A DNA stretch of 63,204 bases, filler included, from Reclinomonas americana ATCC 50394 (taxonomy: Eukaryota): NCBI GenBank assembly GCA_048213135.1. It is 5 parts of 2 records of this genome, joined end to end, with 100 filler letters (N's around TTAATTAATTAA, not from the genome) between each part and the next. Parts side by side here need not be neighbours in the genome. Positions count along the whole stretch, not along the records: positions 18,728 to 36,904 come from PS015747.1; 4 more parts are not named here. One strand, 5' to 3'. The notes beneath the pieces were generated by a model. That model was not told where the DNA came from. It did no database searches and saw only the letters and a list, made by a program, of their open reading frames with translations. Of the stretch, positions 1 to 63,204 are shown one piece after another (the stretch's first letter is position 1; the number at the start of each line of letters is the position of its first letter). The position numbers and the translations under genes were made by a program.

Positions 1-73
1 TCTCTCTCTCGTCTCCTCTCCTCTACCGTCTCTTCCTACTACTCGTACTACTCTACTCCTCCTCCTCCTCTCG

Positions 74-134
<61 letters not shown>

Positions 135-160
135 CGTCTCTCTCTCTATCTCTCCTTCTC
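1..160. repeat. (CT)n microsatellite / polypyrimidine tract
   Basis: Near-continuous CT dinucleotide run. Confidence 0.9.
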
Positions 161-427
161 TTGCGCATGCACCGCGCTGTCTTCGCCCCAGCCTTCACGC
201 TTTCCCCAAGCCATCTTATCTTGCTAGAGTTCTTCCTTTTGCCATCTCCTCCAACTCTTCTTCTGCTTTCGTCACCCTCAACCACTCTATTCCTCCTTCA
301 TCTCGCCTCCTTCTGTGTCTTTCTTCTCCTCATTTTCTCTCTCCCTCTCCCTCTCTTGTACATGCACCGCGCTGTCTTCGCCCCAGCCTTCACGCTTTCC
401 CCAAGCCATCTTCTCTCCCGTCTCTTC

Positions 428-680
428 CTCCTCATCTTCTCCTTCTTCACCCTCAGCCCTCACTTTCCCTCCATCTTCATCTCGCTTCCTTCTGTGCTCC
501 GTCTGCTCCTACTCTTCTTCTCCTTCTTCACCCTCAGTCCTCACTTCCCCTCCATCTTCATCTCGCTTCCTTCTGTGCTCCGTCTCCTCCTCCTCATCTT
601 CTCCTTCTTCACCCTCAGCCCTCACTTTCCCTCCATCTTCATCTCGCTTCCTTCTGTGCTCCGTCTCCTCCTCCTCTTCT
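428..680. repeat. 81-bp tandem repeat, ~3 copies
   Basis: Unit cttctccttcttcaccctcag...ccttctgtgctccgtct recurs; visible as a 27-aa period in spurious ORF 161..868. Confidence 0.85.
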
Positions 681-771
681 TCCCCTTCTTCTCTCTCCCC
701 TCCCTTCCCTCCTCCTTCCTCCCTTCTCCTTCATCTCTTTCCCTCCATCTCCCTTCTCCCTTCTCCCTATT

Positions 772-922
772 ACCACGCAACATGCTGCGCCGACATCGAC
801 CCACTCGGCGCCGTCAGCATTGTCAAATCGAGTTCCGGTCGCGCCATGCCCGAAGCCGGCGTCGGTAATCGCGTATTCGGACTGCTGCCCTGATCCAGCT
901 TCATCACTCGCCGCCTCTCCCG
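772..922 (-). CDS. isolated probable exon of an unidentified gene
   Basis: GC-balanced island between microsatellites, preceded on the minus strand by a pyrimidine tract + TAG acceptor; reads RERRRVMKLDQGSSPNTRLPTPASGMARPELDLTMLTAPSGSMSAQHVA. No homology recognised. Confidence 0.3.
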
Positions 923-966
923 CTACAGTGAAGGAGGAGAGAGAGATAATGAGAGAGAGAGATAAT

Positions 967-1005
<39 letters not shown>

Positions 1006-2035
1006 GGAGGGAGGGAGGGAGGAGAGAGAGTGTGTGTGTGTGAGAGACGAGGNNNNNNNNNNNNNNNNNNNNNNNNNNNNNNNNNNNNNNNNNNNNNNNN
1101 NNNNNNNNNNNNNNNNNNNNNNNNNNNNNNNNNNNNNNNNNNNNNNNNNNNNNNNNNNNNNNNNNNNNNNNNNNNNNNNNNNNNNNNNNNNNNNNNNNNN
1201 NNNNNNNNNNNNNNNNNNNNNNNNNNNNNNNNNNNNNNNNNNNNNNNNNNNNNNNNNNNNNNNNNNNNNNNNNNNNNNNNNNNNNNNNNNNNNNNNNNNN
1301 NNNNNNNNNNNNNNNNNNNNNNNNNNNNNNNNNNNNNNNNNNNNNNNNNNNNNNNNNNNNNNNNNNNNNNNNNNNNNNNNNNNCTCTCTCTCTCTCTCTC
1401 TCTCTCTCTGTACGTCACTCAACATTAGGCACAAACGTGTACGCCGTCGCCGGCACATCACCACCACCATTCGTCGCAGTGTCATCATCGACCGACATGA
1501 TCGCGCCACTCATCGCATCACGATCGCCGCCGACATTGCGCGACGAGAGCGCACTCACTCGTGACCGCGCAGTCATTCCACCAACACCACCAACTCGCCT
1601 CTTCGCAACCCGAACAAATGACTGGCCGAGTCAAACCAACAGAAAGCAAGTGCGACTGTTTTGCAAAGGCATACACTCCCAATCTCTCCGCCTCCGTCTC
1701 CCCTTTCTTTCTTTTTAGCGAGAAAAAAAGATTGAAAAACGACGACGACGACGACGAGAGACAAGAGATGCGAAGCTCAAGGGGCATCCAAAGCACAATA
1801 TATAAAAAAACAAAAGGGATAAATAATGAGCGGTGCAGGAGAGAGAGAGAGATAGCGGAGACGTGAAGCAGCAGAGTGGAGGGTAGAATCTTCCCTCCAC
1901 CCCACGCCTCACGCGCCACGCCACCCCCACACCCCCACACACACACTCAGATGAAGTTTAAAGGGCGTGTGCAGAACGAATAAGAGGTGACAGCAGGGTG
2001 CTCATCACAGCCCGTCGCGATGCACTGGGGGCAAT

Positions 2036-2777
2036 TCAGGCAGCCGGCGGCGCCTTGATGCCAAAGTTGTCGGGCATGCCACCATGCTCCACCATCTCGA
2101 CCAGGTTCTGGCCTGTAAAAAATCACGGAAAAATATCACATAGTCAGTCATCAACCGTCTTGTTGGATGAGAAAAAAGAGACACAAACCGATGAAGCACG
2201 GCATGCAGCACCACGAGAGCAGGCAGTCCATGGTGTTGTCCGACTGTGTGTGTTTCGCAAGCAAGTCACGTCAGCACATACACAAACTGACCAACTCATC
2301 AACAAACGCAACGTCGTAGCCGTTCTTCTTGCGGTAGCCCTGGCGCAGCTGGTAGGGGTTGGCGCCTGTTACATAGTAAAAAAAAAAAGGAAGTGTAAGT
2401 ATGATGATGACGATGACAATGAATAGATTGCGCGCGAAAAATCATGTGAAAAAAACGCAACAGCAGATGTAATCGTGCCACGTCACCTCGCGACCGTCAA
2501 GCCACGTGCTGCGAAGAGAGAGAGAGCCAGTGCGAGTGAGTTCGAAAGCGTGCGAACAAAGATGTCGCGAATGTCTCGCTCCCCCACACCACACTCACCG
2601 GGCCTGAGCGTTGGGGATGCAGTAGCAGCACCATGCGCACAGGCACAGACGCGGCTTGCCAAAGCAGGAGAACTGTTGCGGAAAAAAACACACACAATAC
2701 GTCACTCACTTTGTGTCATGATGCATTCCACACACACAGCAAAACGCAACGATCGAGGCCTCAAACGCCTTGCCCAT
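2036..2777 (-). CDS. PLAC8-family (Cys-rich) protein, 6 small exons, ~110 aa
   Basis: Manual splicing gives MGKAFEASI|FSCFGKPRLCLCAWCCYCIPNAQAR|TWLDGREVTWHDYIC|CANPYQLRQGYRKKNGYD|SDNTMDCLLSWCCMPCFI|GQNLVEMVEHGGMPDNFGIKAPPAA*. All phases are compatible, and the FSCF..C...CCxC, R...R.K.G and DC...CC.PC...Q pattern is the PLAC8 signature. Confidence 0.85.
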
Positions 2778-3257
2778 TGTAGATGATCAAGAGTCTGCGT
2801 GCGCGCGGAGAGAGAGTGTGAGCGAGACGGTTGACGTTTGATAGGTCAGTTGAGAGAAAGCAAGGCGTCAGTTGAGCAGGAGTTGGGATAAGCAACAGGT
2901 GCACACACACACAAAAAGGCGCGCATAGTGGGGCGCGGAGGAAGAGAAAGAGCGGAAAAAGGGGGGCGAGGGGGAAGGAAAAGGGACCGAAACATGGCCG
3001 AAATGTGCCCAGGCGACTCGCCACACAAAAACGTGACGCAACACACAAAAAAACACAAAACAAGAAAACGGTGTCATGGCAACGCAGAGAAGGCAAGGCG
3101 GCAGAAGAAAAGAAGAAGAATGAGAGAGAGAAAAAAAGTTGCATCGTCATCGCATGATGCAGAGATGCGATGCGCGCGCAAAAACACAAACCTTTCAAAT
3201 GATGAGTGACAAAAGCCGCGACGCGAGCCACATTGTGATTGTCACAACCCCAATGCT

Positions 3258-6200
3258 ATGCGCGATGTGAGCAGCCTCCTCGCCTCGCCTGTCTACGGCC
3301 TCGTGCAACAGCTGAACAATGCCTGTGACGATGGCGAGTACATTCGCCTGCTCGTGCACGAGATGCCGGCGGAGGTGGCGGCGCGAGTGGCGGCTGCTCC
3401 GTTTGTGCGCGCAAAGGCCACGCAGTGTGTGCGGCGTGTCGTGGCGGCGTGGCGTGCGGCGGAGATGAACAGGTCGATGTCGACGACGGCGGTGGAGGAC
3501 AACGGCAAGTCGCAGCAGTGGTTGTTGCAGACGTTGCGTGGCGGAGACAACTCGCAAACTGATAAGTGATTGACGCCCGATGCACACAGTGCGCATCCGT
3601 TCCCGCACCTGGCTGCGCTGATGGCCACCACCACTGATGCCAGCAGCAGCGGTAGCAGTAACGACGATAGGGAGCAGCGAGTGACGGCACTGGTGGAGGA
3701 GTGTGCTGCAGAGGTGGGCGAGGATGTTCTGCTGCTCTCGGCTCATGTGCCGTCGCTGTTGGCGGTCACGCAGGCGTGGTTGGCGCTACCGGAGGAGGCT
3801 GCTGCTGTGGCGGTTGATGCAGCGCACGTGGCGCAGGAGCTGTCTGCGATCGGGCGTCATTTGCGACGAGCGGCTGTGGTGTGTATCGCGATTGCATTGT
3901 TGGTGTGCCTCTTCGGCGATGTGACAGTGACGATGCAGGTGCCGCCGGTGTTGTTCCCGCGGCCTCCGTCGCTGCGATTGCCTCCGTGTCCTCCGCTCCC
4001 ACTAGCCGCGAGTGTGGGGAGCACGTTTGGTGTGGCGATGAGAGTGATGCAGCGGTCGCGAGCGCAGCTGGGCGATCGGGAGGAGGCACTGCGTCGTGCC
4101 TGGCGTCACTGCCAGCAGCTGGAGAATGCCACCGATCCCGCCAGTGTCTTTGGTGGGTCGAGGACGCCGCGGTGAGTGAAGAGAAAGAAGAGGGACAGGA
4201 GATTAGGGATTCTTGTCGCTCCTTCCCTCAAAGTGTGTGCTTACCAAACCACAGCCTCGATCCCACCACACTCGGGGCTTCCACAGCGCAAGTCGGTCGC
4301 CAACTGGCGTGGGAGCTCACGGAACAGCGACGCCGTGCTGTTGCCTGGCCGGGTGCGTCATTACCGTCACTCCACTCGTTTCTTCCTTCCCCTCACTGTG
4401 CGCTGCAGTGTGGCGACAGTTGTTGATCGATTGCATGATGACACCGCGTGCGCTCCTGTTAGCGCGCTCATCACTCGCTCGATGGGTGGCAAGGCTATTG
4501 GTTTCCTTGCAGCTCCCGCGTGCGTGCCTTGCTGTCGTGTCCAGTGCGCGCATACGACCGAATCGAGCGCGATGCTTGGTGTGGCTGGTGCTTGCGTGGC
4601 TCTACTATTCTTCTCTCCGTCAGTCCCCGCCACCTGCCGCACCCGCCGCGAATGCAGACACAACTCCGCCCGTGGACACCACGGTGGAGGCCGCCGTACG
4701 AGATTTGCTCGAATCTGCGGAAGAGACCAGGAGGAGTCAGCCGAGTGGTGAGTGTGTATGTGCGCACGGTCAGGCTTCAACACGTTTCCTTCGTAAGTGA
4801 CCTTGTGTTGCAGCACACTTGGAGGCTCTGTGCGACTACATAGACCGTGAACTCGTCAGCGCGGCGTCTGGCAGCATGCACTCGCAGCCGACGCACCATG
4901 CAGCCTCCGAGTTGCTTGTGCATCTAGTGGGCGATGTCACACGCGAGCGTGAGGATGATGAAAGTGCGTCTCGTGGTTCTCTGGGTGATGCATGTTTGCC
5001 ATCTCTCACCATATCCCGAGCCCATTGCAGACGTGGTCACCGTCGGCAACTTGCGGGAATTCTCTGACGGCGCGCTGCTGCTGGCGACCCTCTGCAGCTG
5101 CTTGCGACCCTTGGTCGACATGCAAGTACCGGAGGTTGTGCTTTCGGCTATGCACGCGGTGCTGTTGAGTGTGGTGGCGGTGGGTGTCGACGACGGTTCT
5201 CTGCTGTGTCGCATTCGTGAAGTGCGCCTGCGACTTGTGGATGCACTACATGTGCTCGCCTCATGGCTGCGTGAGAGCCACGGCAGCATGAACGGTTTGT
5301 GTTCCTCACCTCCGCCATGTACGGCAAGCACTGTTGTGTTCACTGCGATCTCTCTCTTTGTAGACGATGGCATAAATCAGTTGTTGGAGTGGACGGCAAT
5401 GCGCGATTGCTGCGGTGTGCTGCCGTTTGGTGACCCGAGTGACGGGTCGGCGTTGTGGTACGTGCAGAGATCGACAAACAAGATGATGATTGCGAGATGC
5501 GTGCTTACTGGCGCGCTCAGGTACCCGTCGCTGTATGATCCCACAATCGGTCGATTTCGCGCCTTTCTGCCGCTCACTCCGGTCGTGCATTCGCGCCACC
5601 TCGGTATGTGTGTAGTACGCGCGGATGGGTCGGTGGTGCGCCTTTCTCATGCAATCTACTTGGTGACAAAAAGAGAGCGAAGCGGTGGACGACGTGTTGC
5701 TGGCAACATGCGATCGCGCCGTCCGCGACATTCTCCCGTGTGCCACCAAAATGGGACACGAGTTGCTGCGCGGCAACGGTGTGCTGCTGCAACCAGATAC
5801 GTCGCCCATCAATGTGGCCTTTGTGAGGTGCGATTCCACCAAAATGCGCGTTTTGGTGCCCACACTCCTTGACATTACGCACCCGCAGAACGGATCGCGC
5901 TGAGACTCACATGAGTGGAGGTGCGGGCGGGCGCGATCCGCACTTGACCGCCAAACACGTCATGCAGTCACTTTTTCGTGTGTTGGTGGCGCCTGTCGTG
6001 GACAAGTTTCGAGACGTGCTGGCAGTCGACGACACCGACTTGGTACGCATGCATGTTTGAGTGGCACGCGCGTGCCACACGCTCATTTGGCATCACCTTT
6101 CGTGCCCACAGCACTTTGCTCGACAAATGGCGCACGACGCGAAGCGTGTGTACTTGGGTCGTGTGTTGCATGCCGACGAGGATCGGCGAACTGCGCTGCT

Positions 6201-8567
6201 GACAGAGTTGACATCCTGCGTGCCGCTAGTGCAATCGCACATTGCGAACGCACTGTGCGCTGGCGATGCTGCGGTTGAGCAGCTCGGCGACATTCTCTCG
6301 CAAGTGTGGTCACTGCTGGTGTACCCGCTGTTGGTTGACATGCGCGCCTCTCGACTGTGGCAAAAATCTGCATTGCCGTCAGGCGAATCGCCGTCCATGT
6401 TGGCACACCATTTGTGCGACACGACGCTTCTCGGTCGACTGCTTGAGCAGGTTGACTTGCAGCTGCCGCTGGTGCACGGCGTGCGATGCGTGGACGAGTC
6501 AGCGGCGAGAACCCAGTTCGCGGGGGGTGCCGTTCGTCGTGGTGAGTCCACCGAGTGCATTTCCGTCATCGACCCCATGCCCACTGGATTGCACAGGTGT
6601 TATTGAGGCTGGAGAAGAGTGGCAGGCAAGTCGGCAGGCTGAGCTGGGTGCGTTGTTTGTGAGAAGGACGGGGAGCCGAGTTGTGTTGTTGAGCTGAATT
6701 ACTTTTCTCATTCTCACAACACAGTGATGCGCGAGGCCACGGTGGCGGCCTCGGCCAGCCTGCTGTTACAGTCGCCTCGCGAACAACAACCGAAAACGGA
6801 TGTGCTAGCAGCCGCGCTGGAGGAGCGACGGCGTTCACGATTCACCGAAGCCGATGCGGCATTCTTGCAGGTTTGCTGTTGCGGCACACTCTTACGTCGA
6901 CTTCCGTGATCTCACCGCGTTGTCGGTGCAGTTTCTGAGCGACATGAATCGCCCTGCCTCGGTATATGTGCTGGTGAGGAGTCAGCATCCGGAGTTGTGG
7001 AATCGCACGGTGGAAGCATACCACCAGTGCCGCGGGCTGGCCATCGACCACCTCATTGCATGGTTGGCAGAGAGCTGCGTGCGCGGACAATGTACGGAGA
7101 TGCAAGCACGGTCCTCCCAGCAGCAAACGCTGCTGGACGTGTTGCAGTGGTGGGCGTGTGAGGTCGACGTCACCTTGTTGACCGTTGCTGCCGAACATCA
7201 GTCGCCGCCAGCGACTGTTGCGCTGCAGCGCATCGTTACTGACCAGTCGATGACGGGCAGCAGTGGTGCATCTGCGTCGAGAGGCAGCACATTTGGAGAT
7301 GAAGTGGCACGATTTGTGGCGCTTCATGCGGCAGTGGGATCGGATTGGTGGACAGTGTTGCGCGATGCTGTCGATCGTCTCAATCATCGACTGTGGCGGT
7401 GGCGGGATCAGCAGCAGTTTATTGCGGTTTCGTTCACCTCCGTCTGCCACCACTAATGCTTGTGGTAGGAGTGTTGAATGCAGCCTGTGCAGGATGAGGA
7501 ACAATTCTGCCACTGGCAGGCGGTGCCGGCGGGTGGTGATGAGGTATCATCGCTCGCTGAAACACAGACAACTGTGATTTCGTATCTGGTTGCCGCCGTG
7601 CAGCATCAGGCCACCTGGCTGTCGCTGCGCATGCTGCGCGATGGGCGATTTCTGCACGCAGTGGAGGATGGAGACGATGCTCGCAAACGTGCAGAAGGCA
7701 ACACTGACGGTGGCAACGCCTCGTTGCCACCGGTGGTGTTTGGCGCTCAGTCCGCAGCGTCGCTGAGTGAGAGTGGTGGCGAGTACACGGTATCGCGGGA
7801 GGTTTGTCTCTCTCTCTCTCGTGGAGATGAACATGATTTGTCGTGCTTTGTTGCTCATCGCCGACTTGCGAACAAGTTGCACGACCTGGCTAACGCTTGT
7901 CGCTCGCGAGGCATTCCAGGTGTGTATGTTGGAGGAGGAGAAGGGGGCGTTGGTTTTGCAAGAGCAGATGATGCTGCTTGATCGCTCAACATGTGTGTCA
8001 GTGCCCAGCGAAGCAAAACTGGAGCCGACACATGGACTGGTGCTCTGCAGTGTCGTGCGCCAGTTTGTACCGTCGGTAAACGATGAGCTGGCGTGGCGAC
8101 GGCTGGAGGCTGTTCGTGGGCGCCGGAAATGCCCGTCGACGACATACCGATCGCCTGTGAACTGGCGGCACGACGTTCTCTGGCTGGAGAAGTTGATCAA
8201 TCTGCCAATGACACCTCAGGTGAACCACTGGCTTTTGTTTGCACTCTGTGTTGTCGATACTGAGAGAATTGTTGCAGAGGCGACAGCAGCTGCTCGACAC
8301 ATACATTACAAGGTCGCTGTGGCCGCGGGCCACTTGGGCTGCCGTGTGTGCGTACGAGACCGCCGAGGGCCTGTTTGCACGTCAGCATTCAGTAAACGCA
8401 GCGTGGTGGAACCGGCATGCTGCGGCTGCGCGGTGAGTACATCCCCAATTGCTTCATGGTTGTGTGATCGCTCTCTGATCCTCACTCATTATCACAGCAA
8501 TGTTATCTGGCAACTGGCATTGGAGAGCAGTGACGCCACCACACAACCAGAGACCGCAGCCAGGTGA
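3258..8567 (+). CDS. large multi-exon hypothetical protein (possible calponin-homology-like segment near 4960-5125)
   Basis: Chain of long plus-strand open frames (3258, 3570, 4934, 6061, 6854, 7478, 7767) separated by short GT..AG introns; ATG at 3258, TGA at 8567. Exact structure, and whether it is one gene, are uncertain. Confidence 0.55.
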
Positions 8568-8714
8568 TATACTTTACCTCTGGCCAGCTCAGTAGTGCGG
8601 GAAGAAGGCCGCTTTGGCGGCAGAAAGCAGCCCGCAGTCGACTGATGTCTCTTCGGTTTGTGCGTGATGGCTAGCCCCGGAGACTGTGTAATAAAAGTCG
8701 TAATTCATAATAGA

Positions 8715-8782
8715 AATAGAGACTTCACTGATCCATACACAACAAAGAGCATCTGCCAGTGATCGCCAACAAATCTCGTGTG
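8715..8782. repeat. 68-bp dispersed element, copy 1
   Basis: 64/68 identical to 54436-54503. Confidence 0.85.
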
Positions 8783-8810
8783 TATTTATTAAGATCTCAA
8801 CCAGCGACTA

Positions 8811-16434
<7,624 letters not shown>

Positions 16435-16473
16435 TCGTTGCAATCAATCAGTGTCCTGCAGCTCCGTCGTTTT

Positions 16474-17463
16474 TCACTCCTTGCTCTCCACCTCACGCAC
16501 CAACACCCACGCCGCCACGGCCGCCAGCACATGTCGCACAGCGTGCCCGCTCACCACACCAAACGTAACGGCGTACACGGGCTTGTCGACGACGTCCGCC
16601 AGCTGGCACAGCGCAAAGAGTGCCAACGCCGCGAGCACCGCCGGTGTACGCAGCAGCGGTGAGGCCACGTGACGCAGTTGCCCGTGCGCTCTCGGCCGCG
16701 CCATCCGAAAGTGCGCGTGTCGTTCGTATGCATCGTCGCTGCCGCCGCCGTCGTCGTCGTCGCGCGCAGCCAGCCAGCTCTCGAAGCTGTCGTCGGGGAA
16801 GAGCCAGAGGGTGGCGAGGAGCACGGCAATGGAGCCGAATTGCGCCAGGCCGTAAAGTCGCAAGTCGCCGCGACCTTGCAGCTCGCTGTGGCGCCAGTAC
16901 CACGTGCAGAGTGCGGCCGTGAGTGGCAGCGCCCAGCACACGAGTCGACTGGCTCGGAAGGAGACGCGTTCGACGAGCGTCGCCGCCAGCACCGAGGCAA
17001 TGGTGACGGCCATGCATACGCGATCCCAGAAGAGACGCGGGGTGTCGGGCGCCCAATGGTAGTACGCCGAGCCGAGACCGACGGCGGCGGTGCCGGCAAA
17101 GAGCGACAGGAGCGACCACAGCAGTGGGCCCTGGATGTGACCGTCGCTGGAGCGATCGCGCAGAACCACGGCGATGCCCCACAGACCGACCAGCAGGAGC
17201 GGCAGGTTGGAGATCACGTTGAAAAAGTTGGGAATGCCCAGCAGTGTGCGCTGGTCGGCAAACGAGTGGTAGGTGTCCCACTGTGGGATGCGTGGCACAA
17301 AGAGCAGCACTAGCAGCACCAGCTGGGCGGCCATAGAGACCAGAAGCGCTTGGCGGGTGGACAGGGACAGTCGGTGTGCGGTGGTGGTGGTGGATTTCAT
17401 CGCCTTGCGCACTGCGCGCGGGACGAGGCGCGGGAGGCGGAGGAGTGGGGAGGGGAGGTGCAT
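16474..17463 (-). CDS. alkaline (phyto)ceramidase-like CREST-superfamily membrane hydrolase, uninterrupted CDS
   Basis: IPQWDTYHSFADQRTLLGIPNFFNVISNLP N-terminal motif, GSAYYH (SxxxH), LFWDR, GDLRLYGLAQF, SGHAVRH (HxxxH), about 7 hydrophobic segments. Start is either 17463 or 17400. Confidence 0.88.
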   Translation of the reverse strand: MHLPSPLLRLPRLVPRAVRKAMKSTTTTAHRLSLSTRQALLVSMAAQLVLLVLLFVPRIPQWDTYHSFADQRTLLGIPNFFNVISNLPLLLVGLWGIAVVLRDRSSDGHIQGPLLWSLLSLFAGTAAVGLGSAYYHWAPDTPRLFWDRVCMAVTIASVLAATLVERVSFRASRLVCWALPLTAALCTWYWRHSELQGRGDLRLYGLAQFGSIAVLLATLWLFPDDSFESWLAARDDDDGGGSDDAYERHAHFRMARPRAHGQLRHVASPLLRTPAVLAALALFALCQLADVVDKPVYAVTFGVVSGHAVRHVLAAVAAWVLVREVESKE

Positions 17464-18493
17464 TGCTGCGTGGGGTGGGGGAAAGAAAGAAGAGGGAGAG
17501 AATGCGGAGGAAAGGCAGAGGATTCAACTGGAGCGACGGGGGAATCGATATTTTGTACAATTGTTGTCGTGGTCGGAGAAAAGTGGGGACGTGGGGGATG
17601 TGGTCGTGATGCCAACAACTGCAGCAGTAGCTGCTGCATGACCACCATCTCGAGTATGTCTGCTCCAGAACCGGAAATGAATCACGACAACAACACTGTG
17701 TCTGGTCAACGTCGCCTTCAACCCTTAGCCTCTTGTTTCTCACTGTGAGGCCAGCGGTCAGTGTGGCTGTCGCAGTGTTGATATCATTGCTGCTGCAACA
17801 ACAACAACAACTGCGCCTACCACCTGCTCAAGCCACCACCGATATGAGCCTCACCAACAACATGACAAGCTCTCTTCTGTGTCTTCCACGCCACGCCACT
17901 GCTTTTGCTTTAAATTAATATCTTTGCCTGCTTCACGGATCCGGACCCGGCTTTGCTTTGTTTGCCTGGCTTATGGCCTTTTCCCCAATCCGATGTGCCG
18001 TGTACGATCGCAGAAAACGCTATGCGTCTATAAGTGCGTCAAATCCACTGGTCAACCACGCTTATGCGGTGAAGATTGCGATTCTCGACGTGTTCAGAAG
18101 GTCCGAGATCGCGAGCACACACAAGGAAACCTGCCTGCCCTCAAGGCTTGTGTATTTGTTGTTGTTTTGAATACGTGGTCTTGGTCATCAAGACGGCTGT
18201 TGCTTGGTTAATGAAGAATTGTTGCATGTTGCTGCATTCGACATCGGAGCCGCGGGCAGCGCGCGATTGCTGCTTCCGGTGACGTCGATCTCTTCAATTC
18301 GGTCATACAGCGCTGCGCTTGGCCGGGATTGCAGCATTCTTATGATTAGCGTAGCTGCACTGAGTCTCGGTGGCTGCAGGGCTGCGACGTTCTTTGGGTC
18401 AATCGATCGACTGATCGTGTCCTACGACAAAACCGAGTCCGTCAGCGCACAGTCGCAAACTTAAGTCAGCGTGGTATTGGTAGCAGAGGCATG

Positions 18494-18537
<44 letters not shown>

Positions 18538-18671
18538 TTTTCACACTCATGTCTAAAATCACAGCACACATCACCAGCTTGCATGGCTTGTGCGCAAGGC
18601 GCGCATGGCCGAGTGCCAACAGCCAAGNNNNNNNNNNNNNNNNNNNNNNNNNNNNNNNNNNNNNNNNNNNN

Positions 18672-18683
18672 TTAATTAATTAA
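18672..18683. other. artificial six-frame-stop contig linker
   Basis: TTAATTAATTAA between two 44-N runs (100 nt in total). Confidence 0.95.
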
Positions 18684-18730
18684 NNNNNNNNNNNNNNNNN
18701 NNNNNNNNNNNNNNNNNNNNNNNNNNNCTC

Positions 18731-18818
<88 letters not shown>

Positions 18819-18845
18819 CTCGTCGTCGTCGTCTCTCGTCTCGTC

Positions 18846-18923
<78 letters not shown>

Positions 18924-18954
18924 GTTGTCGATTTATGCTCACGCTGTCTCACAG

Positions 18955-21900
18955 ATCCTCGCAACTAACGATTGTTACTGCTGGATTGGTCGCCACACTT
19001 TCAGGTCTGGTGTCGGTCGTGGTGAACAAAATACAACAAAAGTGGCATACTGACTGGCCCAACCTCTTGCAGTAACCATTTCGGTCAATGACGGCAACGG
19101 CGGCTCTCTCTCCAAGACTTTTACGATCCTCCGTTGCGTTCATCCCCCCTCGTGATTTTGGGATCCCCTTCTGATATTGCTTTACGCCTTCCTGCAGCCC
19201 TCACAACTCCTGCAAAGCCCACGCTGTCGCCCTCCACCTACACGCCTCCACTGGCTCTCAACGGCGTCATTGGCGCGTTATCGGCCACAGATCCGAACCC
19301 ATTGCAAACGCTGACGTTCACGATCATTGGCGGCGTCGATCAGGCATCGTTTGCCGTCTCTGGAAGCAACCTTGTGTCGGCAATTGCAGGCCTCACTGGC
19401 AACGGACTGCAAGTCACTGTGCGTGTCGCCAACACACTCGGAGCGAGCAATACTAATACGTTCTCCATCAGCGAGAGTTGCGCCATTGTTTCCCTCTCAC
19501 GGAAGTCTGCCCCGTCGTACTCAACAGGTTTTCTGCACAGCAAACGTGACGCCGTCTGCGCCGGCCCTCTCTACGTCCACCTACATACCGCCGCTCGCGT
19601 TGAACAGCGTGATCGGGACGCTATCTTCGACAGACCCCAACACGGGCCAGACTCTGACATACACCATCATCGGCGGCACGAATCAGGCCTTGTTCAACAT
19701 CAGTGGCACGAGTCTGCGCTCCAATGTGGCTGCATTGACAGGCAATTTGTTGCAAGTAACTGTGCAAGTGAGTGACGGCGCCGGAGGAACGAAAAGCACC
19801 ACGTTTTCCATTAGCGAAGGTGCATTGTGCCGCGAGTCATTTGCCTCATTTTTTACTTCTCACCTACTTTCTTTTGCTTGTGGCAGCCAATGTGTTGCCC
19901 ACGGCGCCGATACTCTCCTCGTTGACATACACACCACCGCTGGCCCTCAATGGAGTGATCGGCACCCTGTCGTCGACGGATCCGAACACTGGCCAGTCGT
20001 TGACGTACACCATTACGGGCGGCGCGAATCAGGCCTCCTTCAACATCAGTGGCACAAGCTTGCGCTCCAATGTGGCAGGACTGAGTGGTAATGGACTTCA
20101 AGTAACCGTGCAAGTGAGTGATGGAGCAGGAGGCACGGCAAGCACAACGTTTAGCATAAGCGAAGGTGAGAGAGAGTCTTGTTCTTGTGGGTTCCATGAG
20201 TTTCTCACTCTTGCTTCTTCCTCCTGCCAGCCAATGTGCTGCCCACCGCACCGACTCTCTCCGCGTCCACCTACATACCACCGCTCGCGATGAATGGCGT
20301 GATTGGCGCGTTGTCATCCACAGATCCAAACACTGGTCAGACGCTTGCCTTCACTATTACCGGCGGCACGAGCCAGGCTTCGTTCAATATCAGCGGCACG
20401 AGCTTGCGCTCAAATGTGGCTGGCCTGACTGGTAATGGACTGCAAGTAATCGTGCAAGTGAGCGATGGAGCTGGTGGAACAGCCAGCACGACATTTACAC
20501 TCAACGAAGGTGAGTTGTTGTTGAAGTCAGCGAAAATTGCTTTGCGTCGAGTTTCTCATTGTATGTATTGTGGACAGCTAATGTGCTGCCGACTGCACCA
20601 ACACTCTCTTCGTTGACGTACCCACCGCCGCTAGCACTGAACGGGGTGATCGGCACGCTGGCGTCAACAGATGTCAACACGGGGCAGACGCTCACCTTCA
20701 CTATTACTGGCGGCACGAATCAAGCTTCGTTCAACATCAGCGGCACGAATTTGCGTTCGAGCGTGGCAGGACTGACGGGTAATGCATTGCAAGTGACTGT
20801 GCAAGTGAGCGACGGCGCTGGCGGAACGAACAGTACCACATATTCAATAAGCGAAGGTGTGTCGCTGTTCGCGTGACTGTGTCTTCGTGTTATTTGGTCT
20901 CATTGATTGCTCTCTGACAGGCAATGTGCTGCCGACGGCACCGACTCTGTCTTCCTCGACGTACATTCCACCTTTGGCTATGAATGGCATCATCGGCGTA
21001 TTGTCGTCGACCGATGCCAATACGGGCCAGACGCTGACCTACACAATCACCGGTGGCACAAGTCAGGCCTCGTTCAATATCAGCGGTACGAGTTTGCGCT
21101 CCAGTGTGTCAGGACTGACCGGAAATCTGCTGCAAGTGACGGTGCAAGTGAGCGATGGCGCTGGAGGAACGGCGAGCACGACGTTCTTGATCAGCGAAGG
21201 TGACCTAATCAATGTTCTCCCTATCTCTCTTCACGCTCTCGTTTCCATTGGCTGACGCTGCTCGCGTTGCTTCACAGCCAATGTGCTGCCCACTGCGCCG
21301 ACGCTCTCTTCATCCACCTACGTGCCGCCGCTGGCGCTGAATGGCGTGATCGGCACGCTCTCTTCCACAGATCCAAACACTGGCCAGACTCTGACATACA
21401 CCATCATCGGCGGCACGAATCAGGCCTTGTTCAACATCATTGGCACGAATCTTTTCTCGAATGTTGCTGGACTGATGGGCAATGGGCTGCAAGTGACAGT
21501 GCAAGTAAGCGATGGCGCAGGAGGAACGAATAGTACCACATTTACAATCAGCGAAGGTGCGTCGCGGTTCGAAGTCAAGTTTCCCATTCTTGCATCTCAC
21601 CCATTTTCCGTGTTGGCAGCCAATGTGCTACCCACCGCACCGACACTCTCCTCGTTGACGTATGCGCCACCGCTGGCCCTCAATGGAGTGATCGGCACGC
21701 TGGCGTCGACAGATGCAAACACCGGGCAGACGCTGACGTACACCATCACCGGCGGCACGAATCAGGCCTCCTTCAACATCAGCGGCACCAGCTTGCGTTC
21801 GAATGTGGCTGGCCTCACCGGAAACAATCTACAAGTGACTGTGCAAGTGAGTGATGGAGCAGGTGGCACGGCAAACACGACATTCACCGTTAGCGAAGGT

Positions 21901-24900
21901 GAGTGGGAGTCTTGTACTCTTGAGCTGTGTGTTTGATGAGTTACTTACTCACTCCTGCTTCTTCATCCCGCCAGCCAATGTGGTACCCACTGCGCCGACT
22001 CTCTCCACGTCCACCTACATACCGCCGCTGGCACTGAACGGCGTGATTGGCACGCTCTCTTCGACAGACCCCAACACGGGCCAGACTCTGACATACACCA
22101 TCATCGGCGGCACGAGTCAGACCTCGTTCACCATCAGTGGCACGAGCCTTCTCTCGAATGTTGCTGGCCTGACGAGCAATGGGTTGCAGGTGACTTTACA
22201 AGTGAGCGACGGCGCCGGAGGAACAGCCAGCACGACGTTTACTCTCAACGAAGGTGAGAAGTCCTTGTGTAGTTGCCATAGACCTTGTCGTTCTGTTAAC
22301 ATTCTGCTCTCTTGTCTCACCAGCAAACGTGATACCAACTGCGCCTACGCTCTCCACGTCTGCCTACATTCCACCGCTGGCCTTGAACGGAGTGATTGCC
22401 ACTTTGTCATCGGTGGATCCGAATACTGGCCAGATGCTCACATTCACCATTACTGGCGGCACAAACCAGGCCTCATTCAACATTAGTGGCACGAGCTTGC
22501 GCTCCAATGTTGCGGGCTTGACTGGCAACGGGCTGCAAGTGACCGTACAAGTGAACGATGGAGCTGGCGGAACGAACAGCAGTACATTCTCAATCAGCGA
22601 AGGTTTGAAATGCGTCAGCCTGTGCATGACTTCCATGTTTCTCACTCTTCTCTTTGCACTCGCAGCCAACGTAACGCCTACCGCTCCAACTCTGTCATCC
22701 ATGACGTACACGCCGCCGCTTGTGATGAATGGCGTGATTGGCACGCTGTCTTCGACGGATCCCAACACTGGACAAACCCTGCTGTTCACCATTGTCGGCG
22801 GCACCGATGCGTCGTCATTCAACATCAGCGGCTCGAGCTTGCGGTCGAATGTGGCTGCGCTGACCGGAAACGGACTGCAAATCACCGTGCAAGTGAGCGA
22901 CGGTGCCGGCGGCGTGGCGAGCAGCATATTCACCATCAGCGAAGGTGCGTATGTGTGTAACTGTCGTCCTTCTTTGGCGCAAACTCACACTTCTTGCAGC
23001 CAACGTCGTGCCCACTGCGCCGATCCTTTCCTCGAACATCTACACGCCACCATTGGCTCTGAATGGTGTCATTGGCACGCTGTCGTCTGTGGACCCGAAC
23101 ACTGGACAGACGCTGACTTTTGCAATCACGGGCGGCACGAATCAGGCCTCATTCAACATCAGTGGCGCCAGTCTGCGGTCGAATGTGGCTGGTCTCACTG
23201 GTAGCGGACTGCAAGTGACTGTGCGCGTGAGCGACGGAGCCGGTGGAGTGGCCAATGCCACGTTCACAATCAGCGAATGTGAGAGACTTCTATCGTCAAC
23301 AGCATCTTGTGGCTGGATGACTCATGCATTCTATCGTGCAGCAAACGTCAACCCTAGTGCGCCAACTCTGTCCTCCACCTTGTACGTGCCGCCGCTTGCC
23401 CTCAACGGCACGATTGGCACTCTCGTGTCGACCGACGCCAACACGGGTCAGACCCTGACGTTCACCATCACTGGCGGTACACACTCGACGCGCTTCAACA
23501 TCAGCGGCACGACGCTGCGCTCCAACGTGGCCGGCCTCACCGGCAACAGCTTGCAGGTGGTGGTGCTGGTGAGCGATGGAGCAGGTGGATCGGCCAGCAG
23601 CACGTTTTCGATTTCTGAGAGTTGCGTGCATCACGTAAACGCTGTCGCGTACCCACCGTGTGACTGACAAGAGTGAGCAGGCAACGTGATACCGTCGGTG
23701 CCGACGTTGTCGACCAGCTTGTACACTCCACCGCTCGCTGTGAACGGCATCATTGGAGCGCTGTCATCGAGCGATCCCAACACTGGTCAGACGCTTGTGT
23801 TCTCGATTGCGGGTGGCGCGGATCAGGCGTCCTTTGTCATCATCGGCTCGAATCTGTGCTCGAATGTGGCGGGGTTGACCGGCAATGGTCTGCAGGTGTC
23901 GGTGAGCGTCAGCGACGGCGCAGGTGGAGTCGCCAGTTCCATGTTCAGCATCAGTGAGGGTGAGTCTCTTGACGGACTGTTGCTCGAGCACGTCGTTGCG
24001 CTCATCTCTGGTGTGTGTTTGTGTGCAGTGAACGTGCTGCCGACGGCTCCTGTTCTGTCGAACAACCTGTTTGTGCCGCCGCTGCCACTGAATGGCGTGA
24101 TTGGCGCGCTATCGTCTGTCGACCCAAACACGGGACAGATGCTGGTGTTCAGCATCACCGGCGGCACCAATGCAGCTCTGTTCAACATCAGCGGCTCGTC
24201 GCTACGGAGCAATGTGGTGGGCCTGACGGGCTACAATCTGCAAGTGACGGTGCAAGTGAGTGATGGGGCGGGCGGCACGGCGAGTGCAATGTTCTCCATC
24301 AGCGAAGGTACGTTATTCAGAATGCGGTGATTGGATTGTGCACGACTCTCAACATGATTTCCATCTGCACAGCAAATGTGGCTCCGAGCAGCATCACACT
24401 GTCGTCGTTGCTATACGATCCAACGCAACTGCCTCTCGCTCTGGTCGGCACACTCAGCTGTGCCGACGTGAACACGGGGCAGACGTGCTCCTTCACTGTG
24501 CTCCCCACTGGCGACGGTCCTCTGTTTCGAGTGACGAACGGCAATCAGCTGTTTATCAGCAGCGCTACCGAGACGACCACACCACTCAGCGTCAGCATCC
24601 AGGCAACAGACAGTGGTACGCCACCGCTTTCGTTCACGCAGCTGTTTACCATCAATGCTGGTGAGTTCGCAGATGACATCATGTTTCTTCTATTTCCTAA
24701 AATACTCACTTGCTGTTTCTGCTCACCGCAGCCAATCTCCCGCCTACCGGTCTCACGCTCTCTCCGACTGACTATCGTCCGCCGCTGGCCCTGAACTCTG
24801 TGGTTGGCACGCTGTCGGCCACGGATGCCAACTGTTGCCAGACGCTGACGTACCGGCTGGTGGGCGGCGCTGATCAGGCCAAGTTTGCGATTGTGGGCAA

Positions 24901-27900
24901 TCAGCTGCGCAGCAACGTGGCTGGCGGACTCACGGGCACCGGGTTGCAAGTGAGTGTGGAGGTGGCGGACGGCGCTGGAGGGACGCAGGTCAGGTCGTTT
25001 GTGGTTGACGAAGGTGCGAGGCGGAGAAGGGGAGGATAGGGCAAAGGGGGAAGAGGGACAGAGTAAGAGAGAGAGGGGGGGGGAGGGAAAGAGGAGAGGG
25101 GGTGAAATCGTGAAATTACTCTCGTGGTTTAAGCTGCAGAGTTTATGAGAGAGAGAGAGACTGAGATTAACAAACAAAGGCAGTTTGAGAGAGAAAAAAG
25201 AATGAGACATCGAATGAGACAGCGAGGGAAGGAGAGACCGGGAGACAGAGAGAGAGAAAGAGAGGCATAGACGTATACAATGTAATGGAGACGACAGAAT
25301 GAACCGAGAGAGATAATAGAATTAGACATTGCATGAGACAGCGAGGAGGGAGAGCAAACTGAATGAACCAGAGTGAGAGAGAGAACGGAATGAGACTTTG
25401 AATGAGACAGCAAAGAAAAAGAAGACAGAGAGGAGGGGAGAGAGATACAAATAGACGTTATACCGTGTGTGAGAGAAATAAGATTAACACGAGAGAGAGA
25501 GAGAGAGAGAGAGAAAGAGATGATAGAGCGAGACATTGCATGGGTCAGAGAATGAGAGAAACAGTGGTGTTGTACCTCGTGAGAGAGCAAAGTGAATAAA
25601 CCAGAGAGAGTAACAACAGAATGAGACATTGCACGAGGCAGCAAGGGAAGGAGAGACTGAGAGGAGTGAGAGACAGATAGACGCGCACAGCGTGTGAGAG
25701 AAAAGAAACGAAACCGAGAGAGAAACTGAGGAAGACATTGAATGAGACAGCGAGGAAAGGAAGACAGAGAGAGAGACAGAGATAGGGAGCGAGAGAGAGA
25801 TGACAGAATGAGACATTGAATGAGACAAAGAGGGAAGGAGAGACAGAGACGAGGGATATTATTGCTGCCCCTTTCCATTGCTCTCTCGTTTAATTCTTCC
25901 CTCTCTAACCATTCTCTTGCCGCTTGCAACGCAGTGAATATCCCCTCCACTCGCATCGTGCTCTCTGCCGCGACATACTCCCCGCCAACGGCGGCCGCCA
26001 ATCAACTCATCGGCTCGCTGTCCACTGTGGATCTCAACTGCTGTCAAGTGTTTTCGTACACGATTTCCGGTGGCGCAGACGCTGCGCTCTTCGACATTAT
26101 CAACGGCAACCAGTTGGTGCTGCGCCTTGCCGGTCAGCGTGGAAGCAACTTGTCGGTCACCATTCAGTCGACCGATAATGCCATGCCTGCGCTTTCCATG
26201 CAACAATCGTTCAGCGTCAACGAGGGTGAGCTGTCTGGTTGTGGAACTTCGCATTTGATGTACGCTTATTCACCATCTTCGCATGCAGTCAATGTGCCAC
26301 CAACTGACATTACACTGTCGTCGAACACATATGCACCGCCGACTGCGATGACTGGCGTCATTGTCGGCACGCTTTCGACGGTGGACGGCAACAGCAACGA
26401 GTCGTTCACGTACTCGGTTGTTGGCGGTGCTGCGTCTTTGTACTTTTCCATTGTCAACGACAATCAGCTGGCTCTCCTGCCGGTGGGACTGGTGGGCAAT
26501 GGATTCCGTGTGATTGTTCGCACAGCGGATCGATTTGGCGTCACGTTTGACAAGATGTTCACCGTGAATGATGGTGCGGAAGGAGGGGAAGGGAGAAGAG
26601 GAGAGAGGGAGAGGGAGAGGGGAGAGGGGAGAGGGAGTGAGAGAGTGAGGAATGGGCCAACGGATGAAGCTGCAACCTGTGGCTTCAGTCTTGTAATCTG
26701 ATTATATCCTCATTCTTCCTTTCNNNNNNNNNNNNNNNNNNNNNNNNNNNNNNNNNNNNNNNNNNNNNNNNNNNNNNNNNNNNNTCTTGTTCACCCTTGT
26801 TGATGTGGATTTCGGTGGGTGTTTTCAGTTGTACTGTCATTCATTTCTCTCTCTCTCTCTCATGCGTCTGGCGTTCGAGCGTTGTTTGGTTGTATCGTGC
26901 TGTACATTTCCTGTTTTATTACTTGATGGTGTTCCTGCTCGTTGATGTGATGTTGGTGGGCGTATGTATTGTATAATTGTCTCCCATTTTCGCTCCCTTC
27001 CCTCCCTGGCCTTCTTCTCCCTTCCATGGCCACCTCTGTCAGACATTGAGCTTTCGTACGTTCCCTGTTGTTTCCTGCTGCTCACTCTTTCTCATCGAAT
27101 GTGCGTTGTATTCACTTTTGTCCTCCCCCTCGTACAGCCAATGTTCCGCCGACCGACATGGCGCTGTCGACCAATGTCTACACGCCCAACTGGCCCCTTT
27201 CCAACTTGGTTGTCGGTGTGCTGTCAGTGACCGACGCCAACATTGCCGACACGTACACCTTCAGTGTCACCGGCGGCGCTGATGCTGCGAGCTTCACGGT
27301 CAATGGCTCCTCACTGGTCACTCGCGTGGCTCGCGTCACCGGGAACAGGCTTGTTGTTGAAGTTACTGGCACGTGTGCGGCCAGCGGCGATGTGATTACG
27401 CGGACATTCACCCTGGATGAGAGTTTCGTGACTCGACGAGCCAACGCTCATTCAGTAACATGCTCTGCTCACCACTCTCTCTCTCTCTCTCTCTCTCTGT
27501 GCTCCCCAACACAGGGAACGTTTTCCCCACCGCGGTGCAACTTAGCAATACGTCGTATGTGCCACCCGGCACGACTGCCAACGTGGTTGTCGGCGCTCTG
27601 ACGGCTGTGGACGACAATTGCTGCCAGACATTTACGTTTGCTGTTGTCGGCGGCATCGATGCTATGCGGTTCTACGTTGGCTCAGATTCGATGCTGTATC
27701 TGCGCTACGACACGTCGATTGTGTCGCGACTGCAAGTGCAGCTTCAAGTGAGCGATGGACTTGGTGGACAATGTGTCAGCTCGTTCACCATATCGGAAGG
27801 TGCGTTCGAGAGAAGGGCGACGGCACGTCAGAGATGGAGGAAGAGGAAGAAGAGACGATCCTTTGTTTTCGGCCGCACTCTCACGCTAATTTTCTCCTTC

Positions 27901-30900
27901 CTTCACAGCCAATGTGCAACCGACGGACATTTTGCTCTCATCATCGACGTACGTGCCGCGGAGTGCCGTCGGCAACATGATCATCGGCACGCTCTCGACG
28001 GTGGACGCCAATGTCGGGCAGGATCATGTGTATGCGGTGGTCGGCGGTGCGGCACAGGCTCAGTTTACCGTGACCAATTCCAACAAGCTGCTCCTCGTGC
28101 CGGCCAACGTCACCGGCAATGGACTTGAGGTGGTGGTGCGCACCACGGATGCTGCTGGTCTTGTGTTTGACAAGACGCTCCTGATCAACGAAGGTGCGTC
28201 TGAATGAGCTGAGGTGGTACCACACTGTTCGCTGATTATGTGGTTGCATGCAGTCAACGTGCCTCCGTCGAACATCCGGCTGCTTCCCAACGCAACCTAT
28301 ACGCCCCCGACAGTGGCACCTAACACGGTTATCGGTACACTGGCCACGGACGACGACAACACCAACGACTCATTCACGTACACGCTGCTGGGTGGACCCT
28401 CTGCTTCCCTCTTCCGGATCATCAATGGCTCGACATTGGCGCTGCGCAGTGCGCAACAACGCGGCGCCCGGTTCACTGTCACAGTGCGCTCGACGGACTC
28501 GGGAGGGGCGTTCCTGGACAAAGTCCTGATTATCACCGATGGTGTGTGGTTTGACATTCACGTGCTTTTGTGTTTGTGGATGTGTGCTTTGCTGATCGTT
28601 ATCAATCTGGACAGTGCCTGTCGCGCCGACGGACATTCTACTGTCGAATGCCGTGTACACGCCGCCTGTTGCCGTGGTGAACACGCTGGTTGGCATCTTG
28701 TCGGCAGTGGACGGCAACACCGAGGACACGTTCACGTATGAGATTGTGCCGGGAATGGATGCGGTGAGTGTGGGGGACGGAAGAAGTAGAAGCGACGATA
28801 AGAACTTTTGAAGGAGGAAGAGTAGTTGATCAAGTGACAAGGGTGAGAGAGCAAGACAACAGACATTGTGCGACAGATTGGATGTGGGGGAGAAGAAGGA
28901 GGAAGGGAGGGCGACGATAGAGAGTCGAACTGGCTGCAAGAACTCTAGAAGGAGGACGAGTAGTCGATCAAGTGACAAGGGCGAGAGAGCAAGACAACAT
29001 AAACTGTGTGAGACAATGAAAATGGGGGAAGAAGAAGGAGGAAGGGAGTGCGACGATTAAGAGCCGAGCTGGCCGCAGTAGTACTCGGGACAAGGGTTAG
29101 AAATAGAGAGCAAGACTACGGACGTATTGCAAGAGAATTGATTTTCTATGTGTTAAGGGAGATGAAGGAAGCAGTAGTGCTACAAACAGGAAGTGTTAGA
29201 GTGAGGAAAGAGAGCACGGGAAGTGCAATAGAGGCGGCAGGGAGAGTGACTGACGGGTTGGCGTTGTATGAGAAGTGAGACAGTATCGGTGTGTTCCACT
29301 CATATCTCTGTTTCTTCCGTAGTCGCACTTTGACGTTACCGACGACCAGCTGGTGATGACGCAAGTTGGTGACACGGGGACGCTGCGAGTGAGGATCACG
29401 GTCACGGATTCAACAGAAAACACGTTCACGAAGCTCTTTGTGATCGACGAGGGTGCGTTAAAGGAATCCCGACTCGCCAGTTCATCATACATCATGCTCA
29501 ATCCTGCACAGCGCATTTGATGCCCACGGCACTGACGATGAATCGCACTACTTTCCCACTGGGTCTTGCACTCGGCGGCACCATTGCAACCCTGCACACC
29601 GCCCATCCGAATTGCTGTGTCAGCCTGGTATATTCGATTGTTGGAGGCGCGGATGCGGTTCGTGTTTTCCATGCATATTCTTCTTCGTTGGTCTTTTTGG
29701 ATCTCACTCCATATGTGTGTTTGCAGGCCAAGTTCCGCATCCAAGGTGACAAGCTGGTGTCAGATGTGTCTCCACTCATTGGCGCGAACCTGGAGGTGGC
29801 AGTACAGACCGACGACCAGCAGGGTGGCGTGCTGCAGAAGACGTTTTTGATTTCCGAAGGTGATTTTGCATCTGCCACTGTGTGCGCTTCTTCGTAACTC
29901 ATGGCACTCACCGGACATGTGGATGCTTTCGTTTTACAGAGGCCGTCGCACCCAGTGCACTTTCCCTCTCGGCCACCACTTACGTGCCACGCACGCTGAT
30001 ACTTAACTATGTTGTCGGCACGCTGACGACCACCGATGCCAACTGCTGCGATTCGTTCACGTATTCGATTCGGGGAGGCGGTCAGGCGACCCTGTTCAAC
30101 ATTGCTGGCAACAAGCTGCGCTTCACAAAGGAGAACATTGGCGGTCAGCTGCTGGAGGTGACGGTGCGCACGACGGATTCGGGCGGCTTGTGGTTGGAGA
30201 AGACATTTTCCATCATGGAGGGTGAGTGCAAAACAACGAATGCTTGTCGATGCCGCTCATCAATGCCTGTCATGACAGCAAATGCGGTGCCGGTGGGCGT
30301 GGCGATTGAACCGCTGCTGTTCAAGGGGCCGGCGTCGCGGAATGGGCTGGTGGGGCGTCTTCGTGCGCTGGATGCCAATTGTTGTCAGTCGCACACGTTT
30401 ACGTTGGTTGGCGGCGCTGCTCAGGTTCTTCATTGTCCACTTGTTGACGTGTGCTTGTCTATTTGTGGAGGTGAAGAGATCGCTGACCTTTGGCATGCGC
30501 ACCGCAGGACAAATTCTACATTGCTACCACGGAGCTGAGGGTGAATGTGGATCGGTTGTCGGGCAGTGGGATGGAGGTAGTAATTCTGGTGGATGACGGG
30601 CAGGGTGGTCGGGTGAACAGCACGCTGGTGATTGGAGAAGGTGAGGAGAGGGAGAAGAAGAGGGAGGGGAAAGGAGAGGGAATAGGAGAGGGGGAGGAGA
30701 GGGAGGGAGAGGAGAGGGAGGGAGAAGAGGGTAGGAAGAGGAGATGGAAGAGGGAGAGAGAGGATGGGAAAAGAGAGGGAGGGAGGGGGAAGGGGGAAAG
30801 GGAAAGGAAGAGGAGAGGGAAAGGAAGAGGAGAGGGAGGGAAAGGGATGAAAGAGGGAGGGAGAGGAGAGGGAGGGCAAGGAGAGGGGAGAGGAGAGGGT

Positions 30901-33195
30901 GGGAATTGGAGAGGGAGAGAGAACAAAGGGAGGGCATTGGAGAGGGAGAGGAGGCAAAATGCATGAGAATTGTGGAGGGGAAAGACGAGGTGAGAGTGAG
31001 CGATCGGCGATGCAGGTGCTGACGCTCGTGTCAAAGTAGGATGAGTGTGTGAGAGAGAGGAAGAGATGAGAACAACAAAGTACGCAGCAGAAAGAAGCTT
31101 GTCTGTTGATTATCGCGGAAAGGAAAAGCCTGTTAATATGTATCCGCTGTCTGTGTTAGGTTTAGAGTGATAGGTTACCTGTTCCCCCTTGCGATGGAGA
31201 TTGTGCTGATGTGCCTGGACGTGACACTCACCGCGCCACTCACAGAGCCACCGCCGCCTCCGCCTCCTCCGTCCGTCTCCCTCGCCCCTGGCGTGGCAAC
31301 AAGTATTCCCTCCGGCACCACAACGCTGGCCACCAGTGTGGTGTATGCCAACTCGGGCAACTCGGTCAACTGGCTTTCTTCTGCCGTGATGACAACGAAA
31401 GTCAATGTGGAGCTGTGGGTGCTTGTGAATGGTGCGTGTTGCTCGCAACTTGACTCAAAGAGCTGGATAACTTCTCAACCTTTCGCGTCACAGGTACTTT
31501 TGTAAAGGAAACCGAGTTGGTCAGTGGAGTGGACAGCACATTGTCGACGGCGGAACTGGATGCGTCGCTGAAGACGGTGAAGGGTCTGGTGTCGTCGAGT
31601 GCCACGTTTAGGGTGGTGGTGACGGAGGCGTCGACGAATGGCACGGTGGTGGGGTTGACGGATCCGTTTATACTGAAATGTGAGGGTCAAGGGGAAGGAG
31701 GAGGGGAAGGGGGAAGAGGAATAGAAAGGGAGTGGAGAAAGAGGCAGGAACTTGTGGAGGAGAAAGTGGGGTAACACGAGAAAAGGGAGAGAAAGTGCAG
31801 AATTGTAGGGGCATTCAGATCAGGAGAGAGAAGAGTGAGGACGGGGGAGATGAGAGACAGACATGAAGTAAGAGAGTGAGAAAGGAATTTAATGACGGAG
31901 GAGAGAGAGATATGAGAGGACGAAGAGGCAGAGCACAGAGAGACAGATAGGAAACAGAAGAGTGAGAAAGGAGTCTAGTGGCAGTGGCGAGAGAGAAATG
32001 AGAGGACGATGAGAGACAGAGACACAGAGAGAGACAGAAAGTAAGAGTGAGAAAGGAGTTTAATGGCAGGAGAGAGAGAGAGAGAGATGAGAGGACGATG
32101 AGAGACAAAGACACAGAGAGAGACAGAAAGTAAGAGAGAGAAAGGAGTATAGTGGCAGACGAGTGAGAGGCGTGTGGGAGAATTGATCAGCAAAAGCACA
32201 GAAAGAGAATCGGAGAATGAGAGAGAGCTTAAACAGGGTCTCGAAAGCTGAGATATAGAGTGTCATCATAGATGTATGTGCGAGGACTAAAGGGGAGGAA
32301 AGATGAAGACAGAGAAAGAGACATGCCAGCGGATTCGTACGCAGAACAAGAAACGGAGAGTTGACTGAGGATGGAGCGAGATTGTGAGGAACGTGAGTGG
32401 AGCCGGCGAGCAAGAGTAGCATAGTTGCTTGATGGAAGAGAAAGGCATCGAGCAATTGACTGCACACTCACTCCGTTGCAGATCCGAGCATTGCAAGTCG
32501 TGCATCGGCCACTCAGACGGAACCAGCGTCAATCATTGAGCCGCTGTTTGTCACGTGGATTTGCGACGGTCCGCCCAAGGCCACCAACTTTACCATAAGT
32601 GTGAGTCTTGCATGACCGTCTGATTGAGAAGCGTCAGTCAGCACTTACACAAGCTGCAGTTGCAACAACGGCCCAGCTCTGGCGGCTCGCTCGTGTCACG
32701 TGGGCGTGTGGCGACGCACGTGCTCGGCGCGTGCACTGCCGGTGCCAGCTCCACGGTCTCGACATCGCGTGATGCGATCAGCGGCACAGCCGCCGAGCTG
32801 GCACGTGCACTGAACGGCACCAACACGGCTGCGCTGACGCTGGCCACGAGTGCCAGCGGGCTGAGACTGCAGAGTGGTACCGATTATGTGTTCGAGGTGA
32901 CACCAGAGGTCGACGATGTGTCGTTGTATGACATCTCGCCGACGGCGGCATTCCGAGTGTTTGGTGAGTGGTGGAAGGGGGGCAGGGGGTGGTGGAGAAG
33001 ATTGATGATGAGAGTGGAGATGTCTTTGATGACAGATGGATGTCAGCAGATTTGGTGATTTGGGAGAGAGAGGCTAGTGATAGAAATGATGATTGTGATG
33101 AATGAGGGGCGCATGTGGCTGCGACAGGGAGGCAGATGGTGGTGTGTAGATGAGATAATATGAGAGTGAGATCGTGACTGGAGAGGGGGAGTGCT

Positions 33196-33230
<35 letters not shown>

Positions 33231-35149
33231 GAGAAACTGAGTTGGAGAAATAGAGTTTGTGAGCAATGGTACTCTGCGTGATTGAGTGTGTGAGTGAGTG
33301 AGAGAATGTGTTAGTGTGTTACTGAGTGAGCGAGTGAGGAGAACCTGTGAGTGTTGGTGAAAGTGCAAGACCCTGAGTAGTGCTGCAGTTGTCTGAGTGC
33401 TAATGTTATGGCATTCGAATCATGCTTGCACGTGACCTGTCATATTCATCTCAAGACCTGCTTTTGTATCAGCGACTCCAACTCACCTTGGTTGCGCTGC
33501 AGATCCGACCTCCGTGTTCTCGACTTCCACGTGCCCATCCTCCATCCGATGCTGGTACTGGATTGCGCTGATGGCGGCGGGTGGCACTCTGCTGTGCATG
33601 ATCACCACCTGCTGCTTCATGTTTGCCTGCTACCGCCGTCGGCAACGGCGTCGTGTCGGGGGCGCGAAACTCGGTCCGGGCGCCAGCTGGCTGCTGGATC
33701 GTGATGCGACTTTTGTGCAGTTTGTCGTGTCGCCAAGTCTGTGGTGTGCACGACGCACTGGTCGAAAGGCGGATGCAAAGGCAATCACCACACTGACGAT
33801 GATTGATTTGCCGGGGACACGTTGCGTGCGACGTCTTGTTACGCAGCTATCCAAGTGTGTCCACTCACCTGCGACGTCCACAGCCATCAACGCAACCACT
33901 GCGCCACTTCCTCGTTGCGTCTCATTGTAAGCGCCTCTGCTTTCTGCCTCTCTGAGTGCTCCATCAAGTGAACATTTCTTCGCGATGATCTCTTTCTCTC
34001 TCTCTCTCTCTCTCTTTTGTTTCTGTCGCCTTGTCTCTTTCTCTCTTCGTTTCTGTCGCATTTTCTCTGTCTTTCTCTCTCCCTCTCTCGCAGTCTCTCT
34101 CTCTCTCTCTTGCTCTTAGTCTCTCGCCGTCTGTCTTTCTCGCTGTCTCGTCCTCTGCCGCTCTCTCTCTCTCACACTCACTTAGTTATCTCTCTCTCTC
34201 TCTTCTTGCACTTGATTGTCTCAATTGCTACTCCTTGTCCTTTGCTGCAGCGCTCTCACCGTCGGCCGCTTCCCCAATATCGCCGCCGACAAAGACTCCC
34301 ACCATCCACTTATTTAGCCCTGTTCCACCACCACCGTTACCGCCACAACTGCCTTCACCGTCGTCCTCACCGTCGGCGAGCGCTGTGTCGTCGGACAGCG
34401 TGTACGTGCACATTGATGCGCCACGACAGCCCGTATTGCGACTGCCGAACCTGCCGACGCTGTCGCAGTTTACGATGCTCACTGGCATTCGATTGCCGCC
34501 GCCACCGAGGCGGCCGCCAGTGGCATTGACCATACCTGGTCTGGTGCCGCAGTTGCCCTTTGCTTTCACACACAACCGCAGCTACGTGACGCCGCCGCCA
34601 CCGCCGTCTCCGCCGCCGCCGCTGGTGGCGGCTTCAACCGAGAGTGAGCCGCGTGAGTTGCGAAGACCGGTGGCTGTAGATGCTGCTGGTGCATTGGAGA
34701 TGCCGCAACTGCCGTCGCCGCCGCAGCGCACGTCGCTGCAGTTGCCGCCACTGCCGGTAAGTGCACCAGTGTTGAAAGGAGAGGGGATGGATACGAAAAC
34801 GTGAGAAAGGAAGCCGATAGTGCGCACCAGCTTTTTGCTACACCAGACCTCTCCGCCTTTCTTGGGAGGCCGGTTGTTATTCACTTGCACGTATCACTAA
34901 GCGATTGTCTTTGTGTGATAGGTGGAGTCGCTGGCGTTGCCAAGGAGGATCCGGTCGCCGTCGGCCATGGGCGCAAAGTCCATGTCGCTGCAGCAGCAAC
35001 TGCAATTGCCGGTGTCGACTGTTGCTGTGACGCGCTTGCTGCATCCAGTCGACGGACGATTGCCTCGGATGAGTGAGCTGAGCTCGATGTTGTCGCTGTC
35101 GTTGCTGCCGCCGCCGCCACCGCCGCCGCCGCCGCCACCGGCAGTTTAG
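18955..35149 (+). CDS. giant single-pass membrane protein with >=27 cadherin-like repeats, TM helix and Pro-rich cytoplasmic tail (5' end lost at gap)
   Basis: Repeat consensus ANVLPTAPTLSSSTYIPPLALNGVIGTLSSTDPNTGQTLTYTITGGTNQASFNISGTSLRSNVAGLTGNGLQVTVQVSDGAGGTASTTFSISE; repeat 16 has the cadherin-typical ATDSGTPPLS. TM WYWIALMAAGGTLLCMITTCCFMFACY (~33553-33633) followed by RRRQRRR. Pro-rich exons at 34250-34756 and 34922-35149. The 3' end may extend to ~36330. Confidence 0.85.
19198..24307 (+). repeat. 15 tandem exon+intron units (279-nt exon, ~55-80-nt intron)
   Basis: Exons such as 19198-19476 and 19541-19819 are each 279 nt with phase-1 boundaries; period roughly 335-355 bp. Confidence 0.92.
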
Positions 35150-35920
35150 TGTGGGAGGGGATGGAAGAGAAAGGAGAAGGGGATAATGAGAGAGAGAGAG
35201 AGGAAGGAGAGGAAGGAGAGGGAGAGAGAAGAAAGGGAGTGGGTAAGTGGAAGAGAAGGGAAAGCAAGAAAGATAGAGAAAGAGAAAGAAAGAAAGCAAG
35301 CAAGCAAGAAAGAAAGAAAGACAGAAAGAAGAAGAAGAAGAAGAAGNNNNNNNNNNNNNNNNNNNNNNNNNNNNNNNNNNNNNNNNNNNNNNNNNNNNNN
35401 NNNNNNNNNNNNNNNNNNNNNNNNNNNNNNNNNNNNNNNNNNNNNNNNNNNNNNNNNNNNNNNNNNNNNNNNNNNNNNNNNNNNNNNNNNNNNNNNNNNN
35501 NNNNNNNNNNNNNNNNNNNNNNNNNNNNNNNNNNNNNNNNNNNNNNNNNNNNNNNNNNNNNNNNNNNNNNNNNNNNNNNNNNNNNNNNNNNNNNNNNNNN
35601 NNNNNNNNNNNNNNNNNNNNNNNNNNNNNNNNNNNNNNNNNNNNNNNNNNNNNNNNNNNNNNNNNNNNNNNNNNNNNNNNNNNNNNNNNNNNNNNNNNNN
35701 NNNNNNNNNNNNNNNNNNNNNNNNNNNNNNNNNNNNNNNNNNNNNNNNNNNNNNNNNNNTGAAAGAATGAAAGAATGAAAGAAAAAGAATGAAAGAATGA
35801 ATGAAAGAAAGAAAGAAAGAGAGAGATAGGTAGAAGAAAGAGGGAGAGAGAAAAAGAGAGGTAGAAATTGAGAGCGGGGATGGACAGAGAAAGAGACAGA
35901 CAGAGAAACAAAACAGAGAG

Positions 35921-35982
<62 letters not shown>

Positions 35983-36522
35983 AAGACAGATGGCGAGAGA
36001 GACAGAGATTGAGAGGGGGAGAGAGGTTGAGTTATTACCACCCGTCTAACTCCTGCTGCACAGATCCCGCTTCCGCTGTCTCGTGGAGGAGACACAACGA
36101 GAACGCTGGGAGCTCGGCGACCGAGTTTATCGTTGCAAATGGCGGTGCCTTTACCGCAAGCACGGGTGCGTTTGTGAGTGCGTTTATGTGGTGGGTTTTG
36201 TGGGCGACAATTGCTGAGTGTGTGTGGGCGTAGTTGCAGAGGTCGAGATTGGCGTCGTCGAGTGGGGTTCGGGCGGGCGATGGAGCGCGGCAAGTGGGTG
36301 GGCGGGGGGAGGTTGCGGAGTTTAGTGGATGAGAGTAAAAGGGAAGTGAATTGGTGTGGCCTCTTAAACCTCAATTGAATTGTCTCCTAAAAAGATCATG
36401 CTTCCCGGCGACAGTTGGCTATCGGTGCGTGTATACCTCATCAGAGGAATGTTATGAGGTGCAGGGTTGTGACTCATGTTGAGTGTTATATTGTTGTTTG
36501 TTTTGCTTCATGTGTGCGTGTA

Positions 36523-39500
36523 GTACCGTCTGCGGACTCGTACACACCGGCGAGCATCACGAGTGAGACGACGGGTCAGAGTGTGACGGTGACCGGCCAT
36601 TGTCTCACAGCCAGTGACGACGTGAAGCTTGTGTCTGGATCTGGTTGCTCTGGATCGCCGTCGTACAGCATGACGAGTGGAGCGCGCGGAGGATCAGCGG
36701 GTGCATGGACATTGACGGTGACGACGAGTGATGTGAATCTGACGCCGGCGGGACAGTATTCTGTGTGGTTCGTCTTTCGCTATCCGCATTGGTGTTGCTG
36801 AGAAGAAAGTCGGCTGGTCACTGACTTAATATGTGTATGCGATGACAACCATTCAGCTATCGGTTCAACGGCACGGGGGCATATGTGCAAGTGACATCGA
36901 CGCTNNNNNNNNNNNNNNNNNNNNNNNNNNNNNNNNNNNNNNNNNNNNTTAATTAATTAANNNNNNNNNNNNNNNNNNNNNNNNNNNNNNNNNNNNNNNN
37001 NNNNTTTGAATGTCAGTTGAGTGATTATTTGGAGAGAGAATGAATGTGTGTGTGTGTATGAAAGAGAGAGAGGGAAAGAGAGTGAGAGTGAGTGAGTGCA
37101 GATGTACATGTCCAAGGATCTAACATTATTACGTCTCCACTCCTCCCCTTCATTGTTTCTTTTATTCTGTTCCCTCCTCTGTTGTGCAGACAAACTGGCG
37201 GAGTCATTCTCGCCGAGTTCTATTGTGGCGGAGACGAGTGGACAGTCAGTCGATCACGGCGACTGGACGTCTGACGACGGCCGATGCGATTCGATTGGTG
37301 CTCGGTGCTTCGTGTGGCGGAGCGACGACGTACGATCTGGCAGTGGGATCGGCGGGTAGTGTTGCGGGAGCGCGGACTGTGGTTGGCACAGTGTCGGATG
37401 TGAATCTGACGCCGGCTGGATCGTATGTGGTGTGGTGAGTGTGTGTTTGTGGAGATGAGATGTGATGTGGTGGAGAGGGATTGGGTTTGCGTGCTTGCAG
37501 TTTTTGTTCTTGCAAAGTGATTCTCGTTTATGAGATTTTCTGCTGTTTCGACTGACGTGTTGTGCACGGAACAGCTACAAGTACAACAACACTGGATCGT
37601 TTGTGGCGCTGACGGGAGCACTGATCGTCTGTTGCGTTACGGTTTTCTTGATTCAAGGTCTAGTTTTAGTTCCATTCCGCTAACTGGTTGTGCGCTCCAT
37701 TACAGCCAAATCGGCAACGTCATACTCGCCGTCGAAGATCACTGCAGAGACGACTGGCGAAGCCGTGACTGTAACCGGACGCGCATTGTCAAACACAGAT
37801 GCTGTGCGACTGGTGTTGGGTACATCGTGTGGTGGTTCGACTTCGTTCACGTTGACAACTGGCACTGTCGATGGAAGCGTCGGAGCGCGCACGGTTCGCT
37901 TCACCACGTCAAGCACTGCGATCGCTGCGGGATTTTACACTGTGTGGTATGTTTTGGACGTGATTGTGTCTTGGTGCTGTGGACGTCGGTTGTGCTTACT
38001 CGGTGCTGCTGTACTCCTCTCATAGTTATCAGTACGACGCTACCGGCAGTCTTGTCAGTGTTGGCAGTGCGTTGGAAGTTGGTGCGTTCACACATATATG
38101 CTTCCTCCGTTTTCACTTTGTTGCTTGTCCCCTTTGTTGTCTCCTTCTATCCTGCTTCTCACTTTCTGTTCATTACCACAGGTGCAAGCGGCGACTCCTT
38201 CACTCCTTCATCGATACGCTCCGAGACCAGCGGCGAGGTGATTTCCGTTACTTGGTCACGGCCTTGCCAACTCCGATTCTGTGCAACTTGCTGCCGGTAT
38301 CGGATGCGCGGGTACAACGTACAGCCTGTCTCCGGGCTCATGGAGCGGATCGGCGGGTGCGCGAGTTTTGACGGTTTCCACTCCTGGTCTCACCATTCCG
38401 GCGGGTCATTGCACTATTTGGTTAGTGGATGCGCGTGTCTCGTTTAATATGCTCTGTATATATTCCTCTCTTCATCCCCCTCTCTCAACAATTTCTCCTC
38501 TCCCAGCATTCAGTTCAGCTACACCACCGGCTATGTGGCTGTCTCTGGCGGCACGATTTCTGCTGGTACGTGCACATCACGGTCTCCATGGTATTGATTG
38601 TGCTGCCTCACATTTCTTCGTGGGTTCCATTTTCCTGTGCTGCTGATAAACAGTCGAGACGGCCGATGCTTTCTCACCGGCCACGATATTCTCCGGAACT
38701 GCCAACCAAGTAGTCACCATCACAGGGCACGGCTTGCTTGCGGCCGATGCGGTCAAGCTGGTGTCTGGGACGACTTGCAGCGGCAGTCCGCAGTTCCCTT
38801 TGACTCCAAGTGCTGCAACAGCTGGCGTGGCAGGAGCGCGGCTGAAGACGGCATTCACACCAGATTCCAGTCTCACGGATGGCACCTACTCTGTGTGGTT
38901 CGTTTGGGGAAGTGCTGGAGAAGCAGATTGGGGTTGATGTCTCTCTACGCTCAATTCTTCACGATCTTTGTCATCTCAGACGCCCTTTGTTATCTTCTCT
39001 TGTTCACCTGGGGTGTTTTGCAGAGAAGCAGAGTGGTGCAGATCAGTGTGTCATCTCGCTGTGTCGCGTCTGTTCGTGCTCTCGCATCCCCCGTCTGTGC
39101 TGCTCATTTACTTGTCATCGTACTTGCCCTGCTCATCGTTGATATCCCGTCACAGCATCCAACTGACGTACCCGACGGGGGGCGCGTACTCTAAAGTCGG
39201 CACGACGGAAATATCCGTCGGTATGGTGTTGTCGCGCATCGTGCATCATGAACGTTGCCACGTCGTTGCTCATGTACTTGTCGTCCAGTGACTCCTCTGG
39301 TAGTTACCGGGTACAGTCCGGCAAGCATCGTCGCGGAGACTGCTGGTGTGCAGATCACGATCACCGGTGCCGGTTCGCAGCAGGCCGATACCGCCGCGCT
39401 CTTCTTGGGCACAAGTGTTTTCGTGTCTTGCGACACTGCCACATCGTACTCGCTCACGTCGACGTCAGTGGCTGGTGGGTTGCAAAAGATTGTGACGCTG

Positions 39501-42500
39501 GACACGAGTTTCCTTCCACGTGGCTACTATGCTGTCTGGTCAGTCATCCATCTCAATCCGTGCATTTGCTTTATGTGTCTCCACTGCTTATTGCTCACCA
39601 TTCCTGCCCGACAGCTACCACTTTGTGGGCACACTCGGTTACCCGTACGTCATGGTCCCGAATTCGGCTCTCGTCGTCGGTATGCAAACAGCTTCCTGTC
39701 CGTATTTGGAAAACACTGCGGCTTCCGTTCGCTCACCGTGCTTGCGCAATCAGTGCCGAGTGCCGATGCTTTCACTCCTTCCACCATCACCGGTCAGCTG
39801 GCTGGCGCGCTGCTGACTGTTACCGGTCACGGTCTGCTGGCATCGGATAATGTGCAGCTGATGCCATCTGGAACGTGTTCGGGGGCGACGGCCTATCGTC
39901 TCGCAGCGCAGTCGTTCGGCGGCGTGGCGTCGGCTCGCGAGGTTGTTGTGGCGACGACTGCGGAGAGCTCTGTGCCTGTTGGATCGTTCTATGTGTGGTG
40001 AGTGGGGAGGGGAAGGGAAGGGGGGAGAGGAGAAGGGAGGAGACGGGAAGGGAATGGGTGAAGGGAAGAGAGGAGATAAGAAGGAGACGGAAGGGGAGGG
40101 GAAGGTAGGGGAAGGGAAGAGAGGAGAAGGGAAATGTGTGAGGGAAGTGAGAAGAGGAGAAGGAGGAGAAGGGAAGAGAGGAAAAGAGGAGAATGTGTGA
40201 GAGGGGGGATGAGAGGAGACGGGAGGGAAGGGAAGGGAGGAGACGGGGGGAGATGGGAGGAGACGGGGGAGAAGGGAAGAAAGGAGAAGAGAAGGAGGAT
40301 AAGGGAAGAGAGGAAAAGAGGAGAATGTGTGAGTGGGGGTAAGAGAGGAAGATGAGAGATAAAGGAATGCAAGAGAAAGGAGAGGGGAAGTAGAGAGGAG
40401 AGAAGAGTGGAGGTGAGAGGTGAGATGGAGTGAATAGAAACTGGGACAAATGAGAATGTGCGGTTGCTTCCTTGTGCGACAGGTTGTCCAGTGTGACTGT
40501 GTGTGTATACGTGAGTTAGTGAGCGAGGGCGAGAGAGTGAGACCAGCTCAGCTGGGAGGGATGAGAAGGAGGTGAAGGGAGGAGGGATGGGGAAGCAAAG
40601 GTGAAAAGAATGAGTGAGTTGTGAGATGCGTTATGTGGCCGGAGAGACACTTAGAATGAAAGCATGTTTGTTGAGCGAGATGCACGAGTTTACGTTGGAA
40701 TAGAGCCCCGTATTGCAGAGGATAGTGGATGGAGTTTGTAGACTGGAGACATTTGCATCGATTGAATGAGCATTCTTGGTCGTCTTCGGTGGTTTCTTTG
40801 CGTCAAATGCTCGTTTTCCTTTCTCTTACTCTCTGCGAGAAGCGAGCTTGAGTCAGTGTGAATGTATTCCTTTTACTCACACTGTGTATTACAGTATTCA
40901 ATTTGGTGGCGTCGGATCGTTCACTGCCGTCGCCGGTGGCCAACTTACCGTCTGTGAGTACGAGTGGAGCGTGCGAAGAGTGCAGAGATCAAAATGAGTT
41001 GCTCATGTGTTTGTTGTGTTTCGGCAGTACCATTGCCAACATTTTCAATCCCAACCGTCGCGTCGTCGTACACGACAATCGGCAACACAACCACTATTGG
41101 TACGGTCACCCAGCATGTCATGCTCACGTCCATCATCCTTCTCATTCTCCTGCATCTGCCTGTAGTCACTGGCGCAACAACATCGAGCACAATCGGTCAT
41201 CGTGTCGGTTTGTCCGGACAAGTGGTGGTGTTGACGGTGCCAGTGGCCTCGTTCCTTTGCCACGCCGTCATTTACACTGTTCAAGAACGCCGACTGCCGC
41301 GGAAATGTGGCCACCATTATTAGCGGCTTCAACATCGCGTCTGATGGCACGACCTATGCCATCACATTCACATTCGACACGACTGGAGAGACAACACCAA
41401 CCAAGCAGCAGTTGTGCCTGTCATCCACTGACCTGGCAGGCTACTTTAGCATGGCGTCTATATCCATTTGTTGCGTTCCTGCTGGAGATATTCTGATGTC
41501 AAGTTTACTTCCTTTTCTTCTAACGAGGCGACCATGTAGATCGTGTCAAGAGCACTTCCGCGCCTTCCATATCCCAAGGCATCAAGTCGCAAACTGTTGT
41601 CTTGTCGGGCGGCGACTTCCCATTGCTGGCTACAAGTGCCGCCAATGGCAGTAATCCAGTCACACCTGGCGGCACGCCACTGGCATTCATCCTCTCACTC
41701 GCCACCGACTGTTCGTCGATGGACTTGCGGGCGGCTGCCTTTGTGGTCACTGCATGCGGTGTCGCCGACGCGTATTACGGCCACGGTTTCCACCATTTCT
41801 GCGATCTCTCTCGCCTCGTGCACGCTAGATCCGCCTGGCACGTATCAAATTTGTGGTCGGTGTGTTACGGAGGGGAAGAGGGAAGGGAGGGGAGGGATGG
41901 GAGGGGGAGGGGGGGGGGAGAAGGGGAAAGGGAGGAACGACGGTGAAGGAAGAGAGACAGGGAAGAGAGGGCATTACCGTTGAGAGAGATATGGGCGAGG
42001 GGAAACGGTGATAGAGAAAGGGCGTGAGAGTGGATGGTGTGGGGCAGAAAGAACAAAGCAGTGGGTGCCGGGAGGAGAGATGAAGGAAAGCGGGAGAGGC
42101 AGGTGAACCATGAAGTAGACCGTCTGTATGTGCGAGAGAAATGGTAGGATGTGAATGAGATGGCGGCAAGCAATAGGAAAAAATGAGTGAGAGGCTGCAG
42201 GTGAGCCACGTATGTGCGAGAGATACTCGAGGATGTGAATGAGAGGGGCAAGAGGGCTGAGGAACAGTAGAAAATGAGCGTGAGAGACTGCATGCGCGAA
42301 TGTGTTGGACTTTTTGTCATTTTCTTTCATGGTCAACGAGAAAAGTGGAAGGATGAGAGAGAATGCGACGGATCTATCGACGTTTCACCACCATCGACTA
42401 TTCCACTGACAAAATATCTGCGCACAACTTCCAAGACGGCTCGTATGTGCCTCTCGGTGTGACATTGACCATCACGACCGTCACCGACCCCGATGTCGGC

Positions 42501-42529
42501 TTCATTTCTCCAAAGTCGTTGCCTCTCGG
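36523..42529 (+). CDS. repeat protein with 7 clear + ~2 divergent IPT/TIG-like beta-sandwich units; frameshifted (pseudogene or sequence errors); both ends unresolved
   Basis: Units such as PSADSYTPASITSETTGQSVTVTGHCLTASDDVKLVSGSGCSGSPSYSMT...TPAGQYSVC|YRFNGTGAYVQV. Each unit is a long plus a short exon, with the intron inside the conserved Cys codon (TG|Y). Confidence 0.7.
36949..36960. other. artificial six-frame-stop contig linker
   Basis: TTAATTAATTAA flanked by 44-N runs. Confidence 0.95.
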
Positions 42530-42573
42530 NNNNNNNNNNNNNNNNNNNNNNNNNNNNNNNNNNNNNNNNNNNN

Positions 42574-42585
42574 TTAATTAATTAA
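42574..42585. other. artificial six-frame-stop contig linker
   Basis: TTAATTAATTAA flanked by 44-N runs. Confidence 0.95.
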
Positions 42586-42683
42586 NNNNNNNNNNNNNNN
42601 NNNNNNNNNNNNNNNNNNNNNNNNNNNNNCGGTGGTGGTGGAGGCGCAGAAGACATGTTATTGTGAACAAGACAGGACAAGGT

Positions 42684-44859
42684 TTATGGGTTCTCCAACT
42701 TCCACAAGATGGCGTGTGCGTCTTCGAGGATGAAGCAGCGGAAGATGCGGTTTGGCAGTGGTTCGGTGAGGTTGCGATCGGCGCGTTGCTTGGCGATCTT
42801 AGTGTCTTGCAGGGCGGCGAGGGCGAATTGAATGGTGGTGACTTCGCGTTTGGCGCAGTAGACGGGTGACCAGGGGCCTGGGAGAGGGGAAGGGGTAATG
42901 GGGAAAGGGAGGTGAGAGGAGAAGGGGAGGGTGGGGGGAAGGGGGAGGACAGGGAAAGGGGGTGGACGGAGAAGACGGCGGAGGGGGGAAGACGGAAGGG
43001 AGGGAAGACGGAAGGGGAAGACGGAAAAGGGGAGACGAAGGAACGGGTGAAAGATAGGAAAGACGGAAGGAGGGAAGGTAGAAGGGGGGAAGAGTGGAAC
43101 GGGGGAACATGGAACGGGTGAAGATGGAAAGGGAGAAGACGGAAGGGGAAGACGGAAGGAGGAAGACGGAGGGGAGACGAAGGAACGCGCGCGGTGAAGA
43201 CGGAGGCGGGGAAGGCCGAAAGGATGAAAGACGGAAGGGGGGAGAAGGAAGGAGGGAAGACGGAAGGGGAAGATGGAAGGGGGAAGACAGACGAGCGGAA
43301 GACGGATGGGGAAGATAGAAGTGGAGCAATGAGACCGATCGACACGCTCATCCTGTCCGTCGCCTCTCTGTTTTCCAACGTGTCACTTCGTTGTCAGTTC
43401 CATCTCCCGTTTCTTCACCTTCCTCTAGATCTCCGCCGTCTCTCGTTAATCCTCTTATTCTCTGTTCTTTTTTCCTCTGGCCTCTCTGATCTCTCCCCTT
43501 CGTTCTCCAACTCTCTGTTTCCACCTCCAATCTTTCTGTCCCGTTTCCCTTTTCTCGGCGTCTTTCATTCCCTCACTCCCTTCCATTCTTTCTCTCTCTC
43601 TTCCGCTGTCATTCTGTCTCTTCCCCCACCCCCCTTCTCTTTCCCTTTCACCTCTCCCCCATCCCCTTCCCGACTCCAACCCACCTCCCGTCCACACCCT
43701 CGCCGTCATGTCCCTCGACGAGCTCACCAACCGCCCATCATGCAAGAATCCCACTCCCGTCACCAGCTCACGGTGACCCACATACTTGGCCACCTGACGC
43801 CCATCGCGCACCCGCCACACACGAATGGCGTCGTCACCTGCACAGCGAACGGCGCAGTGAGAACCTCTCTCCATGCTCTCTCCCCCTCCCCTTCCCTTTC
43901 CCGACACTGTTCCTCAACTCGATCCACTGGCCACGTATTGCCCATCAGGCGACAGTGTCAGTGCGCCATTGAACGCACACACCCCGCGCACAGTGTGCAG
44001 CCTCTCCGCGCCATCATACGTCCACACACTCGCACTGATGGTCACCGGCTCGTCGATATTCGACAGCACCATAAAGTCACGCAGCGGCGACACTTGCAAG
44101 GCATGCACCGCCGCCCCAACGTTCACCTCGCGCACCAGCTCGCCCGTCGTCCACGCAAACCACCGCACAGTGTGATCATTGGCGCCCGCAATTACAAACT
44201 CCTTGTCACACGCGACACTCCAGTACTGCGTCTCCCGCGGCTCCGTCTGCCGCACCAGGGCTCCTGTCTCCACCGAGTACACATTCAACATGGGCGCATA
44301 CGAGGCGCACACCACCAGCGTTCCGTCGGGCGAAAACGCCACTGCATTCACCGAGCAGCCTTGCACAAACGAGTTTATCCATCGCGGACGATCCAGCTCC
44401 TCGCCCTTTGCGGTCTTCAGTGCCTCGCCGAGATCCCACACGGCCACTGCGCGGTCCAGGTTGTGCGAGCGACCTACGCGATCGGCGCTGCAGAGGGTGT
44501 AGGCCTCGGTGGGCGAGAAGGCCAGCGCGGCGATGCCTCCAAAGTGGCCGGTGAGGGTCAGTAAGAGACGGGCGGTCTTGCTGCTGAAGATGCGGATTTT
44601 CCAGCCCTCGCAGCCGGTGGCGATGAGCTGTGGAGAAGGGAGCAGGAGGTGGGAGGAGGGGAAGAGGGGCGAGGAGGTGAGGGGGGAAGAGGGTGATCTT
44701 GATCTTTCTGTCTCTCTGGGTGTTCTTCCTGCTGCTCTTGTTCTCTCTCTTTCTCTCTCTCTCTCTTGTTGATCGTGACTGAGATCTTGATCTTTTCGTC
44801 TCTCTCTGTCTCTCTGTCTGTTCTTCCTGCTTCTCCCTTCTCTTGTCCTCTCTCTCTCC

Positions 44860-44895
<36 letters not shown>

Positions 44896-45047
44896 TGTGG
44901 AGAGTGATGAGAGACGGCGATGGACGAGACTGCAACCTTGTGACCAGAGAGGAGTGCAAGTTGCGAGTTGGCAGCGGGAGGGGCGGGTGGAGGTGCTGCT
45001 GCTGCTGCTGCTGCCGAGGAGGCGGGAGGAGGTGCGCGGCGGCTCAT
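42684..45047 (-). CDS. WD40-repeat protein, 4 exons
   Basis: LSGHKVAVSSIAVS, LTGHFGGIAALAFSP...VAVWD, VNAVAFSPDG, AGANDHTVRW, YVGHRELVTGVGFLHDGRLVSSSRDMTARVW; last exon GPWSPVYCAKRE...ILWKLENP* (stop at 42684). Confidence 0.88.
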
Positions 45048-45284
45048 CTCGCACGAGTGCGCGCGCGGGAAAACTAGATAAGACGAGAAATCCGTGACAG
45101 GACTGACGGGACGGACTTGTCGTGTTGCGTGCGTGTGCTTGCAAGGCGTGCGTTGCTTGTGTAAAGACGAAGCGGAGCTGTTCGCGTGGAAGGAGGAGAG
45201 CAACGCGAGCAGCGGCAGCGAATGAGGCACGTGCATGATGTGTCCGATTTGTGTCCGCTTCTTGCACTCTCTCTCACTCCCTCC

Positions 45285-45315
<31 letters not shown>

Positions 45316-45442
45316 TCTCTCTCACTCACTTTCACTCACTGCATTCACTGCTCTCTCTCTCTCTCTTTCACTCTTTCACTCACTCACTCCCTTGCTCTCT
45401 TCTCCTCTCCCCTCCCTCACCCTCCTCTCCCCCCCCACTCAG

Positions 45443-49615
<4,173 letters not shown>

Positions 49616-49645
49616 GGCCGGTGAGAATGTGAAGGAAGCCTGAAA

Positions 49646-50269
49646 GCCCACCTCTATCACCAAACCGCATCTACATCTTTCACCTTCACGCGCCTCCTCT
49701 CTGCTCTTCTCACTCTCCTCCTCTCCGCCGCACACCCCTTGCTGCACGGGAGAGAAGAATGCAGCATGCAAATTTCCGAACATGCACAATTACAAACCAC
49801 TCGCTTTGTCCGCTCATTGATTAGATAGACAGATGGCGACTCTGCGCGCTCGTTCCCCGGTCTCCTCCTCTCCCACCACTACTGCTACAGAGACAGAGAC
49901 AGAGGAGGAGAAGACGAGCACGCCCACCTCTGTCACAAAACCCGTGCGCATCAACATTCACCTTCACACGCCTCCTCTCTGCTCTTCTCACTCTCCTCCT
50001 CTCCGCCGCCCACGCCTTGCTGCACGAGAGAGAAGAATGCAGCATGCAAATTTCCGAACATGCACAATTACAAACCACTCGCTTTGTCCGCTCACTGATT
50101 AGATAGAGATGGCGACTCTGCGCGCTCGTTCCCCGGTCACCTCCTCTCCCACCACTACTGCTACAGAGGAAGAGACTAAGGAGGAGAAGACGAGCACGCC
50201 CACCTCAATCACCAAACCACTCTCCTCGACATTCACCTTCACGCGCCTCCTCTCTGCTCTTCTCACTCT
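49646..50269 (+). repeat. ~276-bp tandem duplication (>=2.3 copies) running into a gap
   Basis: atggcgactctgcgcgctcgttccccgg at 49833 and 50109; gcagcatgcaaatttccgaacatgcacaattacaaaccactcg occurs twice. Confidence 0.9.
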
Positions 50270-53200
50270 NNNNNNNNNNNNNNNNNNNNNNNNNNNNNNN
50301 NNNNNNNNNNNNNNNNNNNNNNNNNNNNNNNNNNNNNNNNNNNNNNNNNNNNNNNNNNNNNNNNNNNNNNNNNNNNNNNNNNNNNNNNNNNNNNNNNNNN
50401 NNNNNNNNNNNNNNNNNNNNNNNNNNNNNNNNNNNNNNNNNNNNNNNNNNNNNNNNNNNNNNNNNNNNNNNNNNNNNNNNNNNNNNNNNNNNNNNNNNNN
50501 NNNNNNNNNNNNNNNNNNNNNNNNNNNNNNNNNNNNNNNNNNNNNNNNNNNNNNNNNNNNNNNNNNNNNNNNNNNNNNNNNNNNNNNNNNNNNNNNNNNN
50601 NNNNNNNNNNNNNNNNNNNNNNNNNNNNNNNNNNNNNNNNNNNNNNNNNNNNNNNNNNNNNNNNNNNNNNNNNNNNNNNNNNNNNNNNNNNNNNNNNNNN
50701 NNNNNNNNNNNNNNNNNNNNNNNNNNNNNNNNNNNNNNNNNNNNNNNNNNNNNNNNNNNNNNNNNNNNNNNNNNNNNNNNNNNNNNNNNNNNNNNNNNNN
50801 NNNNNNNNNNNNNNNNNNNNNNNNNNNNNNNNNNNNNNNNNNNNNNNNNNNNNNNNNNNNNNNNNNNNNNNNNNNNNNNNNNNNNNNNNNNNNNNNNNNN
50901 NNNNNNNNNNNNNNNNNNNNNNNNNNNNNNNNNNNNNNNNNNNNNNNNNNNNNNNNNNNNNNNNNNNNNNNNNNNNNNNNNNNNNNNNNNNNNNNNNNNN
51001 NNNNNNNNNNNNNNNNNNNNNNNNNNNNNNNNNNNNNNNGCTCCTCTCCGCCGCCCACGCCCTGCTCCACCTCGTGCGCTCTCAGTGCGTGCTGAGCGGG
51101 GTTGCCAGCTCCGCGGAGGTTCCGCTGAGTGGCAGCAATGTGGAGGAGGTGGCGGTGTGTGTGTGGCGAAATGGCGCGCAAACTCACAAAGGCGAGAAGG
51201 AGGAGGGCGTGGTGGTGGAGGCAAGAGCAGAGGGAGAGAGAGGCGGAGGAGAGGATGTGGGCTTTGGCGCGGGAGGCGCACCGCATCAGCAGAGTCGGTG
51301 AGTCACACACTTGCAAACAAACACTTGCTCCCTTCTCTTCTCTCTCTGTGTGTCTGCACTCTCTGTCTCTCTCTCTCTCTGTGCTTTACTCTGTGTGCTG
51401 TTTGTGAGAGAGAGCAAGTGTGTGCATTGTGTAATTGATTGGATTTCACTTGCTCTCTCTCTCTCTGTGTTTGTGTTCTTCTCTCTTTGTGTGTGTGCGT
51501 TTGTGTGTGTGCTTTTCTGTTTGTGTGCGTGGATTCTCTGTCTGTGTTGTTGTTCTCTCAGATGCGGGATTTCTCTTCCATTGTTGGTGCATTCGTGATT
51601 TTTCTTCCTTTTCGTGCTCTTCTCCTCCTCTTTTCCTCCACCTTCTCTCGCCTCCTTCTCTTGCTCCTCTTTGCTCGCTTTCTCCTCCTCCTCCTCCAGC
51701 TCCTCTCTGCTCTCTTCCTCATCCTTTCACTCTCTCCTCAATCTCGTCACTGCTGTCCAGCTGCTCTCACTCTCTTTTACTTGCCTCTGTCTTCTCCTCC
51801 TGCTCCTCTGCTGTTCTTCCTGTCCGCAGCTGCTCTTCGTCTCCATCTCCTCTGTGCTCTTCGCCGTCCTGTCACTCTCCTCCTCCTCTTCCTCCTCTTT
51901 TCCTCCAGCTTCTCTCCATTCTTTCGCCCCCTTCTCTTGCTCCTCTTTGCTCGGTTCCCTCCCCAGCTCCTCTCTGCTCTCTCTCTCTCTCATCCTTCCA
52001 CCCTTCCACCTTCTCCAGCTCCTCTCTGCTGTCCAGCTACTCACTCTTTCACTCGCCTCTTTCCTACTCTTCCTGCTCCTCTGCTGTTTCTTCGCTGCTC
52101 TCCTTCTCCGTTTCCTTTCTCTATCTCTCTCTCTCAGTCTCTCTCAGTCTCTCTCAGTCTCTCAGTCTATCTCAATCACTCCCTCTTCACCTCCCTTTCC
52201 AGTCTCACGTCCTCCTGTGCCTCCTCTCTCAAGTTCCGCTCTTTCTCTCATCCCTCTTCATCCACCACGCCATCCGCTTCGTCATGCTCCTCTCTCGCTC
52301 TCATTCTCCTTCTCACCCTTCACTCCTCTCTTACACTGCTCTCTTCCTCTTCTCCTCCCCCACTCATCTCTCTCTGGTGCAGCATCCTTATGAACCCGTC
52401 GTGGACTGGCGGTGGTCCTGGCGAGCGCAAGCTGCTGGCGTTGGACCTGGATGAGACGCTGATTCACGCCACGTTGCAGCCGCAGCAGCCGCATGACTTT
52501 GCTGTGCATGTGAGACTGACGCAGCCGGGTGAGTGTGCGCGCGAGGGGGGATGGTGGGGGAGGGGAAGGGAAGGGGAAGGGAGAGGGGATGATGACAGGA
52601 TGACGCACAGCGTTGTCGCTGTTGCGCTGAGAGTGAGTGACCGGCGATAGGGCTGTGTCTCTGTTACTTGGCGTGGCATTATTTCAAACTCTCTTTGTTT
52701 CTTTGCCTATTCTCTGAGTGAGAGAAACTCGGCGCAGAGTGTGTATTGCAGCTGAGAGAAACTGGCTGCTTGCATGTTTCTTCTCATCCTCCTTCGCTTT
52801 GTTTCTCTTGTTTGCTTCATCTTTGTTGCCCTGGAAGCCTATGCTGTGAGTATGTGTCTGCAGCTCAGAGAAACTGGCTTTGTGCCCATTTCGCTTACCT
52901 TCCTGTGCTTCCCTGATCGTGGTGCTCTGAGGGAGAGCAGTCTGGGCATGTGTCCTTCTTAGCTTGTGCCCCTGAGTGAGAACACGCGATGTTATGTGCG
53001 TTCCCCTCCACCTAACGCTCTGAGTATTTGTCCTTCCGTGTCGCCTTCCTTGTTTGTGCCCCTGGGTGAGAACCCGACGATGTGATGCGTGTTTCCTTCC
53101 CCTACACCTAACGCGCTGAGTATTTGTCCTTCCATGTCACCTTCCTTGTTTATACCCCTGAGTGGGAATATGGCGGTTGAAGAAAGCGCTTTGCCAGGGA

Positions 53201-53673
53201 ACCGTGCCTTTCCTATTCGTTCTGTCTTCGCTTCGTGCCCCTGGGGCGGTGTGCCACTGTGATTCGCAATCGTGCACCAGCAGACATGATGGGAGATACA
53301 AATCCTCTCTCTCTCTTCCTCTCTCTTTCCCACGGCGTGTGTCTGAAATTACCTGCGTCATGTGCGTCTACTTTCCGCATCGACGCGTGTCTACAGAATC
53401 TCCAACGCGTGCACATTCTTCCTTTCACTCGCCTCAAGTTCCTTCTCTCTCCCTCAAATCCTCCGTGCTCACAAGCGCCCCCGCACCCGCGCAGCTGCCA
53501 TGACCGTCCGCTTCCACGTATTTGTGCGACCACACTGCCGAGAATTCCTGCGCATTGTGTCGCAGTGGTACAGATTGTGCGTCTTCACCGCCGGCCAGCA
53601 GGAGTACGCTGATGCTGTGCTGGAAGGCCTTGGTGCCGAGAGCAAGCTGCTGAAGACGCGCTACTATCGTCAG
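50109..53673 (+). CDS. NIF/FCP1-homology HAD phosphatase, CTDNEP1(Dullard)/Nem1-like; 3' end lost at gap
   Basis: RKLLALDLDETLIHA (DxDxT) exon 52383-52528; FHVFVRPHCREFLRIVSQWYRLCVFTAGQQEYADAVL..RYYRQ exon ending at 53673. N-terminal hydrophobic stretch FTFTRLLSALLT..LLSAAHALLHLV spans the gap. The exon ending ~51297 splices in phase to 52383. Confidence 0.82.
52960..53170. repeat. ~92-bp tandem repeat (2+ copies), intronic
   Basis: gtgcccctgRgtgagaac...cacctaacgcNctgagtatttgtccttcc repeated. Confidence 0.75.
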
Positions 53674-53883
53674 GTGAGCGAAACGTGGAAGGATTGGATT
53701 GATTAAGAGGATGTTGAGGGCTCTCTTCTCTTGTGTCCATGCGTGTTTGTCACTTTCCCTTTGTCTATCCGTCTTCCTCTTTGTCTCCTGCTCGGTCTTC
53801 CCCCGTTCTCTTCCTATTATCTCTCCGTTCCCCTCCCCCNNNNNNNNNNNNNNNNNNNNNNNNNNNNNNNNNNNNNNNNNNNN

Positions 53884-53895
53884 TTAATTAATTAA
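53884..53895. other. artificial six-frame-stop contig linker
   Basis: TTAATTAATTAA flanked by 44-N runs. Confidence 0.95.
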
Positions 53896-54435
53896 NNNNN
53901 NNNNNNNNNNNNNNNNNNNNNNNNNNNNNNNNNNNNNNNACGGTTGTGCGAGAAGTGGGAGAAGGGGGAGAGGAGGAGAGAGGAGGGGGAAGGGAGTCGG
54001 GTGTGCAGTCTTGCAGTGGAGAGAGACGCTGGGTCGGCAGCTGCAACTGGATGATGGAGCTTGTCTCCTCAGGATTGTGGAGAGACGTGTCTGCAGGGAG
54101 TCACCATTCACGTTGCCGCCGCGCAACGTAGCTGTGCTGACGAAGGTGCCGGGTTGAGCTCTTCTTTCTCGAGAGGTGAGAAAATTGGTGGGTGGGAGGA
54201 GATGTGGATTGCCAATGGCACATCGTGGCGAATGCAAGTGAGCGGTCGACGAATGCAGTATCCTGCGTTCGACGCCACACAGGAAGAGGTACATCATTTG
54301 GAGCTTTGTTTTAGAACGGACTGATGGACAGACAAGCTCTCGAAGTCGGGGAGTGAAGCACAGACGGGAAGCTTCGCAGCTCAGCTATTATTCCGCACAT
54401 GCAGAGCTCTGCTGTTATGAGGGAAGACGGATAAT

Positions 54436-54503
54436 AATAGAAACTTCACTGATCCATACACAACAATGAGCATCTACCAGTGATCGCCAACAAGTCTCGT
54501 GTG
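54436..54503. repeat. 68-bp dispersed element, copy 2
   Basis: 64/68 identical to 8715-8782, same orientation. Confidence 0.85.
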
Positions 54504-55105
54504 CTTTCCTTCTACAACTAAAACTGTTTTAAGTGTGTTGTCGATGTTAAGAATAAAGCCCTATTCAGGACACACGGCCTCCAGGCCAGGAAGAAGACTT
54601 CGTCAGCAGTGACCACCAGAAGACGTCCATCGCAGTAACTACGAAGAAGACAAAGAGAAATTGATCATATCAAGAAGAACAGTGGGGCAAGCATTGGGAA
54701 ACTGTTACTTCTCTCAAACCACGCCCCCATGGCCATGAACAAGTTGCACTCCGGCCTGAATGTCCTTGAAAAGTCGAGTCGGAATGCAAAGGCGACGACT
54801 TGCAGCGACTCTTGCCTCACCATCCCCGTGCAGCTCGTCACAGCTCAACTTCTGGTGCATCAGCGCTGTAAGGCGAGACAAGACAAGACCTTCACTCTCG
54901 AACTCAAGGTCCGAGGAATGCATATGCAAACTAGCTTATAAAGTCCTCGACTTCGACTTCGACTTCCAGCGAGCTTTGCCTCACCAGCAAGCATTCTTGT
55001 AACTCGCTCAACTACTATTATACGCAGAGCTTTGTAGAGGCAAGATAAAGCCCTTCACACTCCGACAAACGTCCTCCTCGTGTGTCCTCCATCTCGCAGT
55101 CAGTC

Positions 55106-55400
55106 ATGCGCACTCACCTCCTCCTCCTCCTTCTCCTTCTCCTCACTCTCACGCCTCTCGCCCTCGCCTGCACGCCCTCAGGCAAAGGCTGTGCCATGTC
55201 TCCTTGGGCGCGACGCGGAGTGCCTCGCGATGCAGCATTCTCTGTGGATGATACCAACAATGAGGTCAACTTGACACACTTGGGAGCGGCGCATGGATGG
55301 CACATTGCGCGGAATGAGAGTCAAGTGTTTGGGGTGGGAAGCATCACGTCGTTGCGTGGAAAAGGGGAGGAAAAGGGGAGGAAAAGGGGATGAGAGATGA

Positions 55401-55452
<52 letters not shown>

Positions 55453-55704
55453 AGAAAGAGAGAGAGTGTGTGAATGAGAGCTAGAGTGAGAGAGGGAGCA
55501 TGAGAGAGGGACTGCATGCATGAGGCAGAGAACATGACTGTGAGAAATGACTGAGAGAGACAGACTGCAANNNNNNNNNNNNNNNNNNNNNNNNNNNNNN
55601 NNNNNNNNNNNNNNNNNNNNNNNNNNNNNNNNNNNNNNNNNNNNNNNNNNNNNNNNNNNNNNNNNNNNNNNNNNNNNNNNNNNNNNNNNNNNNNNNNTCT
55701 CGTC

Positions 55705-55777
<73 letters not shown>

Positions 55778-58513
55778 GGCAGAAAATGAAACTTGCATGA
55801 CGACTGTTCGGAAAAACCATTGCTTCGCTTGATTGTGCTCTTGAAGTCTGTCTCCTCACTGCCTACGTCTCTCACTCTCAAGTCTTTCCCTTCCTCTCGT
55901 GCATCTCCCTCGCTCACTGTCTCCCAGCTGAGAGACGTGACAGACAGATCTCTCTCTCTCTCTCTTTCCTCTTTACACACTGCAGTCTCTCACTTTGCTC
56001 TGTCTTCTCTCTCACTGCCTCCCTGACAGGAGAGAGAGAGAGAGAGAGAGCGAGAGCGAGAGCTGCTGATCTGCAGAGAGACATGCAGACTGAGAGAAAG
56101 AAACTTGCACGACGACTGTTCGGAAAACCATTGCATGTTTGCAGTCTAATGTTTCCCTTGATTCTGCTCCTCCGTCTCTTGTGTGGACTGTTGGAGAAGA
56201 TAGGAGTGGGCTCTCTCCCTACCATCCTTCGCCTTCGCGGTGCACTCGACACTGCTTGCAAGCCATACCTTGCTGTAGCACGATCCCTTTCCCTCTCCTT
56301 CCCTCACCCCCTTCCCCCTCTCGACAGCTACGCCGGCTACTTCCAAACCGACCCCGTCACCGACAACAACCTCTTCATGTGGTACTTCCCCGCGCAAAAC
56401 GGCGATGCCCACGCCCCACTCCTCATCTGGCTGCAAGGCGGGCCCGGCGGCGCCTCGCTCTTTGCCATCTTCACCGAGAGCGGTCCGTTCCGCTTGACGC
56501 CCGAGCTGCAGGTGCAGTCGAATCCCTCGTCGTGGAACACCAAGTACTCGATGATGTTTATCGACAATCCAGTGGGTGCTGGATTCAGTTAGTTGCGTGA
56601 CAAGAGAGGCGAGAGGAGAAAGCCGACTGCTAACGACTGCTGATGCGCAGCACATCCACCGAGGCCGGCTACGCTGTCAGCGAGGACGACGTCGCCGACA
56701 ACCTCTACTCGCTGTTGACACAGTTCTACAAGGTACGTTACAAACGAAGTCTATTGCTTTGCTGTGCTACACGCCGGCTTTCTGCTTCTTTATTTGCAAT
56801 GATCCTTCATGAAATTTTTGTCTCCTGCTCTCTCTCTCTCTCTTTTCTCTCTCTCCCCTCCTCCGTAGCCCTCCTATCCCAATTTCTCTGCTCTCCCCTC
56901 CTCTCTTCCAGTCTTCGATCGTTGCCCTTCCTCGACCCTGCATTCTCTTGTTGCTCTGTTCCATTCCCTCGTTCATATCCCCTGTCTGCGCTCTGCTCCG
57001 TTCTCGTGCCTTATTTGCTCCGTTCCTTCTTCCCTTGCACTTCACCTCGCCATTCGATGTTCTATTTCTGCTTCACACTTCTCATCCCGATCATTCCACT
57101 TATCTCCCTTTCCTTTCCCTCTCCTCTCGTTGCAGGTGTTCCCCGAGACCAGCACCGTGGACTTGTACATCACTGGCGAGAGCTACGCCGGTCACTACGT
57201 CCCCGCCTTTGCGTACCGCGTGCATCAGATGGTGTGTGCGTTTGCTTCCTTTCCCCTCCTTTTGTTCTCCCGCAGCCTCACCTTGTAGACGTCTTTGCAG
57301 AATCTGAGCGGCGCCAAGGTTCCGCTGAAGGGCCTCGCTATTGGCGACGGCTGGGTGGACCCCGTCAATCAGCTGGCCGGGTACCCGCAGCAGGTGAGTG
57401 AGACTGACCGATTCACTGCTCATGCATCGCGACCGACTCTCTTCTTTTCAGATGTACAACCTGGGTCTCGCCGACGAGAACGAACTCCAGCGACTCAACC
57501 AGTACGTGGCCTCCACAGTCAGCTTCATCAACCAGGGTCGCATGCTGGACGCCTTTACCGTGTGGGACGAGATGATCAATGGAGATGTAAGTGTCACGTG
57601 TACTCGCACACACAGGAGAGTGCTCTCACTCTCTTTCTCTCCCCCCCATCGCAGATTTACCCGTACCCCAACTACTTCCACAATGTGAGTTCTCGTACTT
57701 CTCGTTTGTCACTCTCCTTGCTCGCTGCCTCTCACCTTCTGCCGATGACCAGATCACCGGCAGCTACAACTACGACAACTTCTTGCGCGACGTGTCGCCA
57801 GCGGCCTACAGCTACTGGTATACGGTGCGTTCATCTCACAGCGATGTGCAAGCATATTCGAACATACACACTGAAAGCATTCCTCCGTGCAGTTCATGTC
57901 GCAGGCATCCGTGCGCAATGCCGTGCACGTTGGCTCTCGTCAGCTGCAGGACGGTCACCAGTGCGAGATTCACCTGCTGAAGGATTTCATGGTTTGTGAT
58001 TCGCTGATTATCGCAGACGCCTTCCTACTCACCCATCGTGTGCGCAGTTCTCCCTCGCCCCGCAGCTCATCACTCTCCTCAACGCCAACTACAAGGTCCT
58101 CATCTACAACGGCCAGGTGTGTTGTCCACCTTCACCCTTCTCATCTCCCCCCTTGTTCCTCACCGTCCTCTCCATCCGCAGCTCGACATCATCATCGGCG
58201 CACCGCTCACCGAGCTCTTCATCCCGAAGCTCCAGTGGAAGGGCCAGTCGGCGTATCAGACGGCCGACAAGATCGTGTGGCGCTGCCCCACGTGTGTGGC
58301 CAACAATCCGACCGCGGGCTTTGTGCGCGTGGCGCAGAATCTGACGCAGATTGTCGTGCGCGGTGCCGGCCACATTGCGCCCTTTGATCAGGTGCGTTTG
58401 GTGAAGGAGAAGAGTTGAGGGATTGCGCATCTCATCTTTCTCTCTCGTTGCAGCCGGAGCGCATGCTCGACTTGATGATCCGCTGGGTGGAGAACAAGTC
58501 GTGGAGCACATGA
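55106..58513 (+). CDS. serine carboxypeptidase, family S10 (CPVL-like), with signal peptide
   Basis: Signal peptide MRTHLLLLLLLLLTLTPLALA; SYAGYF, WLQGGPGGAS, FIDNPVGAGFSY, catalytic GESYAGHYVP, GLAIGDGWVDP, YNGQLDII (Asp), GAGHIAPFDQ (His); ends RWVENKSWST*. Confidence 0.95.
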
Positions 58514-59262
58514 AAACAAACACACGCNNNNNNNNNNNNNNNNNNNNNNNNNNNNNNNNNNNNNNNNNNNNNNNNNNNNNNNNNNNNNNNNNNNNNNNNN
58601 NNNNNNNNNNNNNNNNNNNNNNNNNNNNNNNNNNNNNNNNNNNNNNNNNNNNNNNNNNNNNNNNNNNNNNNNNNNNNNNNNNNNNNNNNNNNNNNNNNNN
58701 NNNNNNNNNNNNNNNNNNNNNNNNNNNNNNNNNNNNNNNNNNNNNNNNNNNNNNNNNNNNNNNNNNNNNNNNNNNNNNNNNNNNNNNNNNNNNNNNNNNN
58801 NNNNNNNNNNNNNNNNNNNNNNNNNNNNNNNNNNNNNNNNNNNNNNNNNNNNNNNNNNNNNNNNNNNNNNNNNNNNNNNNNNNNNNNNNNNNNNNNNNNN
58901 NNNNNNNNNNNNNNNNNNNNNNNNNNNNNNNNNNNNNNNNNNNNNNNNNNNNNNNNNNNNNNNNNNNNNNNNNNNNNNNNNNNNNNNNNNNNNNNNNNNN
59001 NNNNNNNNNNNNNNNNNNNNNNNNNNNNNNNNNNNNNNNNNNNNNNNNNNNNNNNNNNNNNNNNNNNNNNNNNNNNNNNNNNNNNNNNNNNNNNNNNNNN
59101 NNNNNNNNNNNNNNNNNNNNNNNNNNNNNNNNNNNNNNNNNNNNNNNNNNNNNNNNNNNNNNNNNNNNNNNNNNNNNNNNNNNNNNNNNNNNNNNNNNNN
59201 NNNNNNNNNNNNNNNNNNNNNNNNNNNNNNNNNNNNNNNNNNNNNNNNNNNNNNNNNNNNNN

Positions 59263-62200
59263 TTTCATGTGTCTTCGCTCCTCCTGGAATGGGAGAAGGA
59301 TGAGGGGAAGTGAGAGGAGTCCGAAGCAACTACTTTGTTGAGAAAGAGAGAAAAGTGACAAGTACCACTCTATTCTGCGAGGAAGACGAAGAGAGACAAA
59401 CATTCATTTTCTGAAAGAAGAAATACGAAAGCCAGTCACTCACAGACACAGTCTCTCTCTCGCTGAACAGAAGACACGAGAGAAGCTCCATAAAAACTAT
59501 CACTATAAGAGAGGAACAGTGGGACCATTTCTATTCCCAAGACGAAGGAAGGAAGACAACTGGAAAGAAGGTAAATTGCTTTTAGCGACAGAGCGCATAG
59601 AGTGACCAATGAATCTTCTCTGCGAAAGAGTCTCTCTGCGTGAAAGATAAAATGCAAGACGCGGAAAGAGTCTTCTGCGAGAAACAACAACGAGAGAAGC
59701 GAGCTGACGCTCTCCTTGAGAGTATCTCTCTCTTTCAGAAAGAAGAACTCATCCAACAAACTCTCTTTCTCATCTCGTGAGAAAGAAGAATAGAAAAGGA
59801 GAAGGGAGGAATGATCTCTGTGAGGAAGAAGATAGACCAGCCTTCCATTTCCCTCCCTGGCAGTCAGTGTGCAGTTCACAAGAAACGGCAATCTCACCTC
59901 CAAACGCCGATAGTCGGGCTGGAAGAAGAACATGAGCACCAGCGCAATGGCCAGCGTGCCGACAATGAACCACAGTGGTGCCGGAACGTAGCTGACGCTC
60001 TGCGTGTTGAACCCGTCTTCAGCAACACCGCAGCACCGTCCTCTCTCACCCACCACCACTCACGTTTTGTATCACCGACATGACGATAATGTAAATGATG
60101 CCAAACACTTGGCCAGAGAGGAACAGGAGGCCCGACGGAATGCCCTCAGGAATCGGGAAGGACACTTCCACAGAGGCCTCGAGGCACACGGGCAGCAGTG
60201 AGAGCGCACACAGGCCCAGGGCCGCGAAGCCAATGTAGAGGTAGGTTTTGAAGTCTGCCGAAAGGAGAAGGAAAGGGAGCAGGAATCAGTCAACCGAAAG
60301 TGAGCTGGCAGACGCTGCAACCACTACTGTGCATGCCAGCGTGTGCTTGTCTATGCTCGTCTCTCCCACACTTTCTCTGCATCTGCCTCTCGAATTCATC
60401 GTCTGTCTGAAACAGACAAACTGTGTCTGCTACTGAAAATGAACACTTCACTCGAAGGGTCAGATTCTTCTCGCCCATTCTCTCTGTCGCTGTACATTTG
60501 CCACTGTCGGCACTCCACCCGCGTTGGTATCATAGCTATATCTCTCTTTTCCTCACTCGCGCCCGCTGAGAACCTGCCTCTCGAATTCACAATCTGTGTG
60601 TGCCTGCGTGCGTATCATTCTGTCACTCTGCGTGCCAGCTTCTGAAGTCTCTGTTTCTACATCTCCACTTCCACCGTATCTATGTCGCTGCCATGATGTC
60701 TTGTTGCGTGACTCAATAGCTCCCTTTCCCTTCTCGAATTCACAGTCTGTCCGTGCGTTCGTGCGTATCATCCGTCATTCGACGCGTCTGCTTCTGAAGC
60801 CTCTGATTCTGCATCTCCGCTTCCTTTCTCTCTGTTTCTCCCACAGAATCTGTGTCGCTGCCATGATGTCTTGTTGCGTGGCTACATCGCTTTTTTCACG
60901 ACTTTGCTCTCGGCCAAGCCCTTCTGCCTGACCTTCTTCCCTCACGTTCTCCCTCTCACACTTTGATTGTCTTCCTTCGTCTCTGCCTCTCTCTCTCTCT
61001 CTCCTACTGCCAACGCGCTCCTCTGCCTTTCCCCCATCTCACACACACACACTCTCTCTCTCTCTCTCTCTCTCTCTGTCTTCTCACTCTCTCTCTTTTC
61101 TCCCTTTTCCTTCATCACACCCTTTCCGAACAACGCACTTTCTCGAATGAGGAAGCAAATGCCCGTGGCCAGCAACGTGGTGATGGCGTAGATGAGAATG
61201 ATCGCCGACTTGTACTTGCGACTGCGGTCGACGAGGTAGCCGACGGCACCTGAGCCGACAATACCCGCAAAGATCATGATGGAGCCGAAGAGGCCGCAGT
61301 CGTCGGAGGAGTAGCCGAGGGGTTCCAAGATCTGCGCACGCGGGTGAGAAGAGATGGGAGGGCGACAAAAGAGAAAGGCACACGCACTTGCAGCAGCACA
61401 GTGAGGAGGCCATTGAAGCATCCCATGCCAATGCCGAATGCTACAAACACAATCATAAAGTTTCGGTTCCTGAAAATCGTCTTGTACGACTCCTTGGCCG
61501 ACATGCGCAGTGTCAGCTGGGAGACCGACGGCGCAATCGGTGGGCTGTTCTGGAACGACACCAGAGAGAGCACGCAGGAGGCGAGGCTGATGACTGTGGT
61601 GGTGGCAAAGGGGTGAGTGGGGAGAGGAGGAGGAGGAGGAGGAGGAGAGGGGAAAGGACGCAACTGGCGAAAATCATGTCAAACATCGCAAAGCCGCTGT
61701 TTTCCTTGATGATGACGGGGGCGAGCACGTAGCCGACGGCGATGCCGAGGACGTTGGCAAGGGAGCCGACGGTGGTGGCAATGGTGCGTTCGTGCTGCGC
61801 GGAGGGGGAAAGGGGGAAGGGGGAGAGAGAAGAGGAAGAGAAAACGAATAGGTCAGAGATGACCGAGAGAGAAAGTAGATGGGTTTGGAGACGGTGTGCG
61901 TGAGAGAAACAGAAGCAAGAGAGACGGAGGAAGAGAGGGAGTTGTTGAAAATGAAGGTGTGTTGTGGGAGAATGATGGAAGAGCAGAAAGATGAACTTCA
62001 GAAGAAAGGAGCGTTCATGAGAGGTGAGACACAAACGATGAGAAAAAAGAGGACGAGGTTTGAAAGAAGGAGAGCTAAAGAGTGCGAATAGAGAAGGAGA
62101 AAGTATGAGAGAGAACGAGAGCATGTGGGAGGGGTTAAAAGGTTGTGATTGAATAAAGGAGTGCGTGAGAGAGAGAGAGACGAATAATTTGGAGCGCGTG

Positions 62201-62896
62201 AGACGTGAAATGAGCATGGAACAAAGAACAAGAGAGAGAGAGAGAGAGAGAGAAGCAGCAGCACACCGTGGAGAGAAGAAAACAGAACGAATGCAGCACC
62301 GTCCACTTTTCGCCTGCACGAAACTGGGGCAAACCACACAGCGGCCAACTTTGGCGGCGCAATCATGTACCACGGTTGCGCAAAGGCACACAGTGTTTGA
62401 CCTGTGCCATCATTCGACAGTGAGCGCGGTGTGTGGCGCCAGCAACACGCACCCTCACAACCACAAACCTGTCATGGCCACCCAGTACTGCGGTCCGAAG
62501 CGAGAAAAGTAGCGAACCCACGCACCAATCGCATTCGTGATGGACCCGAGCCACACCTGTCGGTGCGCAACAGGAGAGCACGCTGTGAGCAAGGCGCACG
62601 CCGAATGGGTGGAGTGAAGGGAAGAGAGAAACTCACGACTTTGCGCAAGCCCCAGCTGTCCATGGCCACCGACACCCAGAACGTCAGCGGCAGGCCGAGG
62701 ATCATGTAAATCATGGAGAAGAGGTTGATCTGCACGAGGCAAGTGAGCGCGCAAGAGAGGAAGGGTGCGTGGCTCGAGACGCACCCAAAAGTCCGACGTG
62801 TCAAAGTACTTCTCCGCCAGCGTCTGCACCGGTGCGTAGCTGATCCACAGAGTGGCGTTGGCGAAGTTGCCGACGGCAAGCAGGGTGAGCATCCAC
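59263..62896 (-). CDS. MFS transporter, SLC49 (FLVCR/MFSD7)-like; both termini incomplete
   Basis: NATLWISYAPV, MDSWGLRK, GQTLCAFAQPWYMIAPPKLAAVWFAP|HERTIATTVGSLANVLGIAVGY, ILEPLGYS, CLEASVEVSFPIPEGIPSGLL, FFQPDYRRLE. Confidence 0.92.
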
Positions 62897-62979
62897 CTGA
62901 CAAGGGGGGAAGGAGTGAGAAGGGTGGAGGGGGCAAGAGAGAGCGGAAGCGGAGAGAAGGAGACGCAAGGACGTGGAGT

Positions 62980-63204
<225 letters not shown>

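Follow-up and report, generated by a model that had tools for sequence, protein, structure and literature searches.

Among the GT-AG introns of Reclinomonas americana there is very probably a second class of 5′ splice site, marked by the heptamer GTTGCGT and, more rarely, by its sister GTTTCGT. We put the probability that these sites are real donors, forming a genuine, distinct and abundant class, at roughly 95%. Our sample is a single 63-kb window of strain ATCC 50394 (GCA_048213135.1), made up of 5 parts of 2 records joined with filler; by the window we mean this whole stretch of analysed DNA. Its DNA is eukaryotic and rich in introns. GTTGCG donors open 8/44 curated and 12/109 model-predicted introns, about one in six to nine (roughly 11-18%), which agrees with a preliminary description of this DNA that had called them a major donor class. 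That description listed 15 such introns and held that their last exon base is never G, and this was borne out: all 15 begin with GTTGCG on the strand assigned to them, and the -1 base is C in 7, A in 5, T in 3 and G in none. The full heptamer is present at 14 of the 15, the exception being 19477 (GTTGCGC). The further claim that all 15 introns restore a reading frame stands in part, as six donors are proven, seven fit gene models only, and two (14681 and 33914) are ambiguous (Table 1). In full-text literature searches for GTTGCGT in the context of donors, introns, consensus sequences or splice sites, we found no description of such a class.

The heptamer occurs far more often than chance predicts. 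Counting both strands, the window holds 25 copies of GTTGCGT against 8.84 +/- 3.03 expected from 100 dinucleotide shuffles, a 2.8-fold enrichment that none of the 100 shuffles reached. With strand inferred from the genes, 18 copies lie in sense and 7 in antisense orientation, and G precedes 0/18 of the sense copies versus 3/7 of the antisense copies (Fisher p = 0.015). The sense copies at 45124, 781 and 10977 and the antisense-mapped copy at 3042 are weak as coding-region donors (-5.9 to -11.4), scores that judge coding regions and do not reach introns of untranslated regions. The copy at 3042 is situated upstream of a small Cys-rich gene (2777 to 2036), which we take to be PLAC8-like. The sister word GTTTCGT has three sense copies in the window (7427, 27423 and 62324), all three of which are predicted donors.

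Six GTTGCG donors are proven: 55351, 56592 and 61664 by ungapped homology over the junction, and 19133, 19477 and 23621 by the periodicity of 279-nt phase-1 exons. The comparison of junctions with homologues or paralogues covered these 6 of the 15 listed sites and agreed at each. In the S10 serine carboxypeptidase gene, splicing at 56592 joins the split codon TA+C, which fills in a conserved G-F-S-Y motif, and the spliced product crosses the junction without a gap against the homologue P0124. At 55351, the spliced peptide aligns with P0127, P0124 and P0125 without a gap over the junction, and 65 of 124 homologue matches begin more than 8 residues upstream of it. The full S10 model, with 11 introns, encodes 469 aa without a stop, and its residues 13-469 align in one piece with relatives that have no introns. 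In the MFS transporter gene, the peptide spliced at 61664 shows 0 gaps in 113 residues against P0256, junction included, and the junction itself is gap-free against P0281 and P0298. Relatives of an S10 exon collected from metagenomes (80 loci, at most 66% identical) yielded none with an intron at the 56592 position and 3 copies of GTTGCGT in 222,595 bases; these loci, mostly intron-less transcripts, are uninformative on the conservation of the class.

The tandem-domain gene provides the second kind of proof. Its model has 28 introns and, without any stop, encodes 2529 aa in which the domains recur every 93 aa. The exons on either side of 19477 (19198-19476 and 19541-19819) are each exactly 279 nt, as in the paralogues, and so are those flanking 23621 (23342-23620 and 23681-23959). 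Even a gene model whose donors are defined as GT only picks 19477. Within this one gene, G at -1 is found in 0/4 GTT[G/T]CG donors versus 23/24 other donors (p = 2.4e-4).

Table 1. Introns of the GTTGCG class and its sister variant in the window, in order of position. A slash marks the exon-intron boundary.
Feature	Position	Strand	Donor	3′ end	Length (nt)	Phase	Basis
GTTGCGT intron 4, small Cys-rich gene	2244..2312	-	GAC/GTTGCGTT	CACACAG	69	0	frame logic only
GTTGCGT intron 3, small Cys-rich gene	2366..2461	-	GCT/GTTGCGTT	TAACAG	96	1	frame logic and GT-only gene model
GTTGCGT intron 1, small Cys-rich gene	2673..2750	-	ATC/GTTGCGTT	CAACAG	78	0	reading-frame logic only
GTTGCGT intron	3533..3589	+	GAC/GTTGCGTG	CACACAG	57	2	gene model only, without homologue support
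Candidate GTTGCGT intron	14614..14681	-	AAC/GTTGCGTT	TTTGTAG			ambiguous
GTTGCGT intron, tandem-domain gene	19133..19197	+	TCC/GTTGCGTT		65	1	domain-exon boundary
GTTGCGC intron, tandem-domain gene	19477..19540	+	AGA/GTTGCGCC		64	1	exon periodicity
GTTGCGT intron, tandem-domain gene	23621..23680	+	AGA/GTTGCGTG		60	1	exon periodicity
GTTTCGT intron (sister variant), tandem-domain gene	27423..27514	+	AGA/GTTTCGTG		92	1	domain-exon boundary, curated gene
Candidate GTTGCGT intron	33914..34250	+	CTC/GTTGCGTC				ambiguous
GTTGCGT intron	37631..37705	+	TCT/GTTGCGTT	TTACAG	75	1	gene model, GT-only version too
Putative GTTGCGT intron	41470..41527	+	TTT/GTTGCGTT				gene model only
GTTGCGT intron, near protein-kinase domain end	49440..49512	+	TCA/GTTGCGTG	GCACAG	73	2	gene model
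GTTGCGT intron, S10 gene	55351..56327	+	GTC/GTTGCGTG	CGACAG/C	977	2	homology
GTTGCGT intron, S10 gene	56592..56650	+	TA/GTTGCGTG	GCGCAG/C	59	2	homology
GTTGCGT intron, MFS transporter gene	61594..61664	-	CCA/GTTGCGTC	CCACAG/T	71	1	homology

Seven of the listed sites (2750, 2461, 2312, 3533, 37631, 41470 and 49440) are putative donors, assigned from their reading frame, their coding potential and 3′ signals of the usual kind. Introns 2750 and 2312 of the small Cys-rich gene are absent from the gene-model prediction. Intron 37631 carries a CTAAC branch-like motif, and the 3′ end of 41470 is uncertain because its modelled acceptor is an unusual GAG only three bases past a CTAAC. Pfam searches with single exons around eight sites, those of the small Cys-rich gene among them, returned a partial Pkinase as the only match: the exon upstream of 49440 corresponds to profile positions 154-218. 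A homologue search with this exon gave no matches, and one with a WD40 frame returned only generic WD40 proteins. At 14681, donor 14695 (CCG/GTGGGA) and acceptor 14625 form a rival pair that keeps the frame equally well and is favoured by the gene model. Site 33914 may simply mark the end of its gene, as a TAA follows in frame 12 nt later; another GTTGCGT at 33821 (CAC/) shares its phase and is favoured by the gene model.

These softer sites bear on the possibility that GTTGCG is merely a frequent word in mis-parsed gene models, with the true donors elsewhere. GTTGCGT offers an obvious source of such error, since a second GT begins five bases into the heptamer and is sometimes taken by the unguided gene model, and the seven model-based and two ambiguous sites could be read in the same way. 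For the six sites fixed by homology or exon periodicity, however, this explanation is refuted; at 56592, use of the downstream GT would leave a TAG in frame, and the word's excess over shuffled sequence also speaks against it. We give it almost no credence as an account of the class.

When donors are modelled as GT only, GTTGCG still ranks second among the hexamers of predicted donors (7/98); the 12/109 given above comes from a learned hexamer donor table. Against the homology-defined S10 introns, the gene model was exact at 7/10. When each site was forced or forbidden under the GT-only model, the best path ran through 7 of the 15 listed sites, and the remaining 8 carried penalties of 0.4-5.6 log units. 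Those eight include proven sites (three lie 1.8-2.3 log units off the best path when donors are unmodelled), and the force-and-forbid test is therefore without resolution here. Gene finders built on a single donor matrix will mis-call GTTGCGT junctions; our own model failed on 4 of the 15 listed sites.

The base context of the class departs sharply from that of the other donors. Among the 44 curated introns, G stands at -1 in 0/8 GTTGCG donors versus 32/36 (89%) of the others (p = 2.8e-6), and among predicted introns in 0/12 versus 54/97 (p = 2.5e-4). The other 36 curated donors are led by GTGAG (13) and GTGCG (9), confirming G/GTGCG and G/GTGAG as the common forms. G is found at +3 in 29/36 of them and at +5 in 32/36, whereas all eight GTTGCG donors have T at +3, C at +5 and G at +6. 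Over the 44 curated introns, a G at +5 and one at +6 come close to excluding each other (counts of 31, 9, 3 and 1; p = 2.9e-6). Within the class T+3, C+5, G+6 and T+7 are fixed, save T+7 at 19477, and positions -1 to -3 of the curated GTTGCG donors show no preference. Cleavage falls immediately 5′ of the first G of GTTGCGT.

This pattern fits the notion that GTTGCGT is the local consensus displaced by one base: the heptamer is GGTGCGT with a single change, and its positions +3 to +8 (T, G, C, G, T, G/T) mirror canonical +2 to +7 (T, G, A/C/T, G, T, T/G). Canonical +4, the counterpart of class +5, is A in 16, C in 12 and T in 8, whereas C is invariant in the class, which is thus not simply the general consensus one base later. 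On the exon side, we saw no one-base displacement of the A-A-G preference, itself inflated by paralogous exons, in the class.

Beyond the donor, the class introns look ordinary. All 14 modelled introns run from GT to AG, 13 of them are 57-96 nt long, and they carry YTNAY branch-like motifs and CAG ends, as do the other introns of the window. An association of ACAG acceptors with GTTGCG donors (7/12 versus 26/97, p = 0.04 over all predicted introns, and p = 0.17 for short ones) was unconvincing. Common descent from a mobile intron (introner) family, with no special recognition, could also leave the same word at the start of many introns. Yet by eye the 14 introns share nothing past +8, and their lengths spread from 57 to 977 nt; the strict avoidance of G at -1 and the exclusion of +5 G also point to selection on recognition, and we regard inheritance from introners as very improbable.

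A diverged minor (U12-type) spliceosome, whose introns multiplied and changed their signals, is a further candidate. U12-type introns likewise combine a long invariant 5′ motif with no exon-side consensus, and the Physarum study (bioRxiv 10.1101/2020.10.12.336362) offers a precedent for massive expansion with transformed signals. The class motif is nevertheless not [G/A]TATCCTT, of which the window holds 0 exact and 43 one-mismatch copies against 35.8 +/- 5.7 expected. The branch core TCCTTRAC occurs once, at 5866, outside the class introns, against 3.7 expected, and the branch motif TTCCTT[G/A]AC was seen in none of 14 class introns. Together with branch-like motifs and 3′ ends that are the same as in other introns, this makes a U12-type origin highly unlikely.

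We assessed pairing with the standard U1 5′ end (AUACUUACCUG; PMC4856993) using ViennaRNA duplexfold, allowing any register, bulge or internal loop; the figures assume this standard end, and the organism's own may differ. The predicted duplex averaged -0.35 kcal/mol over the 8 curated GTTGCG donors, weaker than the -2.09 of 922 decoy GT sites (AUC against decoys 0.26), whereas the 36 other donors averaged -7.36 (AUC 0.95). A model GTTGCGT-class site is predicted at -2.4, whereas the shifted words of mammalian type, GUUAAGU and GUUGAGU, would reach about -6.7. GTTAAGT, however, has no sense copy in the window, and at most 1 of 8 sense copies of GTTGAGT is a predicted donor. As GTGAGT is the commonest canonical donor, a plain one-base-later reading should make GTTGAGT common, but it is rarely used. 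The proposal that U1 recognizes these sites in a shifted register therefore survives in part. The non-G -1, the +5/+6 exclusion and the displaced core agree with it, as do weak canonical pairing and G at +6 rather than +5 (8/8 curated); predicted binding by standard U1 below the level of decoys, the scant use of GTTGAGT and the invariant C+5 do not, and with the standard U1 11-mer the pairing is not clearly better when shifted. Recognition of GTTGCGT probably needs more than the textbook U1 shift.

We lean towards a displaced-register reading of GTTGCGT donors, with some confidence beyond an even chance. U1 first, and U6 later, would dock on UGCGU, the core also present in canonical G/GUGCGU but here one nucleotide deeper in the intron. 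The geometry would be that of a +1-shifted register or, equivalently, of a duplex with a bulge at one of the two U's, and the catalytic centre would then take the only GU available. We propose that G(+1) stands in for G(-1), so that selection for G at -1 is gone. Since pairing with the textbook U1 5′ end is predicted to be too weak to hold the site, docking would need help, which might come from a U1 5′ end or U1 variant with G opposite the invariant C, or from an auxiliary factor reading UUGCGU.

A rival possibility is a dedicated variant U1, encoded by a second gene with a 5′ end complementary to GUUGCGU, acting in the ordinary register and in parallel to standard U1. Invariance over seven positions is expected of full RNA complementarity, and the fixed C+5, the predicted failure of standard U1 to bind and the lack of preference from -1 to -3 all suit such a molecule. 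When the 16 possible base combinations at U1 positions 5-6 were scanned hypothetically, with the sole U1 altered, the best three versions gave GTTGCG AUCs of 0.79-0.82 versus 0.26 for the standard; two of these have G at position 5 and the third has C. Against this, few RNA segments are known to be as conserved as the U1 5′ end, and we consider a dedicated variant distinctly unlikely. Across the whole window, Rfam at gathering scores returned 0 matches and so neither an snRNA nor a tRNA. Rather unlikely too, but far-reaching, is the idea that the organism's major spliceosome co-evolved with its introns, and that U1, or a second U1, with a changed 5′ end (G opposite the invariant C) reads N/GUUGCGU at full strength in a tenth or more of all introns; if true, splicing's most conserved RNA-RNA contact would have been rewired in this lineage.

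GTTGCGT donors run counter to two of the firmest rules of donor recognition, as they lack G both at -1 and at +5. If the class holds genome-wide, the organism would provide a natural setting in which to study how cleavage is positioned when the paired core is displaced, as well as a test of co-evolution between the U1 5′ end and a donor class.

Roca and Krainer (2009, cited in PMC4856993) are said to have described human 5′ splice sites that U1 reads in a shifted register. According to PMC4856993, both a shifted register and a +2/+3 bulge register are established for human U1; all validated non-canonical registers combined account for 1.5% of 201,541 human sites, and the +2/+3 bulge class comprises 68 predicted sites. 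As at those human sites, the class retains GT at +1/+2 with a further U behind it, the usual +5 G lies at +6, the -1 G is dispensable, and cleavage occurs at the GU though the paired core is one base further in. Displaced registers are, however, rare mammalian exceptions, set against 8/44 curated and 12/109 predicted introns of our 63-kb sample. Human shifted sites are also a loose family of words with an A-rich core that pair well with standard U1, whereas here a single fixed heptamer has an invariant C in its core, and no pairing with standard U1 is predicted. U12-type introns, too, form a second class within the same genes, and in Physarum an abundant one according to bioRxiv 10.1101/2020.10.12.336362; the GTTGCGT class has a different 5′ motif, it lacks their conserved branch motif, and its 3′ regions are those of the window's other introns. 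With the window's U2-type introns (G/GTGAGT, G/GTGCGT and G/GTGTGT) the class shares GT-AG ends, short length, YTNAY branch-like motifs and CAG acceptors, and with G/GTGCGT the TGCGT core, but it differs from them in T+3, C+5, G+6 and the lack of G at -1.

Introns that begin with GTTGCG, which we class as GT-AG introns whose donor register is non-canonical, recur in the window, an intron-rich sequence of ~53% G+C. The preliminary description had placed this hexamer at the start of 15 introns, none of them preceded by G, and both observations hold: the word is present on the named strand at all 15 sites (GTTGCGT at 14, GTTGCGC at 19477), and the last exon base (-1) is C at seven, A at five, T at three and G at none. 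Counting both strands, the window has 55 copies of the hexamer. GTTGCGT was observed 25 times on both strands, against 8.84 +/- 3.03 in dinucleotide-preserving shuffles, and 0/100 shuffles reached 25 or more. On a strand map taken from our own gene model, 18 copies are sense and 7 antisense, and GTTGCGT ties with GTGTGTT (18 copies each) as the commonest sense-strand word of the form GTNNNNT. G precedes 0/18 sense copies vs 3/7 antisense copies (p = 0.015).

The window is a stitched pseudomolecule, as its contigs are separated by six-frame stop linkers: the joiners at 18628-18727, 36905-37004, 42530-42629 and 53840-53939 are identical, each consisting of 44 N, the linker TTAATTAATTAA and 44 N. 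There are 2829 N in total, spread over 16 runs, and the runs other than the joiners (20-770 nt) are bordered by GA/CT or AAG microsatellites. A search of the whole 63 kb with Rfam at gathering scores gave no matches, and no tRNA or snRNA genes were found there.

Donor status was judged by homology, by paralogy and with a purpose-built gene model that covers both strands and draws on three-periodic coding statistics, an acceptor matrix and explicit introns. For the introns of a serine carboxypeptidase (S10) gene at 55.2-58.5 kb (+), homologues were fetched, tblastn was run and exon borders were inspected, giving a model with 11 introns. Positions 7-100 of the Pfam Peptidase_S10 profile match the frame that ends exactly at 56592 (+), where a C from the next exon completes the tyrosine of a conserved G-F-S-Y motif and the alignment to the S10 homologue P0124 runs uninterrupted over the junction. 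If splicing instead used the alternative GT 5 nt past 56592, an in-frame TAG would remain, and other nearby GTs also fail. The peptide spliced at 55351 (+) shows no gap at its junction in alignments to P0124 and two further homologues, P0127 and P0125. The complete S10 product is stop-free over 469 residues and aligns with intron-less metagenome relatives in one piece, nearly full length (query residues 13-469). For an MFS transporter gene on the minus strand, homologues taken from the representative search match the exons flanking 61664 on either side; the spliced peptide aligns with one of them, P0256, over 113 residues across the junction with 0 gaps, and the junction is also gap-free against P0281 and P0298.

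Exon periodicity provides a second line of evidence. A giant gene at 19073-31700 (+) encodes tandem 93-residue cadherin-like domains with a weak Pfam match to Big_9, and its architecture is regular: each exon encodes one domain and is exactly 279 nt long, and every intron is in phase 1. After five gene-model errors were corrected using the 279-nt periodicity, the spliced model comprises 28 introns and 2529 residues with no stop and a period of 93 residues. The donors at 19133, 19477 and 23621 (+) fall exactly on domain-exon boundaries, as illustrated by the 279-nt exons 19198-19476 and 23342-23620. Paralogous exons end ...GAA G|GTG..., and the variants at the equivalent position end ...GAG A|GTTGCG. 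Within this gene, G occupies -1 at 0/4 GTT[G/T]CG donors vs 23/24 of the rest (p = 2.4e-4). Three of its 63-nt introns (21557-21619, 22603-22665 and 26226-26288, +) are in frame and stop-free; our gene model read through them, as gene finders do.

Judged on homology or exon periodicity, six sites (55351, 56592, 61664, 19133, 19477 and 23621) are fixed as donors. Seven other listed sites have gene models as their one line of support. The gene model recovered 7/10 homology-defined S10 introns exactly. When donors were constrained to GT only, GTTGCG was the second commonest donor hexamer (7/98 strand-consistent introns), and in a force/forbid test three of the proven sites lay 1.8-2.3 log units off the best GT-only path. 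Once supplied with a hexamer table trained on its own predictions, the model began 12/109 predicted introns with GTTGCG and found 11/15 listed sites, choosing 33821 over 33914. Two sites are ambiguous as donors: 14681 has a rival in donor 14695 with acceptor 14625, which is equally in frame, and 33914 has an in-frame TAA 12 nt downstream and shares its phase with the GTTGCGT at 33821. The acceptor modeled for 41470 is an unusual GAG. Three of the five introns (69-96 nt) of a small, six-exon, Cys-rich gene at 2036-2777 (-), presumably a relative of the PLAC8 family, begin with GTTGCGT (2750, 2461 and 2312, -). A Pfam search of its short exons gave no match, so these introns rest on reading-frame logic. 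Upstream of its ATG, a further GTTGCGT at 3042 (-) could be the start of a 5'-untranslated-region intron ending near 2794.

Positional statistics set the class apart. The curated set of 44 introns draws on the tandem-domain gene (28), the S10 gene (11) and the small gene (5); all come from a single 63-kb window, and 28/44 belong to paralogous exons of one gene. GTTGCG starts 8/44. Among these introns G is found at -1 of 0/8 GTTGCG donors vs 32/36 others (p = 2.8e-6), and in the predicted set of 0/12 vs 54/97 (p = 2.5e-4). Mutual exclusion of G at +5 and +6, proposed as a check in the preliminary description, proved near-complete, with 31 curated donors having G only at +5, nine only at +6, three at neither and one at both (p = 2.9e-6). 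The consensus of the other curated donors is G|GT[G/a/t][A/C/T]GT, and the class, with T, G, C, G, T and G/T at +3 to +8, matches canonical positions +2 to +7. The one departure is at +5 of the class, which is always C; the equivalent canonical position is A in 16, C in 12 and T in 8.

A sister word, GTTTCGT, behaves similarly in that 3/3 sense copies are predicted donors (7427, +; 27423, +; 62324, -), one of them, with A at -1, in the curated tandem-domain gene. Two of these copies follow an A; the third, at 7427 (+), follows a G and, if that predicted donor is real, would break the non-G rule. Donors with T at +3 and G at +5 (57992, +; 2188, -; 22603, +; G|GTTTGT or G|GTTTGA) retain G at -1, and T at +3 alone is therefore insufficient to define the class. 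One-base-shifted counterparts of the other canonical donors go unused: at most one of the 8 sense copies of GTTGAGT in the window is a predicted donor, and GTTAAGT has no sense copy there.

In other respects the class introns are unremarkable: one is 977 nt long and the rest 57-96 nt, and they have YTNAY branch-like motifs and CAG ends. They share no similarity beyond +8 and are thus unlike a mobile-intron family. A U12-type identity, with motifs as defined in bioRxiv 10.1101/2020.10.12.336362, was rejected: the 5' motif [G/A]TATCCTT has 0 exact copies in the window, and the branch core TCCTTRAC has one, outside the class introns.

These data show that cleavage falls directly before the first G. 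The proposed one-base displacement of the local consensus stands as a description (GGTGCGT and GTTGCGT are one letter apart), but the predicted pairing energies do not fit a textbook U1. Duplexes were computed with ViennaRNA duplexfold and the standard 11-nt U1 5' end from PMC4856993, any register, bulge or loop being permitted.

Intron at the S10 motif junction, and predicted U1 pairing of curated donors and decoys
Feature	Start or number	Length	Strand	Sequence	Mean predicted duplex (kcal/mol)	AUC vs decoys
S10 intron	56592	59 nt	+	exon end TA, then GTTGCGTG...GCGCAG		
Curated GTTGCG donors	n=8				-0.35	0.26
Other curated donors	n=36				-7.36	0.95
Decoy GT sites, same three genes	n=922				-2.09	n/a

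Against standard U1, model GUUAAGU or GUUGAGU sites reach ~-6.7 in the shifted register, and the best value for GUUGCGU is -2.4. When all 16 base combinations at U1 positions 5-6 were tried in a hypothetical scan, three versions beat decoys well for both classes (AUC 0.79-0.82 for GTTGCG donors, 0.81-0.89 for canonical donors), two of them with G at position 5; the scan is a calculation that leaves out pseudouridines and proteins, and not evidence that such a U1 exists. Most economically, U1 and U6 would dock on the displaced UGCGU core, which would require a non-standard U1 5' end, a U1 variant or a helper factor. The same sequence pattern would be left by a single-U bulge as by a shift; the total loss of G at -1 fits a shift better, because in a shift G(+1) fills the place of G(-1).

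A full-text literature search with the word and splice-related terms returned no description of such a class, although the organism's genome paper may mention it. In human cells, pairing of U1 in shifted and U-bulged registers is well established: according to PMC4856993, 68 sites are predicted for the +2/+3 bulge class, and all validated non-canonical registers together make up 1.5% of 201,541 donors. By comparison with that 1.5%, here one fixed heptamer accounts for 8/44 curated or 12/109 predicted introns.

Follow-up and report, generated by a model that had tools for sequence, protein, structure and literature searches.

A 5'-truncated gene for a very long repeat protein

The window, by which we mean the whole stretch of Reclinomonas americana DNA that was analysed (63,204 nucleotides, filler included), contains a real gene of an intron-rich protist, truncated at its 5' end and encoding a very long single-pass membrane protein with at least 28 cadherin-fold repeats. 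The features of the locus are as follows.

18628-18727: linker Ns, adjoining the contig start
From 18728: CT microsatellite, opening the contig piece directly before the partial repeat
18955-19004 and 19073-19132, + strand: two exons of a partial repeat (C-terminal half), translation SSQLTIVTAGLVATLSVTISVNDGNGGSLSKTFTIL, repeat positions 69-92
19198..25013, + strand: r01-r17, one exon per repeat, 15 of 279 nt, then 288 and 282 nt; phase-1 introns of 55-78 nt
25014..25934, + strand: long purine-rich intron, 921 nt, A+G 73%
25935..26573, + strand: r18-r19 (jackhmmer pieces, spliced model)
26574..27137, + strand: long intron, 564 nt, containing the N run 26724-26784
27138..28541, + strand: r20-r23, one exon per repeat of 285-288 nt (jackhmmer pieces, spliced model)
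28615..30640, + strand: r24-r27 (jackhmmer pieces, spliced model), as in the next four lines
28615-28763 and 29323-29452, + strand: r24, split by a mid-domain intron
29512-29657 and 29727-29859, + strand: r25, split by a mid-domain intron
29940-30221, + strand: r26, single exon
30279-30424 and 30508-30640, + strand: r27, split by a mid-domain intron
31246-31431, + strand: non-repeat exon A, beginning with eight Pro, frame open
31494-31679, + strand: non-repeat exon B, frame open
32482-32600, + strand: non-repeat exon C, frame open
32660-32963, + strand: non-repeat exon D, frame open
33503..33930, + strand: transmembrane exon, acceptor at 33503, frame open to TAA 33928-33930 unless spliced out earlier
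33553..33633, + strand: transmembrane helix WYWIALMAAGGTLLCMITTCCFMFACY, by Kyte-Doolittle hydropathy
33634..33654, + strand: basic stop-transfer RRRQRRR, directly after the helix
34251..34756, + strand: putative tail exon 1, 168 aa, Pro-rich, with a strong acceptor at 34251 and a GTAAGT donor at 34757
34394-34414, + strand: DSVYVHI, within putative tail exon 1
34922..35149, + strand: putative last exon, 75 aa, ending in eleven Pro then AV; stop TAG 35147-35149

A jackhmmer search with one repeat against six-frame stop-to-stop segments of the whole window returned 31 domain pieces, all on the plus strand between 19060 and 30642, and none outside that interval. The pieces sort into 24 single-exon repeats, three intron-split repeats and one C-terminal half-repeat; 15 of the single-exon repeats are exactly 279 nt long (93 codons) and the remainder 282-291 nt. 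With a unit of ~93 aa, 27 complete repeats and one partial repeat lie between 18955 and 30640, and in the spliced model hmmsearch found the 27 as contiguous domains without spacers. This is the count that the original prediction had given, and the consensus pattern proposed there agrees with our repeat alignment. Twenty-seven is a lower bound for the complete repeats, as the 5' end of the gene is missing and a run of Ns inside one long intron (26724-26784) may conceal an exon. Upstream the gene is cut off by the contig start, where the microsatellite and linker Ns precede it, and its signal peptide is missing.

Successive repeat-bearing exons lie in different frames and join only when GT-AG introns of 55-109 nt are excised. 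In the predicted gene model, 34 GT-AG exons (19198-32963) were joined into 2795 aa with no stop codon. The inter-repeat junctions were phase 1 in 26 cases out of 26, and of the 34 introns 28 measured 55-109 nt and six 539-921 nt; the canonical intron borders are partly by construction, because GT/GC-AG was required in the modelling. The extra intron of r24, r25 and r27 is in phase 0 and occupies an identical place within the domain.

For the 15 repeats of 279 nt the median dS was 1.35 and dN 0.19, giving a dN/dS of 0.13; the introns among them were only ~50-60% alike, and DNA identity between repeats was 65-84%. By these values the repeats diverged long ago and have been kept by purifying selection. 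That the array might not be a functional eukaryotic gene at all, being instead bacterial contamination, a decaying pseudogene or a collapsed-repeat assembly artefact, could be argued from the bacterial origin of the highest-scoring full-length database matches and from the gaps and arbitrary linkers in the scaffold, but this is hardly credible and, to the extent that sequence allows, already refuted, given the 2795 open codons obtained by removing short GT-AG introns between repeats in different frames, the dN/dS of ~0.13, and a DNA identity at which collapse or mis-joining of near-identical copies is no issue.

The non-repeat exons A-D (31246..32963) together encode 266 aa, in which neither a recognisable family nor a look-alike was found; exon D, the only one of the four that was folded, gave a pLDDT of 34.9 on its own, a value too low to inform on the beta-rich character originally described. 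Further downstream, WYWIALMAAGGTLLCMITTCCFMFACY provides the single 19-residue window with a Kyte-Doolittle value above 1.6 in the 2937-aa model and is followed at once by RRRQRRR, in keeping with the single helix and basic stop-transfer originally described. By the positive-inside rule, this basic stretch points to a cytoplasmic C-terminus. The repeat array would then lie outside the cell, at its surface, and the ectodomain contains 33 N-x-S/T sequons.

Predicted fold of the repeat

AF2 run on the 24-repeat alignment gave a model with a pLDDT of 94.8 and a pTM of 0.85. Compared with 48,161 chains by VIA-align, this model found no non-cadherin fold among its best 50 entries, all 50 of which were ECs of the cadherin superfamily (Z 9.8-11.7; rmsd 2.0-2.8 Å over 85-95 residues, covering residues 1-95). 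The best structural matches were cadherin-23, protocadherin-15, CELSR and FAT-like proteins (Z 11.0-11.4, rmsd 2.1-2.5 Å). A Foldseek search with the single repeat pointed the same way, with cadherins making up 38 of the 41 matches listed, as did a profile search of PDB sequences, in which 12 of 12 matches at E<=1 belonged to the cadherin superfamily (best 0.0019). These results support a cadherin EC-type Greek-key beta-sandwich as the predicted fold, and the earlier suggestion of cadherin-fold repeats is borne out. As in other tandem arrays of this superfamily, 27 domains lie back to back on the N-terminal, presumably extracellular, side of the transmembrane helix.

Pfam was searched with single repeats as well. 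Big_9 (PF17963) was seen in 10 of 24 repeats at E<=0.01, in each case below its cut-off (e.g. 21.4 bits), and Cadherin (PF00028) in 0 of 24 at the same threshold; PF00028 had no match at E<=1 in five repeat-bearing ORFs either, and a two-repeat ORF reached the Big_9 gathering score (29.4 vs a cut-off of 23.6 bits). Since Big_9 is the only Pfam family over its cut-off and the only one seen for single repeats, these could be taken for generic bacterial-type Ig-like domains (Big_9 or He_PIG) and not cadherin-type, but we consider this very improbable: the best 50 entries of the Foldseek-independent search were all cadherin ECs over residues 1-95, every PDB profile match was a cadherin, and the best-matching bacterial repeats are themselves PF00028.

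Relatives of the repeat and its calcium-ligand positions

The repeat profile matched 16,050 proteins at E<=1e-3. PF00028 was carried by all seven matches in one search and by 116 of the 120 matches listed in another, and the protein language-model neighbours were PF00028 clusters (0.95-0.96). The best-scoring full-length database matches were bacterial, and repeats of the bacterial protein P0125, which scored 65-69 bits with the repeat profile, match PF00028 at 145 bits. The PF00028 link of the window repeats is transitive, because it is made through such bacterial repeats. Giant bacterial cadherin-domain proteins (PF00028/Big_9/Cadherin_4), such as P0125, P0009 (Silvanigrellaceae MAG) and P0055 (Chitinophaga), resemble the window protein in their long tandem arrays of ~95-aa units, at 65-69 bits per domain, and their domains share with the window repeats D32, D79, F52, L59 and the N-x-x-P-T start. 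The genes differ in that the bacterial ones have no introns and use bacterial anchors, e.g. T9SS or RTX.

The closest relatives are unannotated repeats of two euglenid proteins, Euglena longa EP00668_P002443 (P0139) and A0A7S4CZF8 (P0068, Eutreptiella cluster), at up to 92 bits per domain and 46-55% identity. The UniRef name of the latter is merely 'SbsA Ig-like domain-containing protein', and its repeats begin directly after a signal-peptide-like N-terminus. The 27 window and 14 euglenid repeats split from the database domains with a support of 99 both in FastTree (150 database rows) and in IQ-TREE (45 sampled database rows). These trees took in window, euglenid and database domains and left out animal, choanoflagellate, Thecamonas and Pythium ECs, so the proposal that the repeats are closer to bacterial adhesins than to animal ECs is a statement about bit scores (68.8 bits for the best bacterial domain vs about 20 bits for cadherin-23). 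On these scores it stands, with the refinement that the nearest relatives are eukaryotic. The proposal of a lineage-specific receptor has to be narrowed: the repeat type is shared with euglenids, but the amplification of r01-r15 looks gene-specific.

The euglenid repeats have P17, N34 and V3, are mostly without E66 and, like the window repeats, receive no cadherin call from Pfam. We define the type here as the euglenid-type cadherin-like repeat, a subfamily so far unnamed, by Y15-x-P17-P18, D32-x-N34, V3 and no acidic residue at 66, together with a grouping apart from bacterial-type domains, a pattern that the window repeats show. Unlike the window gene, the euglenid proteins carry no more than 8-9 repeats, after which come a Big_5 domain, Cys residues that by eye resemble the C-type-lectin pattern, and a C-terminus rich in Cys; a transmembrane helix with a Pro-rich end is not visible in them. 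They share a domain with the window gene and are not orthologues.

At position 17, 25/27 window and 12/14 euglenid repeats have P, where 133/150 database domains have E; at position 34, all window (27/27) and euglenid (14/14) repeats have N, where 124/150 database domains have D; at position 66, E occurs in 1/27 window and 4/14 euglenid repeats and in 125/150 database domains. Three acidic positions kept in ~85% of database domains are thus missing from the window and euglenid subtype. D32 is kept in 26/27 and D79 in 25/27 window repeats, and the linker reads E-G-A-N-V-x-P, not D-x-N-D-N-x-P. Bacterial domains, unlike the window repeats, keep E17, D34, E66 and an acidic position 3, which we take to be the XEX, DXD, DRE and DXNDN Ca2+ ligands; the motifs were mapped onto these positions from the CDH23 alignment of the PDB profile search and from cadherin structures. 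On our overall reading, the subtype probably descends from, or is sister to, a bacterial PF00028-type cadherin domain, and has replaced the acidic residues which build two of the three inter-domain Ca2+ sites in canonical cadherins.

The long animal cadherins were the sole PDB sequence matches, and their similarity to the window repeats is weak (about 20 bits, 12-25% identity). Like the predicted window protein, they are single-pass membrane proteins with very many contiguous ECs, of which cadherin-23 has 27; they differ in having LDRE and DxNDN, both missing from the window repeats. In PCDH15, some of the linkers hold fewer than three Ca2+, or no Ca2+ at all. Classical cadherins differ in their cytoplasmic domain: in a Pfam scan, neither the ORF after the transmembrane helix nor the tail ORF matched a cadherin cytoplasmic (catenin-binding) family, and the tail ORF matched no family of any kind. 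Proteins of choanoflagellates (MBCDH1/2 and others), Capsaspora, Thecamonas trahens and Pythium/Phytophthora are likewise protist surface proteins with many ECs and no catenin-binding domain. Outside animals, cadherins are reported from a few oomycetes, Thecamonas, filastereans and choanoflagellates (PMC4265756, PMC2926784), with 2-17 EC domains per gene in Pythium (PMC2926784). As defined in PMC2926784, a 'true' cadherin keeps LDRE and DxND, and the non-animal 'true' cadherins do so; by this definition the window repeats fall outside LDRE/DxND(N) cadherins, because the three acidic positions are replaced in nearly every repeat. A limited literature search found no treatment of cadherins in euglenids or diplonemids.

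The predicted tail and the proposed function

The Pro-rich ORF of the original prediction (34251-34756, 34922-35149) and its DSVYVHI are present. Its low-complexity sequence contains LPPPP, PPLP and PxxPxR twice each, a run of 11 Pro, and SVYVHI. It is plausible that the two Pro-rich ORFs are a pair of 3' exons of the gene, joined to the transmembrane exon by a putative splice, and the cytoplasmic tail probably continues into them. Alternatively, the in-frame TAA at 33928 would terminate the protein first, leaving the ectodomain and helix as described with a 96-aa tail that is not Pro-rich; in that case the ORFs at 34251-35149 would belong to the 3' UTR, form an alternative pair of terminal exons or be GC-rich sequence without coding function, and SH3/EVH1/SH2-type coupling would fall away. 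The frame of the transmembrane exon is indeed open for 141 codons, right up to 33927, and a strong phase-1 donor 3' of the helix was not found (candidates at 33700, 33736, 33820, 33856 and 33913; best score 1.0 vs a training median of 10.3 and minimum of -1.3), but GTTGCG, in phase 1 at 33820 and 33913, serves as donor three times elsewhere in the gene. Likewise, several frames are open in the GC-rich CCG-repeat sequence, whose codon scores are only modestly frame-specific (minus strand 0.60 vs 0.68 for the proposed frame in one test), but in each tail exon the proposed frame outscores the other two, the spacer and the GTAAGT/AG-bordered segment between the two ORFs score negative in all frames, and the acceptor at 34251 (11.3 vs a training median of 11.2) equals the confirmed acceptors of the gene in strength. 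Termination at this TAA is a possibility to be taken seriously, though the less probable outcome.

Our overall reading, in which we have somewhat more belief than doubt, is of a 5'-truncated nuclear gene for a giant type-I single-pass surface glycoprotein, a cadherin-fold rod with a cytoplasmic tail. The ectodomain would consist of 28 or more cadherin-fold domains in uninterrupted succession, encoded by one exon per domain with phase-1 introns and followed by two non-repeat stretches (266 aa), one transmembrane helix with a poly-Arg stop-transfer, and the tail. The analysis bears out the gene model as far as the transmembrane exon, the fold, the family relations, the altered Ca-ligand positions and the purifying selection; placement at the cell surface, the length of the rod, its binding partner, any Ca2+ dependence and the coupling of the tail are proposals that go beyond it. 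Such a chain may stand out from the cell as a glycosylated rod, with a reach of the order of 100 nm, and contact other surfaces, whether substrate, prey or other cells; its 15 near-identical distal repeats could offer a face for multivalent binding or self-association. Poly-Pro and YxxPhi-type motifs might allow the tail to pass contact on to cortical actin or the endocytic machinery. The coupling to SH3, WW, EVH1 or SH2 partners originally suggested would depend on these short motifs in a low-complexity tail, and SVYVHI would fit a YxxPhi sorting signal equally well. A role in adhesion or prey recognition may be compared with that of choanoflagellate cadherins on the feeding collar, for which prey capture is proposed in PMC4265756.

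The protein could instead have a purely structural, passive part in the cell coat, as a spacer in the glycocalyx or in a surface layer of the pellicle or flagellum; lattice packing between the repeats would then account for their conservation, and the tail would serve only as an anchor. Purifying selection over the whole repeat, with the DNA diverged to saturation, is what one would expect if most of the domain surface is constrained, and the contiguous repeats without linkers, the many glycosylation sequons and the finding of no catalytic or signalling domain in the Pfam scan are in line with such a role. A role beyond anchoring is suggested, however, by the poly-Pro and YxxPhi motifs, provided that they belong to the protein, and ligand binding is suggested by the euglenid relatives, which pair the same repeats with a Cys pattern that by eye looks C-type-lectin-like. 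We regard a coat protein as less likely than not, and a contact receptor as the preferred reading.

Cadherins are central to arguments on the origin of animal cell adhesion, and domain libraries miss the cadherin-fold domain both of this giant protein and of the euglenid 'SbsA Ig-like' proteins. As Pfam misses the subtype, PF00028-based surveys may undercount eukaryotic cadherin-fold proteins. The subtype also amounts to a natural experiment, with three acidic Ca-ligand positions replaced in nearly every repeat and a dN/dS of ~0.13 long after duplication; the idea of a cadherin chain that depends little or not at all on Ca2+ is thereby open to direct test. Taken to its furthest, and as a whole decidedly doubtful, the argument would describe a Pfam-invisible, non-holozoan eukaryotic cadherin-fold lineage in euglenids and this protist, of bacterial-type origin (possibly by ancient transfer), in which Ca2+ sites 1 and 2 were lost and the site 3 residues kept (N2, D32, N34, D79), and in which phase-1 exon duplication built a ~28-domain rod acting as a prey or contact receptor wired to actin through its poly-Pro tail. 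If true, the long-cadherin receptor design would have been invented independently outside animals.

Repeat array and gene model

The piece carrying the gene (18728–36904) begins in a CT microsatellite; the window as a whole is eukaryotic scaffold sequence in which N runs are frequent. The same linker, N44-TTAATTAATTAA-N44, with stops in all six frames, occurs four times, at 18628–18727, 36905–37004, 42530–42629 and 53840–53939; since contig pieces are joined end to end in the window, genes flanking a linker are not necessarily genomic neighbours. A jackhmmer search with one repeat against six-frame, stop-to-stop segments of the whole window found 31 repeat pieces, only on the + strand (19060–30642). 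The 27 complete repeats of ~93 aa (r01–r27) and the partial one at the gap, as counted in the original prediction, were recovered as 24 single-exon repeats, three repeats broken by a mid-domain intron and one half-repeat. Fifteen of the single-exon repeats are exactly 279 nt long and the remainder 282–291 nt.

18955–19132, + strand: C-terminal half-repeat, immediately after the contig start

This partial repeat has an intron of its own (19005–19072), at yet another domain position than those described below.

Neighbouring repeats lie in differing frames and are connected by the removal of short introns, which recur at the same codon with donors such as AAG/GTGAGT and GTGCGT and acceptors CAG/CC; all 26 inter-repeat junctions are in phase 1. 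Joining 34 exons (19198–32963) gave 2795 codons with zero stops, and hmmsearch detected 27 contiguous domains in the spliced product. Because GT/GC-AG borders were imposed during intron modelling, the canonical borders are partly a product of construction; the open frame over 34 junctions was not imposed. An additional phase-0 intron occupies the identical domain position, after GGxxA/Q, in r24, r25 and r27, and intron gain or loss inside the array could date duplications. Intron lengths are bimodal (34 introns: 28 of 55–109 nt and six of 539–921 nt), and five of the six long introns are purine-rich on the coding strand (A+G 64–79%), this being due in part to tandem units of 43 and 72 nt.

28764–29322, 29658–29726 and 30425–30507, + strand: extra phase-0 introns at a common domain point, in repeats distal in the array
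25014–25934, 28764–29322, 30641–31245, 31680–32481 and 32964–33502, + strand: five of the six long introns

We have not met an earlier description of a member with at least 28 repeats and a transmembrane (TM) anchor encoded as one exon per domain.

Repeats r01–r15 share 70–86% protein identity and only 65–84% DNA identity, and their flanking introns are ~50–60% alike, which is near background for global alignment. Nei-Gojobori comparison of 105 pairs among the 279-nt repeats gave a mean pS of 0.63 and a mean pN of 0.17, with a median dS of 1.35 (seven pairs saturated), a median dN of 0.19 and a median dN/dS of 0.13. These values exclude a recently amplified array, a collapsed assembly and a pseudogene: purifying selection has maintained each repeat copy.

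The window holds other genes. Positions 37100–40000 (+ strand) contain another modular surface-protein gene with at least five IPT/TIG-like repeats of ~85 aa in separate ORFs and shifting frames (pattern ...TITGxGL...D.V.LV.G..C.G...Y.L....G.......V.....S....G.Y.VW; Pfam TIG E=1.3e-3, below cut-off), apparently again with a separate exon for each repeat. Scanning the whole window with Rfam and for tRNAs gave no hits.

56314–56589, + strand: serine carboxypeptidase S10 exon (Pfam 1.3e-29)
46570–47391, + strand: ankyrin-repeat ORF (Ank_2 9.8e-16)
60945–61673, – strand: weak MFS-like ORF

The carboxypeptidase exon has a best identity of 69%, and its named matches are choanoflagellates and diplonemids: Salpingoeca infusionum (64%), Sulcionema specki (63%), Barroeca monosierra (60%), Artemidia motanka (59%) and S. 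rosetta (57%). This mixed set does not place the source organism; the repeat subtype points towards euglenids. The single search with this exon yielded no identical protein, so the gene may lack annotation in that collection.

Fold and relatives of the repeats

Pfam assigned a two-repeat ORF to Big_9 (29.4 bits; cut-off 23.6), with Cadherin_CELSR2_9th and Cadherin_5 sub-threshold. At E<=0.01, Big_9 matched 10 of 24 single repeats and the cadherin family PF00028 none of them. With a 24-repeat profile, all 12 PDB sequences found at E<=1 belonged to the cadherin superfamily, the best being cadherin-23 (E=0.0019, ~20 bits). The AlphaFold2 model of the repeat alignment (pLDDT 94.8, pTM 0.85) was used for structural comparison: 38 of the 41 Foldseek matches listed were cadherins, the others being SraP, a CelAly B1 domain and intimin, and in a second, Foldseek-independent search of 48,161 chains all 50 listed matches were cadherin EC domains, spanning residues 1–95 (Z 9.8–11.7, rmsd 2.0–2.8 Å). 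The repeat fold is cadherin-type, as originally proposed from the sequence, and the first condition named as refuting that proposal, a non-cadherin fold, is decided in its favour.

An exhaustive search with the repeat profile matched 16,050 proteins at E<=1e-3, of which 1,747 also passed E<=1e-30; giant multi-repeat proteins ranked highest. Twenty matches were checked by name: five were bacterial (Silvanigrellaceae, Chitinophagales, Chitinophaga twice, Magnetococcus), two carried bacterial-type labels only ('gliding motility-associated-like' and 'Ca2+-binding RTX toxin-like protein'), two were euglenid, and the remainder were nameless or 'hypothetical protein'. PF00028 was carried by 7/7 matches in one word-indexed search and by 116 of the 120 listed in another; no eukaryotic transcriptome source occurred among those 120. 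The language-model neighbours of a divergent repeat were likewise PF00028 clusters (0.95–0.96).

It had been suggested that the repeats are closer in style to bacterial cadherin-like adhesins than to animal EC domains. By bit score, this comparison stands: repeats of P0125, a bacterial protein in which Pfam finds Cadherin at 145 bits, score 65–69 bits with the window repeat profile against ~20 for cadherin-23. The bacterial proteins are not the closest, as the best per-domain matches are euglenid, namely P0139 of Euglena longa and P0068, at 92 bits and 46–55% identity. The P0068 cluster includes Eutreptiella proteins, with 'SbsA Ig-like domain-containing protein' as their sole name. Pfam did not recognise the repeats of either protein and found only Big_5 elsewhere in each. 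Beyond 8–9 cadherin-like repeats, these relatives carry, in residues ~720–900 and the C-termini among other parts, a Big_5 domain, VNDAP-type repeats, a conserved Cys-rich C-terminus and, by eye, a C-type-lectin-like Cys pattern.

In trees, the branch uniting the 27 window repeats with 14 euglenid repeats had a support of 99 both in FastTree, with 150 database domains, and in an IQ-TREE quick run with a sample of 45 of them. Repeats r01–r15 formed a window-only group (support 93), and the proximal repeats were intermixed with euglenid ones; finer forks are unreliable because the alignment has only 99 columns. Searches of the JGI metagenomes with the TM exon (213 pattern matches, none confirmed) and with one repeat (nine loci, identity only 33–43%) gave no close locus.

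Putative calcium-ligand positions

Ligand positions were mapped through the cadherin-23 profile alignment and known cadherin structures.

Residues at profile positions in the window repeats, the euglenid repeats and the 150 database domains
Position 17: window P 25/27; euglenid P 12/14; database E 133/150
Position 34: window N 27/27; euglenid N 14/14; database D 124/150
Position 66: window E 1/27; euglenid E 4/14; database E 125/150
Position 3: window V 22/27; euglenid V 11/14; database E or D 78/150
Position 32: window D 26/27; euglenid D 14/14; database D 150/150
Position 79: window D 25/27; euglenid D 14/14; database D 150/150
Position 2: window N 23/27; euglenid N 13/14; database N 119/150

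We take positions 17, 66 and 3 to be the acidic ligands of the XEX, DRE and DXNDN motifs that build Ca2+ sites 1 and 2; N2, D32, N34 and D79 are presumably the ligands of site 3. On this mapping, each linker would bind at most one Ca2+, and possibly none. 'True' cadherins are defined in the Pythium genome paper (PMC2926784) by LDRE and DxND; under that definition, the window repeats are cadherin-like rather than true cadherins.

The P17/N34 counts of P0081 (7223 aa) fit a close relative, yet its domains are bacterial-style Big_9/VCBS and score 20–30 bits each, and it was rejected. The ectodomain has 19 Cys, including six vicinal pairs directly after the invariant D-x-N (D-A-N-C-C-Q) in r17, r18, r21, r25, r26 and r27, in the loop equivalent to the cadherin DXD Ca-binding loop.

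24731–25018, 25937–26227, 27517–27804 and 29945–30223, + strand: examples of Cys-Cys repeats

Membrane anchor, tail and proposed function

After r27, the frame continues through four non-repeat exons into the TM exon.

31246–31431 (A), 31494–31679 (B), 32482–32600 (C) and 32660–32963 (D), + strand: non-repeat exons, frame kept
33503, + strand: start of the TM exon, the next exon after D

Exons A–D encode 266 aa, with eight prolines at the start. This segment had no phmmer match among 409 collected proteins, no hit with the repeat profile (hmmsearch) and no internal duplication (half against half only E=13, blastp). The exon B and D ORFs matched no Pfam family, and exon D had no usable match or look-alike in the Atlas; AlphaFold2 gave exon D, folded singly, a pLDDT of 34.9, too low to bear on the beta-rich character first proposed for these exons. 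The model's only hydrophobic segment (33553–33633) is followed by RRRQRRR, which bears out the single TM helix with a basic stop-transfer first proposed and predicts a type-I topology. The ectodomain carries 33 N-x-S/T sequons.

The frame of the TM exon is open up to a TAA at 33928, so that the protein could end in a short tail of 96 aa. The acceptor of the downstream Pro-rich ORF (34251) is strong, scoring 11.3 against a median of 11.2 with a matrix for which splice sites of this gene served as training set. It requires a phase-1 donor, and the five candidates in the TM exon (33700, 33736, 33820, 33856 and 33913) all score <=1.0 (training median 10.3, minimum –1.3); two of the five read GTTGCG, which serves as donor at three other junctions of the gene. 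In codon-usage scores, the proposed frame was the best in both tail exons (34251–34756 and 34922–35149), and the CT-rich spacer and the 165-nt inter-exon segment (GTAAGT...AG) were negative in every frame. These scores separate exons well from purine-rich introns; they are composition-sensitive, the minus strand scoring nearly as high in one test, and so do not settle the tail. On balance, we consider it somewhat more likely than not that a splice joins the Pro-rich tail to the TM exon; the short tail is the less likely alternative. If joined, the tail is 25% proline and contains two LPPPP, two PPLP and two PxxPxR motifs, an 11-Pro run and SVYVHI. The latter may be an ITIM-like pattern and could equally be a YxxΦ sorting signal; such short, low-complexity motifs are weak evidence.

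Cadherin-fold repeats, bacterial cadherin-like adhesins and non-animal cadherins are already known. We know of no earlier description of a subtype in eukaryotes that this gene shares with euglenids, that escapes domain libraries and in which three Ca-ligand positions are systematically replaced; the listings and abstracts retrieved on cadherin with Euglena/euglenid or diplonemid/Euglenozoa included no paper on this topic.

The encoded cadherin-fold chain is very long, glycosylation-rich and under selection, and a membrane anchor comes after it. A cadherin domain measures ~4.5 nm, so that 28 of them would span roughly 100 nm outward from the cell. With Ca sites 1 and 2 lost, the stiffness of the chain would depend little on Ca2+, and the 15 near-identical distal repeats may form a face that is multivalent or packs against itself. 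If the tail is present, it could connect the protein with regulators of actin or with endocytosis. A serious alternative is that such a chain is a passive protein of the coat or a spacer. A prey-capture role has been proposed for choanoflagellate cadherins (PMC4265756). For the Reclinomonas americana protein, we favour a contact or adhesion receptor, which may engage substrate, prey or other cells.
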